Shown here: positions 1-64,000 of the stretch, in pieces | How the letters are laid out: each line of letters begins with the position of its first letter | How positions within the stretch are numbered: position 1 is the first letter of the stretch | Virus record (IMG/VR): IMGVR_UViG_3300027874_000011 | Span: 8,121-72,120 of that record | Strand: one strand, 5' to 3' | Source of the DNA: a virus | Lineage: Duplodnaviria > Caudoviricetes | DNA length: 64,000 bases | Notes under the pieces: model-generated | What the model saw: the letters and a program-made list of their open reading frames with translations, nothing else | The model's database searches: none | What the model was told of the DNA's origin: nothing | Translations under genes and position numbers: made by a program

Positions 1-933
1 AACCCTATCGGCCTCATCATCATCGCCCTGGTCGCCCTGGGCGCGTATCTGGTGTGGGCCTACAACAACGTGGACTGGTTCCGCGATGCGGTCAACAACC
101 TGTGGAAGGCGATGCAGGACTGGTGGGCCTGGTTCAGCACCGAGCTTATGCGCGAACTGCACGCCCTGGGCGACCTGTTCCAGCAACTCGGCACGTGGAT
201 CTCCGAGAACGGCGACACGATCAAGACGGTGATCGAGGCGCTCATGGGGCCACCCGGCCTGCTGCTCATCGCGTGGCAGCAGGACTGGGGCGGCATTCAG
301 GAGAAGGTCCAGGGCTTCGTGGACTGGTTCAAGACGGTGCCAGGCATGATCTCCAGCGCGGCGCAAGCGGTCGGCAACGCCTTCTCCACGATTGGCACGG
401 CCATCTCCAACGCGCTCAAGAACATCAACATCGACATCGGTCCGTTCCACTGGCGCGGCGGCACCTTCTCGTCGGACATCCCAGGCATCTCCGTCATCGG
501 GGACGCCTTCAGCGCTGGCGGGACGAAGGTGCACGAGGCGCTGGACACGCTCGGCCAGCAGAACGCCCAGGCCAACGCCAGTAGCTACAGCCTGGTCGGT
601 GAACTCGCGGGCGGGCCAACACCCGCCGAGGCGGGCCTCCAGATCATGCAGACGGGTGGCTGGTTGCGCGAGCCGATCATCGGTGTCGGCCCCTCGGGGA
701 CGCAGTACAGGCTGCACGCCAACGAGTACATCTCGCCGGCTGGCGCGCACGCCGAGAACGCGGCAGCGGCGCATGCGGGGCGCGGCGGCGGTGTGACGCT
801 CAACGTCTCGCCAGGAGCGGTGCAGATCAGTGGAGCCAACGGGCCTGCCCAGGATTGGGCGACGGCCGCAGACGCGCTGTGGGACGACCTGTACGCCAAG
901 CTGAGCCGCGCGCTCGATAACCGGGTGTCCTGA
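1..933 (+). CDS. Tape measure protein, C-terminal part (5' truncated by window edge)
   Basis: Frame 1 is open from base 1 (NPIGLIIIALVALGAYLVWAYNNVDWFRDAVNNLW), a typical tape-measure repeat. Trp-periodic amphipathic repeats; lies directly upstream of the LysM tail gene. Confidence 0.9.
   Translation, partial: NPIGLIIIALVALGAYLVWAYNNVDWFRDAVNNLWKAMQDWWAWFSTELMRELHALGDLFQQLGTWISENGDTIKTVIEALMGPPGLLLIAWQQDWGGIQEKVQGFVDWFKTVPGMISSAAQAVGNAFSTIGTAISNALKNINIDIGPFHWRGGTFSSDIPGISVIGDAFSAGGTKVHEALDTLGQQNAQANASSYSLVGELAGGPTPAEAGLQIMQTGGWLREPIIGVGPSGTQYRLHANEYISPAGAHAENAAAAHAGRGGGVTLNVSPGAVQISGANGPAQDWATAADALWDDLYAKLSRALDNRVS
916..929. promoter_or_regulatory. Degenerate copy of 14-bp palindrome (GATAACCGGGTGTC, 2 mismatches)
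   Basis: At the end of the tape measure gene; weaker than the other copies. Confidence 0.35.
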
Positions 934-1733
934 TGGTTGCCCAGGTCAAACTCGTCAACTACGCCGACCCGACCGACGAGTTGATCTTCCCGATCACCCC
1001 GTCCGAGCTACCCGAGACGGCCGACGCGAGTGCCAAGAGCTTCAACGTCATCGGCAAGGGCAGCTACTCGTTCCCTGACGGCAGGGCCGAGTACAAGCTG
1101 TCGATTGCGGGCTACTTCCCAGGCAAGGGCCGCTGGACGCCGTTCCCCGAGAAGAAGCTCGAAAACCTGCCGCACATCCACGACTGGCGGCACCCCGAGG
1201 AACTCACCTTCCAGCTACGCGAGTGGCTGAACAACAAGGCCAAGCTCAAGTACGTCGCGGACAGCAAGGCGGGCCTGATGCAGGTACCGGTGTTCTTGAG
1301 CAAGTACTCCTTCACCAAGAAGGGGCCGGCTGGCGACATCGTGTACCAGTTGGATTTCGTGGAGTGGCGCTCGCTGTCGGTGTTCATTGACGACGGTGGG
1401 CCGAGCGGCGGCGGCTCCAGCGGCGGCGGCAGCGATAGCTCACAGAGCGCGGGCGACGGAGACGCGGGCGAAGAAGACGCCAACCCGACGACCTACACCG
1501 TCCAGCCCGGCGACAACCTGACGTTCATCTCCAAGCGCTTCCTGGGCGACGGCGGGCGCTGGCCCGAGATCTACGACGCCAACCGCGACACCATCGGGGA
1601 CGACCCGAACATGATTTCGCCGGGCATGGAGCTTCTGATCCCAGGCGGCACGGTGGCCGAGCCGAATCTGGACGGCTACACCCCGATGGGGACTGACGCC
1701 ACGGTCGGTTCAGACGTGGGAGATGGAGGCTGA
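933..1733 (+). CDS. LysM-domain tail/baseplate protein (XkdP-like)
   Basis: C-terminal LysM (TYTVQPGDNLTFISKRFLGDGGRWPEIYDANR...ISPGMELLIP); position right after the tape measure gene as in PBSX-type tails. Confidence 0.9.
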   Translation: MVAQVKLVNYADPTDELIFPITPSELPETADASAKSFNVIGKGSYSFPDGRAEYKLSIAGYFPGKGRWTPFPEKKLENLPHIHDWRHPEELTFQLREWLNNKAKLKYVADSKAGLMQVPVFLSKYSFTKKGPAGDIVYQLDFVEWRSLSVFIDDGGPSGGGSSGGGSDSSQSAGDGDAGEEDANPTTYTVQPGDNLTFISKRFLGDGGRWPEIYDANRDTIGDDPNMISPGMELLIPGGTVAEPNLDGYTPMGTDATVGSDVGDGG

Positions 1734-3826
1734 TGGCCCAGGTACCGCCCGACCTCGACACGCTCGAACTCACCTCCGAGGGTGGCCTCACCGACACCGG
1801 CGACCCGATCCAGATCGAGGCCAATCTCCCCGCGCAGAGCGGCGATGCCATCGTCCCGACGCCAGCGGACTGGGCGAGCATGGCGTACGCGGTGCATGCC
1901 GACTTCGGCGGCGACGTGGGCGGCGGCAAGATCCCTGTCTCGGCGCTGTCGTGGGAGGAGCAGTCGGGCGAGCTTGCCACGCGCATCACCCTCCAGTTCC
2001 CCGACTACCCGATGGACGGCGGGCAGCGACTGTCGAAGCTCATCCAGCTTGGCACGCCGCTGACAGTGCTCGCGGCGATGGGTAGCTCGCCGTTCCAAGA
2101 GGTCGCGCGCGGCATTGTGGAGGAGATCGCGCCCAACGACGGCACCGGCGGCACGTTCGAGGTGGTCGCCTACGACCCGATCAAGGCCACGCTCGACTCC
2201 AAGGTGGATCGCTTCTACGAGTGGGGCAAGACGCCCAAGGATGTGATCCAAGACATCCTGGGCAGCGGCAGCGGCACGCCAGACGACCCGGACGGTGGTT
2301 GGAACGTGCCGTTCGGCCGACTCGACCCGATGCTCGATACGCCCTTCAGCGGGCCGTACACGGTCAAGGCGCAGACCATCGCGGCGGTGCTGGCCGATTG
2401 CGTCAATCAGGCCATGACGCTGGCGGGCACCGACAACAACAACCGCCTGGTGATCCGCAGCACCCTGGGCATGATCGAGATCACCCAACCGGGTGGCAAC
2501 AACCCGGTCTACTGGCTGCGCGAGGACGCCGGTCAGGATGTCTCCAGCGTCAGGGAGCACATCTCGATCACCGACATGGTGACCCGCGTCCGCGTGACGG
2601 GCAAGAGTGTCGCGGACGCCGCGCCTGGGCTGGTCGGCATCCTCGACTCATCACAGGCCAACTACGGCATCACGCGCCAGGAGATCATCACCCTGACGAC
2701 GCACACGAGCATCGAGGAGGTCGAGAAGCAGGCGCGCCAGATGCTCAACCAGAAGGGTTCGCCCAAGCACGACCGTGCGATTGAGGCTCCCGACGTGCCG
2801 ATGCTGCGCAAGTACGACATCGTGCGCGTGACGGCGGGCACGATGGACGACCACTTCTACGTCGAGTCGGTGACCCACGACGAGGCTTCGCGCAAGATGT
2901 CGCTGACGCTCTCGACGCTGCGCTCCGACACGACCAGTGGCGACTCGGGTGTGTGGCACGACGTGCACGAGGACGCCATTCCTGAAGACAGCACCACGGG
3001 CACCTCGGCGGGTGGCTCGACCGTGCTGGTGACGGGTGGCCGCGTAACCGACGCCCAGTTGTACGCGCTGGCGCGCAACGCGGGCTTCACCGGCCAGGAC
3101 GCGATCATGGCCGTGGCGATCTCGCTGGCCGAGGACGGGACTTCTGATCCGCAGGCGCGCAACTTCAACCCAGGTCCGCCGCCGACGACCGACCTGGGCC
3201 TGTGGCAGATCAACTCGATCCACTGGGGTCAGGGCGGCATCGGCAGCGAGGGCGATCTGGTCGATCCACAAAAGAACGCCAACGCCGCGCACATCATTTG
3301 GGCCGAAGCCGCCAGTCGCGGACTCAACGGCTGGCAACCCTGGAGCACGTATCCCAACGCCTACAAGAAGTACATGGACCGCGCGACGGCCGCGTCTCAG
3401 GCTCCCGCCCAGGCCGCGCCGACGACCCAGGCGGCGGTGACCGGCGCGAAGGCCGCGCCCAACAGCGCGCTCATCAACGCCATGAACCAGTGGGTCAACG
3501 TGCCGTACGTCTATGGCGGCAACAGCAAGGCGGGTGCCGACTGCTCGTACTTCACCCAACAGGTCTACAAGAGCGTCGGCGTCAACCTGCCCAGGACGGC
3601 CCAGGCTCAGTGGGATGCCACGACCCATGTCAGCACACCGCAGTTCGGGGATCTGTGCTTCTTCCAGAACACCTACCCGGGCGCACCACCAGGCGTCTCG
3701 CACGTGGGCATCTACGTCGGCAACGGCCAGATGGCGAACGAGATCGAGCCGCATACCAAGCTGACCAACATCAACACCCAGGAGTGGAAGTCCAAGTTGG
3801 TCGGGTTCGGGAGGCCGCATAACTGA
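1733..3826 (+). CDS. Baseplate hub (XkdQ/gpD-like) fused to lysozyme-like transglycosylase and NlpC/P60 peptidase
   Basis: N-terminal late-control/hub region. Middle segment [10 protein letters not shown]...TDLGLWQIN...NANAA...WQPWSTY is lysozyme-like. C-terminal PYVYGG...ADCSYF...LPRTAQAQ...HVGIYVGNG is NlpC/P60 with Cys/His. Confidence 0.88.
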
Positions 3827-5445
3827 TGCCTGGTGGACGTGGCGGGCTGGTCGGCACCGGTGCCTCGGGCATCGCGGATTTGCTGCTGTCGATCCAGCCC
3901 GAGCAGCACCATCCGCCCGAGTACGCCTCGATGGTGGACGACCAGGGCATCCTGAAGCTCACCCCCGACTCGATGCCCAACGTCAAGTTCCCGCCTGGGG
4001 ATAGCTCGCCAGGTGGCTACTCGGTGCTGCAGTACCTGAATCTGGAGCCTGAATACAACACGGCCACGGCACTCACGGGCGTGACCATCCAGGGCACGCT
4101 GGTCGAGCACTACCACCAGATCCCTGGGACGGCGCTCAAGGACGGCGACCGCGTGGTCATCATGTGGACAGGCTTGTCTGCGGTGGTCATCGGCGTGATC
4201 GTGCCGAGGCCGCTCGACGGCAGTGGATCAGACCCTGGCGGTGGCGGCGGCGGCGGGGGTGGTGGTAGCCAGGGACCAGCGGGTCCGCCAGGTCCAGCCG
4301 GGCCTGCCGGACCACCAGGGCCAGCGGGGTCACCAGGCGCGCCAGGAGCCAACGGTCAGCCAGGTCCACAGGGGCCGCAGGGTGTGGCCGGGCAGCAGGG
4401 TGCCGCAGGGCCGAGCGGTGCGACCGGTGCGCAAGGGGCTGCTGGCAGCACGGGACCAGCGGGTCCGCAAGGTCCGACCGGGGCGGCTGGACCCCAGGGG
4501 CCTGCTGGACTAGGTGTCAACATGAAGGGCACCGTCGCGAGTCAGGCGAACCTGCCTGCCTCGGGCAATACGGTCAACGACGCCTGGGTCACCAACGACA
4601 CCGGCTACATGTGGGTGTGGAACGGCTCCACATGGGTCAATTCAGGCTCAGCACGTGGTCCAGCAGGCCCCACGGGTCCGCAAGGTGCCAACGGTCCGAC
4701 CGGTCCGACAGGGCCTGCAGGGGCCACCGGAGCGCAAGGCGTGGCTGGTCCATCCGGACCCCCAGGTGCCACGGGCGCGGTCGGTCCAGCGGGTTCGACC
4801 GGCCCCACTGGGGCCACAGGAGCCACGGGTGCGACCGGCCCGACTGGGGCTGCGGGCGCGACTGGTCCAGCGGGTGCTCCGGGCGGGTCAGCCATCCACG
4901 AGGAGTTCCTACCGCCCAACGCTGGCACGACGGTGATCGTCAGCCAGCTACCGTCTGCCGTCATCTACGTCTCGCGCAACGGCGTGGTGCAGTCCGTTAC
5001 GGACGGCCACTACTCGCTCACCAACCAGACCTTCACCTTCACGACGGCCTTCGATGGCACCGAGCGCGTCTCGGTTGGCTATACGGTGGGCGGTATCGGG
5101 GGGCAGGGTCCGCCAGGTCCGACAGCGGGCATGCACGAGGAGTTCCTACCCGCGAACGGGGCGCTGACGATAGGACTGGCGAACCCGGTCACGCTCATCA
5201 TGACCGTGGCGCGCTCAGGCATCATCCAGTCCCAGGCGGATGGCAACTACTCGCTGTCGGGCCAGACGCTGACGTTCTCGGACGCCTTCGACGGTACCGA
5301 GCGCGTGGTGGTCGCGTACATCTCGAACACCTATGTGCCGCCCTCGTCGGTCGCGGGTGCCATCGACACCAATCTGCGGGCGTACATCATCCAACTCATG
5401 GGCACGGCCGACCCGAACGGTCCGCCACCGGTGGCGGGACCATGA
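3826..5445 (+). CDS. Baseplate spike-like (XkdR-like) N-terminus fused to collagen-like repeats and a tandem-duplicated C-terminal domain
   Basis: [11 protein letters not shown]...VVIGVI end-of-OB-fold motif, then a poly-Gly linker, two (Gly-X-Y)n blocks and two ~70-aa repeats HEEFLP.N...[17 protein letters not shown]. Confidence 0.75.
4273..4884 (+). repeat. Coding collagen-like Gly-X-Y repeats (two blocks with a short non-collagen spacer)
   Basis: [16 protein letters not shown]... and [13 protein letters not shown]... visible in the translation. Confidence 0.95.
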
Positions 5446-7106
5446 GCCGCCAGCAAGTCCCCACGGCGATGCTGCTGAACCTGGGCGTGACCTCGCCCAA
5501 GCTGGCGACCAGCCTGACGGTGACTAGCACCTTGTCAGTGAATGGTCAATTGGGCGTTGGCGGTGGCCCTGGGGCGGGTGCTTCGCTCTACTTCAGCGGC
5601 ACACCCGCCGGTCACGTCATCTACAGCGCCGCGCAGCCCAACCCTGGTGGCAACAACTGGGAGGTCGATGCACTGGGGATCTACGGCGTGCCGGTCAACA
5701 CGGCCAGCTACACCGGTCTGGACTACCGCTCGGTGTATGTCGCGCCCATCGCTGTGCCATCGGGCTACGCCTACAACTACGGCGTCTACATCGGCGCACC
5801 AACGGGCGGCTCGACCTCGAACATCGGCCTCTACAACGGCGGTACGACCCAACTCCAGGGCAGCATCGGCGTCGCCATCGCGCCTGTTCCTGATCGCATG
5901 CTCGTCATCTCGGGCACCACGACCACTCAGGCCACCCAGGTCGGCATCAACGTGCAGGCCACGTGCAACTCGGCCGCAACGTCTATCGGCATCGGGGTCG
6001 CGGCGATGGTCACCACGGCAGCGGCAAGCTTCACGATGTCCCAGGGGATGGCGTTCTACGTCAACCCGCCAACGCTCGGCTCGGGGTCAGCCATCACCAA
6101 CTCCTACGGCCTGTACGTCAACAACATGGGCAAGGCGGGTGTGACCAACGCCTACGGCATCATGGTGTTGGCGCAATCCGGAGCTTCGTCCGCCAACATC
6201 GGCATCTACAACCAGGGGCACAGCGTCACGGTTGGGTCGGTGTTCTGTGACGGCAGTGGGGCCAACAACGGGGCGGGCGGCTCGAACGTCAACTCGGGGA
6301 CGCAGAATGGGATCTTTTTCGGCGGCAGCGTCAACCAGACGGGTGAGTACATCGCCTCCAACCGTGCAGGTACCACCAACCAGTACGGGTTGGACTTCTT
6401 CACGGGGTGGGCGCGGCGCGTGTACATCACCAACGCGGGCAACCTGACCCTGGCGTCTGGCATGCAACTCCAGAGCGTCGATCAGGACGGTGTGGTGCGC
6501 ACGCTGATCGGACCGACTGGCGACAACGGGCACCAGATCAATAGCGGGCCGGCGGGTGTGATCTTCGCGAATGCGGCGAACAATGTGCGCACTGGCCTTC
6601 TGACTGACGGTGGCAACTTCTCGATCAACGGTGACTTCCAGTTTACCGACACCAATCACTACCTGACGCCGGTCAGCGGCAACCACACGCGCTACGCCAT
6701 CGGGCCAGGTGGTTACCTCCACTCGTTCGAGATCGCGGCGGCGAGCCACGGCAGCGGCGGGTTGGCGCTCACCCAGGCCGCAGCGTTCAACGTTGGTTCG
6801 GCGCGCGCGCTCAAGGACAACATCCGCCAGATCGAAGACCCGATCTCACTGGTCACCGACGAGAGGCTGCACGGCGTGCGCTTCGACTGGAGGGACGACG
6901 GCAGACCGGGCATCGGTTTCGTCGCGGACGACTGGCTGGAGAAAGTCCCCGAGCTTGTGCACGTCAACGACGGTGAGATGGCCGAGTATGCGCCGATGTC
7001 GATGGACTACGGCGCGCTCGGCGCGATTACCTTCCAGGCACTCAAGGCGTATATCCAGCGCACCGAGGCGCGGATAGCCGAACTGGAGGCGAAGCTGGCG
7101 GGATGA
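5442..7106 (+). CDS. Tail fibre 1 with C-terminal intramolecular chaperone (peptidase S74-like)
   Basis: ATG at 5442 (ATGA overlap with the previous stop). C-terminus SARALKDNI...LHGVRFDW...GIGFVA...VPELV...MDYGAL...ELEAKL is the S74/CIMCD pattern. Confidence 0.85.
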
Positions 7107-8224
7107 GCGTCCAAGTCGTCCCGACCAACTCGCTCAAAGACCTGGGCGTGACCTCGCCCAAGCTCGCCGCCAGCGTTGGCGTCACGGGCAATCTGAGTGC
7201 TGGTGGCGACGTGGTGATCGGCGGCAACTACCGCTTCGGTGCGGCTAACAGTCCCGAGACGATCTGCAAGAGCGCGACTGGCATTCTGCGGGTGACGGCT
7301 GGAATGCAGATCGACAGCACGGTTGGTGTCGGTACTCCTCCCGCCAACAACGTCGGCGTCTACATCACGGGCAACCTGAACTTCCAGCAGACGGGGCAAT
7401 ACGGGATCTTCTGTAACCCGACGATTACCACGGCGGCGACGGCGGGTGCCTACGGGATTTACACGTCGCTAGTGACGGCGAACAACCTCGCGACGAGTGG
7501 GTTGAACACGATTGCCGCAGGGCCTCCGACTCTCGGCTCTGGTACCAGCGCGACCAACATCAACGGTCTGTACGTCGCCAATCAGGGTGCAGCGGGCGTC
7601 ACCAACGCTTATGGCGTCTATGTCGTGTCGCAGGCTGGTGCGAGCGGCGTGAACTTCGGCATGTACGTCAACTACACCAGCGCGTTGACGGGCGGGCCGT
7701 ACGCACCTGGCAGCGCGGTCTTCAACAACACTTCGACGGGCAACGGTACGGCCAGCCTCATCACCATCAGTTGTGGCGGCTACAACCAGTGGGGTGTCGG
7801 CTTCGGCACGATCTATGGCCTTTGGTGGCACGCTTTCATTGCCAGCAGCCAGATCCAGTGGGGCTTCGACGGTTCTCGCCTGCGATTGGCGAGCGACACG
7901 GGTTGGAACGCACTGACCTTCCAGAATGGCTGGACGAACTACTCGTCCCCGTATGGACCCGCTGGCTATCGCAAGATGCCTGACGGGATCGTCCTTCTCC
8001 GTGGCCTCGTCCAGGGCGGCACCGCCGGGGTGATCTGTACGTTGCCAGCCGGGTTCCGGCCGGCTCAGACGCAGCTTGTGGTGGCAGCGATAAACGGTCC
8101 CGGTGTCTTGCGTCTTGACGTTACGTCCGCCGGAAATGTCCAGACGATGGAACTGCTCTCGGGCGTCAACAGCATGACTGGTTGGATCTCGCTCAACAAC
8201 ATCGCGTTCCTGGCAGAAGGATGA
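7103..8224 (+). CDS. Tail fibre/receptor-binding protein 2
   Basis: N-terminus paralogous to fibre 1 (LGVTSPKLA). C-terminal TGWNALTFQNGW...YRKMPDGIVLLRGLV...CTLPAGFRP is a common phage minor-tail domain. Confidence 0.8.
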   Translation: MSVQVVPTNSLKDLGVTSPKLAASVGVTGNLSAGGDVVIGGNYRFGAANSPETICKSATGILRVTAGMQIDSTVGVGTPPANNVGVYITGNLNFQQTGQYGIFCNPTITTAATAGAYGIYTSLVTANNLATSGLNTIAAGPPTLGSGTSATNINGLYVANQGAAGVTNAYGVYVVSQAGASGVNFGMYVNYTSALTGGPYAPGSAVFNNTSTGNGTASLITISCGGYNQWGVGFGTIYGLWWHAFIASSQIQWGFDGSRLRLASDTGWNALTFQNGWTNYSSPYGPAGYRKMPDGIVLLRGLVQGGTAGVICTLPAGFRPAQTQLVVAAINGPGVLRLDVTSAGNVQTMELLSGVNSMTGWISLNNIAFLAEG

Positions 8225-9585
8225 TGGACGTAGCTGCGCCCTACGAGGTCGAGGTCCAGCCCCAGGTAGCGGTATCGCTCAACACCGTCACGTCGCTGCC
8301 GCCATCCAGCCCCAAGGCGTTCCAACTCAGCGGCGACGGAGTGTTCAACGGCAACCTGGGTGTGACCGGGCCGCAAATGGTCATCGGCACCAGTGGTGTC
8401 ACGACAGGCTATGGCCTGTACGTCAGGCCGTCGCTCACGGGTGCGGCTTTCCAGATCGGCGTCAACTCCTCGCCGGTGGTGGACGCCACGGCCACGTCCT
8501 GGGGAGCAGGCGTGTACGGGGGTGTCAGGACGGCGGCGGCGAGCTTCACCCTTAGCTCGGGCTTCGCTTTGGCAGCAGCCTCACCGTCGCTCGGCGCTGG
8601 CTCCTCGATCACCTCGATGTACGGCCTGTACATCTACAACCAGGGCGCGACAGGAGTCGCCAACGCCTACGGCGTCATGATCGCCAGCCAGTCGGGTGCG
8701 ACCACGACCAACATGGGCCTGTGGAACCAGGGCACCACGCGCCTGGATGGTCAGGTCAACGTCAACGGCATGACCCAGTTCAGCCAGCCGGTCAGCATCG
8801 GCAACCAGGCCGCAGTCCAGACGGTTGGCCTGAACATGGTGGTCAACCTGCAGGGCCAGGGCGTCAGCGGCGTCGGTGCGGATCAGGTCTGCCAGAAGAT
8901 CGTCGGCGTGTTCTCGTCGGTGGCGACCTCGGGCATGGGTCTGTACTTCCAGCCTACCTCGGGCAACAGCAACACCTTCTCCAGCATTTGGGCTTTCTAC
9001 ATCGACGGCTCGAACCTGGGCACCAGTCCCGTCACCAACTACTACGGGCTGTATGTCAGGAACCAGGCGCGGTCGCAGACCACCAACACCTACGGGATCT
9101 ACATCGAGAACCAGTCAGGCTCACCGACGACCAACCTGGGCCTCTACAACGGCGGCACAACCCTACTGATGGGGGCGGTCGGGGTCGCCATCGCGCCAGT
9201 GGCGGGCCTCACTGCACCAGCCCCCATCGCTATTCCCAACGGACTTGCGCTGGACAACAGCAACGGTCAATCGCAGGCTGGTCAGCTACTCGCTCCGGGC
9301 GCAACGTGGACGGCTGTTCCGAGCAACTTCTCGGGCCTGGTCGTCGTGGACGAGACAATCGCACTCGGCTACACAGCGATGTTCTTGATGGGTGCTGGAG
9401 CGTCCACGCTGGTAGGCCAGAACCCGAGCAACGCCACCCAGTGGTCCGCCACGCAAGGGCATGCCGGGTCGATCAACATCTACTTTGGTGCTCCTGCAAA
9501 TGGCTACCCGGTGATGGTCGAAAATCAGTTGGGTAGCAACGTCCGCGTCAGCTTGATGGCTTTCAGATTGAGGTATTCGGCCTAA
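8221..9585 (+). CDS. Tail fibre/receptor-binding protein 3
   Basis: ATG at 8221 overlapping the previous stop; shares the TAAASFT...GV.NAYG...QSGA...N.GLYNGGTT module with fibres 1 and 2. Confidence 0.75.
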   Translation: MMDVAAPYEVEVQPQVAVSLNTVTSLPPSSPKAFQLSGDGVFNGNLGVTGPQMVIGTSGVTTGYGLYVRPSLTGAAFQIGVNSSPVVDATATSWGAGVYGGVRTAAASFTLSSGFALAAASPSLGAGSSITSMYGLYIYNQGATGVANAYGVMIASQSGATTTNMGLWNQGTTRLDGQVNVNGMTQFSQPVSIGNQAAVQTVGLNMVVNLQGQGVSGVGADQVCQKIVGVFSSVATSGMGLYFQPTSGNSNTFSSIWAFYIDGSNLGTSPVTNYYGLYVRNQARSQTTNTYGIYIENQSGSPTTNLGLYNGGTTLLMGAVGVAIAPVAGLTAPAPIAIPNGLALDNSNGQSQAGQLLAPGATWTAVPSNFSGLVVVDETIALGYTAMFLMGAGASTLVGQNPSNATQWSATQGHAGSINIYFGAPANGYPVMVENQLGSNVRVSLMAFRLRYSA

Positions 9586-9950
9586 TGGCGAACTACACGA
9601 TCAGCGCGACCGACGATGAGGATGCCGCCATGCGATGGGCGACCACCGAGTACAACACGGGCAACCCGGACCAGGCCGACCTGGGCGTCGAGCAGTTCGT
9701 GCAGCAGGCCGTGCAGATGCTGTTCGAGGGCTACGCCAGGTCGTACCAGCAGAGCCAGAGCCAGTTCACCGCCGAAGATCTCGAAGCGGCGTACCGTTCG
9801 GCCGACGCCGACATTCAGCAGGGCGCGCTGGCGCTGGCCTTCAATACCGTCACTCCTGAGATCCGCAACCAACTGGCGCACATGCTCAAGGCCGAGGTCG
9901 GGGCGGGCGTAGCCGCCAGACCACCACTTCCAGATGAGGTCAAGTACTGA
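9585..9950 (+). CDS. Small hypothetical protein, possible fibre assembly factor
   Basis: Translationally coupled ORF directly after the fibre genes. Confidence 0.65.
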   Translation: MANYTISATDDEDAAMRWATTEYNTGNPDQADLGVEQFVQQAVQMLFEGYARSYQQSQSQFTAEDLEAAYRSADADIQQGALALAFNTVTPEIRNQLAHMLKAEVGAGVAARPPLPDEVKY

Positions 9951-10351
9951 TGAAACGCATCCCGATGCGCACCATCCACGACGAGCACTTCCCGCCCGGC
10001 ACACCCGAGTTCGCGCAGAGCGTCATGGTGTGGGCCGACGTGATCCGCCAGGTCATCCGCCGGCCGATGGACCCATCCAAGGGCGCGGACATCGAGGAGA
10101 TGCGGCGCGGCATCCGCGTGCTTGACGCGGTGGACAGGGCCGGCCAGTACCTCGAACTCGAAGACGCCGACTACGAGCACCTCAAGGAGAAGACCAAGCT
10201 CATGCAGTGGGCCTTCGTGGACCGTCGCCTGGTGACGTTCATTGACGACGTGAACAACGCCACCGAGGAGATCCCCGAGTCACCCAACGGCCACCCTGCC
10301 ATTCTGGACACGGCGGCTCCTGGCTGGCCTGACGTGAGCACGGTCCGATAA
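9950..10351 (+). CDS. Hypothetical protein, possible fibre assembly chaperone
   Basis: Coupled ORF; the helical LELEDADYEHLKEK motif resembles small proteins that follow phage fibres. Confidence 0.65.
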   Translation: MKRIPMRTIHDEHFPPGTPEFAQSVMVWADVIRQVIRRPMDPSKGADIEEMRRGIRVLDAVDRAGQYLELEDADYEHLKEKTKLMQWAFVDRRLVTFIDDVNNATEEIPESPNGHPAILDTAAPGWPDVSTVR

Positions 10352-10361
10352 CCGGTTATCG
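10346..10361. promoter_or_regulatory. Palindromic operator-like site CGATAACCGGTTATCG
   Basis: Perfect 16-bp palindrome overlapping a stop codon, 3 bp before the gp25-like start. Confidence 0.75.
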
Positions 10362-10364
10362 CTA

Positions 10365-10832
10365 GTGCCCAACCTGTACGCCCCGACCTACCCGCCGACG
10401 TGGACCGTGCCAGATCCGGTCCTGCAGCGCATGACGCCCGCGCCGACGACCATCCGTGCGGTGACGTACTCGTTCAACCCGATCTTCCGCGACTTTCAGG
10501 TGGACGGCACTGGCGACGTGCCACTCACCGACGCGGGCGCAGCGGCGGTCCAGTGGGCGGCGAAGGCCGTCTCGACGCAGCGCGGGGCGCACCTGATCTA
10601 CGGACGGACGTTCGGCGCTGACATTCGGACGTGCCTGCTGGCCGGCTCGCACCAGGCAACCGAGAACGCGCTCACCGTCGAGATGCGCCGCGCCGTCAAG
10701 CGTGACAACCGCATCTCCGACCTGACGGACTTCCAATTCGCCTGGCAGCAGACGATGCTAGAGGTCGCCTACCGCGTGGTGCTCACGGACGGCCGCTCCA
10801 AGCAGACCCAACTGGACATCCCACTGCAATGA
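10365..10832 (+). CDS. Baseplate wedge gp25-like (XkdS/DUF2634-like)
   Basis: DFQVDGTG...QWAAKAVSTQRGAHLIYG..FG...RRAVKRDNRI pattern; precedes baseplate J. Confidence 0.85.
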   Translation: MPNLYAPTYPPTWTVPDPVLQRMTPAPTTIRAVTYSFNPIFRDFQVDGTGDVPLTDAGAAAVQWAAKAVSTQRGAHLIYGRTFGADIRTCLLAGSHQATENALTVEMRRAVKRDNRISDLTDFQFAWQQTMLEVAYRVVLTDGRSKQTQLDIPLQ

Positions 10833-12559
10833 CCTTCACCACCAGCGTCTACACGGGCTACGACACGACTCTGCCCCAGTCGGTCATCAACCGTCAGAGC
10901 GATGCCAACTTGCGACTGGCGGCGCTCTCGGCGTTCTCGCTGCTCGCCCCAGGCATGGACACGGTGGAGGGCAGCTTCGCGTTCGACCTGATCGAGCCGT
11001 TCTGCCTGGTGCTCGCCCAGGCGTACGTGGACCTCATCGACGTGGAGCGCCGCAACTCGCTGGCGACGGCCACGGGCCTGGATCTGGACCGCATCGGGGA
11101 TCTGTACGGCGTCACGCGCGGGCCAGCGGCGTTCGCCACCGGCACGGTGACCTTCACCGGCTCACCCGGCAGCGTCATCCCAGGGCCGAGCGGCAACAAC
11201 GCGGGCACCGTCGTGTGCACCCAGGGACCAGGGGCGGTCTTCTTCACCACCCAGGTCGCGGCGACCATCCCTGCTGGCGCGAACCCGGGCACCGTGGACG
11301 TGCCGGTGACGGCCAACAACGTGGGGGCCAACGGCAACGTGCCGGCTGGCTCGGTAACCCTGTTTGGGGCCAGCGCGCCGACCGGCATCGCCTCGGTCAC
11401 CAACAACTCGGCCTTTATCGGCGGGGCCGACATTCAGATTGACGGCCCGCTCAACCAGTACTACTCGGGCTACCGCTCGGACATCTACATCCTTGAGAAC
11501 ACGCGCGGTGAGGGCGGCGCGGCCAAGCACCTCCGCAAGTGGGCGCGCTCGGTCAACGGCGTCGGCGGCGTGCACGTCCAAGAGGTCACGCCCGCGCCAG
11601 GATGGGCGACAGTCGTACTCCTGGGCGTCAACGGTCAGCCCGCTTCGGCGGATCTGGTGCACGCGGTCGAGGCGACCATCTTGGACCCGCACTATCTGTA
11701 CAACGAGATCGAGGCGGCTCCCTTCACGCTGTCGGGTTCGGGCGCGACCATCGTCACCCTGGCGGACGCCACGCCGCTCGGCGGCACCAACAATGCCGTC
11801 CGACTGACGGGCACGGTTGCCAGCGCGATTCGTCATCCGCGTCTGGACCTGATGCTGCCGCAGCCCGGTGTGTGGCGGCTCAAGCCGCGCTGCAAAGTTA
11901 GCTCGACGCTGAACTCGACGGCGCTGGTGAGCATGGGCGTGTGGGACATCAACACCGGCGCGTGGTGCTGGACGCGACCCAACAACAACGGGGCCTCGTG
12001 TCTGACGACGTTTGCGGCCAACCGCTTCTCGACGGCGTTCGTGCAGCCTGACATCGACCCGATCAGCGTGGACTTCGCCTGGAACGGCATCGACCAGATC
12101 GAGCTTCACATCGACCTGGGCACCGTGGGCGTCAACGACGGGCCGGGCACACCGGTGGATACGACTACCAGCCTGTACATCGACCAGATCAACTACTTCG
12201 CCACCATGAGCCGCGACGACCGCGACCTCGGTCTGTCGCCAGCGGGCATGCGCGTCAACGTCATCCCCGCGCTCGGCATCACCGTCAACATCACCGCCAC
12301 GGTGACCTACCAGTTGACCACGGGTCAGACGATTGCCCAGGTCAACGCCAACATCGCCACCAACCTGCAGACCTACTTCGCGCAGATCGCCTTCGGTGCC
12401 GACGAGACGGTCAGGCGCGCCGCCGTCGAGCAGGCGATCTACACCACTGGCGGCGTGGGCGACGTGAACAACGTGCTGCTCAACGGTTCGACGGCCAACA
12501 TCCAGATCGGCCCGACCCAGGTCGCGGTCATCGGCACCCTGAACTGGACGCAAGGATGA
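10829..12559 (+). CDS. Baseplate J/gp47 family protein (XkdT-like) with an internal inserted domain
   Basis: EGSFAFDL..P, ATGLDLDRIGDLYGVTRGPAAFATGTVTFTG, G.GGAAKH..KWA.SV.GV.V motifs; about 180 extra residues before the C-terminal J segment. Confidence 0.9.
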   Translation: MTFTTSVYTGYDTTLPQSVINRQSDANLRLAALSAFSLLAPGMDTVEGSFAFDLIEPFCLVLAQAYVDLIDVERRNSLATATGLDLDRIGDLYGVTRGPAAFATGTVTFTGSPGSVIPGPSGNNAGTVVCTQGPGAVFFTTQVAATIPAGANPGTVDVPVTANNVGANGNVPAGSVTLFGASAPTGIASVTNNSAFIGGADIQIDGPLNQYYSGYRSDIYILENTRGEGGAAKHLRKWARSVNGVGGVHVQEVTPAPGWATVVLLGVNGQPASADLVHAVEATILDPHYLYNEIEAAPFTLSGSGATIVTLADATPLGGTNNAVRLTGTVASAIRHPRLDLMLPQPGVWRLKPRCKVSSTLNSTALVSMGVWDINTGAWCWTRPNNNGASCLTTFAANRFSTAFVQPDIDPISVDFAWNGIDQIELHIDLGTVGVNDGPGTPVDTTTSLYIDQINYFATMSRDDRDLGLSPAGMRVNVIPALGITVNITATVTYQLTTGQTIAQVNANIATNLQTYFAQIAFGADETVRRAAVEQAIYTTGGVGDVNNVLLNGSTANIQIGPTQVAVIGTLNWTQG

Positions 12560-13302
12560 CGCAGCCTCCCGATCCCAACGGCACGCTGATGAAGTCGTGG
12601 CTCCCGCCTATCTGGTACGACGCGGCCTACTCCGTGGACGCCGTGCTCCAATCCGAGGGCCAGGGCCTCAGCACGTTTCAGCAGGACACCTCGGACGTGG
12701 CGGCGGCGCGCATGCCGCAGACGGCTCCCGACTGGGGCATCGAGCGCTTCGAGATGGAGCTTGGCCTGCCGGTCAACCCGCCTGGGCTGACGCTCGAAGA
12801 CCGCCGCGCAATTGTCCTGGCGAAGTTCCGTGGTATCGGCACGACCATCTACCGTCTGAAACAGATCGCCGCGACGTTCGGCTACGGCAACATCGCCATC
12901 CTGCCGGGCGTCGAGGACTGGACGCTGTACATCCAGTTTCTGGATGTCATCGGCGTGCCTGCGGCACTGGATGCGCACGAGGCGGCGATCCGCGAGAACG
13001 TCGAGGCGCATCTGGACATCGAGTGGAGCTTCCACTTCACGCTGTGGAACGAAGTCCGTAACACGGGCGTGCTGTGGTGCCAGCTATACACCAATGGCAA
13101 TACCTGGGACTCGCTCAAGACGACGCCGTTTCAGAACATGCCGACGACGATTGAGTGTCAGGGCCTGCCGCCAGGCACGGTCAAGGTCGAGGTGCTGGAC
13201 GAGACGGGCCTCGGCAACCTGGCGATCCAGTACCAGCCCGCGACCATCACGGGTAACGTCCAGCCCGGCTCGACCGATCCGTTGGGCTTCCCGCTGACAT
13301 GA
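12556..13302 (+). CDS. Baseplate protein XkdU/DUF2313(YmfQ)-like
   Basis: QTAPDWGIERFEMELGLPV...LEDRRAIVLAKFRG.GTT...LKQIA pattern directly after baseplate J. Confidence 0.85.
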   Translation: MTQPPDPNGTLMKSWLPPIWYDAAYSVDAVLQSEGQGLSTFQQDTSDVAAARMPQTAPDWGIERFEMELGLPVNPPGLTLEDRRAIVLAKFRGIGTTIYRLKQIAATFGYGNIAILPGVEDWTLYIQFLDVIGVPAALDAHEAAIRENVEAHLDIEWSFHFTLWNEVRNTGVLWCQLYTNGNTWDSLKTTPFQNMPTTIECQGLPPGTVKVEVLDETGLGNLAIQYQPATITGNVQPGSTDPLGFPLT

Positions 13303-14807
13303 CGCAGCCCGAGCAGCAGGCCGTCCAACTCATCGCGCCGAGCGGTACGCCGGTCACAGGCACGGCCGCGTCGGGTGCGATCTTCAACATCACCGCGCCG
13401 ACCGCAGCCAACGCCGGTGACTACCTCGTGCTGGTGATCGCCAACGCGGGCACCACCGGTCCTACGGCTGGCTACGGGTGGGTGCTGTGTCCAGGCGCGC
13501 CCTTCTCGGCGGGCAACGGCCAGAGTGTGACGGCTTACTACGCCGTGTACGACCCGGTGAACACCTCGCTGCAGTTCTCCAACGCGAACTCGGCGGCGGC
13601 GTGGGTGTGCGCCTCGTATGGCTCGGGTGGCAACACGGTCATCCTCGACGGCAACCCGGTCGCGGCCTACAACACCACCAACAACTCGACGCTGCCAACC
13701 GGGGCGATGACCACGGGCAATGCGGGCGGCGACTACGAGTTGCTGATGTACGGCTGGACCTCGGCGGCGACGATCACGGGGGTCGCCGCAGGCTCGGCCA
13801 TCGACGCCTCGATTGCCAACGGTTCGGCCGTCTCGGTGGCGCTCGGCCACAACACCACCACCGCGCTCGGCTCGAACGTGGCAACCGTGGCGTTTTCTCA
13901 AACGCTGAGCGGCAACAACAACCGCAAGGCGGGTGTCGCGCTGCTGATGGGGATCTTCATCCCCGCGCCCATAACGCCCACTCCCACGGGCGGGCAGGCG
14001 AGCTTCAGCATCCCGATCCTGCTGACCGCCGTGCCGCTGCCATCGGTGGCGATCACCTCGCAGTCGGGTTCGGGCGGCTTCCCGAGCCTGTTCCAGTCGA
14101 TCTACTTCGTCACGGGCGCGGTCGTGACAGCCTCGGGCACCACGGCGGCGATCACGGGCCTGCGCCTGACGCCAGGGCCGATCACGACCCAGGCCCAGGT
14201 GGACGAGATCCCTGGCCTGAGCATGACCGTCGTCGGCTCCATCGCGACCCAGGCCAGCATCCCGCAGCCCACGCTGCGCGTCGGTCCGGCGATCTACGGC
14301 CAGACGGTCACCCAGGCCAGCACGGTCGCGCTCCAGGCGCTGAACTTCGGACCGCTGTCGCTGGCAGGTACCACGGCAGCGCGCGGCGCGACGTTCTGCC
14401 AGTCGCTGGTCCTGACCAAAGTCCCGTTGCAGGGCAACGTCGGCGGGCAGGCGTCCTCGACGGGCGTCACGGGTCAGGCCAACGCCGCTGTCATCGACCT
14501 GGGCGTGTGGCCGGCCGGTCAGTATGAACTCAAGACGATCTGCCGCACCGACGTGGGCAGCGCGGCGCAGGCGCTGGTCGTCGCAGTGACGAGCGCGGGC
14601 ACCACGCTGGTGACCTCGCAGATGTACGCCACCGGCGATACGGCCTCGGCCAGCTACCCCACGGCCTACGCCAACTACGCGGCCGTGTGCGGCTTCAACC
14701 TGCAAGCACCGAGCGATGTGATGGTCACGTGGAGCAACCCCGGCTCCTACCACAACTCGGGCAAGCACCTGTGGATCAAAGGCATCCAACTCCATCGAAC
14801 TTCTTAG
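13299..14807 (+). CDS. Putative tail fibre/virion accessory protein
   Basis: Coupled to the XkdU-like gene; Ala/Gly/Thr-rich beta-type composition (AGDYLVLVI motif). Confidence 0.65.
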   Translation: MTQPEQQAVQLIAPSGTPVTGTAASGAIFNITAPTAANAGDYLVLVIANAGTTGPTAGYGWVLCPGAPFSAGNGQSVTAYYAVYDPVNTSLQFSNANSAAAWVCASYGSGGNTVILDGNPVAAYNTTNNSTLPTGAMTTGNAGGDYELLMYGWTSAATITGVAAGSAIDASIANGSAVSVALGHNTTTALGSNVATVAFSQTLSGNNNRKAGVALLMGIFIPAPITPTPTGGQASFSIPILLTAVPLPSVAITSQSGSGGFPSLFQSIYFVTGAVVTASGTTAAITGLRLTPGPITTQAQVDEIPGLSMTVVGSIATQASIPQPTLRVGPAIYGQTVTQASTVALQALNFGPLSLAGTTAARGATFCQSLVLTKVPLQGNVGGQASSTGVTGQANAAVIDLGVWPAGQYELKTICRTDVGSAAQALVVAVTSAGTTLVTSQMYATGDTASASYPTAYANYAAVCGFNLQAPSDVMVTWSNPGSYHNSGKHLWIKGIQLHRTS

Positions 14808-14820
14808 GAGAGCACCGCCC

Positions 14821-16977
14821 ATGACCATGACGCAGCAATCCACCGTCACCCGCTTCAGCCTCAGCCAGATCGCGGGCAACCAGATCGTGGACTGGGCGGT
14901 GGTGGAGGGCAACTTCGAGAACCTGGGCAACAACGCGGCGCACCTGACCCTGGGCAACTCGTTCGGTGGCGCACAGAGCTTCCTGGGCAACGTCGGCATG
15001 ACGGCCCTGGGTGCGGGCGCGGTGCAGACGCACCGTCGCTTCACCATTCCCGCCCCACCCGCCAACGAGACGGATCGCCTGCACTTCCAGGCCGAGAGCG
15101 CCACGCTCAACGGCACGTTCGTGGGCCTCGCTGGTCCAGCCGCAGCAGGCGCGGGCCAGCGCAAGAGCACACTGGTAGTCCACGGCGTCGAGCCGACTGG
15201 TACGGCCACGCCAGCCGGCTTGACGCTGCTCCTCGATGAAGATCTGCACCGTGCCTCGATCCAGGCAGCGGGCAACTTTCAGGATCTGACCGCACCGATC
15301 CTGCAGCTTGGCGCAGGGGGCACCGACCGCATCACGCTGCCGGGCACTGGCCCGATCAACGTGACGGGCACGATGACGCTCACTGGCGACATCAACGCGG
15401 CCAACGCCAACTTCACGGGCACGCTCGGGGTCAACGGCGCGGCTGCGCTGCGCAGCACGGCGACCATCACCGGCCTCGCCACGTTCCAGGGCGGTATGCA
15501 AGTCACAGGCTCCGCGACGTTTACGGGCAACCTGACCGCCGCCAACATCTCGGGTGCCAACACGACCTTCACCGGCAACCTGACGGTGACGGGCACGACC
15601 AACCTGCAGACCGGGCTGACAGTGACGGGTGGCACGACCTCACTCTCCACTCTGACGGTCACAGGAGCCTCGAACTTCTCGGGCGCACTCCAGTTCGCGG
15701 CAGGCGCGGCGTACATCCAGAGCTACGGCGCGGATACGTCCTACGTCCAGATCAGCAAGCTCTACGTCACGCCTGGGCTGGCGACGTTCGCGGGTGGCCT
15801 GAACATCGTTGGTACCGCGACGATCTCCGGTTCAGCGACCTTCACCGGGATGCTGAACGCCAACGGTGGCATCACGGGGCCGTACAGCATCAACGCTTTC
15901 AACCTCCGCGATCCAGGCGGCACGCCTCGGTCGGTCATGTGGATGGATGGTGGCAGCAACACCGTTATTCAGGCCGGTCCCGGCGAGTCGGTCAGGTGGG
16001 TCAACTCGGCCAACTCGGTCCAGCGCATGAGCCTCGACAGCGGTGGCAACCTCAGCGTCCAGGGCACGATCTACGCGGGCAGCACGATCACGGCGGGTGG
16101 CTCCGTGTCAGCAAGCTCCCAGGTGTACACCACGCCGGGTGGCTCGCTGTATCTCAGGGGCGCGGATGGTGGCGTCCATATTGACACGGGCAACGCCAGC
16201 CTGTGGCTCGGCGGCAGTCTGTACGCGGCGGGTCGCGCCTACTTCGGCAACTGGGATCCGGGCTGGACGCTCAACGTCGGCGGCACCTTCATCACCAGCC
16301 AGCGCGCGGCCATCGGCGGGTGGGACGGAGGCCAGATGTGCAACATCAACGGCAACTGCTTTGTCAACGGCTATGTCTACGACCGAGGCAGCACGGCCTA
16401 CCGGTGTTGGGACAACGGCGACTTCAACTACTCGCCAGGGGTCTACGGCAGCTACGTCGTGCAGCGCGACGGCAACGGGTACATCAATGCCAACTACATC
16501 AATACGACGGCCGACGTGCAAGGCGGACGCCCGGCGTACGTAGCTGGACAGAACGGGGACAACTTCCTCCGCTGGTGGCCTGCTTCTGCTGTTGGACCCC
16601 CGGCTAGCGTCGATCTCCAGGGCGGTGGCGTCGGCGGCGGAATCAACGGTGGCGGTGGGCGGCAGGCGATTGCGAATGTCACTGCCGACCGCACAGGCCA
16701 GTGGTTCTGCTGTATGTGGGTCGAGATCAACACTCAGAACGAGAACTACGCCTATCAGGTGTACCTTGAGATCTCGGTCGGCGGCTCCACCTACGTGCAC
16801 CAGCAGTGCCAGCAGAACGCGCACGAAACCAAGACGGGCGGCGGTGCCGTCTGTCAGATGGGCGTCAACGCCGGTAACGCCGTCAGCTTCTACTGCTGGA
16901 AGGACGGCTACAGCGCCAGCATCCGGGGCGGACAGGTGTACATCTGCTTCGTCCCGACCTCGGCACAACCAGGCTAG
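14821..16977 (+). CDS. Long tail fibre protein
   Basis: Repeated beta-strand TGNLT.TG motifs, VVQRDGNGYINANYIN fibre motif, Cys-rich distal tip; position after the baseplate genes. Confidence 0.8.
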   Translation: MTMTQQSTVTRFSLSQIAGNQIVDWAVVEGNFENLGNNAAHLTLGNSFGGAQSFLGNVGMTALGAGAVQTHRRFTIPAPPANETDRLHFQAESATLNGTFVGLAGPAAAGAGQRKSTLVVHGVEPTGTATPAGLTLLLDEDLHRASIQAAGNFQDLTAPILQLGAGGTDRITLPGTGPINVTGTMTLTGDINAANANFTGTLGVNGAAALRSTATITGLATFQGGMQVTGSATFTGNLTAANISGANTTFTGNLTVTGTTNLQTGLTVTGGTTSLSTLTVTGASNFSGALQFAAGAAYIQSYGADTSYVQISKLYVTPGLATFAGGLNIVGTATISGSATFTGMLNANGGITGPYSINAFNLRDPGGTPRSVMWMDGGSNTVIQAGPGESVRWVNSANSVQRMSLDSGGNLSVQGTIYAGSTITAGGSVSASSQVYTTPGGSLYLRGADGGVHIDTGNASLWLGGSLYAAGRAYFGNWDPGWTLNVGGTFITSQRAAIGGWDGGQMCNINGNCFVNGYVYDRGSTAYRCWDNGDFNYSPGVYGSYVVQRDGNGYINANYINTTADVQGGRPAYVAGQNGDNFLRWWPASAVGPPASVDLQGGGVGGGINGGGGRQAIANVTADRTGQWFCCMWVEINTQNENYAYQVYLEISVGGSTYVHQQCQQNAHETKTGGGAVCQMGVNAGNAVSFYCWKDGYSASIRGGQVYICFVPTSAQPG

Positions 16978-16988
16978 AAGGAGGGCCT

Positions 16989-17369
16989 ATGCAGGACATC
17001 ACTAGCAACGGGCACCAGCCATCGGGCTTCACGGTGACCATCTCGCAGTCCGACGTACGCCGCTTGGCGAAGCTCCAGGCGCGCGCCGAGGGCGCGGTTC
17101 AGGTGGCGCAGGGGGCGGTCAATCTCGCTCAGGGCTTGCAGCAGGCGCTCGCGGTCGCCATCCAAGAGGCGTGCTCCGACGAGGGCTACAACATCCCTCC
17201 AGACAGCAACGCCGACATCAACTGGAAGACCGGCGAGATCACCATCACCCCGCCCGCGCCAGGTCGCGGCGAGCAGCCACACATCATCGGGGCCAACATC
17301 GGCCCAGGGGTTATCCCCGGGACGCTTGGTCCGGCTCCGCTCGATCCTCTGCCAACACCGACGAACTGA
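16989..17369 (+). CDS. Small coiled-coil protein, possible fibre chaperone; last gene of the tail operon
   Basis: Strong RBS (AGAAGGAGG) before ATG; Ala/Gln heptads. Confidence 0.7.
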   Translation: MQDITSNGHQPSGFTVTISQSDVRRLAKLQARAEGAVQVAQGAVNLAQGLQQALAVAIQEACSDEGYNIPPDSNADINWKTGEITITPPAPGRGEQPHIIGANIGPGVIPGTLGPAPLDPLPTPTN

Positions 17370-17976
17370 GCGAGTACAGCCCGCGCAGGGCGAGCAGTGC
17401 TTCTTGCGCTATCGCCTTGCGCTGCCCGGCGTCTCGGGTATCCGAACGCCAGTTGGTGTGCTGCAGGTAGCGGCGGTCGTTGGGCTTGATGGTGTAGACG
17501 ATCAGCCCCTGGCCGGGTGCCGCCCAGGTGATCTGCGTCTGGCCCTTGAGCCACTTGGCACGGTACGGCGAGTGCGACACATCGCCCAGGAACGGCTCCA
17601 GTATGACGATGCCGTGCTGCGGCCGAGACGCCTGGTCGATGCTGAGATCCCACAGATAGTTGCCGTCCACGAGCAGCGCGACGTGCAGCCCGTTGACGGA
17701 TGGGTGACCCTCGAACTTCGGGTCGGGCACGCCCAGGCCAATCGCGTGCGCGCCGCTTTCGATGAACCAGCGCTCTGTCTCGGCACGGTTCCTGGGGACG
17801 TGGCCCTCGCGCTCGGCGCGCTCGATCCACTGCTGGTTGGCGAGCATGGCCTTGACCGAGACGACCTCGGAGGGGATGTCCAGGCCGTCGAGGACTAGCT
17901 TGCCGATGGAGCACGAGGCGACACAAGAATCGGGGTTGTAGTGGCGCAGGATGGCCCGTCGCAGCGGCCGACCCAT
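17311..17976 (-). CDS. Hypothetical protein with possible transglutaminase/papain-like Cys-His-Asp triad
   Basis: DSCVASC...GLHVALLVDGNYLWDLS arrangement; start codon uncertain. Confidence 0.5.
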   Translation of the reverse strand: MGRPLRRAILRHYNPDSCVASCSIGKLVLDGLDIPSEVVSVKAMLANQQWIERAEREGHVPRNRAETERWFIESGAHAIGLGVPDPKFEGHPSVNGLHVALLVDGNYLWDLSIDQASRPQHGIVILEPFLGDVSHSPYRAKWLKGQTQITWAAPGQGLIVYTIKPNDRRYLQHTNWRSDTRDAGQRKAIAQEALLALRGLYSLSSSVLAEDRAEPDQASRG

Positions 17977-18004
17977 CAGCTTGAGGATCTGACTCCTGTC
18001 CTGG

Positions 18005-18703
18005 CTAGAACTTGGCACGTCGCTGCATCGTCTCCTGCCAGGTGCGCGAGGTACCGCCCGCGCCGCCGAGCAGCATCTCACCGAAGACCTTGCGCAGGAT
18101 GCGGTGGCGGTCGTCGGCGGTCAGTTCCAGGGTCAGCTTGCGCATCGCCTCCATGACCTCTGGCTCCAGGCCCATCTCGTTGGTCGTGCCGTCGATGAGA
18201 TCCGTCTGGATCGTGCGCTCGATGGCCTCGATCACGAACAGCGGCCGAAAGCGCGTCTCGAAGCTGAGCATCGGGTCTTTGATCTCGGCCAGGTCGCGGA
18301 TGCCGTTCGAGGCCGTCAGGATCTTCCACATGCGCACGACGCTCTCTCCCTCGGCGCTCTCGCCGTACAGGATCAGCGTCTCGTCGCGCTTGTCTTTCGG
18401 CAGATCGGACGGCTTCTTCTTGCCGCGCATGACGGCGAGGCGATCCGGGTCCGTCTCACCCGGGCGGGCGAAGACCGACCAGCCTTCGGTGACCAGCACA
18501 GCCGTCACCGGCTCGTTCATGTAGACCATCATCCGCGCGGCGCGCGCGATCTCGGTGCCAGGCCCGACCGACAGCAGCGCGACGATGCGCTCGTCGCTGG
18601 CCGTGGTCATGTACAGCTTCTGGCACTCGGACTCGTCATTGAGGGTCGTCTCGACGGAGAAGCGAGCGATCTCCTCCATCTCGTCGGTGAGTGACTGTGG
18701 CAT
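18005..18703 (-). CDS. Hypothetical protein
   Basis: 232-aa ORF abutting its neighbour in the leftward operon. Confidence 0.7.
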   Translation of the reverse strand: MPQSLTDEMEEIARFSVETTLNDESECQKLYMTTASDERIVALLSVGPGTEIARAARMMVYMNEPVTAVLVTEGWSVFARPGETDPDRLAVMRGKKKPSDLPKDKRDETLILYGESAEGESVVRMWKILTASNGIRDLAEIKDPMLSFETRFRPLFVIEAIERTIQTDLIDGTTNEMGLEPEVMEAMRKLTLELTADDRHRILRKVFGEMLLGGAGGTSRTWQETMQRRAKF

Positions 18704-19282
18704 TTAGAAATCCAGCCTACGCGCCCGTCGAATGGGCGGCTGCGCCTCGGGGGTCTTGGGCTTCTCCGGCTCAGGCGCGGGGACCGGTCCCTTGCCACGG
18801 TTGGTTCGAGACGCGAGGTACTCGGTCAACTGTTCGACGCTCGGGGCGGGCGTCACGGCCTGCTCGATGGGATGGTCTACGGGTGGTCGCTGCGTTTCAC
18901 GGGGAACCTCGCGGACAACGGCCGTACGCGGGTCTGCCGGGGCGACCTCGCGGGTGCCGCCAGGCATCACCGACTGCGAGCCAGCGATGTTGCCCAGGCG
19001 CTGGATGGCGCGCGACAGAGAGTAGCGCGGGCTGGTCCAGTCCACGATGTCGTAGCCGTGGGCGCGCTTGTCGCGCAGCATCTGGTCGAACTTCTGGTTG
19101 GCCCGGAAGCTCGAAGTCCGCTGCTGGTTGGCCTCACGGAGGGGGCCGAGTCGCGGCCCGTACAGAGCCACGAACTGGTACTGGCCGTCGTCATGACGGA
19201 GGACCACGCCCGCCCACACCTTGTCAGCGTTGGCGTCCGGCGTGTAGTTGTGCATCCCGACGATGCGCGTGATGTTGGGCAC
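18704..19282 (-). CDS. WGR-domain protein
   Basis: DKVWAGVV...YGPRLG...ANQKFDQMLRDKRAHGY matches the WGR consensus; RBS AGAGGAG. Confidence 0.75.
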   Translation of the reverse strand: MPNITRIVGMHNYTPDANADKVWAGVVLRHDDGQYQFVALYGPRLGPLREANQQRTSSFRANQKFDQMLRDKRAHGYDIVDWTSPRYSLSRAIQRLGNIAGSQSVMPGGTREVAPADPRTAVVREVPRETQRPPVDHPIEQAVTPAPSVEQLTEYLASRTNRGKGPVPAPEPEKPKTPEAQPPIRRARRLDF

Positions 19283-19309
19283 GGTGCTCCTCTCTAATCT
19301 CTGGTCCAG

Positions 19310-19507
19310 TCAGTCGGACTCGGTGGCGGTAACGTCGATGCGAAACCGTTTGCCGCCCAAGACAACCTCAAACGATGGTGGCTGCGGGATGGTCAGCGCA
19401 GAAATGGATGTGGGGTCTGGAAGAATGTTGTCGCCGTTGAGCAGATATGAACGCAGACCAATCGCGACATCTACGTCAGTCAGTGGGGTGGTGGGGGAGG
19501 TAGTCAT
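19310..19507 (-). CDS. Small hypothetical protein
   Basis: RBS AAAGGA before ATG; in operon. Confidence 0.6.
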   Translation of the reverse strand: MTTSPTTPLTDVDVAIGLRSYLLNGDNILPDPTSISALTIPQPPSFEVVLGGKRFRIDVTATESD

Positions 19508-19531
19508 TCGATAAGTTCCTTTCGTGAAAGC

Positions 19532-19822
19532 TCAGTACCAGTCGCGTGAGCCTGGGTAGATCCCGCTCTCCATCATCTGGACGCGGCGGTCAGCTTCCCT
19601 CTCGCGGTAGTCTTCCTCGTCCTGGCGCGTGACAACCCGTTTGCCGGAGCACTCGGGGCACGTCACGTCGTAGTCGCCGGCCATCATCGACTCGAAGCCG
19701 TCAGGGTCGTTGTCGCGGTCTTCGGCCGTCCAGACGCTGACGTACGGGTTGACGATGGAGCCATGCCCCTGGCACTTTGGGCAGACCCGATACTTCGGGC
19801 GACCCCGTTCTCGTTCTGACAT
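19532..19822 (-). CDS. DnaJ-type CxxCxGxG zinc-finger protein
   Basis: CPKCQGHG ... CPECSGKR; RBS AAGGAG before ATG 19822. Confidence 0.75.
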   Translation of the reverse strand: MSERERGRPKYRVCPKCQGHGSIVNPYVSVWTAEDRDNDPDGFESMMAGDYDVTCPECSGKRVVTRQDEEDYREREADRRVQMMESGIYPGSRDWY

Positions 19823-19850
19823 GGGTGGTGGTGTCTCTCCTTCCGTGGAC

Positions 19851-19880
19851 ATTGTAACCGATTCTCGCACGTGAGCGCAC
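19851..19880 (-). promoter_or_regulatory. Sigma70-like promoter GTGCGC-N18-TACAAT (repeated family)
   Basis: Spacer tcacGTGCGAgaatcggt. Confidence 0.65.
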
Positions 19881-19882
19881 AT

Positions 19883-20104
19883 TTACGTGAGGGCGACGAT
19901 GCCCTCCTCGCGTAGCTGTTCGCGCAGTGCCAGCCGCAGCGCCTCGTGGCGGCTGAGGCCGTGGCGTCTGGCGTACACGACCAGGCCGGCCATCAACGCG
20001 GGGTCGAGCCGCACGCTGACGACGCTCGGGTGCGCTCCCTGGGACGGCTGGCGAGGGCCGTCCACGATTGTCTCAGGGCGCACGATCTTGATCGGGCGTG
20101 TCAT
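19883..20104 (-). CDS. Ribbon-helix-helix (CopG/Arc-like) DNA-binding protein
   Basis: VVSVRLDPALMAGLVVYARRHGLSRHEALRLALRE. Confidence 0.8.
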   Translation of the reverse strand: MTRPIKIVRPETIVDGPRQPSQGAHPSVVSVRLDPALMAGLVVYARRHGLSRHEALRLALREQLREEGIVALT

Positions 20105-21966
20105 CAGATCACCGGTCCGTCTTCGCGTCGGGCAGTGCGGATACGGCCCGCTCCTGGCGTCTCAGCCCGGTCCTGGCCGTCGCGCTGTTGCTGCCGCCGC
20201 CGCTGCTTCTCGCGCTCTGGCAGCAGCGACCAGATGTTGACCGAGCGTAGCGCGGCCTGCTCCTGGGCACGGATGGCGGGGTTGTCAGCCGGGATGATGT
20301 CTTCGATGGCGAAGCGCAGCGTCTCGATCAGATCGAGCGTCTCGTCTTCACTGCAGTCGCCGGTCGCCTGGGACACCGCGAACTCCAGATCCGAGCCGAC
20401 CCAACCGTGGGTGGGCGCACCGAATTCGATCAGCGAGGCCACCGGCACGTCCGGGAACCCGTAGCGCGTCAGCAGCCGACCCAGGATGTCTACCCGCTCC
20501 TCCTCCGTCTCGGGAGCCAGCAGCGCGGCCTTGATGTCGATGCGGCCCGTCCGCTTCATCGCCTCGGGTACCTGCTCAGGGTAGTTGCACGCCGCCATCA
20601 GGAAGATCCGACCCCGGTGCGACTCGTCACCGAGCCACTCCTGCAGCCGCTTCTGCATCGCCGCATCTACCGGGTGCTCGTCTTCGCCCTGTCCCGAGCC
20701 GAATGCTTTGTCGTACTCGTCAATGAACAGGAACGTTGGGGCGAACATCTCGGCACCCTCGATCAGCGTCTCCAGATTGCGCTCAGAGCTACCGACCCAC
20801 TTCTCCTTCAAGACCTTGATCTCGATGGCGTTGACGCGCGTCTCTTTGGCGCACGCCACGGCAATGGCGCTCTTGCCCGTGCCTGGCGGTCCCGAGAGCA
20901 GCACGCCCATCGGTACACCCTTGGTGATGCCGCGCCGCATGCGCGAGATGACCTTGCGGTTCAGCACGTCTTTGAGACGGACGTTGCCGCCGATGCCCTC
21001 GAAGCCGAACGATGGCTCCAGACGCTTGAGCACCGAGCCGTAGCGCACGTCGAGTAGCTCTTGCCCACGCTCCAGGGCCAGCCGCCGCGTGAGTGGCTGA
21101 TCGCCCGCCCGCAGCGTAATGTCTTCGATGTCCCGCCGGTTCTGGCCCGCCGTGATCGCGGCGAACTCCTCAGCGGTGAACGCCGGATCCCACCTGAGCC
21201 ACGGCTTGAGGTCAATCAGGTCACGGATGAACTGCAGCCGCTCGGCCGTGTCTGGCAGCGGCACCCGAATTGGCCGCAGGCCCGACGCCTTGACGACATC
21301 CTCGTGGACCTCAGATGCCGACCGAGCCAGGAACACGATGGGGTTCTGCGCGAACTCCAGATCCGTGTCCGTCGAGGCTTCCTCGACCATCTCAAGGATC
21401 AGCCCGCGCTCCGGGGTGATCGCGTTCTTGTCAGCCGCCGGGATCATGATGTCGGCCCGCGCGATGATGACCGCCGCGCTACCCGCACCACCTGGCACGA
21501 CTGGCCCCGAGTGAGGGTCGTCGGGGTCGTTGTAGCGAGCCTTTTTCAGGAAGTCCAGGGCGAGGCGCAGCATCGCACTTGGCTCCGTGGGAAGCGGGAA
21601 ATCGTCTGGATGCGCCTCAGACCACAGGTCGCCTTGCGTCAGCGCTGCGCGCTCGTCAGGGTCTGATGGTAGCTCGAAGCCCATCGTGGCCTCGAACAGA
21701 CGCCGCATCCTGGGATTGGGGAAGGTGATCTTGTTGCCGTGGATGGTCAAGACCACATCGCGCCGGGGGTGCTCCTGCGTCCCCATGAACTGACCCTCGA
21801 TCCATTCTTGGACCGGCCAGCCCGGGAACACGAAGTCGAAGATGTTCCCCGTCACGAGGAACATGTGCGACTCGCCCCTGGCGAAACGCTGCCGCAGGGT
21901 ATCGAACCACTGTGGCGCGAGCCGCTCTGCGTCCAGAGCGTTGATAACGGTTTCGATGGCGGACAC
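20104..21966 (-). CDS. AAA+ ATPase (CDC48/Ycf46/SpoVK-like)
   Basis: Walker A GPPGTGKS, Walker B LFIDEYDK, SRH AACNYPEQVPEAMKRTGRID; degenerate N-terminal AAA-like half. Confidence 0.92.
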   Translation of the reverse strand: MSAIETVINALDAERLAPQWFDTLRQRFARGESHMFLVTGNIFDFVFPGWPVQEWIEGQFMGTQEHPRRDVVLTIHGNKITFPNPRMRRLFEATMGFELPSDPDERAALTQGDLWSEAHPDDFPLPTEPSAMLRLALDFLKKARYNDPDDPHSGPVVPGGAGSAAVIIARADIMIPAADKNAITPERGLILEMVEEASTDTDLEFAQNPIVFLARSASEVHEDVVKASGLRPIRVPLPDTAERLQFIRDLIDLKPWLRWDPAFTAEEFAAITAGQNRRDIEDITLRAGDQPLTRRLALERGQELLDVRYGSVLKRLEPSFGFEGIGGNVRLKDVLNRKVISRMRRGITKGVPMGVLLSGPPGTGKSAIAVACAKETRVNAIEIKVLKEKWVGSSERNLETLIEGAEMFAPTFLFIDEYDKAFGSGQGEDEHPVDAAMQKRLQEWLGDESHRGRIFLMAACNYPEQVPEAMKRTGRIDIKAALLAPETEEERVDILGRLLTRYGFPDVPVASLIEFGAPTHGWVGSDLEFAVSQATGDCSEDETLDLIETLRFAIEDIIPADNPAIRAQEQAALRSVNIWSLLPEREKQRRRQQQRDGQDRAETPGAGRIRTARREDGPVI

Positions 21967-21995
21967 TCAAACCCTCCTTTGGTTTGTACAAGAGC

Positions 21996-22025
21996 ATTCT
22001 AACGTGTAATCGCACAAGTGCGCAA
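21996..22025 (-). promoter_or_regulatory. Sigma70-like promoter TTGCGC-N18-TAGAAT upstream of the AAA+ ATPase
   Basis: Spacer acttGTGCGAttacacgt. Confidence 0.75.
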
Positions 22026-22028
22026 CAT

Positions 22029-22286
22029 TTAGCCAACGCGGGTGACCCAGGTCGTAGAACCATCGTTCCAGTCGAAGATCTCCACGAACGAGTACGCCTT
22101 GGAGTGGCGGCGCAGATGGCGGTAGTTGGACTGCACCCAGGTCAGGATCTCGGCCAGCGTCTCGGCCTCGAACAGCATGGCTGGCTCGGGGTCGAAGTAG
22201 CCCTTCTCGCCGTGCCGCTGGTGGTCGTGGTGCCACTGGTAGGCCGCGTACCGGCTGGTAACCGGCTCGCGGCCACAGGCGACCAT
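22029..22286 (-). CDS. Small hypothetical protein
   Basis: Coupled ORF in operon. Confidence 0.6.
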   Translation of the reverse strand: MVACGREPVTSRYAAYQWHHDHQRHGEKGYFDPEPAMLFEAETLAEILTWVQSNYRHLRRHSKAYSFVEIFDWNDGSTTWVTRVG

Positions 22287-22531
22287 CAGTCGCCCGCGTC
22301 TTTGCGGACAGCCGAGATCAGGATGCGACCGTCGCCCAGGCCCCCGACCTTCAGTTCGTAGCTCATCAGGTAGGCCACGTCCTGGGGGTTGCCCAGGCCG
22401 GAGATGGTGACCGAGCCACCCTCATCCAGCGCGATCTTGATGAGCAGCAGCGTCTTGAGCACCTGGGCGTTGTCGATCTCCACCATGCCGCGCGGCACGC
22501 GGCCGTCCGAGTCCACGTATTCGATGGGCAT
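22286..22531 (-). CDS. Small hypothetical protein
   Basis: Coupled ORF in operon. Confidence 0.6.
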   Translation of the reverse strand: MPIEYVDSDGRVPRGMVEIDNAQVLKTLLLIKIALDEGGSVTISGLGNPQDVAYLMSYELKVGGLGDGRILISAVRKDAGD

Positions 22532-22534
22532 GGC

Positions 22535-25045
22535 CTAATGGTCCACCACAATCGTCGTCCGAATCAGCGGCAGGTTGGTGTCGCCCATCAGCGTGGCGCG
22601 CACCCAGGTCGGGCGCTCGCGCGGCGTGTCGCGGTACAGGATGCGGTTGTGGGCGCGCCGCCACCAGCAGTGCTTGCGCTCGAAGTCGCGCCCAGGCCCA
22701 GGGGCTTCCGAGCGCGCGGGCTTCGGCTCGGGCGCGCGCAGATGGATCACGAACGCGCCCAGGTCGTCGGGGATCGGGTGGTGGAACGGCTTGATGTTGC
22801 GCTCCACCTCGCGCCTGACGGCTCGATGCGCGCGGATGTGGGGCGTCTCGGTGTACTTGGAATTCAAGAAGCTGAGCCGCTTGAGCAGAAACTCGATCAG
22901 GCTGTGCTCCTCACCCTTGGCGATGTCCGGCCAGCGCGCACCGTAGGGCACGATGGCTCCGGTCAGCATGACCGTGCCGTCGCGCTTGTTGTCGTCGGCC
23001 AGCGGGCACCACACCTCGTAGCCGCGTGCCGTCTCCAGCACCAGCATCCAGTCGATGCGCGCCTCGGGCGCACCCATCGCCGCCTCGAAGCTCCAGAACA
23101 TGGCCGGGTGGGGTGCCAGGCCGCGTGTGACGTGGTGGGCGGGCAGATCCGGCTCGTCGGCCAACTCATCCACCTTGGAGGTCCACAGGTACGGCACCGA
23201 GTCGTGCAGCCCGTGGGTGAGGTACAGGCCCATCGCCTCGGCCATCGTCGGGTCGTCCCAATGACGGGCGATGAACGGGTCGAAGCGCATCGAGCCGTAC
23301 TTGCCCTCGGTGCCCGGGATGCCGAGCGAGGTGGCTGCGGCCAGCGTCATGCCGTACTTTTCGGCCAGCGCGTGCCACGCCTCGGTGTTGCGCCACAGCC
23401 CGTTGCGGGCCTGCTCGGAGTGGATGTGCTGCATGTAGCGCTCCAGCAGCGGATGCCGCTGGTAGCCCGCCGCGATCTGGCGGCGCTCCAGGGATTGATG
23501 CACGGCCTCGTCGCCCTCGGCCACCAGGCGCAGGTTGCCCTGCTCGTCCTCGACCATCATGGCGACCTCGCCAGTAGCACGGACGCGCGCGGCCAGATCC
23601 GGCGGCGCGTCGGGGTGGTCGGCGGACATGACCTCGATGCGCCCGTCGTGGTTGCGCACGCCCGCTCGCCGCTCGGCTCGCTCCACGTCGGTCGCCAGCT
23701 TCTGCAGCCGCGCGCCCTCGTTCTCGCGGTAGTCCACCCGCACCCGCGCGCCCGACCGATGGCGGAAGAACTGGTTGTGCAGGCGGATGCCCCACGGCCG
23801 TACGAGGTCGTGGAATTTCCTGGGCTTGCTGCGCAGGTAGCGGTTGACCAGGCTCATGCGGTCGTTGCTCTCGATGGACATGGCGCAGCGCTCGCACGCC
23901 GCCCACGCGCCAGCCGAGCGGTAGTCTTCGCCGTTCGGCGTGTCGAGCACGAAGTCGTCGCACGGGTATTCCCACGCCGGCTCGTCGGAGTTGCAGAAGT
24001 CGCAGCGGCCCTCGGCGGCATCCTCGATGCTGTTCGGTCGGAAGCTCGACATCAGGTCGGTGAATTCCGCCCGCCCATCCGGGTAGCGCTTGAGCAGCGC
24101 GAAGGCGTCTGCGCTGAACTGCGCCTCCTGCTCGGTGAACGCCTTGCCCTTGTAGCCCTTGCGCCGCGCGATGGCCGTGGTCGCCGCCGCGAAGTCTTTC
24201 ATGTTCATCGGGCCGTTCTTCTGGCGCATCGCGGCCAGTTCCTCGGCGGCTTGCTCCAAAACGCGCGAGCGCTCGGACGACTCGTTGGCCGCATCGACGG
24301 CGGTCGTCAGCTTGCGAGCCTGCTCGTCGCTCAGATCCGAGTGGTCGTGCTCGGCGTGGTCGGCGGGAGCCGTCTGCGCGGTATCGCGAACGAACGTTCG
24401 CAGGATGCCATCGACGCTGATCTTGCCACCCTGCCTGGTTGTCTCCTGGCGGGGTCGGCCGTACATCTCCGCGATGACCTTCGAGATGGGGTCGTTGTCA
24501 GCCGGCGGGTAGGCGTAAGTGAATTCACGGTCGCCCAGGCCGGAGGCGACCATCTCGTTGAACGTCTTCTGCATGTCCCACCCGCGCCGCTTGCCGAACT
24601 GGATGGCAAGCTTGGCCTCCGGGTCGCGCGTGGTCAGCAGCATGCGGCGGTCTTTGTCGTCTTCGATCTCCAGCGTGAGCGGCTCGCCGTCGTCGGGGAT
24701 CTTGCTCTGGACGCCAGCCTCGCGCTCGCGCTTCATCTCCTCGGGGATGAAGTCGGCCAGCTTGCTGACGTTCCACGTGGCTGACTCGCGGTAGCCGTCT
24801 TTGACGAAGTGGGGGTCGCTGGTGACCACCGTCACGTCGCGCTCGCCCAGGCCGGCCTCGACCAGGCGGTCGAGCGTCTCGGGGAGTAGCTCACCTTTGT
24901 GGTAGCTGTCGTCAAAGATCTTGATGATCTCCGAGTCGCCCGTCTCGATTATGGTGTCGTCACGGCGGCTGTCGTGGCCGCGATGGTCGGCGGACTTGTG
25001 CCCGCCGATCTCGGCCGAGAAGCGGTAGCGTCGGCGCTTTGCCAT
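22535..25045 (-). CDS. Large multidomain hypothetical protein (about 836 aa) with a Zn-binding CDFC...CxxC domain
   Basis: ATG at 25045 (ATGA overlap with the radical SAM stop). CDFC...WEYP...WAACERC domain; C-terminal CWWRRAH.R...WV...G..LP motif resembling a common phage VRGHWR-type domain. Confidence 0.75.
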   Translation of the reverse strand: MAKRRRYRFSAEIGGHKSADHRGHDSRRDDTIIETGDSEIIKIFDDSYHKGELLPETLDRLVEAGLGERDVTVVTSDPHFVKDGYRESATWNVSKLADFIPEEMKREREAGVQSKIPDDGEPLTLEIEDDKDRRMLLTTRDPEAKLAIQFGKRRGWDMQKTFNEMVASGLGDREFTYAYPPADNDPISKVIAEMYGRPRQETTRQGGKISVDGILRTFVRDTAQTAPADHAEHDHSDLSDEQARKLTTAVDAANESSERSRVLEQAAEELAAMRQKNGPMNMKDFAAATTAIARRKGYKGKAFTEQEAQFSADAFALLKRYPDGRAEFTDLMSSFRPNSIEDAAEGRCDFCNSDEPAWEYPCDDFVLDTPNGEDYRSAGAWAACERCAMSIESNDRMSLVNRYLRSKPRKFHDLVRPWGIRLHNQFFRHRSGARVRVDYRENEGARLQKLATDVERAERRAGVRNHDGRIEVMSADHPDAPPDLAARVRATGEVAMMVEDEQGNLRLVAEGDEAVHQSLERRQIAAGYQRHPLLERYMQHIHSEQARNGLWRNTEAWHALAEKYGMTLAAATSLGIPGTEGKYGSMRFDPFIARHWDDPTMAEAMGLYLTHGLHDSVPYLWTSKVDELADEPDLPAHHVTRGLAPHPAMFWSFEAAMGAPEARIDWMLVLETARGYEVWCPLADDNKRDGTVMLTGAIVPYGARWPDIAKGEEHSLIEFLLKRLSFLNSKYTETPHIRAHRAVRREVERNIKPFHHPIPDDLGAFVIHLRAPEPKPARSEAPGPGRDFERKHCWWRRAHNRILYRDTPRERPTWVRATLMGDTNLPLIRTTIVVDH

Positions 25046-25740
25046 CAGGCCGCGACCTCGACTTCCTCCCACAGCACCACCTGACCGGTGGCGCGCGTGG
25101 CGCGCATGTCGATCACCCGCTGGTTGCCTGAGCCGGTCCACGGCCCCGCGCCGCCTGAGAGCGCCATGACGTACGGACCGTCGATCAGCACGTCGATCTG
25201 ATCGAGCACATGCTGGACATCAGGCCCACGCCGGTTGAGCGCTTCGTAGGTGAAGCCCGAGTAGACCAGAATGTGGACATCAGGCTCCCTGGCGCGTAGC
25301 TGCGAGACGAGCCACGACAGCGCTTCCGGCTGCGCGAACGGCTCGCCGCCCAGGATGGTCACCCCGTCGTGCGGCTCCTCCAGCAGCGACTTGGCAACGT
25401 CCACGACCGGCACGTCCGTGCCAGCCTCGAAGTCCCACGTCTCGGGCACGTAGCACCCCTGGCAGCGAATCGGGCACCCCTGCATCCGCACGACCGAGCG
25501 TCGGCCCGGTCCCTCGATCAGCGATTGGTGCCAGACGCCAGAGATGCGCAGCACTGGCCCGGTGCCAGTGACGGACGGAAGGCTCATCCCGTTAGTCGGC
25601 CGCGCGCACGCGAGGCCCTCTGGCGCACCGAGCAGGCTCGCCAGGTCAGCACCGATCTCGGAGGCGATCTCCGAGTCAGTGCTCTCGACCAGCAGGTTCC
25701 CGGCCTCCTCGTCTAACAGAGCGAGAAGGATCTCGGGCAC
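25045..25740 (-). CDS. Radical SAM protein, NrdG/PFL-activase-like (4Fe-4S single cluster)
   Basis: SLIEGPGRRSVVRMQGCPIRCQGC (CxxxCxxC), GVTILGGEPFAQ, DVLIDGPY, GSGNQRVID. Confidence 0.9.
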   Translation of the reverse strand: MPEILLALLDEEAGNLLVESTDSEIASEIGADLASLLGAPEGLACARPTNGMSLPSVTGTGPVLRISGVWHQSLIEGPGRRSVVRMQGCPIRCQGCYVPETWDFEAGTDVPVVDVAKSLLEEPHDGVTILGGEPFAQPEALSWLVSQLRAREPDVHILVYSGFTYEALNRRGPDVQHVLDQIDVLIDGPYVMALSGGAGPWTGSGNQRVIDMRATRATGQVVLWEEVEVAA

Positions 25741-25742
25741 GG

Positions 25743-25955
25743 CTACTTCCTCCGCTGCGCTTGCCGCTGCGCCTGAGCGGGAGCCTTGACGACTTCCTTC
25801 TCGGTCAGTTCAGCCTTCTCGACGGTCTTCGCATCGCCGCCCAGGTCCGCGAGGTCTTTGTCGAAGTCAGACTGCAGCTTGTGCATCGACTTCGGGCCTT
25901 TGAACGACACGCTCATGCCGCCGTTCTCGTCTACTTCAAAGGTGATGGTGGGCAC
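25743..25955 (-). CDS. DUF2997-like small protein
   Basis: ITFEVDENGGMSVSFKG...FDKDLADLGG; size and position between DUF1257-like and radical SAM genes. Confidence 0.65.
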   Translation of the reverse strand: MPTITFEVDENGGMSVSFKGPKSMHKLQSDFDKDLADLGGDAKTVEKAELTEKEVVKAPAQAQRQAQRRK

Positions 25956-25994
25956 TGAATTCTCCTTGTGTCCTGAAAGAGGAGGGCTGGCGTC

Positions 25995-26474
25995 CTAGTA
26001 GGACACCAGCACCCGGGTTGCACCATTGACCGTCTGCTTGCGCACGGTCGCGTTCGCGGGGATCTTGCCGAGCGCCTTGAGGCGCGGGATGGTCTTCGTC
26101 AGCACGGTCTTGATGGCCGTGTCGCCATTGACCTTGGCGTACGCCGACTGGATGGCGTCTTCGATCTTGACGGCCTTTGGACCACCCTTGGGGTCCGCGA
26201 CCATCGCCGGAATGTGACCATCGGTCAGCATCGTGTACGACCCGTCAGCGGTCTTCGCGAAGCCCACGTCCACGTAGGAGTAGGTACCGATGCGCGAGAA
26301 CTCTGACTTGGGGATCACGATCTCGGCTGACTGCTTGTTGTCGTAGTTGTAGTAGCCCGACAGCCGGTGGGCCTTGTCGTACACCTGGGCCTGGAGGCCG
26401 AGGGTCGCGATGGCCGCGAGCAGCACCTCTTTGTTGCGAATGCCGCTCAATGCGTAGGACGTGTAGGTGGACAG
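25995..26474 (-). CDS. DUF1257 (Ycf35)-like protein; probable CTG start
   Basis: S.YT...IRNKEVLLAAIATLG...GYY...AEIVIP...DVGF.KTADGSY.ML.D pattern; strong RBS AGGAGGGTGAT just before CTG 26474. Confidence 0.75.
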   Translation of the reverse strand: MSTYTSYALSGIRNKEVLLAAIATLGLQAQVYDKAHRLSGYYNYDNKQSAEIVIPKSEFSRIGTYSYVDVGFAKTADGSYTMLTDGHIPAMVADPKGGPKAVKIEDAIQSAYAKVNGDTAIKTVLTKTIPRLKALGKIPANATVRKQTVNGATRVLVSY

Positions 26475-26524
26475 GGGATCACCCTCCTCTCTTGGTTTCG
26501 CCGTTCCTTCTTCGGCTTGATTCA

Positions 26525-26554
26525 ATTCTAACGGACGTTCGCACGGATGCGCAA
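26525..26554 (-). promoter_or_regulatory. Sigma70-like promoter TTGCGC-N18-TAGAAT upstream of the DUF1257 operon
   Basis: Spacer atccGTGCGAacgtccgt. Confidence 0.75.
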
Positions 26555-26581
26555 CCTTTTCCTGGCCGGTTCGCTCGAAGT

Positions 26582-26595
26582 GATAACGGGTTATC
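26582..26595. promoter_or_regulatory. Palindromic operator-like site GATAACGGGTTATC
   Basis: 27 bp upstream of the -35 box of the DUF1257 operon promoter. Confidence 0.75.
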
Positions 26596-26956
26596 GGTCA
26601 CCGTGCGCCTCCCACCAGCGGCGTAGCTCGTCGGTCACTTCCTCCATAGGCGACGTGTCGTTGGGGTCGTGCTCGTGCGGCCAGCCGGTCCAGGCGATGC
26701 TGCCGTCGTAGCGGTGGACGCCGTAACGCACGATAGCCTGCTGCGCCTCCTTCTCGGTGTCGAACGAGAACACGGGTAGCGCCGAGCGCGTGGCTTGCCG
26801 CTCGCGCGGACCGGCCCACTGCGCAACCGGCTTGCCGCGTGTCCAGCGCGGGTTGGGCGGATCGCCCCGTTTGCGTCGGACCCTGTAACTCAGGGTTCCG
26901 TCTGCTCATATGAGGACTTGGTAGTCCCGCGTCAGGTCGTCGGCGTTGTAGGTCAC
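26591..26956 (-). pseudogene. 121-codon ORF interrupted by an in-frame TGA at codon 17 (pseudogene or readthrough)
   Basis: GGAGG RBS and GTGA overlap at 26956; MTYNADDLTRDYQVLI*ADGTLSYRVRRKRG...LPVFSFDTEKEAQ stays in frame to TAA at 26591. Confidence 0.6.
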
Positions 26957-27330
26957 TCGGTTACCTCCCAATGGGTTAGCTCGAAGCCGTGATCGCGGAC
27001 CAAGTAGGCGCGCGGGCCGATCTGGATCACGTCACCGACGCTCATCGAGCGCCGCTGCTGGCCGTCTGGACGGTCGTCGGCGTTGTACTTGGCCCACAGC
27101 CGATTGCAGACGAACACGTCTTCGGGGTTGTCATCCCACCCCTCCTCGACGGGGCCGGCCTCGTACATGCCCAACTGCCAGTAGTCGCGGCACTGCTGCG
27201 CCCACTCGTCGCCCGTGTCGAACGGGAGCCACGGCATCTTCGAGCCGTCGAGCACGATCAGGTTGTTGTCGCGACTCGGGGTCTGCCCCGACAGGCGTAT
27301 CCAGTCGAGGTAGTGCGTCTTCACGATCAT
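26953..27330 (-). CDS. YodL-like domain protein
   Basis: LWAKYNADDRPDGQQRRSMSVGDVIQI...YLVRDHGFE matches the YodL motif (FN...RP...RSLSVSDVV...GF). Confidence 0.7.
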   Translation of the reverse strand: MIVKTHYLDWIRLSGQTPSRDNNLIVLDGSKMPWLPFDTGDEWAQQCRDYWQLGMYEAGPVEEGWDDNPEDVFVCNRLWAKYNADDRPDGQQRRSMSVGDVIQIGPRAYLVRDHGFELTHWEVTE

Positions 27331-27725
27331 CCTCGTCGTCTCTGCCGTCTCGATTTGCGCTGCTGGTCGCTGCGACGGCGCTGCTGGTCCCGAGCGTACT
27401 GCGCCAACCCCGCCTCGTAGCCAGCGTCGTACTGATGCCGCTCCTGGGCCAGCGAGCGCGTCCGCAGGATCGCTCCGCACTCGGGGCAGGTATGCCGCAG
27501 GCGGCTCAGCCCGTCCGCGACCTGGCGCGCGGTCTTGCGCCGTTCCTCGGGAATCTCCTCGATGCCCTGGCACTCAAGTGCACACTCCTCGTTCAGGATG
27601 ACGCCGTGATAGGCGCGATGCTTCTGCCACTCGTCGTGGGCGATCTGGTCGGCGTACGTCGAAGCTCGGGGCAGGCCGCGCGTCCCATCGCGGCGTCCCC
27701 GCTCGTAGGGGTTGGGGGCCGGCAT
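27327..27725 (-). CDS. Hypothetical protein
   Basis: Coupled ORF; HTCPEC. Confidence 0.6.
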   Translation of the reverse strand: MPAPNPYERGRRDGTRGLPRASTYADQIAHDEWQKHRAYHGVILNEECALECQGIEEIPEERRKTARQVADGLSRLRHTCPECGAILRTRSLAQERHQYDAGYEAGLAQYARDQQRRRSDQQRKSRRQRRRG

Positions 27726-27728
27726 CGC

Positions 27729-28328
27729 TCAGTAGCAGGTATCGCAGGCGCAATGAGCGTGGCGTCCGCCACTGGCTGGCGACCCTGAGCGGCAGTTCGG
27801 GGAGCCGTTGTGGGATGGCCCAGGTCCGCCGCGCTTGCATAGCTCGCAGTCGGGGTTGTCGGCATATGCCTTGGCGCGCTCGCGCGGCGTGCCGGGCACC
27901 AGCGGTTGAGCCGCTTGGGTCGGCTGAGACATCTGTTCGGTCAGATGCCTGGCGCGCGACGGCCGGTTGACCGGGAAGCCGTTGTCTGTGCGCGGACGTG
28001 GCGCGGGCGGCGGGGGAGGTGGCGCTGCGGGGCGCTGCATCTCGCGCTCACGCTGCATCTGCATCTGGCGCTCGATGTGGCGCTCGACCTCGCGCAACGG
28101 CTCGTCGGGGGTGACATACGGGCTGATTGACCGGCGCATGGGTGGGCGCGGTCCCTGCTGGACGCAATCGAGGTGCGAGGTGCGGCCTTTGGGTCGGCCA
28201 GCTTCGGGGTCGGCGGGCAGGAAGCTCACCGTATCCCCGGCGTTGATCGGGTTGCGGCAGTCCCAACAGCGACTGTCGTATCGGGCGACTATCACGCGAG
28301 GTGTGGTGGACACTGGTTCTCCTTGCAT
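27729..28328 (-). CDS. Hypothetical protein with Cys/His metal-binding termini and Pro-rich linker
   Basis: CWDC...H..C at the N-terminus; CELC...H...C...HCACDTC at the C-terminus. Confidence 0.65.
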   Translation of the reverse strand: MQGEPVSTTPRVIVARYDSRCWDCRNPINAGDTVSFLPADPEAGRPKGRTSHLDCVQQGPRPPMRRSISPYVTPDEPLREVERHIERQMQMQREREMQRPAAPPPPPPAPRPRTDNGFPVNRPSRARHLTEQMSQPTQAAQPLVPGTPRERAKAYADNPDCELCKRGGPGPSHNGSPNCRSGSPASGGRHAHCACDTCY

Positions 28329-28332
28329 GCTC

Positions 28333-28362
28333 AGTGTACCCGATCAGCGCACGTCTTCGCTA
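28333..28362 (-). promoter_or_regulatory. Sigma70-like promoter TAGCGA-N18-TACACT
   Basis: Spacer agacGTGCGctgatcggg. Confidence 0.55.
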
Positions 28363-28388
28363 GAATTCGCACGCCGACCGGGTGGGTA

Positions 28389-28877
28389 TCAGAAGGGCGA
28401 GTCGTCCGGCTCGGTGGCCTCGACCTCGCGCTCCAGGGCTTCTATCGGGATGGGCAGGACTTTCGGCCTGCGCGCCTCGTGCAGGATCTCCTCGATGCGG
28501 TTGAGCAACTGCCGCTCCTCGCTGACGGTGCCGAGCACGCGCCGCAACTCGCTGACGGTGTTGCCGACGAACTCCAAGTCCTCGCCGTCGAGCCGTTCCA
28601 GGGCGAAGTCTTCGAGAGCCTGCAGCAGGTTATCGACCTCGGGCTTCTCGATCAGCGTCTCGATGGTGAAGTCTTCACCCTCGCGCTCCAGGCGCTGCAA
28701 GTCGTCCAGGCGGACGCGGTACGCGCCGCCGATGCGCACGCCAGGGATGCGGCCCTGGCGAATCCATCTCCTGGCCGTGTCTTCATTCACGTCGTACCGC
28801 TCCGCGATCTGCTCGGTGTTCAGATACACGGGCGGCAGCGTCTTGGTGTTGTGGGCTAGTGCTGCGGTTTGGGTCAT
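28389..28877 (-). CDS. Excisionase/AlpA-like HTH (HTH_17) DNA-binding protein
   Basis: YLNTEQIAERYDVNEDTARRWIRQGRIPGVRIGGAYRV. Confidence 0.9.
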   Translation of the reverse strand: MTQTAALAHNTKTLPPVYLNTEQIAERYDVNEDTARRWIRQGRIPGVRIGGAYRVRLDDLQRLEREGEDFTIETLIEKPEVDNLLQALEDFALERLDGEDLEFVGNTVSELRRVLGTVSEERQLLNRIEEILHEARRPKVLPIPIEALEREVEATEPDDSPF

Positions 28878-30041
28878 TTACTCCTCCATGACCGCCACGA
28901 CGGTGCCGCGTCCGGCGTACTTGTCCTTGGCCGCGTCGAGCGCTGACTGGATGTCTGAGGCCAGAACGCGGTCCTGCACCTCGGTCATGCGCACCTTGAC
29001 GGTGAAGAACTTGCTGCCGGGTGGCAGTGGCGTGGCGGCTGTCTCGGTGGTGTTGTTGGTGGTGGGGCTGGTGCTGTCGGTAATCACGAACTGAACGGGG
29101 GCCTCCGTGGGGGCATTGGGCGACTTGGCAGGCGTTGCCACGGCGATCTCGCTTTCGGTGGTTTCGATGGTGACGGGCGGCTCGACCGGAGCCGGGGTCG
29201 GGGCCAATTCGATCATTGGCGTCTTGATCCAGGGTTGCTTGGGGTTGCGTACTTCGATGGAGAACCGAATGCCTGCCGCCACCGCTGCCTCGGAGGTGCA
29301 TACCTCCTCGACTCGCGCCTTGGGCATGTGCGTCCACTGCGATACGTGATACGCAGGGATCGGCCCCGGGTTGCGCTGCAAGTGCTGCACGACCCGCTGA
29401 ATCCAGTACTCCTCGGGCACCCGCTCAGACACGACGTTCCAGACCGTTCCTGGCACGGTGTTGTACGTCGCGGCGATGTCATTGACGGGTTCGCCCGTTC
29501 GCCATAGCTCGACTATTTCCTCCTGTTCGTTGTCGGGGATCTCAGGGGCTTTCATCCGACGCGGGGCGGGGATGATGCGCGCCTGTTGTTCTTCGCGCGG
29601 CATCTCACCCTCTTGGGGTGAGGTGTCTTCTGAGGTGAGCGTGCCGGGCACACCCCAAGCGTCGAGGTCAGCCTGCGTCTCGGCACGTTCGTCCGAGATG
29701 ACGGCCACTCCATTGGCTACTTCTTCAGGCACTTCTTCGACTTCGGCTTCGACTTCTTCCGCTCGCTGACGTTCGACCTCGGCCATCACCCGCCGGGCTG
29801 CCTCCCAATCGCGTTTGGTGTACGGCTCGTAGTCGCGCAAAAAGCTCTGGCGGTCCGAGCGATGTGTTCCGCTGGCCTTGCCCTGCGACATGCCAGGCTT
29901 CTCCTGTACGTAGAACACGGCGATGGGTGTCGTCTTCTTGACCTTGCATATCTGCCCCGGGTGTGGCGCGGTGATCTTGATCCAGCGTGTCCCGCCGGGA
30001 ATGTTGACAACCGGCGCGTGGGATAAATCTTCGTCGGCCAC
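28878..30041 (-). CDS. Hypothetical HTH-containing protein
   Basis: QEEIVELWRTGEPVNDIAATYNTVPGTVWNVV HTH; C-terminus paralogous to 54079-54549. Confidence 0.7.
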   Translation of the reverse strand: MADEDLSHAPVVNIPGGTRWIKITAPHPGQICKVKKTTPIAVFYVQEKPGMSQGKASGTHRSDRQSFLRDYEPYTKRDWEAARRVMAEVERQRAEEVEAEVEEVPEEVANGVAVISDERAETQADLDAWGVPGTLTSEDTSPQEGEMPREEQQARIIPAPRRMKAPEIPDNEQEEIVELWRTGEPVNDIAATYNTVPGTVWNVVSERVPEEYWIQRVVQHLQRNPGPIPAYHVSQWTHMPKARVEEVCTSEAAVAAGIRFSIEVRNPKQPWIKTPMIELAPTPAPVEPPVTIETTESEIAVATPAKSPNAPTEAPVQFVITDSTSPTTNNTTETAATPLPPGSKFFTVKVRMTEVQDRVLASDIQSALDAAKDKYAGRGTVVAVMEE

Positions 30042-30074
30042 TGGTCTGCTCTCCTTTCCAACGTGTGTTGGCTA

Positions 30075-30104
30075 GTTATAGCACGGCCTCGCACGGATAC
30101 GCAA
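30075..30104 (-). promoter_or_regulatory. Sigma70-like promoter TTGCGT-N18-TATAAC
   Basis: Spacer atccGTGCGAggccgtgc. Confidence 0.75.
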
Positions 30105-30182
30105 AATTGGCCTCACACGCACCAGTGAGCAAACGTTGAGAAACGCACGCGCTCGGCGTTGCCTGTGTTAGGCTCGGATGGC

Positions 30183-30428
30183 GTGACGACCGAGGCAACA
30201 GTCGCCCCGAGCGCCAGGCCCGTATACCTCACCACGGAGGACATTGCGGTGCGCTACGGGGTCAACGAAGACACAGCTAGAAGGTGGATTCGCCAGAAGC
30301 GCTTACCCGCGATCAGGATCGGAGGGGCGTACCGCGTACGTCTGGATGACCTGTTGCGCCTGGAGCGCACCATCGCTGCCGAGCAGAGCAGCGGCGCACC
30401 CGCCGATACCGACAACGAGCCGTTCTAA
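30183..30428 (+). CDS. Excisionase/AlpA-like HTH (HTH_17) protein, paralogue of 28389-28877
   Basis: YLTTEDIAVRYGVNEDTARRWIRQKRLPAIRIGGAYRV; start uncertain (30159-30183). Confidence 0.85.
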   Translation: MTTEATVAPSARPVYLTTEDIAVRYGVNEDTARRWIRQKRLPAIRIGGAYRVRLDDLLRLERTIAAEQSSGAPADTDNEPF

Positions 30429-30459
30429 CGGTCAGGGCCGCTGGCACCGTCACTTCAAC

Positions 30460-30588
30460 GTGCAGTGCCGGCTCTGTACTCGGATGATCTGGCCGCGCGT
30501 GACATGTGTGACCAAGACACCCGCGCGCAAGTGCCCCATCCCCGACATCGCCATCTGTCCGGAGTGTCGTAAAGTCTCGGCCGTGTGA
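30460..30588 (+). CDS. 42-aa zinc-ribbon microprotein
   Basis: CRLC ... CPEC; its stop overlaps the next start (GTGA). Confidence 0.5.
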   Translation: MQCRLCTRMIWPRVTCVTKTPARKCPIPDIAICPECRKVSAV

Positions 30589-31628
30589 GCTTGAGCCGTG
30601 TCCGCGAGCACTTACTGGCCGAGGCGTTCGCCTTCACGCTGGTGGGTGGAGTCGCGGGCGCGATCATCGGCCTTGCCAGTGCACTGCCGCCACTGGGCAC
30701 CAGCGGCACGATTGAGACAGTCGCGACTGTCGAGGCCGTGCTGCCGACCGAGGAGTCGCCGCCGACGCTGGCTCCCGTTGTCGTGCTGACACCAGGCCCT
30801 GGACAGACCACGCCAGCCGTTGTCATTGTGGTCGTGCCGCCGAGTGTTATCCCCACGGACACACCCGTTGACATACCAACTGACGTGCCCACTCAGCCAC
30901 CCGCCGCAGCACCCGCGCCGACCGAGACGCCTGAGCCAACCCAGGCCCAGGTCGCGGATGTGCCCACGCCGCCACTGGTGGTTCTCCAGGCGAGCGCCAG
31001 CCGGCCCGTGCCGATCCGCGCACCGACCGTGCGGCCTCTGACGCCGCGACCGGTAGTCCGCGCCGCGCCCGTGGTTCCCAGTGTTCCCAGTTCTCAAGCT
31101 GAGCCAGTTGTGAGCGAGCCGGAACCGGAACTGGGCACGGAGCCTGACATGTCGCCGGTGTCCATCCCCACGCCCCAGGCCACGCCCGTCCCATCACAGA
31201 CGCCGACGCTTCAGCCGACGCCGACTGCTGTGCCGACGAGCGCCCCAACGAGCGTTGCCCAGGTGGTGGTGACACCTCTGCCAACAGTAACCGCGACGAG
31301 CACGCCGAAACCTGCACCGAGCGCGACATCGACGCCGGTCACGCCCAGTCCGTCCCCGACGCGCAAGAAGGCGACGGGCGGCGGCAGTGCGCCCGCGCCG
31401 AGCGCCACGCCGACGCTTGCACCGCCGACCAGCGCACCGGCGACCAGCACCAGCCTGCCGACGCCCGCGCCGAGCATTGTGCCAACGCAGACGCCGCGTC
31501 CGCTGACATCTACGCCCACGCTCCTGCCAGCTACCTCCACCTCGACGGCTGGTCCGACTCGTACGCCGACCCCATGTGGCAACAACGGCATCAACTGCCG
31601 CACGCCCACACCCACGGCCACGCCTTGA
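30585..31628 (+). CDS. Membrane-anchored Pro/Thr-rich (mucin-like) surface protein
   Basis: N-terminal hydrophobic helix followed by about 300 aa of PT/TP repeats; CGNNGINC near the C-terminus. Confidence 0.75.
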   Translation: MSLSRVREHLLAEAFAFTLVGGVAGAIIGLASALPPLGTSGTIETVATVEAVLPTEESPPTLAPVVVLTPGPGQTTPAVVIVVVPPSVIPTDTPVDIPTDVPTQPPAAAPAPTETPEPTQAQVADVPTPPLVVLQASASRPVPIRAPTVRPLTPRPVVRAAPVVPSVPSSQAEPVVSEPEPELGTEPDMSPVSIPTPQATPVPSQTPTLQPTPTAVPTSAPTSVAQVVVTPLPTVTATSTPKPAPSATSTPVTPSPSPTRKKATGGGSAPAPSATPTLAPPTSAPATSTSLPTPAPSIVPTQTPRPLTSTPTLLPATSTSTAGPTRTPTPCGNNGINCRTPTPTATP

Positions 31629-31631
31629 GTC

Positions 31632-31901
31632 ATGAACGATCCCATCGTCCTGATCGCGGCCATCATCGGCGCGCTCGCCGGTGCTGTCAGCTTCCTGTTC
31701 CGTCAGCTAGTGCTGACCAAGAACCACCGCATCAACGACCTGACTGACGAGCGCGACTACTGGCGCAAGATCGTGCTGGCGTTCTCGAAGCTGCCGGATG
31801 GCACCACCGTGCCCGACTACGACGCCTGGTTCCAGCAGCAGCACCGCGTCACACCCACCGGTCGCGAGCCATACCTCATCGACCGTCCACCGGAGGTGTG
31901 A
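31632..31901 (+). CDS. Single-TM small membrane protein (holin-like context)
   Basis: PIVLIAAIIGALAGAVSFLF followed by a charged coiled segment. Confidence 0.65.
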   Translation: MNDPIVLIAAIIGALAGAVSFLFRQLVLTKNHRINDLTDERDYWRKIVLAFSKLPDGTTVPDYDAWFQQQHRVTPTGREPYLIDRPPEV

Positions 31902-31942
31902 TGCGGTCGCCACCTCCGCGTCGTCGCGCTACCCTGCGCGAC

Positions 31943-32119
31943 ATGGCAACCACGACTCCGCGCACCTACTCAACGTGGTGGATTATCAAGCTCATCTTGC
32001 TGATCCTGGCGCTCATCTGTTTCGGGGCGGCGGGCTTCTTCGGCGTCACCAGTGCTGGCCCCGTCATGCTGGTCCCGGCTGGTCTGTTCTTTGGCTTCGG
32101 CTCGATGCTGCCCATCTAG
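31943..32119 (+). CDS. Two-TM small membrane protein
   Basis: WWIIKLILLILALICFGAAGFFG...MLVPAGLFFGFGSMLP. Confidence 0.65.
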   Translation: MATTTPRTYSTWWIIKLILLILALICFGAAGFFGVTSAGPVMLVPAGLFFGFGSMLPI

Positions 32120-32136
32120 CGATAACCGGTGATCGC
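32119..32136. promoter_or_regulatory. Palindromic operator-like site GCGATAACCGGTGATCGC
   Basis: One mismatch; at the end of the + strand island. Confidence 0.7.
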
Positions 32137-32307
32137 TTGAGGCCGTAGGCTCGCTCGAAGGCGGCTGCGCGGTCTTGCCAGCTTGTTTGGCTCGAATCGC
32201 CTCCAGGCCCTTGCGTCCGTTGCGCTTCGCCCGGCACACGCGGCACTGGATGTGGCCCTTCGAGAGAATCCGATGTGTCCTGCATCTCGGACACAGAGGG
32301 TAGTGGT

Positions 32308-32484
32308 TCAGTGGTCCGCACACGCGGTGTGGATCTCACCGAACTTGGCGGCGGCGACCAGCCACACGTCGATGCTGACCGGTAGCTGGATCTTGAGCTT
32401 CTGGCCGCAGATCGTGCAGTGCACGCTCATGTCTCGATCATGCACCACGATGTGGTCGCGGCCAACGTGGAGTGTCTCAGGCAT
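32308..32484 (-). CDS. Small Zn-ribbon protein
   Basis: HCTICG...H..C; RBS GAGGAAG. Confidence 0.6.
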   Translation of the reverse strand: MPETLHVGRDHIVVHDRDMSVHCTICGQKLKIQLPVSIDVWLVAAAKFGEIHTACADH

Positions 32485-32695
32485 CTTCCTCAGAGTTCGG
32501 CGTCTCGCCGTCCTGGGTCGGCACGAACTGCCAGGTGTGGCCGTTGGGACACGTGCCGCGCCACATCGCACCGGTGCCCGACGTGTCAAACTCGCTGTCC
32601 AGATACAGCACGTTTTCGACGGGGCACACCAGCAGCTTGGCGTCCACGCGCTTGCCGACGATCTCGACCCAGGTCACTTCGCGTTCGATGGTCAT
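32477..32695 (-). CDS. Small hypothetical protein
   Basis: ATGA-coupled; CPV...CPNGH. Confidence 0.6.
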   Translation of the reverse strand: MTIEREVTWVEIVGKRVDAKLLVCPVENVLYLDSEFDTSGTGAMWRGTCPNGHTWQFVPTQDGETPNSEEDA

Positions 32696-32958
32696 AGCTG
32701 TCGATCTCCCGTGCGTATTCGCGGAACTACCGGCCAGTCCACGTCGTCGCGCTCGGGGAAGCCGACCTCGGGCGTCTCGGGTTCGGGCGGCGGCGGGATC
32801 TCCAGGGTCAGCGCGTACTCGTCGTACACGCGGCCCCATCCCTGGGGCACCGCGACGTTGATCGGGAAGGCGACCTCATCCCAATCCAGCGTCGGGCGGC
32901 GCTTGGTCAGGCGACACTCGCCGCGCCCGTTGACGATCAGATAGACCCGAACGCTCAG
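32692..32958 (-). CDS. 88-aa hypothetical protein with probable CTG start (not in ORF track)
   Basis: Fills the gap exactly: CTGA overlap with the upstream stop, GGAG RBS, ATGA overlap at its own stop; LSVRVYLIVNGRGECRLTKRRPTLDWDEVAFP... Confidence 0.6.
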   Translation of the reverse strand: MSVRVYLIVNGRGECRLTKRRPTLDWDEVAFPINVAVPQGWGRVYDEYALTLEIPPPPEPETPEVGFPERDDVDWPVVPRIRTGDRQL

Positions 32959-33452
32959 CTTGCTGGCTCCAGGGTGATGACGCCCACAGCAGGCGCGCCG
33001 GGCTGGATGTCGTACAGTCCGCTCTGCGCACGAACGTCCGCGCCGTCCGCTCCTGGCGTGGTCGCCACCACCCGGAACACACCGCTGCCCTGCAGGAAGT
33101 GGACCGTGGCCGTCTCGTCATCCGAGTCGGAATCCGAGTTGGGGTTGACGCTGACGGCGGTCGAGGCCGCGCCGGTGTCGTCCTCGGCAGTCCAGTTGGT
33201 CTGCGTTTTGTCGTGCGGGATCGAGGTGTCCAGACGGTCGTACCAGTCCACCTTGGCCGGGCAGTCGTCAGAAGGGATCGGGGTCGGGGTGGTGACGGTG
33301 GTCATGCTTTCGACTCCATTGATGAAGATGCGCCCGTAGCGAGGGAGCGCGTTCCAGTGCTCAAGTTCACGGGCAATCCCCTTGAGCGCCACGTAGATAT
33401 CGGCAGCATAGTCAAGCAGGCGCGCAACCGTCTGGTCCTGCTCACTCGGCAT
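32955..33452 (-). CDS. Hypothetical protein
   Basis: Operon-coupled ORF. Confidence 0.65.
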   Translation of the reverse strand: MPSEQDQTVARLLDYAADIYVALKGIARELEHWNALPRYGRIFINGVESMTTVTTPTPIPSDDCPAKVDWYDRLDTSIPHDKTQTNWTAEDDTGAASTAVSVNPNSDSDSDDETATVHFLQGSGVFRVVATTPGADGADVRAQSGLYDIQPGAPAVGVITLEPAS

Positions 33453-33645
33453 GGCTTTCCATCAGGTTCACGATCTCGCGCGCGCGCCGCCTGAAGTGCT
33501 GCAGGATGAAATCGCTGTCGCCGTTCATGGTGTCCAGAAACAGCGCGAAGTCGCGAACAGCGGTGTGCACGAGGTCGGCCTGCTGGTCGTCCAGGGTCAC
33601 ACCGTTGATGCTGATGTCGATCTTGAGCTTCGGCTGCAGCGGCAT
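33442..33645 (-). CDS. Small hypothetical protein
   Basis: Operon ORF. Confidence 0.6.
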   Translation of the reverse strand: MPLQPKLKIDISINGVTLDDQQADLVHTAVRDFALFLDTMNGDSDFILQHFRRRAREIVNLMESHAE

Positions 33646-33648
33646 CTG

Positions 33649-34005
33649 TCAGTTCATCGAGATCGGGCCGAGGAAGATCTGGATCTCCTTCGACTCGCCC
33701 TCGCCCACGGTGCGCACCTTCAGCGGTGTGCGCTCCTGCAGCGCCTGCTCCTGCAGCTTGATGGTCATCGCCGCCAGAGAGATGACCTTGGTGGCCTTGG
33801 CGTGCTCGCGGTTGCGGCCCCAGGCGTAGAACGTGTACAGGCAGATCACCAGCCAGAAGCCGAACAGCAGGACGCCGAGCGAGCCGTCGTCAGCCAGCCA
33901 GTGCTTGGCGTTGAACACCAGCCACCCTACATTCCAGACCGGCAGGAACACGCCCATGCCTGGCCCCCACATCCAGCCGAGCGCGCGCTTTATCTTCCGA
34001 ACCAT
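33649..34005 (-). CDS. Small membrane protein
   Basis: Two hydrophobic Trp-rich segments; start uncertain. Confidence 0.6.
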   Translation of the reverse strand: MVRKIKRALGWMWGPGMGVFLPVWNVGWLVFNAKHWLADDGSLGVLLFGFWLVICLYTFYAWGRNREHAKATKVISLAAMTIKLQEQALQERTPLKVRTVGEGESKEIQIFLGPISMN

Positions 34006-34346
34006 TCCCAGTGTCCTCCTGGGGGTAACGGCTTGTCATTCCAAGGGTTCTCGGGTGGTGGATTCCACTCCCCCGAGCGCGCCACGGCCTTCCCGATGTC
34101 TCGCGCGTACTTTGCCAGTGTGCGCACGATCTCGTCGTCATGGGGCGTGTCAGCGGGAAACATCATACGGGTTCGCACATTGCCAGGGCGATGTGGATCG
34201 AGCACCAGCCAGATGGCGCAGCCGGCGGCGCGCAGATCTCTAACGAAGGCATCCGCCAGGGCTGGCGGCAGGCCCGTGTCCTCCACGAGCCAGTCGTCGG
34301 GCGGCTTCAGGATCTTGTCGCGCTCGCGCCTGCTGCGCTTGCTCAC
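33990..34346 (-). CDS. Hypothetical protein
   Basis: Operon ORF. Confidence 0.6.
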   Translation of the reverse strand: MSKRSRRERDKILKPPDDWLVEDTGLPPALADAFVRDLRAAGCAIWLVLDPHRPGNVRTRMMFPADTPHDDEIVRTLAKYARDIGKAVARSGEWNPPPENPWNDKPLPPGGHWEWFGR

Positions 34347-34482
34347 GCCAGAACTCTGTCATGAACGCCCGCTGCGCGGCATCTACCTGCTCCCATGTCG
34401 GGCGGCTCGGGTCGTCCTCGTCCAGGCCAACGTGGTCGATCAGCAACCGGCGAAATCGCTCAGAAGCCTCGCTCACGCGCTC

Positions 34483-35784
34483 TCAGAAGGCTAGACCGCT
34501 GCCGTCGCCCTCGGTCGTGTCTTCGGTCGTCTCCGCAGGCGGTGGGCTGGCGGGCCTGCTAGGGGCCTCTGCGGGCCGATCCTCGTAGTTGCGCTCGAAG
34601 ATCTCGCCGTAGCGACGGGCGTTCATGGTCTGGCGTGCCGCCCCGAGCGCGGCCAGTAGCTCTGCGGCCTGCTCGTCGGTGGCCGTCTGCAGGAACGCCG
34701 AGAGACTGCCGGTGCGACCGGTGTGGTGCAGGATGAACGCCGCGCGACCGGCGTCGGTCGCCAGGTCGTGCACGCGGCCCTCGTTCTCCCAGGTCACACC
34801 GCGCGCCATCGCGTGCCAGCTTCTGGTCCAGTGGGCTTGATCGGCGCGACCGCCAGCTTCGAGGATCAGCATCTGCTCCTCGGTCGGCTCCTCCACCTCG
34901 ACCTCGACCGGGCCGTCGTTCGCCAACTCCTCGTACGTCGGCATGTCCGGCGCGGGCAGCATCAACTGAGCGCCCTCGCGCAGCGCCTGGGTCGCGATCT
35001 CGCGAAAGGTGCGCGATCCGAGTCGGACGCCTTCGGGCGGGGTCGTCACGATGGACCAGACTGGGATCTGACGCATGGTGCCGTCCGGCCCGCTGACGTT
35101 GGGGCGGTGCACGATCTTCAACTGGAAGGGCAGGCCCGCGATCTTGCCGTGGGTGAACTGAGACGTGAAGGCAAGCTGGCCTAAGATGTTGCGGACCGAG
35201 TGGCGGCTGGTCGTTCTTATTGCATACACGCCCAGGCCATCAGGGAAGATCACTTCGCTGCCGCCCTCGGTCCACTCGGCCAGCACGAAGAAGATGCGCG
35301 TGTCGGCCTTGCACGTGCGCACCAGGCGCTCGTACTCGGAGCTACCGGCGGGGAAGACTCGGTGCAGCGGCTGGCCGTGGTTGGCCTCCATCGTCTGCGG
35401 CCTGTTGTCGATGTAGGTAATCTGAGTCCCATCGCCATAGGCTTCCAGGCGCGTGCTGCTGTAGCGACTGAAGATGGTGTTGATGAACGCCTGCGGCGAA
35501 TCGAGCGGAAAGGCAATCGTCAGGTGTCCCCAGGCGTTTTCCTCAAGGATGCGCCGCAGCCCGGGAGCCTGGTTGAGCGGGTCATGCAGATGGATCTGCT
35601 GCTCGTCGCCAGGGCGTGTAGCTCGCGGCAGGCCGACGTGACCGTCGCGGCCCTGGGCGCGATAGCCGGCTGAAATCAACGCCAGTGGCGTGACGCGCGG
35701 TGTCTCCGACGAATAGCCGCCGGCGTACGGGTCCAGGCGTCTGAATTCAGGAGTCGCTTGCTGGATGCTGGTGGTGGTCACCAT
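34483..35784 (-). CDS. Recombination directionality factor-like (Gp3-like) protein
   Basis: ISAGYR...GLP...LTIAFP.D...CKADTRIFFVL...LGVYAIRTTSRHS..NILGQL...LPFQLKI...IPVW pattern. Confidence 0.6.
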   Translation of the reverse strand: MVTTTSIQQATPEFRRLDPYAGGYSSETPRVTPLALISAGYRAQGRDGHVGLPRATRPGDEQQIHLHDPLNQAPGLRRILEENAWGHLTIAFPLDSPQAFINTIFSRYSSTRLEAYGDGTQITYIDNRPQTMEANHGQPLHRVFPAGSSEYERLVRTCKADTRIFFVLAEWTEGGSEVIFPDGLGVYAIRTTSRHSVRNILGQLAFTSQFTHGKIAGLPFQLKIVHRPNVSGPDGTMRQIPVWSIVTTPPEGVRLGSRTFREIATQALREGAQLMLPAPDMPTYEELANDGPVEVEVEEPTEEQMLILEAGGRADQAHWTRSWHAMARGVTWENEGRVHDLATDAGRAAFILHHTGRTGSLSAFLQTATDEQAAELLAALGAARQTMNARRYGEIFERNYEDRPAEAPSRPASPPPAETTEDTTEGDGSGLAF

Positions 35785-35947
35785 CGTTCTCCTACGACCA
35801 GAAAGAGCAGGCCCGCGAAGACCAGCATGGCGACGATCATCGCCACGTGGGTCCACGGATTTTCGAGCCAGCAGTAGTGCGGCTTGTCGGGGTAGAAGCC
35901 GCCGAGCAGCGGCATCTGCGGTTGCGGGTGGTGGTGTGGCTTGCGCT

Positions 35948-36190
35948 TCACCGTGTCAAAAGTGTGGTCGAACCGAAGGTACGCAGTCGGCGGTTTGCCT
36001 CGGCTCGCGCGCTGTGATGGCCGATGTGGAAGTGCTCGCCGTGATTGCCAATCAGACATGGGTACACGTCCAGCAGCACGCCGTGGCGTCCGTACGCGCC
36101 ATTCGCGGCGTCCCGCGCTTCGTCTTCGGTCCAGTAGAGCTTCTTCTTGAAGCACGCTTCATACGCGCTCTGGTTGGCGTTCATTGACAT
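35948..36190 (-). CDS. Small phage protein with C/H motif (Y.C...HxHIGH)
   Basis: CFKKKLYWTEDEA...VYPCLIGNHGEHFHIGH; same family as 60780-60953. Confidence 0.6.
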   Translation of the reverse strand: MSMNANQSAYEACFKKKLYWTEDEARDAANGAYGRHGVLLDVYPCLIGNHGEHFHIGHHSARAEANRRLRTFGSTTLLTR

Positions 36191-36422
36191 CCTTTCGTGG
36201 CAGGGGCAGGGTGACGCCGCCTGTCGGCCGGTTGGCACGCCAGGCACTAAACGTTCTGAGGAACTCGGTGTCGTAGTCGCGCGAGGTGTCGCACCAGCGC
36301 GGGTCAGTCCGACACTGCGGACACTTCTGCTGGTGCTTCTCCTTGGCGATCAGCGTCTCCAGCGCGCCATTGGCGAGCATGCACACGCGGTCGTGATTGG
36401 GCGGTAGTTGGGTGGTGGGCAC
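36159..36422 (-). CDS. Small Cys-rich hypothetical protein
   Basis: RBS AAAGGAG; CPQC...C. Confidence 0.55.
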   Translation of the reverse strand: MPTTQLPPNHDRVCMLANGALETLIAKEKHQQKCPQCRTDPRWCDTSRDYDTEFLRTFSAWRANRPTGGVTLPLPRKDVNERQPERV

Positions 36423-36437
36423 TCGGATCTCCTTTGC

Positions 36438-36980
36438 TCAGTGCCAGTAGTGCTGGAGCAGGATGACGGCGACCAGCATGAGCGCCAGCAGGCCCATGCC
36501 GATCAGGTACCAGACGGTCAGGGTGCTCACACGCTCACGGAGTAAGCCGACCTCCTGTGTGCTTGCCATGTTCACCAGGCGCGCCTCGTTCTGCGTCGTG
36601 CGCTTGTCGAGTAGCTCGATGGCCGTGGGTGGCTTCGGCACCAGCGCGCGCAGCCGCTCGATCTCCTTCTCGGAGCCAGCGATGGCGGCAACGGCTGTCT
36701 CGTGCTCGGCGGTCATCTGCGCTCGCAGGCGCACGATCTCGTCCTCGATGATGGCGTAGAACGGCTCGCCCGGCGGCCACTCCAGCCCCAGGCGCTCGAC
36801 CATCCTGGCCTGGATCTCGTGCTCGACGGCCAGCCCGCCCGTGCCTGCTTCGTAGCCCTCGCGGTGGCCGGTTTCGTACTCGCTCTCGATTGGCTCATCG
36901 CCCCCAGGGACAGCCGCAGGTATCGGAGTGGTGGGTGAGGATGTGGACGGCAATCGCCCACCAGCGCCGGAGTCGCTCAC
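36438..36980 (-). CDS. Coiled-coil protein with C-terminal TM helix
   Basis: GTGA-coupled start; C-terminal WYLIGMGLLALMLVAVILL. Confidence 0.65.
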   Translation of the reverse strand: MSDSGAGGRLPSTSSPTTPIPAAVPGGDEPIESEYETGHREGYEAGTGGLAVEHEIQARMVERLGLEWPPGEPFYAIIEDEIVRLRAQMTAEHETAVAAIAGSEKEIERLRALVPKPPTAIELLDKRTTQNEARLVNMASTQEVGLLRERVSTLTVWYLIGMGLLALMLVAVILLQHYWH

Positions 36981-37177
36981 CCACCGGTCCCTCGGTACCC
37001 CGGTCCTCGGTCGCCACCGGCCAGCCCAGGCCCGTCGCCTGACTCGCACGCGCAGCGCGAAGTGGGTGCGCCGCAGTCTTCGCACGGTACGTTGACCGTG
37101 GTCATGCACCAGTCCCTGCGGTGCTCGGGGTGGCCGCAGTCGGCGCATGTCATACGTGTGACATGCTCGGTCACCAC
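36977..37177 (-). CDS. Small multi-Cys zinc-finger protein
   Basis: CADCGH.H...C...CEDC...CAC. Confidence 0.55.
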   Translation of the reverse strand: MVTEHVTRMTCADCGHPEHRRDWCMTTVNVPCEDCGAPTSRCACESGDGPGLAGGDRGPGYRGTGG

Positions 37178-37503
37178 GGATCTGCCTCCGTGCCGCTGCC
37201 GTTGCTGCTGAGGGCAGGAAGCTCGGCGGGTTCAACGAAGCTGTCCCACTCGTCCTGCTCGTTGGGCCGTTCGTTCAACCAGATCAGGAAGTCGCTGAGC
37301 GCCGCCAGGTGCGGGCTGAGCGAGCCGGACATGCGGGCACTCCACTGCGCGCCGCGACGGAAGCCCATCTCGAAGATCTCGCGCTGGCTGTAGTCGGTCA
37401 GGTTGCGCCCGTGGATCGAAGACCACCATGCGTGCTCGATGGCCGCGTGTGGATCGCGCGTGACTTCGCGCTCGGTCACTCTCGAAGCGTACGCCAGCAT
37501 CAT
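37171..37503 (-). CDS. Hypothetical protein
   Basis: ATGA-coupled to an upstream 46-aa TM ORF (37500-37640). Confidence 0.55.
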   Translation of the reverse strand: MMLAYASRVTEREVTRDPHAAIEHAWWSSIHGRNLTDYSQREIFEMGFRRGAQWSARMSGSLSPHLAALSDFLIWLNERPNEQDEWDSFVEPAELPALSSNGSGTEADPW

Positions 37504-37650
37504 TCCCAGTCCACCCGTACCGGCGCGCCCGAGGACGCACGGAAGCGCGCATCCCGCTCGTTGGCCCACATCACCAGCGCGACCCAGGCCAGGATGACGC
37601 CTGTCACGAACGCCAGCACCAGGCTCACTCGCCGTTTCATGATTTCGTAG

Positions 37651-37680
37651 TTTATAACAAACGATCACACGAGCAGAACA
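37651..37680 (-). promoter_or_regulatory. Probable promoter (TATAAA -10) of the 37.6-32.3 kb leftward operon
   Basis: TTCTGC-tcgtgtgatcgtttgt-TATAAA resembles the 54578 promoter. Confidence 0.5.
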
Positions 37681-37697
37681 GATTTGCGAGGCGTACC

Positions 37698-37925
37698 GTG
37701 ACCGACATGACCAGCCCCATACACCAGCCCGTTCGCATACGTCGCGTCAAAGGCCCGCAACCCGGCGACCATCTCTTTTGTGAGATCTGCGGGGTGAGAT
37801 GGCCGTGTCTGCTCGCCTCGGAAGCCGCACAGAAACGCGCACGGGAAAGTGCCCAAAATGTGCCACGCCGGGACGTACCAACGACCCAGGGGCGGGGCTA
37901 CTATGGCGGGACCGCCCCGGTCTAG
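37698..37925 (+). CDS. Small Zn-binding protein (CxxC..WPC)
   Basis: HLFCEICGVRWPC motif common in actinophage small proteins. Confidence 0.55.
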   Translation: MTDMTSPIHQPVRIRRVKGPQPGDHLFCEICGVRWPCLLASEAAQKRARESAQNVPRRDVPTTQGRGYYGGTAPV

Positions 37926-38114
37926 ACCTCAACCTCAGCCCCTTAAATTGCAAGCGCCCGAGGCGGCAACCAGGGGCGCTTGCGGAAAGTGAAGAACACC
38001 TCCCATGTGTGCGTGCAGAGATGCTTCGCGCGTAATGCTATATGCACGTTCCAGACCTGACAACTGGTTCTGTGTAAATTTCTCGCATACGTTCAGTTAT
38101 CTGCCGGCAACGAC

Positions 38115-40343
38115 ATGACGCTGACCGACTCGCGTACTGCCGCCGAGCAAATCCTGGCGGCGATGGAGTGCAGCCAGTCGCGATGTCGATGTCAGATCTC
38201 TACCCGTCGCGGCCACGGCAACACCCACTGCCCGGTCCATCAGGACAATAGCCCGAGCTTCGGCGTCGTCGTCCGCAACGGCTCGCTGCTGACGCACTGC
38301 TACTCGGGCTGCTCGCAGACCTCGGTCGTGGAGGCGCTCAAGGCGCGCGGGGTGTGGCCCGAGCGCGAGGCGACCTACGTCGCGGACAAAGAGATCCTGG
38401 CCGAGTACGACTACAAGGACGCGGACGGCCACGTGCTGTACCAGGCGGTGCGCTACTGGCCCAAAGAGTTCAAGCAACGCAGGCCCGCCGGTCAGCCCGG
38501 GCGCTGGACGTGGAACCTCGAAGGCGTGCAGCGCGTGCTGTACCGCCTGCCGGATCTGCTGCACGCCGAACCCAATCGGGTGCGCTGGATTCTCGAAGGC
38601 GAGAAGGACGTGGACCGCGCCTGGGCGTCCGGCCTGGTGGCGACATGCAACGTCGGAGGTGCTGGCAAATGGCGCGACGACTACGCCGATACATTCCGTG
38701 GCAAAAAAGTGGTCATCGTTGTGGACAACGACGACCCGGGTCGCAACCACGCCCGCGACATCGCGCGCTCCCTGACCGGAGTCGCCGCTGAGATCTTCTG
38801 GCTCGAACTGCCTGGGCTGGACGACCACGGTGACCTGAGCGACTGGTTTGACGACGGCGGCACGCTCGCCCAACTGCAGGACTTGCTCAAGCAAGCCAGC
38901 CATCCCGACGTGCAGCCGAAGCGCGGCCCCGAGATGCAAGTCACCTCCGACGAGATCCTGTACTCGTGGCCCGAGGAGCAGATCAGGTGCACCTTCTCGC
39001 GGCTGCGCGAGACGGACAGCAGCATGTTGCGCGGGTACATCGAGGTCGTCTCGCAGCGCCCCGACGCTGGCGACAATGGTCTGGTCACCTGGCAGCACAT
39101 CAACCTGACCAATCAAACGGACAAGGACCGCATCGCGAAGCGTCTGGTCAAGGCCGCGCCGCGCGACGAAGACCTGTGGGTCCACGACGTGGAGATCGCC
39201 TTCCGCGAGGTGGCGCGCGCGTTCATGACCGTTCCGCCGCCGCAAGACCTGGCGGACGTAGCTGAAAGCACCGCGCAGTCAGGCTACCTGTTCCGGCCCA
39301 TCGCGCCCCACGGCCAGGTGTGTGAGTTCCTGGCCGACCAGGGCACGACAAAGAGCTACCTGATCCTGTACTTGCTGATGTGCACCGCGCTCGGCCGCGA
39401 GTCGATCTTCGGTATGCCAACCGTGGTCGGACCGGCGATCTTCTTCGATTGGGAAACCGACATCGAGACGGTGCGCCGACGCCTGGGCTGGATCTCACGC
39501 GGCATGGGCCTACTCGAACCGCCGCGCGGCCTGCACTACGTCAACATGTCAGATCGCGGCAAGCTCATGGACCGCGCCCGCGACATGCGGCACCAGATCG
39601 CCACGACCGGCGCGGTTGCCATCGGCATCGACAGCCTGACGTTCGCTACCGGCGGCGACCTGGCCGGTTCAGACATCAGCGCACCCACGATGAGCGCTAT
39701 CGGTGGCCTCGGACCCGGGGTCACCAAACTGGTTAGCACCCACCCACCCAAAGCCTCGCGCAAAGGAGACGCTACCGATGTATCGGCTGTAGGCAGCGGC
39801 CTGTTTGAGTTCCGCGCTCGCGGTATCTGGCACTTGCAGCGGCCCCGAGAGTTCTCCCCCTCGTTCATTGTCAGCATGACGCAGCACAAGAACAGCGACG
39901 ACGAACGCTTCGGGCCGCTCTATTACCGTGTCAGCTTTGACCGCAACCGTCAGGCCGTGTCGTTCTCGAATGCAACTGCTGATGACGAACCTGAACTGTC
40001 CAACCGAGTCGAGAGCGCACGTTCAAAGATCCTGCGGTACCTGCAGCGCATCCCCGCGCACCAGGCCAACATCTCAAGCATCGCACGCGAGATCGAGGAG
40101 CGACCCGACACAGTACGTAGAACCTGCAACCGAATGGAAGACGTGCTCCAGCGACTCGGCAGCGATAGCGCCACTGCAGTTTGGGCTTTACGCCAGAACA
40201 CCAACGGTACCAACGGCCACGTCCGTGTTGATGTCCGGGACACTGAGATACTTGTCCCGGGACAGTCCCGGAGCACCGACGATCCGCAGATTGGTGGCGA
40301 AAATGGCGACCAGACTGACGATGGGCAGGACTTGCCCTGGTGA
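38115..40343 (+). CDS. DNA primase-helicase (Zn-binding + TOPRIM + RecA-type/AAA_25 helicase)
   Basis: HCPVHQDNSPSF...HCYSGC; WILEGEKDV...GGAGKW...VDNDDPG TOPRIM; ADQGTTKS variant Walker A; IGIDSL Walker B. Confidence 0.92.
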   Translation: MTLTDSRTAAEQILAAMECSQSRCRCQISTRRGHGNTHCPVHQDNSPSFGVVVRNGSLLTHCYSGCSQTSVVEALKARGVWPEREATYVADKEILAEYDYKDADGHVLYQAVRYWPKEFKQRRPAGQPGRWTWNLEGVQRVLYRLPDLLHAEPNRVRWILEGEKDVDRAWASGLVATCNVGGAGKWRDDYADTFRGKKVVIVVDNDDPGRNHARDIARSLTGVAAEIFWLELPGLDDHGDLSDWFDDGGTLAQLQDLLKQASHPDVQPKRGPEMQVTSDEILYSWPEEQIRCTFSRLRETDSSMLRGYIEVVSQRPDAGDNGLVTWQHINLTNQTDKDRIAKRLVKAAPRDEDLWVHDVEIAFREVARAFMTVPPPQDLADVAESTAQSGYLFRPIAPHGQVCEFLADQGTTKSYLILYLLMCTALGRESIFGMPTVVGPAIFFDWETDIETVRRRLGWISRGMGLLEPPRGLHYVNMSDRGKLMDRARDMRHQIATTGAVAIGIDSLTFATGGDLAGSDISAPTMSAIGGLGPGVTKLVSTHPPKASRKGDATDVSAVGSGLFEFRARGIWHLQRPREFSPSFIVSMTQHKNSDDERFGPLYYRVSFDRNRQAVSFSNATADDEPELSNRVESARSKILRYLQRIPAHQANISSIAREIEERPDTVRRTCNRMEDVLQRLGSDSATAVWALRQNTNGTNGHVRVDVRDTEILVPGQSRSTDDPQIGGENGDQTDDGQDLPW

Positions 40344-40445
40344 ACTCAAACAAACTCGACCGGGACATGTCCCGGGACAACCCTGAGATTCGGGTAGACA
40401 CCGGGACAACCAGGCCCCCCTTAAGGGGGTGGGGCCGTGTCCCGG
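40232..40445. repeat. Cluster of CCGGGACA/TGTCCCGG iteron-like repeats and palindromes; putative replication origin
   Basis: TGTCCCGGGACA at 40253-40264 and 40368-40379, CCGGGACATGTCCCGG at 40360-40375, further half-sites at about 40232, 40401 and 40438, at the 3' end of the primase-helicase gene. Confidence 0.65.
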
Positions 40446-40708
40446 CCAGGTGTCTCGGTTCGACTAGTGTCGAGGGTGGCGATGGCGAAAGCTAAACGCC
40501 GAACGCCGTCGAGCGGCCGAATGCTCAGGACGGTCGGCAAGGTGTGGGACTGTGCGAGGTGCATGGACCAGATGCTTGGCGATCTGCCGCCGGGCGAACG
40601 GTGTTGGGAGCACAACCCGACACCCGAGGAGCGCGAGGCGCATCCCGAGCGCTATTCGAGATCGAAATTCGCAGGATCAGCGACTTTGAAGGAGGACAAG
40701 GCTCCGTC

Positions 40709-41998
40709 ATGACGATTCTCGACAGTCTCGAAGCCGAGGTGGAGGTGCTCGACCTGGCGCAGGGCCTGGACACCACCGACCTCGAAGGCAAAGACGACGA
40801 CACGCTCATCAGTGAGGCCCGCTGGCACGTCGAGCAGGCGCGCTTCCATCACGGCCAGTCGCTGCTGCACGGCCAGGAGGCCGGTCGGCGGCTGCTGGTG
40901 CTGCACGCCAGGACCGCACGTCGAGGTCGCTCTGGCGAGTTCTCCAACGCGCTGGTCGAGGAAGTCGGCATCTCGCGCAGCCACGCCTACAACCTGATGG
41001 AGCTTGCGCGGCCAGAAAACGTCCAGCGCGTTGGACAATTAGCCGAAGACCCGGACGCCTCGATCCGCCAGGCACTGGAGATGCTGCACGCCGAGCGCCG
41101 TGAGGAGCGCCGCGAAGCTGCACGCGCCGAGCGACAGGCGCGCATGCAGTTCCCGGCACCGGTGGATCTGCCCGCCAACTTCAACATCGACGTGGCTGAG
41201 ATGCCAGCGCTGCCCATCCCGGACGGGTTGGCCGACTTGATCGTCACGTCGCCGCCGTACGGCCTGGGCATGGCGTACCACGAGTCTGATGACTCTGAGG
41301 GCTACGAGACGTATCTGACGCACGCGCTCGAATGGTCCGATGAGCTATTCCGGGTGGCCGGGCCGCAGGGTCGTCTGTGCCTGAACGTGCCACTGGACAT
41401 CTCACACGACGGCGGCTACTTCGCGCCGAAGCCGATCTACGCCGACTGGGTGGGCGCACTCAAGGAGGCCGGCTGGCGCTACCGCACGACGATTGTGTGG
41501 AACGAGGACAACATCACGCGGACGACGGCGCGTGGCAGCGTGGACAGCCCCAACTCGCCGCACGCCATCGCCCGGGTGGAGATGATCGCCGTGATGTACA
41601 AGGGCATGTGGAATCTGGAGCGCCAGGGCCAGTCGGCGGACATCACCCACGACGAGTGGCTCGACTGGACCAACGGCTTGTGGACGTTCCCGGGTGCCAG
41701 CCCGATCTCGCCGGATCACTGCCCGGCCCCGTTCCCCGAGGAGTTGCCGAGGCGCTGCATTCGGCTGTTCAGCTTCCCGAATGACGTGATCTTGGACCCG
41801 TTCGTGGGCAGTGGCACCACCGGCGTGGTGGCGTACGAGACGGGCAGGCAGTTCTACGGCTTCGACCGCTCCGCGCTGTACATTGAGCAGGCCCGTGAGC
41901 GAGTATCAAGCGCCATCGCTCGTCTGCGCACGAACGGGCACATGGCGCAACCACGACAGCCCGCCTCTGAGTTTCAGGGAGCAGCAGCAGGTTTTTGA
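40709..41998 (+). CDS. DNA methyltransferase (N4-C/N6-A, beta class) with N-terminal DUF3102-like domain
   Basis: LIVTSPPY (motif IV), APFPEELPRRCI, ILDPFVGSGTT (motif I); N-terminal EAGRRLL...GEFSNAL...GISRSHAYNLMELA. Confidence 0.92.
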   Translation: MTILDSLEAEVEVLDLAQGLDTTDLEGKDDDTLISEARWHVEQARFHHGQSLLHGQEAGRRLLVLHARTARRGRSGEFSNALVEEVGISRSHAYNLMELARPENVQRVGQLAEDPDASIRQALEMLHAERREERREAARAERQARMQFPAPVDLPANFNIDVAEMPALPIPDGLADLIVTSPPYGLGMAYHESDDSEGYETYLTHALEWSDELFRVAGPQGRLCLNVPLDISHDGGYFAPKPIYADWVGALKEAGWRYRTTIVWNEDNITRTTARGSVDSPNSPHAIARVEMIAVMYKGMWNLERQGQSADITHDEWLDWTNGLWTFPGASPISPDHCPAPFPEELPRRCIRLFSFPNDVILDPFVGSGTTGVVAYETGRQFYGFDRSALYIEQARERVSSAIARLRTNGHMAQPRQPASEFQGAAAGF

Positions 41999-42173
41999 GT
42001 GGCAGATCTATCTCCACGCGGTAAAGACTTGCGAGCAGTGCGGCTGTCTGCTGCCGGTGGAGGTCTTCGAGGGGTGGGGGTGCCAGCCCTGCAACGAGTG
42101 CGACGAGCAGAACCAGCGGGCGAAGCGGTCGGGCTGGCCTCCAAAGGAAGTCCTCGCGCTACGGCGTTGAAGC

Positions 42174-42187
42174 GATAACGGGTTATC
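42174..42187. promoter_or_regulatory. Palindromic operator-like site GATAACGGGTTATC
   Basis: 2 bp before the TTG start of the second methyltransferase. Confidence 0.75.
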
Positions 42188-42189
42188 AC

Positions 42190-43131
42190 TTGAGCATCAC
42201 CCTGCTGGAAGGCGACTGTCGGGTGACGCTGGCGAGTGTCGAGTCTGGTAGCGTGCAGTGCGCGATTACCTCGCCGCCCTACTACTCGCTGCGAGACTAC
42301 GGCCTGTCGGATCTGGAGTGGGCTGACGGCTGGCGTGGCGCGCTCGGTCTGGAGCCGTCGCCAGATCAGTACGTCAACCACGTGGTCGAGTGCCTCGGTC
42401 ACCTCGAACGGGTGCTGCGCGAGGACGGTGTGCTGTGGCTGAACCTGGGCGACAGCTACGCCGACAAAGACTTGCGGCTGCTGCCGTTTCGCGTGGTGAC
42501 GGCACTCCAGGCGCGTGGCTGGTACGTGCGCAGCGTGATCCCGTGGTTGAAGCGCAACGCGAAGCCCGAGAACGTCAGGGATCGGCCGACGACATCGAGC
42601 GAGCACGTGTTTCTGCTGGCGCGCTCGGAGCAGTACTACTGGAACCTCGATGCGGTGCGGGTGCCCAACAGCCGTGAGTACGCTCGCGCTGGTGGGCGGT
42701 GGGCGCTGGCGGGTGCGGACGAACTGACCGGCCTCAGACGCAACGGCACCTCGCAGAATGGTCTGGCGGCACATGCCAGCAACCCCGCTGGTCGCAATCG
42801 TCGCAACACGGACTGGTTCTTCGAGTCCTGGCAGGGGCTGATGCTGGACGAAGAAGGCGAGCCGCTGGCGCTGGTGGTCAACGGTGCGCAGTTCAGCGGG
42901 CCGCACTACGCGACGTTTCCGCCCAGGCTGATCGAGCCGATGGTGCTCGCCAGCACACGCGCCGGTGATCTGGTGCTCGATCCGTTCGCCGGCTCAGGGA
43001 CAGTCGGCCTGGTGGCCGACCGCCTCGGGCGTAACGCCCTGTTGTGTGAGCTAAAACCTGACTACGCAAACATCGCCGGTGAACGGATCACCGGCGATGC
43101 CCCGCTGTTCGTACAGCTAGAAGCGTTCTAG
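42190..43131 (+). CDS. DNA methyltransferase (N4-C/N6-A, beta class)
   Basis: LLEGDC, AITSPPYY, WLNLGDSY, HYATFPPRL, VLDPFAGSGT. Confidence 0.93.
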   Translation: MSITLLEGDCRVTLASVESGSVQCAITSPPYYSLRDYGLSDLEWADGWRGALGLEPSPDQYVNHVVECLGHLERVLREDGVLWLNLGDSYADKDLRLLPFRVVTALQARGWYVRSVIPWLKRNAKPENVRDRPTTSSEHVFLLARSEQYYWNLDAVRVPNSREYARAGGRWALAGADELTGLRRNGTSQNGLAAHASNPAGRNRRNTDWFFESWQGLMLDEEGEPLALVVNGAQFSGPHYATFPPRLIEPMVLASTRAGDLVLDPFAGSGTVGLVADRLGRNALLCELKPDYANIAGERITGDAPLFVQLEAF

Positions 43132-45179
43132 CTGCGGCGTCGGCTGGTGCCGAGGACACCCCCGATGTGCGAGCCGATCAGGTGGTCTTCGGCGTACAGA
43201 CCGAGTAGCGAGAAGGTGAGCCACTTGGCGTCGGTCAGATCGAGCGTGCTGGCCTCGGGACCGAGGCGTTCCCTGACTGCCAGGAAGTGGGCGATCCTTG
43301 CACAGATTTCCTGACCGTACACGTAGCGGACGGCAGTGGTGACGCGCGCCTGGGCCGAGGGATTGTCCGGGTAGCGCTGCTGCCAGTACGCGATCACGTC
43401 GGTGATGACGAAGTGGTCGGCGTTCAACTTGACGCGGTTCTGGACGTGCACGTACTCGGCCAGGATGCCCTCACCGAAGCCACCGTCGCGCGCGTTCATC
43501 CAGACCGGCTTGGGTGGCAGTGGCGGGGTTTCGGCGTCCTGGGCAACCGCTGGTCGGCCCCTGCTGGCACGCAGGCCGATGGCGAGCGTGCGCACCACGC
43601 GGCGCGGACCGTGATGTGTCGTGCGCGTTGTGGTCGTTGTGGTGCTCGTGGTGTCGGTCGTGGTGGTGCGGTCATGCTGACGCGGTAGCACCTGGCCGGG
43701 TTCGGTTGGCTCGCACGTGCCGTTGGCCGTTGCGGTGTTGTTGGTGACGCGCTGCTTGAGTCTGGACCAGATCATCGACCAGCGCTCACCGAACTTGTCC
43801 TGCAGCTTGTGCTGCAGATCCTTGTCCTCTGGCTCCACGCGGCGAGCGGCGTCGAGCGCCGCTCTGATCTCCTCCGGCAGTCGGCTCCAGAAGGCTTGTC
43901 CCCAATCCGCCCAGGGCAGGCTGGAGCCGGCCTTGTACGGTCCGCCCCGGGTGACCAGGCGGTTGCGCGACTGCTCGGGGAACACGCCGAAGGTACGCGG
44001 GTCGTCTTCGTCGTGGGCGACGGGCGGCTCAACAATCAGCCACAGTCGCTCGCGGACAGCCCCCTCCATGATGCCGAAGGAGTTCCAGATCGCTGGTTGC
44101 TTGCTCAGGTCGTAGAGTTCGTTGCGGAACAGGGCCGCGACGTAGCCGTTCTGCGAGCCGTAGTCGTGGATAAACGGCCGGTCGCCCTCCCACAGGAACC
44201 AGTGCGCGCGCGTGGTATCAGGCAGCACGACCGTGCCGTGTGGTCCGGCGTGGCCCTGGCGCTGGCCGGGTGAAAAGAGTTCCACCCCGTCGATGAAGTG
44301 GCGTGCACCGTTGATGGTGCGCGAGTTGGGCTTCGCGCCTTCGTCGTAGCCCGCTGCGCGACGGATCGCGATCTCCTCGATGGTTTCCGACCGGTCGGCG
44401 CGTGAGCGCGGCCAGTAGCGCTCCTCAGCGTGGCGCAGTTCCTCGACGGTCAGGGTGATGCCTGCGGGGATCTCCCACAGGCGCGTATTCAGGTACAGGG
44501 GCAGGGCTTTGGTGGCCGAGGTATCGCGGTCAGGATCGTTGGTGATGGTGTTCTGATCCAGGCTGTTACCGAGCAGCACCATCACCGTGCCGTGGGCGTC
44601 CGGGCCATGCGGGGCGCTGCCGTCAGCGGGTGGCTGACGCACCCACTCGGGCGCAACGGTGGACCAGTCGATGCCGCGCAGCAGATCCGGGCTGTCATCC
44701 TCGTCCTCGACGTACGGGTCGAGCACGCTCAGGTAGGTGTTGTCGTCCTCACTCCAGACTTGCTTGAGGCCGTACTCGCCGTCCTCGCCGCGCTTGATCC
44801 AGATCATCGAGGCGATGCCCTCGAAGTACGTGATGACGACGACACCCTCCTGATTCCAGGGCAGCGTCGAGGCTTTGAAGCCGACACCGTAGTTCTCGAT
44901 CAAGCCACCGATGGGTTTGCCGCCGCCGCCGAAGACGTTCAGGAATTCGGGAACTTGGTCCGGGTGGATGCCGCTGCCGTTGTCGGCAATGATGCGCCGA
45001 TAGATGCCGTGGAGTTCGACGCCTTGCCACTCCAGGCCGAACAGAATCTGAGTCGCGCCGGCCTCGGCGCTATTCAGGAAGCCCTCGCGCACCCACTGAA
45101 ACGGACCACCCGTTTCGTACGCGCGCTGGACGAAGTACTGCAGGAGTCCAACCTGCATCGGAGACAGAGGTGTTGTCAC
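43128..45179 (-). CDS. GHKL (Hsp90/MORC/MutL-like) ATPase
   Basis: VREGFLNSAEAGA (N box), ADNGSGI (G1 box), ENYGVGFK (G2 box). Confidence 0.88.
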   Translation of the reverse strand: MTTPLSPMQVGLLQYFVQRAYETGGPFQWVREGFLNSAEAGATQILFGLEWQGVELHGIYRRIIADNGSGIHPDQVPEFLNVFGGGGKPIGGLIENYGVGFKASTLPWNQEGVVVITYFEGIASMIWIKRGEDGEYGLKQVWSEDDNTYLSVLDPYVEDEDDSPDLLRGIDWSTVAPEWVRQPPADGSAPHGPDAHGTVMVLLGNSLDQNTITNDPDRDTSATKALPLYLNTRLWEIPAGITLTVEELRHAEERYWPRSRADRSETIEEIAIRRAAGYDEGAKPNSRTINGARHFIDGVELFSPGQRQGHAGPHGTVVLPDTTRAHWFLWEGDRPFIHDYGSQNGYVAALFRNELYDLSKQPAIWNSFGIMEGAVRERLWLIVEPPVAHDEDDPRTFGVFPEQSRNRLVTRGGPYKAGSSLPWADWGQAFWSRLPEEIRAALDAARRVEPEDKDLQHKLQDKFGERWSMIWSRLKQRVTNNTATANGTCEPTEPGQVLPRQHDRTTTTDTTSTTTTTTRTTHHGPRRVVRTLAIGLRASRGRPAVAQDAETPPLPPKPVWMNARDGGFGEGILAEYVHVQNRVKLNADHFVITDVIAYWQQRYPDNPSAQARVTTAVRYVYGQEICARIAHFLAVRERLGPEASTLDLTDAKWLTFSLLGLYAEDHLIGSHIGGVLGTSRRRS

Positions 45180-45260
45180 CTGTCCCTCCTTCGGATATGA
45201 AGATCACCAGGCCCAGGCTGTCAGCCTGGCCCATGTGTCGGGCACACTATAGGTGAAAAC

Positions 45261-45728
45261 ATGTTAGATCCACGTAATAGAAGTGTTTCCATGCCATTAC
45301 AAGCGAAACCACGCAAGCCCAGGCCCGCTGAGCGCGGCGTCAGGATCGAGCCGCGCCTGGTGGTGCAGTTCGAGGTCTTCGGAGAGCCGGTCGCCAAGGC
45401 TCGCCCGCGTGTGGTCGTCAGCGGTGGCCGGCGGGCGTTCACGCCGTCGCGCACGGTGCGCGGGGAGCAGCATGTGCAGCAATGCTGCTTCGTCTCGAAC
45501 CCGAGGCTCAGGCCGGTCGAAGGGTTAGTCTGCCTGAAGCTGCGCTTCTACCTGGGCGGGTTGGGTCGTGCGGATCTCGACAATCTGGTGAAGTTGGTGT
45601 CAGATGCGCTCAACGGGATCGCCTGGCACGACGACGCTCAGGTCACGAAGTTAGATGCCGAGATGTTCCTGTTCGAGCCGAACCCCAGGACCGAAGTTGA
45701 GGTCTGGTTGCTGGCAATCCCTGCCTGA
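45261..45728 (+). CDS. rusA: RusA-family Holliday junction resolvase
   Basis: GEPVAKARPR...RADLDNLVKLVSDALNGIAWHDDAQV. Confidence 0.93.
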   Translation: MLDPRNRSVSMPLQAKPRKPRPAERGVRIEPRLVVQFEVFGEPVAKARPRVVVSGGRRAFTPSRTVRGEQHVQQCCFVSNPRLRPVEGLVCLKLRFYLGGLGRADLDNLVKLVSDALNGIAWHDDAQVTKLDAEMFLFEPNPRTEVEVWLLAIPA

Positions 45729-45752
45729 AGATGAGCTAACGTAAGCGTTGCC

Positions 45753-46187
45753 ATGACACAAAGTGCAGGCCCCAACCACTGGTGGGTGCCGACTGCGGCG
45801 CTTGACGCGACCCGCATTGGCGGGCAGCAGTACACCGGCAACGAGGTCCGCGAGGTGATGCAGGCGTTGCAGCACACCTACTACGCGCGGCCCCTGAACA
45901 CGGCCAGCATTGCCATCCAGACCGGCGTCCCGGGCAGGACCATCCGTCAGATCGTCTCGGACTTGGATGGTCGGGTGATGCTCGTCGGCAAGCGCGCCTC
46001 AGGCATGTTCGTGTGCCACTACGCCGACGAAGCTGCCGAGTACACCACCGCGCTCGACAAGCACTGGCGCTCAGAACGCGAGCGCGTGAGGAGGCGGCGG
46101 GCTTTCTCCGAGAACCTGCCACGCCGCCAGGGGATGATGTTCGATGACCTCGGCTATTCAGACGAGGACGAGGACGAAGATCTCTAG
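45753..46187 (+). CDS. Winged-HTH hypothetical protein
   Basis: LNTASIAIQTGVPGRTIRQIVSDL; acidic tail. Confidence 0.65.
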   Translation: MTQSAGPNHWWVPTAALDATRIGGQQYTGNEVREVMQALQHTYYARPLNTASIAIQTGVPGRTIRQIVSDLDGRVMLVGKRASGMFVCHYADEAAEYTTALDKHWRSERERVRRRRAFSENLPRRQGMMFDDLGYSDEDEDEDL

Positions 46188-54709: not shown

Positions 54710-55516
54710 ATGAGTGAGAACCCGAGGCGCACCAGGCGTGCGCGACGAGTCTCGATTGAGAGCTTCGATGCGATGCGCGCTGGCAACACGGCCAGGGCCA
54801 CGCTGCCCGAAGACGAGGTGCTGGTCGCGGAAGACCAGACGACGCTGCCGCTGGAGCCGCCGCCTAACGGGACCGCAGATGGGCATGGCAACGACCTCGA
54901 AGTGCCGTACGAGGCGATGTTCCAGTCCAAGGATTTCCTGCCCGCGCCCGGGCTACGGCGGGTGGCGCAGACGCTGATTCACAGGGATCAGTCGCTGCGG
55001 CACCTGATTGACGTGCGGGTCGAATTTTTGTGGAAGCGCAAGGGCGGCACGCGGCGTGGCGTACCCAACATCGGGGACTGTGTGATGCCGGCCGGTTTAG
55101 CTCGGCATGCGTGGAACGCGATGGCACGCGCCATGACCGGTAGCTCATCCGAAGCCGTGGTCTATGTTGTCTGGTTGGCCTCAGATCATCTGGAGACGTA
55201 CACGCCGCTGCAAGTCGAGGCCAGCTTGTACCGGCAACTGTGTCGGACCGGGCTGCGGACCAGCGCGGCCAGACGCAACGCGCCGGACGGAAGCTCGGCG
55301 TTTTGCATCGTGGCCCCTGACTTTCAGGGCTTCACTCGTGAGATCATGCGCTTTGGACTGTGGAATGCATCCCTGGTCCAGGCAGCACCGGTGTTTTCTC
55401 AGGCCCAGTCTCAGGGCCAGACGGGTGACGACCCGTGGGGCGCAAGCCCGATGGAGACGACGCTCAATCATGAGCCGGTCGAAACGACCGGAGAGGAGCA
55501 TTCAAATGGCCGATGA
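54710..55516 (+). CDS. Phage metallopeptidase-like protein lacking HExxH
   Basis: LRHL...VEFLWK.KG...G.C...YVVWL...QVEASLYRQLCRTG...IVAPDFQGFTREIMRFGLW; the expected HELxH is replaced by RQLCR. Confidence 0.65.
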   Translation: MSENPRRTRRARRVSIESFDAMRAGNTARATLPEDEVLVAEDQTTLPLEPPPNGTADGHGNDLEVPYEAMFQSKDFLPAPGLRRVAQTLIHRDQSLRHLIDVRVEFLWKRKGGTRRGVPNIGDCVMPAGLARHAWNAMARAMTGSSSEAVVYVVWLASDHLETYTPLQVEASLYRQLCRTGLRTSAARRNAPDGSSAFCIVAPDFQGFTREIMRFGLWNASLVQAAPVFSQAQSQGQTGDDPWGASPMETTLNHEPVETTGEEHSNGR

Positions 55517-55922
55517 GCCAGAAGCCGAAGCGACTGCGACCGAGGAGCACATGACCGTCGAGCAGGCCGCGCAAGTCGGAGCCGAGAGCGCTGCCGCCAA
55601 AGACGACCCCGAGCAGGCCGAAGCGATTGCCGACCAGCGCGAGGAAGCCACCGGCTCGCGGGTGGAGATGACCGGCGGGTCGAACACGCCAAGCCCGGTC
55701 GAGGTCGAAGCCGCCGCCGCGCTGCGGGCACAGGAACTCGCGGAGATGGCCCGCGCGCAGCAGGAGCAGCAGAACCAGGCCGAAGCCGCCAAGGGTGAGA
55801 GCGCGGCCAGGAGCGCACCGGCGCAACCCGGTGGTGCACCGTCACCGCCACCCGCACCGGCTCCCGCGCCACCGCCACCGTCGTCAAGCAGCAGTTCGAG
55901 CGGGTCATCCACGACCCCCTAG
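55506..55922 (+). CDS. Acidic low-complexity (Ala/Glu/Pro/Ser) protein
   Basis: RBS GAGGAG before ATG 55506. Confidence 0.6.
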   Translation: MADEPEAEATATEEHMTVEQAAQVGAESAAAKDDPEQAEAIADQREEATGSRVEMTGGSNTPSPVEVEAAAALRAQELAEMARAQQEQQNQAEAAKGESAARSAPAQPGGAPSPPPAPAPAPPPPSSSSSSSGSSTTP

Positions 55923-55968
55923 AAATTCGCAGATCTAGCGGATTTGAGTTTGGAGTTGAACGTTTAGC

Positions 55969-56868
55969 ATGCCATCTTCCCGAGCACTTGCCACCACAAC
56001 CGACCCCATCGAACTTCTGGAGCAGGCCGAGGTGTTACGTCGGCGTGCCGAGCAGAGTTTCGGGGAGTACGCATTGGAAGCCGGCCGCTTGCTGATTGCA
56101 GCCAAGCGGCGGGTTGCCCACGGCAGTTGGGCCAGCCATCTGCAGACCCACACCGGATTTTCGCAGCGCACGGCCGAGAGCTACATGCGAGCGAGGCGAA
56201 TCTACGAGGGGCTGCCGGCCAGCGAAAAGGCCGCTGTCTTGGAGCAGCCGTTCAGTAGATCTTTGCTGGTGCTGTCGCAAGCGCCCAGGCAGAGCAGCAG
56301 TGAAGACCGGGCGCTGGCCGAGCTACCGGACAAGCGTGAACGTCGCGAGTTGCCTCCGAGGGGCGTGCCCGAAAACGGCAGCACCCAGGCCGTCGAGAAT
56401 TTTCTGAATGATCGCGGCCTGGACACGACCCAGTTGATCGAGGACTCGTACCACCCGGACGTGGAGACGCCCGAGTTCAAAGGTGAAGCCACTCCCCTCG
56501 ATGACATTCTGGACGGGCCGCAGAAGACGTACGACGACGGGATCTCGCAGCAGGCCATCAACGAGGAGCAACTCCAAGAGTACGAGGAGATGTCCCAGGA
56601 GGTCGCCAGATTAGAGCGCGAGAACCGCGACTTGCAGAACCAGTTGGCCCAGGCGAAAAGCAACCCGCAGCAGATGCGTGGGTGGGATTTTGTGCAGAGC
56701 CTGTATCAGTACCTGCGGGCCGACGAGCCAGCGCGCACACCCGAGAGCCTCGCCAAACGCGCCGCCGGTATCCAGGGTGGCCGAGAGACGGTGGCGTATC
56801 TGGAGCAATTCTTCGGAGCCACGCGCAACCACCTCAGACTTGCGGAGGGTGAACCACTCCCCGCGTGA
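55969..56868 (+). CDS. DUF3102-domain protein
   Basis: ALEAGRLLIAAKRRVAHGSWASHLQTHTGFSQRTAESYMR. Confidence 0.85.
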   Translation: MPSSRALATTTDPIELLEQAEVLRRRAEQSFGEYALEAGRLLIAAKRRVAHGSWASHLQTHTGFSQRTAESYMRARRIYEGLPASEKAAVLEQPFSRSLLVLSQAPRQSSSEDRALAELPDKRERRELPPRGVPENGSTQAVENFLNDRGLDTTQLIEDSYHPDVETPEFKGEATPLDDILDGPQKTYDDGISQQAINEEQLQEYEEMSQEVARLERENRDLQNQLAQAKSNPQQMRGWDFVQSLYQYLRADEPARTPESLAKRAAGIQGGRETVAYLEQFFGATRNHLRLAEGEPLPA

Positions 56869-57296
56869 CCAGACCACCGTGGGATGGTCGAGACACAAGC
56901 TGGATGCCCGGGGATCTCACCCGGGCACAGCAGCTTCATTTGTGGGAAGCCAGTGGCGAAGGCATCGACGCGGCGTTCTGGCAATTTCACCGGGCGAACC
57001 CCAGGATCTACGAACTGCTGTGTGGGTACGCCAGGCAAGCGCTCAGGGCCGGTCGAGGTCGCTTTGGGATCAGGATGATTTGGGAGCGGCTGCGGTGGTA
57101 CGTGCTGGTCGAGACAGAAGACCCCACGGGCATCAAGCTGAACGACCATTTTCACTCACGCTACGCACGGCTGATGATGCTGCGCGAAGACGATCTGCAA
57201 GGACTCTTTGAGACGCGGCAACTCAAAACGAGCAGTAGCTTGCCGGCCGTGATGGGCAACGGCCACGTGATCGACGTAGACCCCAATCCGTTTTAG
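56865..57296 (+). CDS. Conserved phage hypothetical protein
   Basis: FWQFHRANPRIY...IWERLRW...KLNDHFHSRYARL...LFETR. Confidence 0.7.
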   Translation: MTRPPWDGRDTSWMPGDLTRAQQLHLWEASGEGIDAAFWQFHRANPRIYELLCGYARQALRAGRGRFGIRMIWERLRWYVLVETEDPTGIKLNDHFHSRYARLMMLREDDLQGLFETRQLKTSSSLPAVMGNGHVIDVDPNPF

Positions 57297-57540
57297 CTTT
57301 AGCCGCTGGACAAGACGCGGCGCATGACGCGCGACAGATCGGCCCACGCGCCCTTGTAGGCCGGCCAGGTATCGCGGTGAGCCGACGCCTTGTTGGGTCG
57401 TTCGGCCCACCACTTCAGATACGCCGCCTGGACGTGGTTGGGAGCCTGGGAAAAATCAGCCCGCACGTCGTCAGGCATACCGGACAGCGGATCTCTAAAA
57501 CCCCTTCGGGAGGTTGTCACGGCGTGTGAGTGTATGCGAA

Positions 57541-58137
57541 CTAACCCGAGGGTGGTGTGGGTTCGTTGGTGACGAAGATCTCGTGGCAGTACTGGCACCA
57601 GGCGACCTCGGGGCCGACTGTTGAAGAACTGAGGAAGATCTGAATCGGCATGCTGTGCAGCTTGTAGCCGTCGAGGTCGTAGTCGGTACAGGAGCGTGCC
57701 GGTGTCTGCTCGCCAGGATCGACGGCCACGGTAAAGGTGATGGTGGTGGTCTGGCCGTTCGAGGCTTGCCCGGTACCCGAGTCGCGGTTGACCGGCAGCG
57801 ACCACGAGATCCCCGAAGCATCTTGTGTAGGTGTCGCGGTGAGCGTGTAGTCCGACCAGTTGCTGTTGTTGTTGGCCTGGACGACGTGGATGGTGTCCCC
57901 CGTCGCCATGACCGCAAACAGTTTGGAGGCCGGCTGTCCCTGCAGATCCGCCGAGGCAAGCTCCAAGATAGACGCCCCCGACCAGTTGCGGCTATCAGTT
58001 CGGAACTCCCCATTGTTGATCGCCTGGGATTCAGGTGAAGGATCACTGAGCGAAGTCGGGTTCGGATCAAGACTTTGAGAGTTCCACGTCCACTGCCCCG
58101 TGTACGTCTGCGTGGTGAACGCCGGCCCAATGCTCAC
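57541..58137 (-). CDS. Hypothetical Ser/Thr-rich beta protein with C-terminal CxxC
   Basis: GTGA-coupled start. Confidence 0.6.
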   Translation of the reverse strand: MSIGPAFTTQTYTGQWTWNSQSLDPNPTSLSDPSPESQAINNGEFRTDSRNWSGASILELASADLQGQPASKLFAVMATGDTIHVVQANNNSNWSDYTLTATPTQDASGISWSLPVNRDSGTGQASNGQTTTITFTVAVDPGEQTPARSCTDYDLDGYKLHSMPIQIFLSSSTVGPEVAWCQYCHEIFVTNEPTPPSG

Positions 58138-58388
58138 GCGCTTACCCGCACGTACTTCACCCACGTCTGTGCATACACCTTCTCAAGGATCACAGCCTTA
58201 CACCACTGCGCCAGCAGCGCCTCGTCAAACTCTACCCTGCGTACAAGCTCCCGAGCCTCGTCACCCTTGAAGTGCAAGGACACCACAATCCCCCGCTGAT
58301 CCGGCGGCGCAAGGAACACCTCGGTCACCTCATCCCCTAGCTCAAAGTCGTCCGGCCCCAGGCCCCGATCTTTAGTGTGCTCGTCCAT
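58134..58388 (-). CDS. Small hypothetical protein
   Basis: MDEHTKDRG...; preceded by a palindrome site. Confidence 0.55.
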   Translation of the reverse strand: MDEHTKDRGLGPDDFELGDEVTEVFLAPPDQRGIVVSLHFKGDEARELVRRVEFDEALLAQWCKAVILEKVYAQTWVKYVRVSA

Positions 58389-58407
58389 GCGCTCAGAGTA
58401 GCTCAGC

Positions 58408-58421
58408 GATAACCCATTATC
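58408..58421. promoter_or_regulatory. Palindromic operator-like site GATAACCCATTATC
   Basis: One mismatch; about 20 bp upstream of ATG 58388. Confidence 0.65.
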
Positions 58422-58429
58422 AGTACGCA

Positions 58430-59250
58430 CACCACCACACCCGGAAATTCCCCAAAAGGAAACCTCAAATTTTCCCAGGGCAGCTTTGGACACCGGTGCC
58501 CAACGGAAAAAGAAGACCTCAAAAAATCCCAGGGGATAGGGGTGTCCAAATTTACACACGCGAACTTTCTGCGCTTTTGTCTGAGCCTCAAAGTTCAAGA
58601 CACCAGGCACTACTAAAGAAAGCCAGGGGTAAACCTTCTCAGGGGACGCCACCCCCGGGCAGTAGCCCCGGCAAAGAAGCCCAGTACCTGAGTCGAGAAC
58701 TAGCCTATGTGGGGGAGTGCCTTGTAGGGAGGGCGGGGTAGGGGGGTATAGGCGGGTGTCCGGACAGGGAGGGTGGGTACCTCCCGGTGAGCAGGGGGAT
58801 AGGGGGGTGCCTGCAGCAAGGCCCTCCACAGGCAGGGGTAACGTAACCGGCCCAGGACCACCCCTGCAGCACGCCCTGTATATGAGGGCTGCGCATGTGC
58901 TCGACTAAAAGGTCTTTGCTAGAGCCTGCTCATACACACACATATAGATGCATATGTACTCACATATCTTAGTATGTGTTGTTGTGCTGTGGGCTGGCTG
59001 GCCTGGGATGGGCAGATTCGTTTGCGTTGTGGGTACGTAGGGGTGGCTCACTAGGCCAGGGAGTTCCCTCGAAGGGATGGCGCATCGTTTGCACAAAGCA
59101 AAGCCGGGTCACACTCTACTGGTCACAAGTAACTCGGGGTTTTGGAAAGCGCGGGGATTATCGAGGGGAGGGGGTTCCCGTAGGGGTTCTAGGCAACAGG
59201 GGAGGGGAGGGGGGATCGAATTGGCTGAAGATGGAGGGGGTCCACCAGGC
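58430..59250. other. Largely non-coding, compositionally distinct region with A-tracts, direct/inverted repeats and G-runs (candidate packaging/terminus or control region)
   Basis: ACCTCAAA-N3-TCCCAGGG at 58462 and 58516; inverted repeat TTTGGACACC 58485 / GGTGTCCAAA 58541; G-runs at 58727-58746; AT-rich 58930-58985. Confidence 0.5.
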
Positions 59251-59394
59251 GTCCAGGGTGGTGGTGATGGTGGGAAGCTGCCAGATGAGCAGGGCGCAGA
59301 GGATGCACAGGAACAGGGCCAGCAGCCAACCTGAGGGTGGGTTGGGGTCACGCTGGACGGAGCGTCTGACGAACCCGTGGCGCTGGCCCTTCAT
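59158..59394 (-). CDS. Small single-TM membrane protein
   Basis: WLLALFLCILCALLIW. Confidence 0.5.
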   Translation of the reverse strand: MKGQRHGFVRRSVQRDPNPPSGWLLALFLCILCALLIWQLPTITTTLDAWWTPSIFSQFDPPSPPLLPRTPTGTPSPR

Positions 59395-59654
59395 TCATGC
59401 AGGCTAACGATCCGCTGCTGTCGGGCTGCTACCTGGGGGTCGATTGTCTTTGCGCGAAGATGTCAACTCCCCCTGAGATCAGGTGGCAAGGGGTGGCGTG
59501 TCACAACTGGTGTGCGAGTGTGTGGGTCAGGCGTACCACGTATTTCTCGTCCAGATAGAAAGCGCGGCGAGGAGCGACATTTGTGACAGGGGGGGGTAGG
59601 CGGGTCGTTTTGAGTGCCGGCTGAGGGGGTGGGTGTGTGAAACTCGCTCGTAAT

Positions 59655-59864
59655 ATGAGCGAGCGACCGAGTAAACCCGCCAAGGAGTGGACGGGTGCGG
59701 AGTTGGCCTGGTGGGAGACGCGGGCGACGTACGCGCTGTGTGGTGATGCGGAGGCGACCAGGGAGTGTCTTGAGGGGGTAGTACAGATGCTGGACGAGAT
59801 CCGGCGGCTGCGCCGAATTGTCCGCCGCCGGGCGCACGCGGTGGTCGAAGCCCGAGCGGGATGA
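59655..59864 (+). CDS. Small hypothetical protein
   Basis: First ORF of a rightward unit. Confidence 0.55.
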   Translation: MSERPSKPAKEWTGAELAWWETRATYALCGDAEATRECLEGVVQMLDEIRRLRRIVRRRAHAVVEARAG

Positions 59865-59867
59865 GGC

Positions 59868-60026
59868 GTGGACGACAGTGGGCAAAACTCGGTTGAGTAC
59901 GGGCTGTTGATTGCGGGGATTGTGGTGCTGGTGCTGCTCGGGGTGGCGCTGTGGGGTGGGGTGCTGCACGACTGGTTCGCGGGCCTGGCGGCGAGCATCG
60001 TCAACCAGGGGCTGGCGGGCCGGTAA
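59868..60026 (+). CDS. flp: Flp/Fap family type IVb pilin (52 aa; not in ORF track)
   Basis: MDDSG|QNSVEYGLLIAGIVVLVLLGVALWGGVLHDWFAGLAASI: prepilin G|xxxxEY motif, hydrophobic helix and amphipathic tail. Confidence 0.8.
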   Translation: MDDSGQNSVEYGLLIAGIVVLVLLGVALWGGVLHDWFAGLAASIVNQGLAGR

Positions 60027-60076
60027 CGTAACCAGGGTTTCGTCCGGACGAAACGAGGTGTATCGTTCCGGACGAT

Positions 60077-60334
60077 ATGCCACGACCACGACAGTACACG
60101 ACAGATGCTGAGCGCAAGGCCGCGTGGCGAGCGCGGGAGCAGGCGAAGTTCGACGCGGCTCAGGATGCGGGCCTGCTGCGCGAGCGGCTGGCGGTGGCCG
60201 AGGGCCGACTCGCCAGGGCCGCTGAGCTATTCAGGGAGATCTCGGACGACGTGAACGCGGCGCTGCGGGGGCGGCACGAGTGCCCGGCAACCCAGGCGCT
60301 GCTGAAGATCGCGATGCGCGGGGCACGCCGGTGA
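60077..60334 (+). CDS. Small hypothetical protein
   Basis: MPRPRQYTTDAERKAAWRAR basic N-terminus; HECPA motif. Confidence 0.65.
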   Translation: MPRPRQYTTDAERKAAWRAREQAKFDAAQDAGLLRERLAVAEGRLARAAELFREISDDVNAALRGRHECPATQALLKIAMRGARR

Positions 60335-60525
60335 ACTTCGTTTGCCAGGGCTGTCACAAGCTGACCCTTGCTTCGCCCGAAGACGACGCGGAAGCTGAAG
60401 CCGAGTGGCGCTCGGTGCCCGGCTGGGAAAACGTGCCCTCCGACCAGCGCGCCCTGGTGTGCGACCAGTGCTGGCGCAAGATCGGCGCGTGGGCCAGGAT
60501 TCACAAGCTGGCGTGGCCCGCATAG
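60331..60525 (+). CDS. Small zinc-finger protein
   Basis: CQGC ... CDQC; GTGA-coupled. Confidence 0.6.
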   Translation: MNFVCQGCHKLTLASPEDDAEAEAEWRSVPGWENVPSDQRALVCDQCWRKIGAWARIHKLAWPA

Positions 60526-60534
60526 CCTGCAGAC

Positions 60535-60783
60535 ATGAGCAACCCGAAGACGTATCCCATCAAGAGCAAGCCGCAGCTTCGTCGCGGGCCTTCGCGGGAG
60601 CAGGCGCTGCAGGGCGAGATCTCGGATCTGAGGACGCGGGTGAAGCTCCTCGAAGGCCGACTGCGCGAGCGCGACGAACTGCTCCAGGCCATCTCGTACG
60701 ACGCCAATGTCGCTCTGTCTCAAACCGGCCACGAGTGCCCCGCCAGTCTGTGTCTGCTGAACTGGTCGCGCGAGCGCTCGTGA
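60535..60783 (+). CDS. Small coiled-coil protein
   Basis: HECPA motif shared with 60077-60334. Confidence 0.6.
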   Translation: MSNPKTYPIKSKPQLRRGPSREQALQGEISDLRTRVKLLEGRLRERDELLQAISYDANVALSQTGHECPASLCLLNWSRERS

Positions 60784-60953
60784 GCAGCAAGCGCCACATC
60801 AGATCCCGCCAGTGCGGTTCCAAGCGCCAGTTCGCGGGCCTGTCCGAAGCTCGACGGATGGTCGCCTTTCAACGGCTGAGGTCGGGCGAGCGCTGGAGCG
60901 CCTATCGCTGCCGCTGGTGCGGCTTTTGCCACATCGGACATGCGCGCGCGTGA
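60780..60953 (+). CDS. Small C2H2-like phage protein
   Basis: CGSKRQF...AYRCRWCGFCHIGH; GTGA-coupled. Confidence 0.65.
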   Translation: MSSKRHIRSRQCGSKRQFAGLSEARRMVAFQRLRSGERWSAYRCRWCGFCHIGHARA

Positions 60954-61186
60954 GCGAGCCGATAACCGGTTATCAGTCCAGCTACTCCCAGGAGCGCCTG
61001 GAGGAGATCGCTCAGTGGGTCCGACAGACGTGCCTGCTGTTTGGCTCGCAGACCTCGACGGCGTACATCGTCGCGGGCTACTTCGTCAGGGGTCTGGAAC
61101 GCGGCCAACCCTGGTCAAACACTCCCGCAGTCGAGCGTCCCAAACGCGGTCGCCCGCTCAAGCAGACTGAGGACAAAGGCTCCTGA
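60950..61186 (+). CDS. Small hypothetical protein
   Basis: GTGA-coupled; PKRGRP AT-hook-like tail. Confidence 0.6.
   Translation: MSEPITGYQSSYSQERLEEIAQWVRQTCLLFGSQTSTAYIVAGYFVRGLERGQPWSNTPAVERPKRGRPLKQTEDKGS
60961..60974. promoter_or_regulatory. Palindromic operator-like site GATAACCGGTTATC
   Basis: Perfect; just inside the 5' end of ORF 60950. Confidence 0.75.
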
Positions 61187-61344
61187 GCCGGGACCGCACC
61201 CGGGATGAGGTGACGCCGGTCCCGCCCAGGACGAGCACGCGCGGCAGAACCAGCCCCGGTCCCCACCTCGCGCGCCTCGCACATCATTGCACACCCTGTG
61301 CCATGCGCGCACATGTGCATATGTGTAGATTTCTGCGGGGCTAC

Positions 61345-61776
61345 TTACGGATGATCCAGCAGCCAATCCTGATACGCGGGGTCGGCGGTGATGTCGCACA
61401 CGCCCGTCTGCGGGTCCATGTCGCACGGCACGTCCGAAAGCGCGATCCAGGCGTCTAGCGGACAGTCATTCACCCCGGCCAGATTGGGGGCCGAACTGTG
61501 GTACCAGACCATCACCCCGGGATCGAGCACACAGTCGCCCGAGTGCACCAGCCATCTGCCAGAGGGCAACGCCAGTTCGACCCACCCCGGCGCGGCGTTG
61601 GGATCCGGCGCGTGCAGCGTGTAGCCGTTCGAGGCCGGCTGCTCTGACTGTTCAAACGGGCACGCGGTCGCCAGCACCGGCGAGGGCGTGACGTTGTTGG
61701 GCACGTTCGGACACGCCGCGACGGGCCTGGAAGCGCACGCCGCCAGCACCAGCACGAGCGCCAGAAGAAGCCTCAA
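61345..61776 (-). CDS. Putative lipoprotein, Cys-rich
   Basis: MRLLLALVLVLAAC lipobox-type signal. Confidence 0.65.
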   Translation of the reverse strand: MRLLLALVLVLAACASRPVAACPNVPNNVTPSPVLATACPFEQSEQPASNGYTLHAPDPNAAPGWVELALPSGRWLVHSGDCVLDPGVMVWYHSSAPNLAGVNDCPLDAWIALSDVPCDMDPQTGVCDITADPAYQDWLLDHP

Positions 61777-62474
61777 GAGCGCCGCGTGGTGACTTCGATC
61801 TGGCTCTGATCGCGCGTCGCGCGCTCGGGGGCGAAGCCACCCCAGGTCGTACGCTGCGGCGCGACGGCGACAGACGCCGGCCAGCCGTTGCTTTCGGTCT
61901 TGTGGCTGTGCGAGGCAGTCGGCTTGGGCGCTTTGCCCGGCACGTCGTAGCCGCCGGCAATCGTGGTGTGCGCGTGCGCCGCCTTGTCGTGCGCGGCAGC
62001 AGCGGCGTCTTCCTTGGCCTTCTGCGCCGCAACCTTCGCGGCCTGGTGCGCGGCGGCGGCATCCGCGTGGGCCTTGGCACTCGCAGCGGCAGATGCGCCC
62101 GTGCCCTTGCCGCCTTTGCCGCCCTTGCCGCCGCCTTTGCCCTTGCCGTGCGCGGCGGCAGACAGTTGGTGGGCCTGCTGCGCGCGCTGGTGGTACTCGG
62201 CCATGAACTTGTCGTGCTCGGACTGCGAGGCCCCGTCACTCGCGTCCTTGCCCGCGTCGGCGTGCGCGTCGGCCGCACTTTCGTGCGAGCTTGCGGCCTT
62301 GTCGTCGTCGCCCGAGGCACTGTCCTTGGCAGCTTTGTCGGTCGCTTCGGATGCCTTGGCGTCCTTGTCATCGCCGTCCGAATCGTCGCCACCACCGTCA
62401 CCACTCGATCCGTCAGAAGATGCAAACTGCCCGCCGCCGCTCGATCCGGCGGGGACGCGATTCTGGTCGGCCAT
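61773..62474 (-). CDS. Low-complexity Ala/His/Asp/Lys-rich protein with RVPAGSSGGGQF N-terminal motif
   Basis: Repeated H..AA.AH helices; the N-terminal motif resembles HPR/PRVP..GGQF starts of phage head-associated proteins. Confidence 0.65.
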   Translation of the reverse strand: MADQNRVPAGSSGGGQFASSDGSSGDGGGDDSDGDDKDAKASEATDKAAKDSASGDDDKAASSHESAADAHADAGKDASDGASQSEHDKFMAEYHQRAQQAHQLSAAAHGKGKGGGKGGKGGKGTGASAAASAKAHADAAAAHQAAKVAAQKAKEDAAAAAHDKAAHAHTTIAGGYDVPGKAPKPTASHSHKTESNGWPASVAVAPQRTTWGGFAPERATRDQSQIEVTTRRS

Positions 62475-62729
62475 GCCCGCTACTCTACGCCCCACATAGC
62501 CGAAAGCCCGTAGTGGCGAGCTACGGGCCTCGGGTATGTGGGGGACAGTGGGTGCGAGTGGGGAAGCTACATCAGACGATCCTCAGTCGAGCGGTCGCTA
62601 CGCGCCGACTACTTGGCTTCCGACTTCGACGCGGGCTTTTCGGCGGCGTGCTCCTGGCACACCCAACCGCCAGCCCGATACATCCACCGCCACGCGCCCT
62701 TCGGACACTGGGGCTTGTGACACTTCTGC

Positions 62730-63095
62730 ATGGATCTTCTCCGCGAGGCCAGTGTGGTGGGCGGGCCTCTCAATCTCGGCCCGGGAGCGGGGGCCTCACC
62801 CCGTCCACCCACAGTATACCCGAAAACGCACGCGCGTGCGCATATAAACGCACATGATAAGCTGGCCGGCGTGAACGAGACGCCTGCCACCGAGATCGGC
62901 ACCGAGAGCGCGCTTGAGCCGACGCCCGACGAGATCCTGCACTACTACGCCACGTACGTCAGCGTGCCCGCCAGGGCTGACTGTCCGCACGGCAACGGCC
63001 CGACGATCCGCGACAGCACCGGCCACGGCGTGCGCATCGCCTGCCCCCAGGGTCGCGACTGCTGGTTCGTGTTCTGGCGCTTTGAAGCGCCGTGA
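62730..63095 (+). CDS. Hypothetical protein
   Basis: CPHG...CPQGRDC. Confidence 0.45.
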   Translation: MDLLREASVVGGPLNLGPGAGASPRPPTVYPKTHARAHINAHDKLAGVNETPATEIGTESALEPTPDEILHYYATYVSVPARADCPHGNGPTIRDSTGHGVRIACPQGRDCWFVFWRFEAP

Positions 63096-63316
63096 GCCTG
63101 TGGAAGATCCCGTGCCGCGCGTGCGAAGGCGTCTTCGCGCTGTATGAGGGTGACGCGCCGCCGAAGCCGACCGACGTGATCGGCTACGCCACGTTGCGCA
63201 CGCCCGCCGGTCAGCGCATTGCCAGGACCGACATCATCATGTGCGGCTCGTGCCACGTTGTCGGCCACGAGTACCTCGGCCTGCCGCCCGAGACGTGGAC
63301 GCTCTATGCTGCCTGA
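63092..63316 (+). CDS. Small zinc-finger protein
   Basis: CRAC ... CGSC; GTGA-coupled. Confidence 0.55.
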   Translation: MSLWKIPCRACEGVFALYEGDAPPKPTDVIGYATLRTPAGQRIARTDIIMCGSCHVVGHEYLGLPPETWTLYAA

Positions 63317-63396
63317 GGCGGAAGCGAGTACCCGTTGGCTCGCCGGCCAGGGTGCCCCGGCTACCACGCAACGGGAGTCGGGGCGCTTTTGCGGGC

Positions 63397-63564
63397 CTAG
63401 CCGAACTCGGTCAGCAGTTGCTGCAGCAACTGCAGCATCGCGCGCAGTTCGTCTTTGATCTCCTTGTGGCGCTCGGTGGTCGTGCTCGGATCGTGTAGCT
63501 CGACTCCCAACTCATCGACGTAAGCGCGCATGCGTTCGAGCGTGTTGGTCAGATCGTCGCTCAT
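63397..63564 (-). CDS. 55-aa helical protein
   Basis: MSDDLTNTLERMRAYVDELG... Confidence 0.5.
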   Translation of the reverse strand: MSDDLTNTLERMRAYVDELGVELHDPSTTTERHKEIKDELRAMLQLLQQLLTEFG

Positions 63565-63621
63565 ACGACCAGCCTATGACTGGCCCGCGTAACGCTTCAG
63601 TCAAAGTCGGAACCGATCAGG

Positions 63622-63780
63622 TCACGCTTTGCGCCAGGCACTCCGAAGCTCCCACCGCTGGCACTCGGGACACTGCTGCACCGAGATCGGCACGCCCGTC
63701 CTGCGCTCGACGTTGGCCGCGACCTCCCAGGCGCTCTGCTCGTCGGCCCAGGTGATGGCCGGGCTGTGGTCGCACTTCAC
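63622..63780 (-). CDS. 52-aa Cys-containing protein
   Basis: MKCDHSPAITW...QCPECQRW; GTGA-coupled. Confidence 0.5.
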   Translation of the reverse strand: MKCDHSPAITWADEQSAWEVAANVERRTGVPISVQQCPECQRWELRSAWRKA

Positions 63781-64000
63781 GCGGCCTCGGTGTGTGTGTC
63801 GCAGTCACACTGGCCGCAGATGTGGCACGTAATGCGCCCGGGCGACTCGTAGCAGTTGCAGGGGTGCGTCTTGCCGCCGTGACAGTGACAGCGGTGCGGC
63901 TCACCCTCGGCCGTACAGATCGTGCCGTGGGCCACGCGCATCGTGGCCGGGTACAGCGGCTCGCCCCAACCCTTTTCGCTCTCGGTGTAGGTCGCGCCGC
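63777..64000 (-). CDS. Cys/His-rich protein, C-terminal part (5' end beyond window)
   Basis: HRCHCHGGKTHPCNCYESPGRITCHICGQCDCDTH. Confidence 0.55.
   Translation of the reverse strand, partial: GATYTESEKGWGEPLYPATMRVAHGTICTAEGEPHRCHCHGGKTHPCNCYESPGRITCHICGQCDCDTHTEAA

Follow-up and report, generated by a model that had tools for sequence, protein, structure and literature searches.

The question raised by this locus is why one 14-bp palindrome should recur along the genome of a phage, and what might read it. The window considered here is a stretch of 64,000 nucleotides (positions 8,121 to 72,120 of IMG/VR record IMGVR_UViG_3300027874_000011) from an uncultured phage found in soil. A preliminary description of this stretch reported exact copies of GATAACNNGTTATC at positions 10347, 26582, 42174, 52564 and 60961, along with three imperfect copies, those at 32121 and 58408 with one mismatch and that at 916 with two, and all of these are present. 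No exact copy was obtained in 100 dinucleotide-preserving shuffles, and with up to two mismatches allowed the window contains 8 matches, compared with an expectation of 0.40.

A single phage genome of ~146.5 kb is split between the record that includes the window (72 kb) and a second record from IMG/VR (74 kb). A sixth exact palindrome lies upstream of the window at position 4260 of the same record, and nine are found in the second record, for a total of 15 exact sites genome-wide. The extended motif is RSY-GATAAC-C|G-GTTATC-RSY. All 12 arm positions are invariant across the 15 sites, with no compensatory changes, and the S-S centre described earlier is preserved in every window copy, exact or mismatched. 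The centre base adjoining each arm is C in 24 of the 30 half-sites; nine sites have CG centres and six have GG/CC centres, and GC never occurs. The flanking symmetry is looser than was first thought: the AGC...GCT flanks are complete at 52564 and 32121 but not at the other copies. Genome-wide, position -1 is C (23 of the 30 half-sites) or T (7), with G or A correspondingly at +1; position -3 is mostly a purine, and there is a further preference at -2. The overall symmetry of the sites extends to 16-20 bp, and a repeated palindrome of 14-16 bp, which is the design criterion for parS, is found here in 15 exact copies. These data support a real, selected, two-fold symmetric DNA word that is specific to the phage, and the most likely reading of it is as a predicted binding site for a dimeric protein.

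The sites were also said to overlap stop codons, to sit close to start codons or to lie next to a promoter, and the individual copies bear this out: they overlap or directly follow stops, precede starts by 2-4 nt, or are found upstream of a promoter. The site at 10347..10360 (centre CG) contains the TAA stop codon of gene 9950-10351 and is followed 4 nt later by the GTG start of a sheath-initiator gene, which has no Shine-Dalgarno sequence. The site at 26582..26595 (centre GG) overlaps the stop codon of gene 26591-26773 on the minus strand. It also lies upstream of a leftward phage promoter (TTGCGC-N4-GTGCGA-N8-TAGAAT, 26520..26560, minus strand; one of about 11 of its type in the genome), 27 nt from the -35 box and with its centre near -71. 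The site at 42174..42187 (centre GG) lies 175 nt past the stop of methyltransferase 1 and 2 nt before the TTG start of methyltransferase 2, again without a Shine-Dalgarno sequence. At 52564..52577 (centre CC), 4 bp of flanking symmetry extend the site to a 22-bp palindrome, which falls in a 266-aa gene upstream of Mini-A, where the site corresponds to codons 9-14 (S-D-N-G-L-S). The final exact site in the window, in the early region at 60961..60974 (centre CG), begins 8 nt past the stop of ORF 60405-60953, where gene calls are uncertain. The one-mismatch copy GATAAC-CG-GTGATC (32121..32134) lies 1 nt past the stop of gene 31898-32119, and the one-mismatch copy GATAAC-CC-ATTATC (58408..58421) is found in an intergenic stretch of lower GC content. 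The two-mismatch copy (916..929), at the 3' end of a 1094-aa gene, is doubtful as a working site.

Across the genome, 7 to 9 of the 15 sites begin no more than 5 nt after an upstream stop codon. Four leave 2-4 nt before the next start codon, with no Shine-Dalgarno sequence at those starts. Five or six sites are inside ORFs, and both open frames are used by these copies (DNGLS twice, ITG/RY four times). Only three sites are promoter-proximal (up to about 100 nt upstream), with centres near -61, -71 and -78, and the other 12 have no promoter nearby. The circular gaps between the 15 exact sites range from 5.8 to 16.2 kb and are typically ~10 kb (CV 0.34); none of 20,000 random placements was as even. 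This evenness could partly reflect where intergenic DNA exists; ORFs of 2892, 2305 and 784 aa hold internal palindromes where intergenic DNA is absent. Both this regular spacing and the presence of copies within giant ORFs argue for a function that scales with the length of the DNA and not with promoters. The sites are read at the level of DNA and are largely independent of promoters.

In bacteria, the word is rare. Among 185,579 species genomes, the flanked 16-mer was located 58 times and no record contains it more than once; 46 of the genomes that contain it were found on inspection to have exactly one 14-mer each. Among 401 Actinomycetota genomes, the maximum is one palindrome per genome. 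The palindrome is thus phage-specific by this measure, with at most one copy in the bacterial genomes checked and a single exception, a plasmid-like contig from Pseudonocardia sp. ICBG1293 (NZ_JAHLEL010000035.1). This contig contains four GATAAC-N2/3-GTTATC sequences around an operon encoding parA (AAA_31/CbiA) and parB (ParB_N), two upstream and two just past the stop codon, and from their position beside the operon they are presumably parS sites. They share with the phage sites the same word, including the C...G flanks, as well as AT-rich arms, an S-rich centre and exact repetition, and related plasmid-type ParBs have flanking palindromes of their own with the same design. ParB specificities number in the thousands, and the match, which came from searching for the word itself, could be a coincidence. 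The arrangements also differ. On the plasmid, the sites cluster within 2 kb of sequence surrounding the operon and most centres are 3 bp long, whereas in the phage every centre is 2 bp and the sites extend evenly over 146 kb; the phage also has neither ParA nor a recognisable ParB. No match to the ParB_N, HTH_ParB or KorB domains (PF02195, PF17762, PF08535) was detected at E ≤ 1 in six frames of both contigs, although contig joins may hide a gap; as a control, the same profile searches recovered the families in 10-14 of 14 reference genomes. Since the phage has no recognisable ParB, the reader would be either a phage protein that is not a ParB or a ParB acting in trans from a resident plasmid or the host.

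A connection to ParB is also seen in a distant relative, phage G050, which has a different 14-bp palindrome in 4 copies, 11-18 kb apart (0.05 expected). G050 encodes an orphan ParB (ParB_N and HTH_ParB), and one of its palindromes is at the 5' end of the corresponding gene. BLAST and phmmer searches identified no relative of either this protein or the Pseudonocardia ParB in the present phage. Closer relatives (82-84% DNA identity) keep the site that follows the capsid gene, exactly in L169 and with one mismatch in L162, amid changed flanks; GATCAC, the variant arm of window site 32121, is found in L162 as well. Relatives at ~75% DNA identity have no site after the capsid gene, and single sites are therefore dispensable.

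On balance, the palindromes are likely to be genome-covering docking sites, similar to those of parS and KorB systems, for one dimeric sequence-specific protein that acts at a distance. A two-fold symmetric protein would dock on double-stranded DNA at sites about every 10 kb, which would cover the whole ~146.5 kb chromosome and not particular promoters, using a parS/O_B-like design of AT-rich arms and an S-S centre within a total of 16-20 bp. As with ParB, a CTP-dependent clamp that loads at parS, or with KorB, the protein would be loaded or nucleated at each site and would then act over the kilobases between, where it might silence or block transcription, compact or individualise the DNA, or recruit other factors. 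Both the binding of a protein and its action at a distance are what we infer from the sequence. Two suggestions made in the preliminary description survive in part. Its network for a dimeric regulator retains the symmetric, phage-specific word and its probable recognition by a dimeric protein but loses its promoter-operator component, given that only 3 of 15 sites are promoter-proximal and their distances are unrelated. The sequence differs from matS, but the idea of matS-like organising sites is closer to what is indicated by the regular spacing and the match to parS.

Two known systems resemble such an array. The IncP-1 plasmid RK2 has 12 O_B operators for KorB, and these dispersed palindromic sites load a sliding clamp that acts at a distance (PMC11790492). 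In both replicons, one S-centred palindrome recurs across the whole molecule, with copies that are promoter-adjacent and copies that are remote (3 and 12, respectively, in the phage). However, RK2 is a plasmid with about one site per 5 kb, compared with one per 10 kb here, and no KorB/ParB domain or KorA-like partner was found in the phage. The Cluster O mycobacteriophages have a 17-bp dyad, TGTTCGG-N3-CCGAACA, which is present in 34 copies in Corndog and is a predicted dimeric-protein site of unknown function (PMC4351075). This class is defined by description, and the phage sites share its invariant arms, variable centre, copies between and inside genes, and lack of a tie to promoters; the host phylum is probably the same. 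The Cluster O repeats differ in word and spacer, are about fivefold denser and are skewed to one genome end, whereas the phage sites are evenly placed at ~10 kb, and Cluster O phages have ParB-like domain proteins, unlike the present phage, in which no ParB is recognisable. Dispersed invariant phage palindromes have been reported before, in Cluster O, without a function, and the present case makes the question testable. The identity of the word with sites bracketing a plasmid partition operon, along with the orphan ParB of a relative, ties the class to ParB/KorB-type biology.

More tentatively, and with a good deal of doubt, a large phage lacking ParB may keep a ruler-like array of parS type that is read by a DUF3102-like domain or by a plasmid or host ParB. 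In the first case, the domain would be a module on a methyltransferase, the Mini-A partner and a coiled-coil protein, and one address could serve several effectors; in the second, the ParB of a resident plasmid or host would act in trans, and the virus might be engaged in centromere piracy or titration. The DUF3102-like domain occurs on three phage proteins. DNA methyltransferase 1 (40544..41998, plus strand; N6_N4_Mtase at residues 231-451) has a helical domain of this kind at residues ~80-205. The 266-aa protein (51804..52604, minus strand; hhalign probability 95%) is encoded by a gene that is translationally coupled to the Mini-A gene (50551-51804) and has a palindrome in its 5' end. The third, a 299-aa protein (55969..56868, plus strand), has Pfam DUF3102 at residues 22-83 and a C-terminal coiled coil. 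The domain is a weak candidate for the palindrome reader. In a wide VIA-align comparison, the ParB/KorB folds 1vz0 (Z 6.0), 6s6h (Z 5.6) and 1r71 (Z 5.4) were among the top 18 of 48,161 chains, with Z scores that are within the chance range for helical models; Foldseek returned no match for the domain, and an hhalign comparison with the G050 ParB returned a probability of 0.3%, i.e. no profile similarity. The preservation of the sites without a recognisable ParB raises the question of the reader and supplies these concrete candidates. Should such arrays prove to be a general means by which large phages organise, silence or protect their chromosomes, this would add a new layer to phage biology and a handle for predicting phage-plasmid or phage-host relations; if this tentative reading holds, a widespread, undescribed genome-organising system of large phages would be indicated.

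An alternative that seems unlikely, but still deserves attention, is that the sites are classical operators or stoperator-like roadblocks for a phage regulator (the RHH protein at 19883, an HTH_17 protein, or an XRE protein on the other contig), which would switch operons on and off or stop read-through at operon ends. The three promoter-proximal sites lie between an upstream stop and the promoter, where an insulator or terminator would sit, two further sites adjoin GC-rich hairpins that follow the terminase and capsid genes, and the many sites close to upstream stops are also consistent with such a role. Two inverted 7-bp units are the target type of omega-type ribbon-helix-helix repressors, and the phage encodes one RHH_1, two HTH_17 and one HTH_3 protein. 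Pfam confirms the proposed identity of the 73-aa ribbon-helix-helix protein (19883..20104, minus strand; RHH_1 at residues 29-65), whose gene is the last in the operon whose promoter has site 26582 upstream. The 'HTH' protein proposed at 54079 has no Pfam support, and the Xis-like HTH_17 genes (30159-30428 and 28389-28877) do not adjoin a palindrome. However, no regulator gene has a palindrome in its own control region, 12 of the 15 sites are away from promoters, and the distances of the other three from their promoters do not differ by whole helical turns. Placement of four sites 2-4 nt ahead of a start codon also argues against operators, and copies inside giant ORFs would obstruct the long genes of the phage itself. 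Neither an integrase nor an immunity module appears in the Pfam tallies, and nothing therefore points to a lysogeny that would call for silencing. The Cluster A stoperators (L5 gp71) are similarly numerous and lie in very short gaps between the genes of long operons, structural genes among them, but they are asymmetric, oriented with transcription and found in temperate phages with an immunity repressor, and none of these features is seen here. With GG and CC centres at 3:3 relative to mRNA sense, and neither asymmetry nor an integrase or immunity module (Pfam tallies), the strict stoperator reading finds no support.

It is improbable that the sites are cleaved, nicked or recombined by a phage nuclease or topoisomerase-like enzyme, which could, for example, start recombination-dependent replication. 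Type IIB enzymes make a 2-nt staggered cut about a dyad, and Mini-A (Spo11/Topo VI-A-like), whose partner gene contains a palindrome, might make such a cut across the S-S centre; a PD-(D/E)XK_5 homing-endonuclease-like protein encoded on the other contig is another candidate, and an ATP-dependent DNA ligase is also encoded by the phage. Mini-A is described as a protein of unknown function (PMC7671362). However, 15 double-strand cuts per genome would be self-destructive, and assemblies continue straight through the sites. Co-occurrence of Mini-A and the palindrome is unsupported, with only two distant Mini-A loci found in IMG/VR, and Mini-A matches in cultured actinophages are weak and too remote.

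Boxes for an ordinary host transcription factor of the TetR or KstR type, sensed or titrated by the phage, are likewise very unlikely. The AAC-NN-GTT core resembles the actinobacterial KstR motif, but the scarcity of the word in the bacterial genomes searched, with no more than one perfect copy each outside the parAB contig, argues against this, and no TetR gene was found beside the single genomic copies inspected.

Least credible is a role as RNA, in which a hairpin after stop codons would stabilise, process or terminate transcripts or couple translation of the next gene: the sites directly after stops, the four starts without Shine-Dalgarno sequences and the extended stems at two sites (-9.7 and -7.6 kcal/mol) are consistent with it, but most hairpins reach only -3 to -5 kcal/mol, 7 of the 15 minimum-energy folds lack the full hairpin, some copies are inside long ORFs, the GG/CC centres have no orientation bias, and no Rfam family matches the element. 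Intrinsic terminator or REP-like features are absent from the 15 sites, which have no U-tract and are invariant and not covarying; in contrast, covariation between relatives is seen in a separate, genuine hairpin that lies downstream of the capsid gene.

The palindrome GATAAC-SS-GTTATC is a real feature of this phage. GATAACNNGTTATC is present exactly at window positions 10347, 26582, 42174, 52564 and 60961, and does not occur in any of 100 dinucleotide-preserving shuffles; when up to two mismatches are allowed, the window holds eight copies (the five exact ones and those at 32121, 58408 and 916) against 0.40 expected. The preliminary description had reported these exact and near-copies, along with an S-S centre and an overlap with stop codons or proximity to start codons, and inspection of the sites bore it out on each point. 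A sixth exact copy lies at position 4260 of the 72,120-bp IMG/VR record, of which the window represents bases 8121-72120. Near-identical fragments were found in four sequencing runs (soil metagenomes), with no informative variants and no end pile-up at the sites. A literature search did not return the motif string.

A scan of IMG/VR with the CG-centred 14-mer detected one other multi-copy contig, IMGVR_UViG_3300027874_000010 (74,412 bp, 65.7% GC), which has nine exact copies and near-identical fragments in other samples. The only genes common to this contig and the window's record are tail-fibre repeats, and the idea that it was an unrelated phage sharing only those repeats, and hence that the palindrome pointed to a host factor, was withdrawn when both records proved to be one genome. 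The terminal 32 nt of the two records are reverse-complementary with a single mismatch, and joining window positions 63777-64000 into the other contig yields a single uninterrupted Cys-rich (zinc-finger-like) ORF. The terminase, portal, protease and capsid genes are located on the other contig and are absent from the window's record, while in relatives the capsid module passes directly into homologues of that record's first genes. Finally, the exact sequences of Mini-A, a Spo11/Topo VI-A-like protein (50551-51804), and of a DUF7178 protein, one from each record, share the same longest contig, of 118,017 bp. On these grounds the two records belong to a single genome of about 146.5 kb, circular or permuted, that closes on itself, which makes their CheckV completeness values (81% and 67%) misleading. 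The phage is myovirus-like (sheath initiator, baseplate wedge) and of soil origin, with no megablast match to cultured phages, only remote protein hits and no close cultured relative. An additional locus, L160, proved to be a chance 18-mer match.

The merged genome contains 15 exact sites and four near-copies, two of which differ at one position and two at two positions. In both contigs no 11-12-mer is repeated more often than the palindrome word. The circular gaps between the 15 sites range from 5.8 to 16.2 kb (mean 9.8 kb, CV 0.34), a regularity not equalled in any of 20,000 random placements. Although the genome is 91% coding, at nine of the 15 sites the palindrome meets either a gene end or non-coding DNA; seven to nine begin at most 5 nt from an upstream stop codon, and in three the palindrome's own TAA is that stop. 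At four sites a start codon follows 2-4 nt later without a Shine-Dalgarno sequence (genes at window 10365 and 42190, at record position 4278 and, on the other contig, at merged position 113529), whereas other genes of the phage have a strong AAGGAG. Termination-reinitiation is one possibility for the translation of these four genes. Five to six sites fall within ORFs, including ORFs of 2892, 2305 and 784 amino acids, where they are translated in both open frames, as D-N-G-L-S or I-T-G/R-Y, so the constraint is on the DNA and not on a peptide.

Symmetrisation over 30 half-sites gives the motif RSY-GATAAC-C. At position -1 there are 23 C and seven T but no purine; position -3 holds a purine in 27 of 30, and the centre base beside each arm is C in 24 of 30. 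The centres are CG in nine sites and GG/CC in six, with no instance of GC. A variant arm, GATCAC, recurs in near-copies from different lineages (the right arm at window 32121 and the left arm at position 4155 of the related locus L162), and arm position 4 may for that reason be the least constrained.

In relatives whose capsid protein is 93-95% identical (82-84% at the DNA level), the site just past the capsid stop codon is kept while its flanks have changed; it is exact in locus L169 and has one mismatch in L162. Relatives with about 75% DNA identity (L163, L170 and L171) have unrelated sequence at this position. The site at 52564 lies within the gene for a 266-aa protein just upstream of Mini-A (51804-52604, minus strand), and at the protein level the homologues preserve S-D-N-[G/R]-L-S there; the G/R change would be expected from a change of centre from GG to CG. 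D-H-P-L-S also occurs at this place among relatives. More distant relatives (47-48% capsid identity) feature different palindromes of the same 6-2-6 design. One of them, G050, which also has an orphan ParB, contains ATTCCG-CG-CGGAAT in four copies (two exact, two with one mismatch) spaced 11-18 kb apart, where 0.05 would be expected; in L173, GTAACC-GT-GGTTAC is found twice, and a repeated palindrome of this kind appears in one to two of 200 shuffles of a locus that size. No repeated palindrome was detected in two other relatives of similar size. The word of G050 is also found in an unrelated 39-kb provirus, G051 (IMGVR_UViG_2831870349_000003), with five exact copies of ATTCCG-YG-CGGAAT at 7184, 13182, 17507, 20135 and 24913; ParB_N is absent from this partial record. 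A protein common to the phage, G050 and the provirus was considered as the DNA binder and rejected, as by eye its sequence looks like a beta-rich virion-protein domain.

The palindromes most plausibly serve as docking sites, arrayed over the whole genome, for a putative dimeric DNA-binding protein, which would act on the whole chromosome and not on single promoters. In both design and wording the array is parS/O_B-like. The published systems closest to it are KorB-O_B on RK2 (PMC11790492) and the 17-bp repeats, so far unexplained, of the Cluster O mycobacteriophages (PMC4351075). The array is not assigned to the ParB-parS family, since a search for the protein that defines this family found none.

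The preliminary description had offered, as one of two readings, a network of operators for a phage regulator. About 11 phage promoters fit the pattern TTGCGC-N4-GTGCGA-N8-TAnAAT, and a strong AAGGAG ribosome-binding site follows each of them; four of the promoters are in the window (19870, 22015, 26544 and 28352, all on the minus strand) and about seven on the other contig. Three of them do have a site within 100 nt, its centre near -61, -71 or -78, but with only these three near sites a classical operator network is not supported. As RNA hairpins the palindromes are marginal. The predicted hairpins are mostly in the range of -3 to -5 kcal/mol, seven of 15 minimum-energy folds do not include the full palindrome hairpin, no U-tract accompanies the site hairpins, and GG and CC centres are split 3:3 relative to mRNA sense. 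In contrast, a hairpin located after the capsid gene and before the ribosome-binding site of the following gene (L164 11560-11580, with counterparts at the corresponding position in L162 and L163) covaries among relatives, with its stem kept by compensatory changes (GATC/GATC, GGCC/GGCC, TAGCTC/GAGCTA); this is a genuine RNA or DNA structure, unlike the invariant palindrome. No Rfam family or tRNA was found in the window.

Another reading would assign the word to a host regulator. An LGFP repeat, SpaA/SdrD-type domains and weak hits to phages of Microbacterium and Curtobacterium point to a probable actinobacterial host; no chromosome rich in the word was found among the genomes searched. Across 185,579 species genomes the flanked 16-mer was found 58 times and in no record more than once; in each of the 46 of these genomes that were checked, the 14-mer is present exactly once. 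Among 401 Actinomycetota genomes the maximum is one copy per genome, in six genomes, compared to two genomes for a control word. A TetR operator was dismissed, as the neighbours of the single genomic copies inspected are not TetR genes.

Inspection of these single copies for a neighbouring regulator did, however, yield a parS lead. In Pseudonocardia sp. ICBG1293, four GATAAC-N2/3-GTTATC palindromes bracket a parA (AAA_31/CbiA)-parB (ParB_N) operon, two upstream and two directly past the stop, on an 11.8-kb plasmid-like contig (resolvase, DDE transposases, DnaB fragment). Sister words lie beside the genes of related plasmid-type ParBs: TGTTTAC-SSS-GTAAACA (three copies) and TTAACC-GC-GGTTAA (two copies), the latter sharing its core with the L173 phage word. 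One chromosomal ParB has the canonical GTTTCACGTGAAAC at its flanks. Three actinobacterial ParB genes, L322 (G481:C11), L324 (G204:C11) and L326 (G553:C28), each have 14-17 bp palindromes of their own at their flanks; their products are related to the Pseudonocardia ParB and provide a ready-made set for a ParB recognition code.

A protein that would read the proposed docking sites was sought in the phage itself. Neither ParB_N, HTH_ParB nor KorB was detected at E <= 1 in six frames of both contigs, in searches whose controls worked, and BLAST and phmmer found no relative of the Pseudonocardia or G050 ParB in the phage. The candidate reader, a lead and not a result, is a rare helical, HTH-like domain resembling DUF3102. 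It forms the N-terminal domain of methyltransferase 1 (40544-41998; residues ~80-205, pLDDT >90), where it has only seven relatives among 1.8 billion representatives, and it recurs in the 266-aa protein upstream of Mini-A (hhalign 95%) and as the Pfam DUF3102 of a 299-aa coiled-coil protein (55969-56868; hhalign 93%); Pfam's own hit is on this last gene and not on the one beside Mini-A. The domain thus has three different partners, being fused in one protein to an N6_N4 DNA methyltransferase and in another to a coiled coil, and coupled in the third to Mini-A. Of these genes, two touch a palindrome. In N6_N4 methyltransferases of other phages, the corresponding place often holds a ParB-CTPase fold (PMC12704722). 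In a Foldseek-independent fold search of ~48,000 representatives of PDB clusters, three ParB/KorB DNA-binding domains ranked in the top 18, with scores (1vz0, Z 6.0; 6s6h, Z 5.6; 1r71, Z 5.4) that are within the chance range of helical models. Foldseek found no match for the model of the DUF3102-like domain, profile comparison of this domain with ParB gave nothing, and the 266-aa protein produced a poor model (pLDDT 58) with no fold match. DUF3102 was not found in the partial records G050, G051 and G052, a co-occurrence test for Mini-A returned two distant loci only, and a literature search on DUF3102 gave nothing useful.

Several other genes of the phage are of note. On the other contig, the portal (10038-13727; 1229 aa) is fused to 2'-5' RNA ligase-like and zeta-toxin-like kinase domains, and the same contig encodes an ATP-dependent DNA ligase, an RNA ligase and a PD-(D/E)XK_5 homing-endonuclease-like gene (61559-61996). 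In the Pfam tally of the window's proteins, a Flp_Fap match (E 1e-4) is located at 59868-60026.

Follow-up and report, generated by a model that had tools for sequence, protein, structure and literature searches.

How should a phage operon be understood that joins an NrdG-type radical SAM enzyme to an AAA+ ATPase, two small DUF proteins and an 837-aa orphan protein? The operon lies in a 64,000-nucleotide stretch of a 72-kb phage record, hereafter the window. Our best explanation, held at a probability of about 0.5, is that this soil phage carries its version of a conserved core of four genes, for which we propose a working that combines radical chemistry with an unfoldase. This core comprises an AAA+ ATPase, a DUF1257 protein of the Ycf35 type, a DUF2997 protein and an NrdG-type radical SAM enzyme, and we found no published description of it. 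The gene order is rearranged in the phage, running DUF1257, DUF2997, radical SAM, three clade-specific genes and AAA+. A machine that modifies and unfolds proteins can reasonably be inferred from the gene families.

Organisation of the operon

Seven genes make up the module; all are read from the minus strand (20104-26554), and they mostly overlap. In the order of transcription, the genes and associated elements are:

26582-26595, no strand assigned: palindrome GATAAC-NN-GTTATC, upstream of the module, one of the eight copies in the window
26525-26554, minus strand: P1, promoter-like motif TTGCGCA-N3-GTGCGA-N8-GTTAGAAT, upstream of the DUF1257-like gene
25995-26474, minus strand: p176, divergent DUF1257 (Ycf35-like) protein, from hhalign, tblastn and ESM Atlas; the listed ORF extends to 26525
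25986-26010, minus strand: G+C-rich hairpin of 11 pairs followed by a T-rich run, spanning the p176 stop codon
25743-25955, minus strand: p70, divergent DUF2997-like small protein, from hhalign, size and position
25045-25740, minus strand: NrdG-like radical SAM enzyme, 231 aa, with cluster motif CPIRCQGC and a DUF2997-like N-terminal extension of ~60 aa
22535-25048, minus strand: 837-aa orphan protein, its start overlapping the radical SAM stop (ATGA)
22286-22531, minus strand: s81, small ORF, 81 aa, 47-54% identity at the same position in related phage contigs L002-L004 (tblastn)
22029-22286, minus strand: s85, small ORF, 85 aa, 33-39% identity at the same position in L002-L004 (tblastn)
21996-22025, minus strand: P2, promoter-like motif of the same 30-nt class as P1, directly upstream of the AAA+ gene
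20104-21966, minus strand: AAA+ ATPase, classic clade, 620 aa, PF00004 at 1.5e-25
19883-20104, minus strand: RHH (CopG) protein, 73 aa, RHH_1 at 1.2e-7, its start overlapping the AAA stop by 1 base

A sequence-only reading of this DNA had described a tight leftward unit, and all seven ORFs are indeed present and packed as described. Spacings of 39 nt (p176/p70), 2 nt (p70/radical SAM) and 3 nt (837-aa gene/s81) alternate with the ATGA overlap of the radical SAM stop and the 837-aa gene start and a TGATG overlap at the s81/s85 junction, while the 62 nt between s85 and the AAA gene contain a promoter. The synteny of all seven genes is maintained in L002-L004 (tblastn), in agreement with the single conserved unit proposed earlier. 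Flanking genes are also common to the related phage contigs, hence synteny among these contigs is by itself no proof of a functional unit. The 837-aa gene, s81 and s85 are restricted to the present phage clade. No family match was found for s81 in Pfam, PHROG, NCBIfam or PADLOC, and the conservation of s81 and of s85 is confined to this clade. An 89-aa frame that overlaps s85 (21967-22236) is not conserved. The RHH protein, which has no tblastn match in related contigs L001-L004, is probably outside the module.

The exact motif TTGCGC-N18-TAGAAT occurs twice in the 64 kb (26525-26554 and 21996-22025), compared to zero expected. P1 is present upstream of the homologous gene in L004, and P2 is kept upstream of the AAA gene in L002, L003 and L004. 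The earlier proposal of two module promoters is thus supported by both count and conserved position: P1 and P2 presumably serve as promoters, and the unit would be transcribed from two matching early-type promoters. The proposed operator fared less well. A palindrome does lie upstream, yet it is not specific to the module: GATAAC-NN-GTTATC has 8 matches in the window (0.4 expected), most of them at gene ends or intergenic, and copies spread in this way indicate a phage-wide site. The hairpin at 25986-26010 is a possible attenuator between p176 and p70, a reading weakened by the observation that terminator-like sites in the window are no commoner than in shuffled sequence.

Two divergent DUF proteins head the module

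Neither p176 nor p70 is matched by its Pfam family (DUF1257 and DUF2997, respectively), even at E<=10. The identities originally proposed are nevertheless right at the level of remote homology, as revealed by profile-profile comparison. Alignment of p176 to the bacterial module DUF1257 proteins by hhalign gave a probability of 97.3% (E 2e-11, 117 columns), and a member of that comparison set (L054:7400-7798) clears the Pfam cut-off. Furthermore, p176 matches the bacterial module DUF1257 genes at E down to 3e-7 by tblastn, and its nearest ESM Atlas clusters are DUF1257 in 30/30 cases. The core D-x-G-F...G...D...Y of DUF1257 proteins is invariant across 52 aligned sequences. On these comparisons p176 can be firmly assigned to DUF1257 as a remote homologue. 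Translation most likely starts at a CTG 17 codons inside the listed ORF, and p176 would then be 159 aa long.

The assignment of p70 to DUF2997, also as a remote homologue, is made with moderate confidence. Comparison to the bacterial module DUF2997 proteins yielded an hhalign probability of 67.5% (E 5e-5, 45 columns; controls 0.08-0.6). The size and position of p70, directly after DUF1257 and before the radical SAM gene, match those of DUF2997, while the alignment shows that the conserved family motif G-x-x-C is lost.

A radical SAM clade apart from NrdD

The radical SAM enzyme matches Fer4_12 at 1e-31, and scores 114.5 bits over its full length against TIGR02491 (NrdG), below the equivalog cut-off of 126.1. 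The N-terminal extension aligns to DUF2997 with an hhalign probability of 92% (E 6e-7), and members of the module-linked radical SAM clade carry this DUF2997-like domain. Phylogenetic analysis separates the module-linked enzymes from NrdD-linked phage NrdGs (SH-aLRT 100), with the window enzyme nested within the N-extension clade. NrdD is absent from the 72-kb phage record, which is 81% complete, and neither NrdD nor a Gly_radical domain was found in five module-bearing bacterial genomes. Among viral contigs with an ordinary NrdG, NrdD is also present in 36/40. The domain scores and the NrdD-free record thus sustain the original description of an NrdG-like enzyme without NrdD, including the check for an nrdD gene elsewhere on the contig.

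The core in bacteria and in other phages

This radical SAM clade adjoins AAA+, DUF1257 and DUF2997 genes in Acidobacteriota, Chloroflexota, Bacillota and other bacteria, so the recurrence of the four families in bacteria, asserted in the sequence-only reading, is supported by gene neighbourhoods in several phyla. The N-extension subfamily adjoins a same-strand AAA gene in 40 of the 47 bacterial loci with sufficient flank; these 40 come mostly from one acidobacterial lineage, and hence are not independent observations. The order is AAA, DUF1257, DUF2997, radical SAM at locus L054, where both DUF proteins clear the Pfam cut-offs, and radical SAM, DUF2997, HhH protein, AAA at L083. Many free-living soil bacteria carry this core on their chromosomes, and nothing supports the role in host takeover or anti-defence once suggested for it. 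Cultured proteobacterial phages keep AAA, DUF1257 and DUF2997 without the radical SAM gene, suggesting that some lineages can do without the radical step. A literature search found no paper describing the four-gene set, consistent with the claim of an undescribed system, and none linking ycf46 to radical SAM.

The window ATPase has intact motor motifs, with GPPGTGKS as Walker A, KWVG as pore loop, FLFIDE as Walker B and RTGRID as arginine finger, and its best PHROG is phrog_8638, the AAA family of the module. Its N-terminal domain (345 aa) is unusual in matching close relatives only, and does not align with the usual N-domain of the module (probability 6%). The window ATPase could therefore have replaced the module AAA instead of being its orthologue. 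The AAA protein of most acidobacterial module copies has degenerate Walker and pore motifs, which fits poorly with a universal unfoldase role.

The 837-aa protein

Variable repeats lie at the N-terminus of the 837-aa protein, which also contains a coiled coil. A zinc ribbon of the form CxxC...CxxC (C349/C352/C385/C388) is present, and both an alpha/beta region and a basic C-terminal tail (H-C-W-W-R-R-A-H) are conserved. Only 12 relatives were found in 5.8 billion proteins in a search restricted to lengths of 460-1465 aa. There was no match in a Pfam set lacking PF26125, in PHROG, NCBIfam or PADLOC, nor in fold searches (best Z 5.7), and the protein is missing from every bacterial module copy examined. 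As judged from the ATGA overlap, which is also maintained in L004, the gene is translationally coupled to the radical SAM gene.

A possible, if unlikely, alternative is that this protein acts independently in anti-defence or gene silencing, as a member of the AcrVA2/FinQ type that is embedded in the operon apart from the radical SAM/AAA core, with a variable N-terminus binding the target and a conserved, basic C-terminus. For residues 340-837, the nearest ESM Atlas clusters are AcrVA2-like (score 0.96, 26/30 matches); these are actinobacterial proteins of ~430 aa, 22-49% of them with PF26125 AcrVA2-like. AcrVA2 proteins vary at the N-terminus and depend for activity on a conserved C-terminal motif, H286/R288/H291 (10.1101/2022.11.29.518452). 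The 837-aa family likewise combines a variable N-terminus with a near-invariant H-x3-R-R-A-H close to the C-terminus, the sole local hhalign match lands on the P-H-I-R-R-G-H of AcrVA2, and absence from all bacterial module copies would suit an independent protein. The protein-language-model neighbours suggest that the C-terminal half is AcrVA2/FinQ-like, which neither alignment nor fold searching confirmed. Against a six-member AcrVA2/FinQ profile, hhalign gave P 0.33-0.73, no better than the reversed control (0.2-0.24), and 7CI1 was recovered neither by PDB-sequence profile search nor by any fold search. The conserved ATGA coupling, moreover, argues for joint use with the radical SAM enzyme.

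That same coupling to an activase-like gene could instead point to a new glycyl-radical or other protein-radical enzyme with the NrdG-like protein as its dedicated activase, as in NrdD-NrdG or PflB-PflA. The protein is within the size range of glycyl-radical enzymes, a near-invariant G822 (L-x-G-D) lies 15 residues from the C-terminus in the strongly conserved tail, and the record holds no other substrate candidate of such size. We consider this improbable: no Gly_radical, PFL-like or NRDD match was obtained even at E<=10, the G822 context is unlike R-V-x-G-[FYW], the ten-stranded barrel is absent from the models, and fold searches came back empty. Bacterial copies of the same radical SAM clade occur without any such protein, and so the substrate of the clade must differ from it.

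Alternative roles for the core

The core might also carry out RiPP-type maturation, in which DUF2997 or DUF1257 is the modified substrate, the DUF2997-like N-domain of the enzyme the recognition element, and the AAA+ protein an export or processing helper. A small protein does adjoin a radical SAM enzyme to which a copy of that small-protein fold is fused, and DUF2997 has conserved glycines plus a cysteine. This is nonetheless improbable, given that the enzyme is a minimal NrdG/PflA-type core devoid of the SPASM or twitch domains usual for RiPP radical SAMs, that the core contains no protease or transporter, and that DUF1257/DUF2997 conservation resembles that of folded proteins rather than of a leader plus hypervariable core. 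An ordinary activase with unrelated early genes as neighbours, whose NrdD would be supplied by the host or encoded in the portion of the phage genome missing from the assembly, is already disfavoured and highly improbable: TIGR02491 is the closest named family and the record is just 81% complete, but the sub-cut-off score, the separate clade, its AAA, DUF1257 and DUF2997 neighbours in several phyla, the five genomes devoid of NrdD and Gly_radical proteins, and the 36/40 contigs pairing ordinary phage NrdGs with NrdD all speak against it.

Proposed mechanism

For the radical/unfoldase core, we infer the following biochemical steps. The radical SAM enzyme would cleave SAM and abstract a hydrogen atom from a protein partner other than ribonucleotide reductase, most likely the co-conserved DUF1257 protein with its invariant D-x-G-F glycine. 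DUF2997 may act as a docking piece, both as a separate protein and as the N-terminal domain of the enzyme. The AAA+ motor, with its pore loops intact, would unfold, load or recycle the partner protein or its target. The 837-aa protein would be produced in step with the radical SAM enzyme and, because its N-terminus is variable and its C-terminus conserved, is the best candidate for conferring phage-clade target specificity early in infection.

Comparison with known systems

The window enzyme shares the minimal core of the NrdG-NrdD and PflA-PflB activases (Fer4_12, C-x3-C-x2-C and GGEP), and by analogy would abstract a hydrogen atom from a protein. Unlike the NrdG-NrdD system, neither the phage record nor the five module-bearing bacterial genomes contain a glycyl-radical enzyme. 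The enzyme further differs from NrdG in its extra DUF2997-like N-terminal domain, separate clade and sub-cut-off NrdG score, and in the fixed neighbours of its clade, an AAA+ protein plus two DUF proteins.

The cyanobacterial and plastid ycf35-DUF2997-ycf46 set, as in the Synechocystis cluster duf2997-ycf35-fed7 (PMC4284462), has the same two small-protein families adjacent and an associated classic-clade AAA+ protein. In contrast, p176 and p70 are too divergent for Pfam, and the phage set includes a radical SAM enzyme.

Cultured proteobacterial phages (Rhizobium L338C, Aeromonas HJ05, Pseudomonas SM1 and Rhodobacter RcMenchie) carry a cassette of AAA, a ~210-aa protein, DUF1257, DUF2997 and a ~120-aa protein. 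As in the window, a phrog_8638 AAA, DUF1257 and DUF2997 occur in one transcription unit amid early/replication genes. The radical SAM gene and the 837-aa protein are both absent there, the ~210- and ~120-aa partners have no similarity to s81, s85 or the radical SAM enzyme, the gene order is different, and the AAA N-domain is the usual one, unlike that of the window ATPase.

AcrVA2/FinQ proteins (PF26125; 7CI1, 7CI2) resemble the 837-aa protein in being mobile-element-borne, with a variable N-terminus and, at the C-terminus, a conserved basic motif built around R-R-[AG]-H. For residues 340-837 this kinship is also indicated by the ESM Atlas. The 837-aa protein nevertheless has no significant sequence, profile or fold similarity to them, is >2x as long, contains a zinc ribbon and N-terminal repeats, and is encoded by a gene translationally coupled to that of a radical SAM enzyme.

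Operon organisation and promoters

The module comprises seven genes that run leftward in the window, from 26474 to 20104:

25995-26474 (listed ORF up to 26525), minus strand: p176, a divergent DUF1257 (Ycf35-like) protein
25743-25955, minus strand: p70, a probable divergent DUF2997-like protein
25045-25740, minus strand: radical SAM gene
22535-25048, minus strand: 837-aa gene
22286-22531, minus strand: s81, a small ORF of 81 aa
22029-22286, minus strand: s85, a small ORF of 85 aa
20104-21966, minus strand: AAA+ ATPase gene

The four core genes (p176, p70, radical SAM and AAA+) are co-oriented and adjacent, with three extra genes placed between the radical SAM and AAA+ genes. The sequence confirmed the tight gene spacings described by the sequence-only reading, among them the ATGA at which the radical SAM and 837-aa genes overlap. 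The p176 protein is probably 159 aa long, as its relatives begin at a residue for which the window has CTG, located 7 nt behind a GGAGGG, and the upstream TTG of the ORF falls within the -10 box.

Two exact copies of the promoter-like motif TTGCGC-N18-TAGAAT, and no more, are present in the window, one before p176 and one before the AAA+ gene, compared to none expected. Related metagenome contigs keep the motif at both positions, and the two window copies agree at 21 of 30 bases. A third, weaker copy (GTGCGC..GTGCGA..GGTTACAAT) is located at 19851-19880 on the minus strand, before the next downstream gene. The ORF that follows is zinc-ribbon / DnaJ-CXXCXGXG-like, and its true ATG is probably ~37 nt downstream rather than at 19882.

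The palindrome GATAAC-NN-GTTATC upstream of p176 had been taken for an operator belonging to the module itself. The palindrome is real but phage-wide, being one of eight copies in the window (at 916, 10347, 26582, 32121, 42174, 52564, 58408 and 60961) where 0.4 are expected. It is often extended to AGCGATAAC..GTTATCGCT, and copies are found mainly at the ends of genes or between them. A phage regulator probably binds the palindrome.

Phage setting and likely host

The window spans positions 8121-72120 of an IMG/VR virus record 72 kb long, whose completeness is 81%, and has a G+C content of ~65%. It also contains other phage genes:

1-17 kb, plus strand: tail and baseplate genes
38115-40343, plus strand: primase (phrog_6088), downstream of the early region
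40544-41998, plus strand: DNA methyltransferase (phrog_67, 3e-42), downstream of the early region

Several soil metagenome runs contain DNA near-identical to the window. The runs listed as containing this stretch are all soil metagenome DNA, with no RNA among them. Cultured phages gave no match to the module by megablast or, by tblastn, to p176, a baseplate protein and the C-terminal half of the 837-aa protein, and none of them is close to the window phage. Three clues hint at, but do not prove, an actinomycete host: a TAGAAT-type -10 box, 88% identity over one fifth of the query to a partial AAA protein that bears the name of a Lentzea MAG, and a structural match to a small Streptomyces phage protein.

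The radical SAM enzyme is distinct from ordinary reductase activases

The radical SAM protein matches Fer4_12 (1e-31) and, over its full length, the NrdG model TIGR02491, with a score of 114.5 bits that is just below the 126.1 equivalog cut-off. A HMMER search with this protein returned a subfamily of 220-250 aa that has a common N-terminal extension of ~60 aa. Profile comparison of this extension with DUF2997 gave a probability of 92% (E 6e-7, 40 columns). The module enzyme thus has a copy of its small neighbour DUF2997 fused to it, and this fusion suggests DUF2997 acts as a docking element for the radical SAM enzyme.

A tree of 97 radical SAM sequences (quick IQ-TREE search) splits NrdD-linked phage NrdGs from all module-linked enzymes with an SH-aLRT of 100. 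The window enzyme is nested in the N-extension clade (100), inside a 15-row set supported at 98. NrdD (PF13597) was not found in the 72-kb record at its 81% completeness. Among 40 other viral contigs bearing ordinary NrdG-like genes, taken as controls, 36 possess NrdD, as do 16/16 of those at least 90% complete. Neither NrdD nor a Gly_radical domain was detected in five module-carrying bacterial genomes of unknown completeness. These data firmly support the conclusion that the radical SAM enzyme is not an ordinary reductase activase. In two proteins of ~900 aa, P0079 (904 aa) and P0099 (883 aa), an NrdG-like domain forms the C-terminus.

A conserved module shared with bacteria

The AAA, DUF1257 and DUF2997 genes were at first read as a phage triad to which the radical SAM gene had been added, a view that gave way after a survey of bacterial loci. 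A one-genome-per-species scan with the N-extension subfamily alignment yielded 80 loci, 70 of them matching from residue 1. Most are from Acidobacteriota, with others from Chloroflexota and from Micromonosporaceae, Hyphomicrobiales and Ignavibacteriaceae MAGs. An AAA gene is located upstream on the same strand in 40 of the 47 loci whose upstream flank is 2.5 kb or longer; these 40 are not independent, as a single acidobacterial lineage, its motif strings identical, contributes most of them. The AAA/radical SAM pattern nonetheless spans several phyla. The acidobacterial locus L054 has the operon order AAA, DUF1257, DUF2997, radical SAM, with both DUFs above the Pfam cut-offs, while a Lachnospiraceae locus has radical SAM, DUF2997, an HhH protein and AAA. 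In other Bacillota and a Melainabacteria locus, the radical SAM and AAA genes are within ~2 kb of each other; a Labilithrix locus has a weaker AAA match ~3 kb from the radical SAM gene. Taken together, the data firmly support the window module as a phage member of a conserved radical SAM/AAA+/DUF1257/DUF2997 set.

The module copies are mobile, as evidenced by two integrases inside one operon and by the presence of more than one copy in several genomes. The former are two tyrosine recombinase genes (L018:4758-7966) inserted between DUF2997 and radical SAM in an otherwise normal module. These 343-aa and 726-aa genes had been considered as accessory subunits; both are tyrosine recombinases/integrases and the idea was rejected. 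Another locus (L015:1881-5092) has two genes of comparable size (346 and 741 aa) at the corresponding place. In a Chloroflexota locus (L025:8594-12004) a gene for a 1136-aa protein with a DUF6094 methyltransferase and an SNF2 helicase comes after the module and may be a neighbouring defence gene.

Divergent DUF1257 and probable DUF2997 proteins

No match to p176, p70, s81, s85 or the 837-aa protein was obtained in Pfam, PHROGs, NCBIfam or PADLOC, and the DUF1257 and DUF2997 Pfam models, run directly against the record, returned nothing at E<=10. More sensitive comparisons show that the DUF names proposed by the sequence-only reading are right for p176, by profile, tblastn and ESM Atlas, and probably right for p70, by profile. 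All 30 ESM Atlas clusters retrieved with p176 are DUF1257, and tblastn with p176 reached DUF1257 genes of bacterial modules with E down to 3e-7. A profile of p176 relatives aligned to the bacterial module DUF1257 by hhalign with a probability of 97.3% (E 2e-11). Among the bacterial proteins aligned to p176, that of L054:7400-7798 is above the Pfam DUF1257 cut-off. For p70 against bacterial DUF2997, hhalign gave a probability of 67.5% (E 5e-5), compared to 0.08-0.6 for unrelated control pairs. Its size and position fit DUF2997; the conserved G-x-x-C of the family is lost.

In a set of 52 DUF1257 proteins drawn from bacteria, cultured phages and the phage clade, a D-x-G-F motif forms the invariant core together with one more glycine, one aspartate and one tyrosine. 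We speculate that the invariant glycine preceding the aromatic residue is a candidate site of hydrogen abstraction.

Intact AAA+ motor motifs in the phage module

The AAA+ protein of the window belongs to the classic clade, with CDC48, PAN and FtsH as closest models. Walker A, an aromatic pore loop (KWVG), Walker B and the arginine finger are all intact. The best PHROG for its core is phrog_8638 (1e-24), matched by residues 312-562 only; module AAAs match phrog_8638 over their full length, and those of the bacterial loci and cultured phages all belong to it. Comparison of the 345-aa N-domain of the window protein with the usual N-domain of the module gave a probability of 6% and no alignment, and only close relatives of this N-domain were found. 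PADLOC-DB 2.0 recognised no defined defence system: the AAA domain weakly matches IetA and TRIP13, and the other six proteins gave nothing.

In the AAA protein of L054:5765-7384 and ~40 other acidobacterial loci (within L022-L080; Pyrinomonadaceae, Blastocatellia), GLPGCGKD replaces the Walker A GK[ST], the pore loop is GGGVIG and lacks an aromatic residue, and GISE replaces the Walker B DE. The Pyrinomonadaceae/Blastocatellia proteins are probably pseudo-ATPases.

The 837-aa protein is specific to the phage clade

Only 12 relatives of the 837-aa protein were found, among proteins of 460-1465 aa, with identical gene order around all those on readable contigs. The protein is absent from every bacterial module, and an IMG/VR scan with the family alignment returned no relative. 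The layout consists of N-terminal repeats that vary in number, a coiled coil, an invariant CxxC...CxxC, a conserved tryptophan-rich region and a conserved basic tail. Comparison of the N-terminal third between the related phage contigs L002 and L004 and the proteins P0011 and P0012 shows that the repeats are ~90 aa long and run strand, D-P, helices, G-L-G-D-R, strand. Two relatives have an extra N-terminal extension of 500 aa.

Two AlphaFold models (pLDDT 65 and 67, the second lacking the C-terminal tail) matched no solved fold: Foldseek against the PDB gave E >= 0.08, and the best hit of a VIA-wide search (Z 5.7) covered helical hairpins only. The sole BFVD match is a 92-aa protein of Streptomyces phage Wakanda. 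Searching PDB sequences with the family profile recovered only a zinc-ribbon-like piece (E 0.02). In 401 Actinomycetota genomes the profile found the zinc-ribbon segment alone, in 2 genomes; there, in L149-L152, the segment (CDFC...CERC and the following helices) matches frames of 193-570 aa with E down to 6e-9.

A role as the glycyl-radical enzyme was considered for the 837-aa protein and judged unlikely, given that no Gly_radical, PFL or NrdD Pfam match was seen at E<=10, the conserved glycine lies in L-x-G-D and not R-V-x-G-[FYW], and the models, of modest confidence, contain no barrel.

A lead for its C-terminal half comes from AcrVA2 (PF26125), which binds the nascent Cas12a N-terminus and triggers loss of Cas12a mRNA; in this family N-termini are variable and a C-terminal H-x-R-x-x-H is essential (10.1101/2022.11.29.518452). 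The ESM Atlas neighbours of residues 340-837 are actinobacterial clusters of ~430 aa, partly annotated as AcrVA2-like, with a score of 0.96. We built an AcrVA2/FinQ profile from a Shewanella phage Y11 homologue (matching the AcrVA2 structure 7CI1 with E 1.5e-72) and five plasmid relatives including FinQ. The hhalign probabilities of the 837-aa family against this profile (0.33-0.73, with 0.2-0.24 for the reversed control) are not significant, and the sole local match pairs the C-terminal R-R-[AG]-H motifs of both. 7CI1 was not found among the PDB sequence or fold matches of the 837-aa protein. A search with an AcrVA2 homologue in the 401 Actinomycetota genomes gave two chance-level matches, of which the one checked lies within an amidase-like gene. 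Likeness of the C-terminal half to AcrVA2 remains a lead.

Proposed mechanism and significance

In the proposed mechanism, which we infer from what these families do elsewhere, the radical SAM enzyme would abstract hydrogen from a partner protein for which DUF2997 provides the docking point, and the AAA+ protein would remodel this partner or a client. The 837-aa protein could serve as a specificity factor of the phage clade. The degenerate motor motifs in most acidobacterial copies, the cultured phages that lack a radical SAM gene and the mobility of module copies all argue against a single universal mechanism.

The boldest form of the proposal is that the four-gene core is a new protein machine, in which an activase-type radical SAM enzyme would place a radical, or a modification derived from one, on a DUF2997-docked Ycf35-type protein and the AAA+ would couple this to client unfolding, with an AcrVA2-like 837-aa adaptor, made together with the enzyme, aiming it at a host factor. 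We consider this unlikely as a whole, with a probability of roughly 0.15. If true, it would open the orphan genes ycf35 and ycf46 of plastids and cyanobacteria to biochemical study for the first time.

An NrdG/PflA-type activase unaccompanied by any glycyl-radical enzyme is fixed beside an AAA+ protein and two small proteins, both in phages and in several phyla. This arrangement points towards a process involving protein radicals or protein modification, of which we found no description. The two small proteins are family members of ycf35 and of the DUF2997 encoded next to it, which cyanobacteria and algal plastids conserve and which still lack an explanation. The phage copy is a useful subject for study, being compact and having defined promoters and, unlike many bacterial copies, intact motor motifs. 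Furthermore, the clade-specific 837-aa protein may reveal the target of the machine, and the DUF2997-like N-extension of the enzyme provides a concrete, testable docking idea.

Comparison with known systems

We found no paper joining ycf46 or DUF1257 to a radical SAM enzyme, nor any describing the four-gene module; the sole published link found is the cyanobacterial duf2997-ycf35-fed7 cluster (PMC4284462). The cultured proteobacterial phages Rhizobium L338C, Aeromonas HJ05, Pseudomonas SM1 and Rhodobacter RcMenchie (79-110 kb) have a cassette composed of AAA (phrog_8638), a ~210-aa protein, DUF1257, DUF2997 and a ~120-aa protein (phrog_38408 in L338C). No similarity links the partners of ~210 aa and ~120 aa to the radical SAM enzyme, s81 or s85. 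Unlike the window module, this cassette lacks a radical SAM gene; it is positioned between lysis and replication genes, in phages that can be handled in the laboratory.
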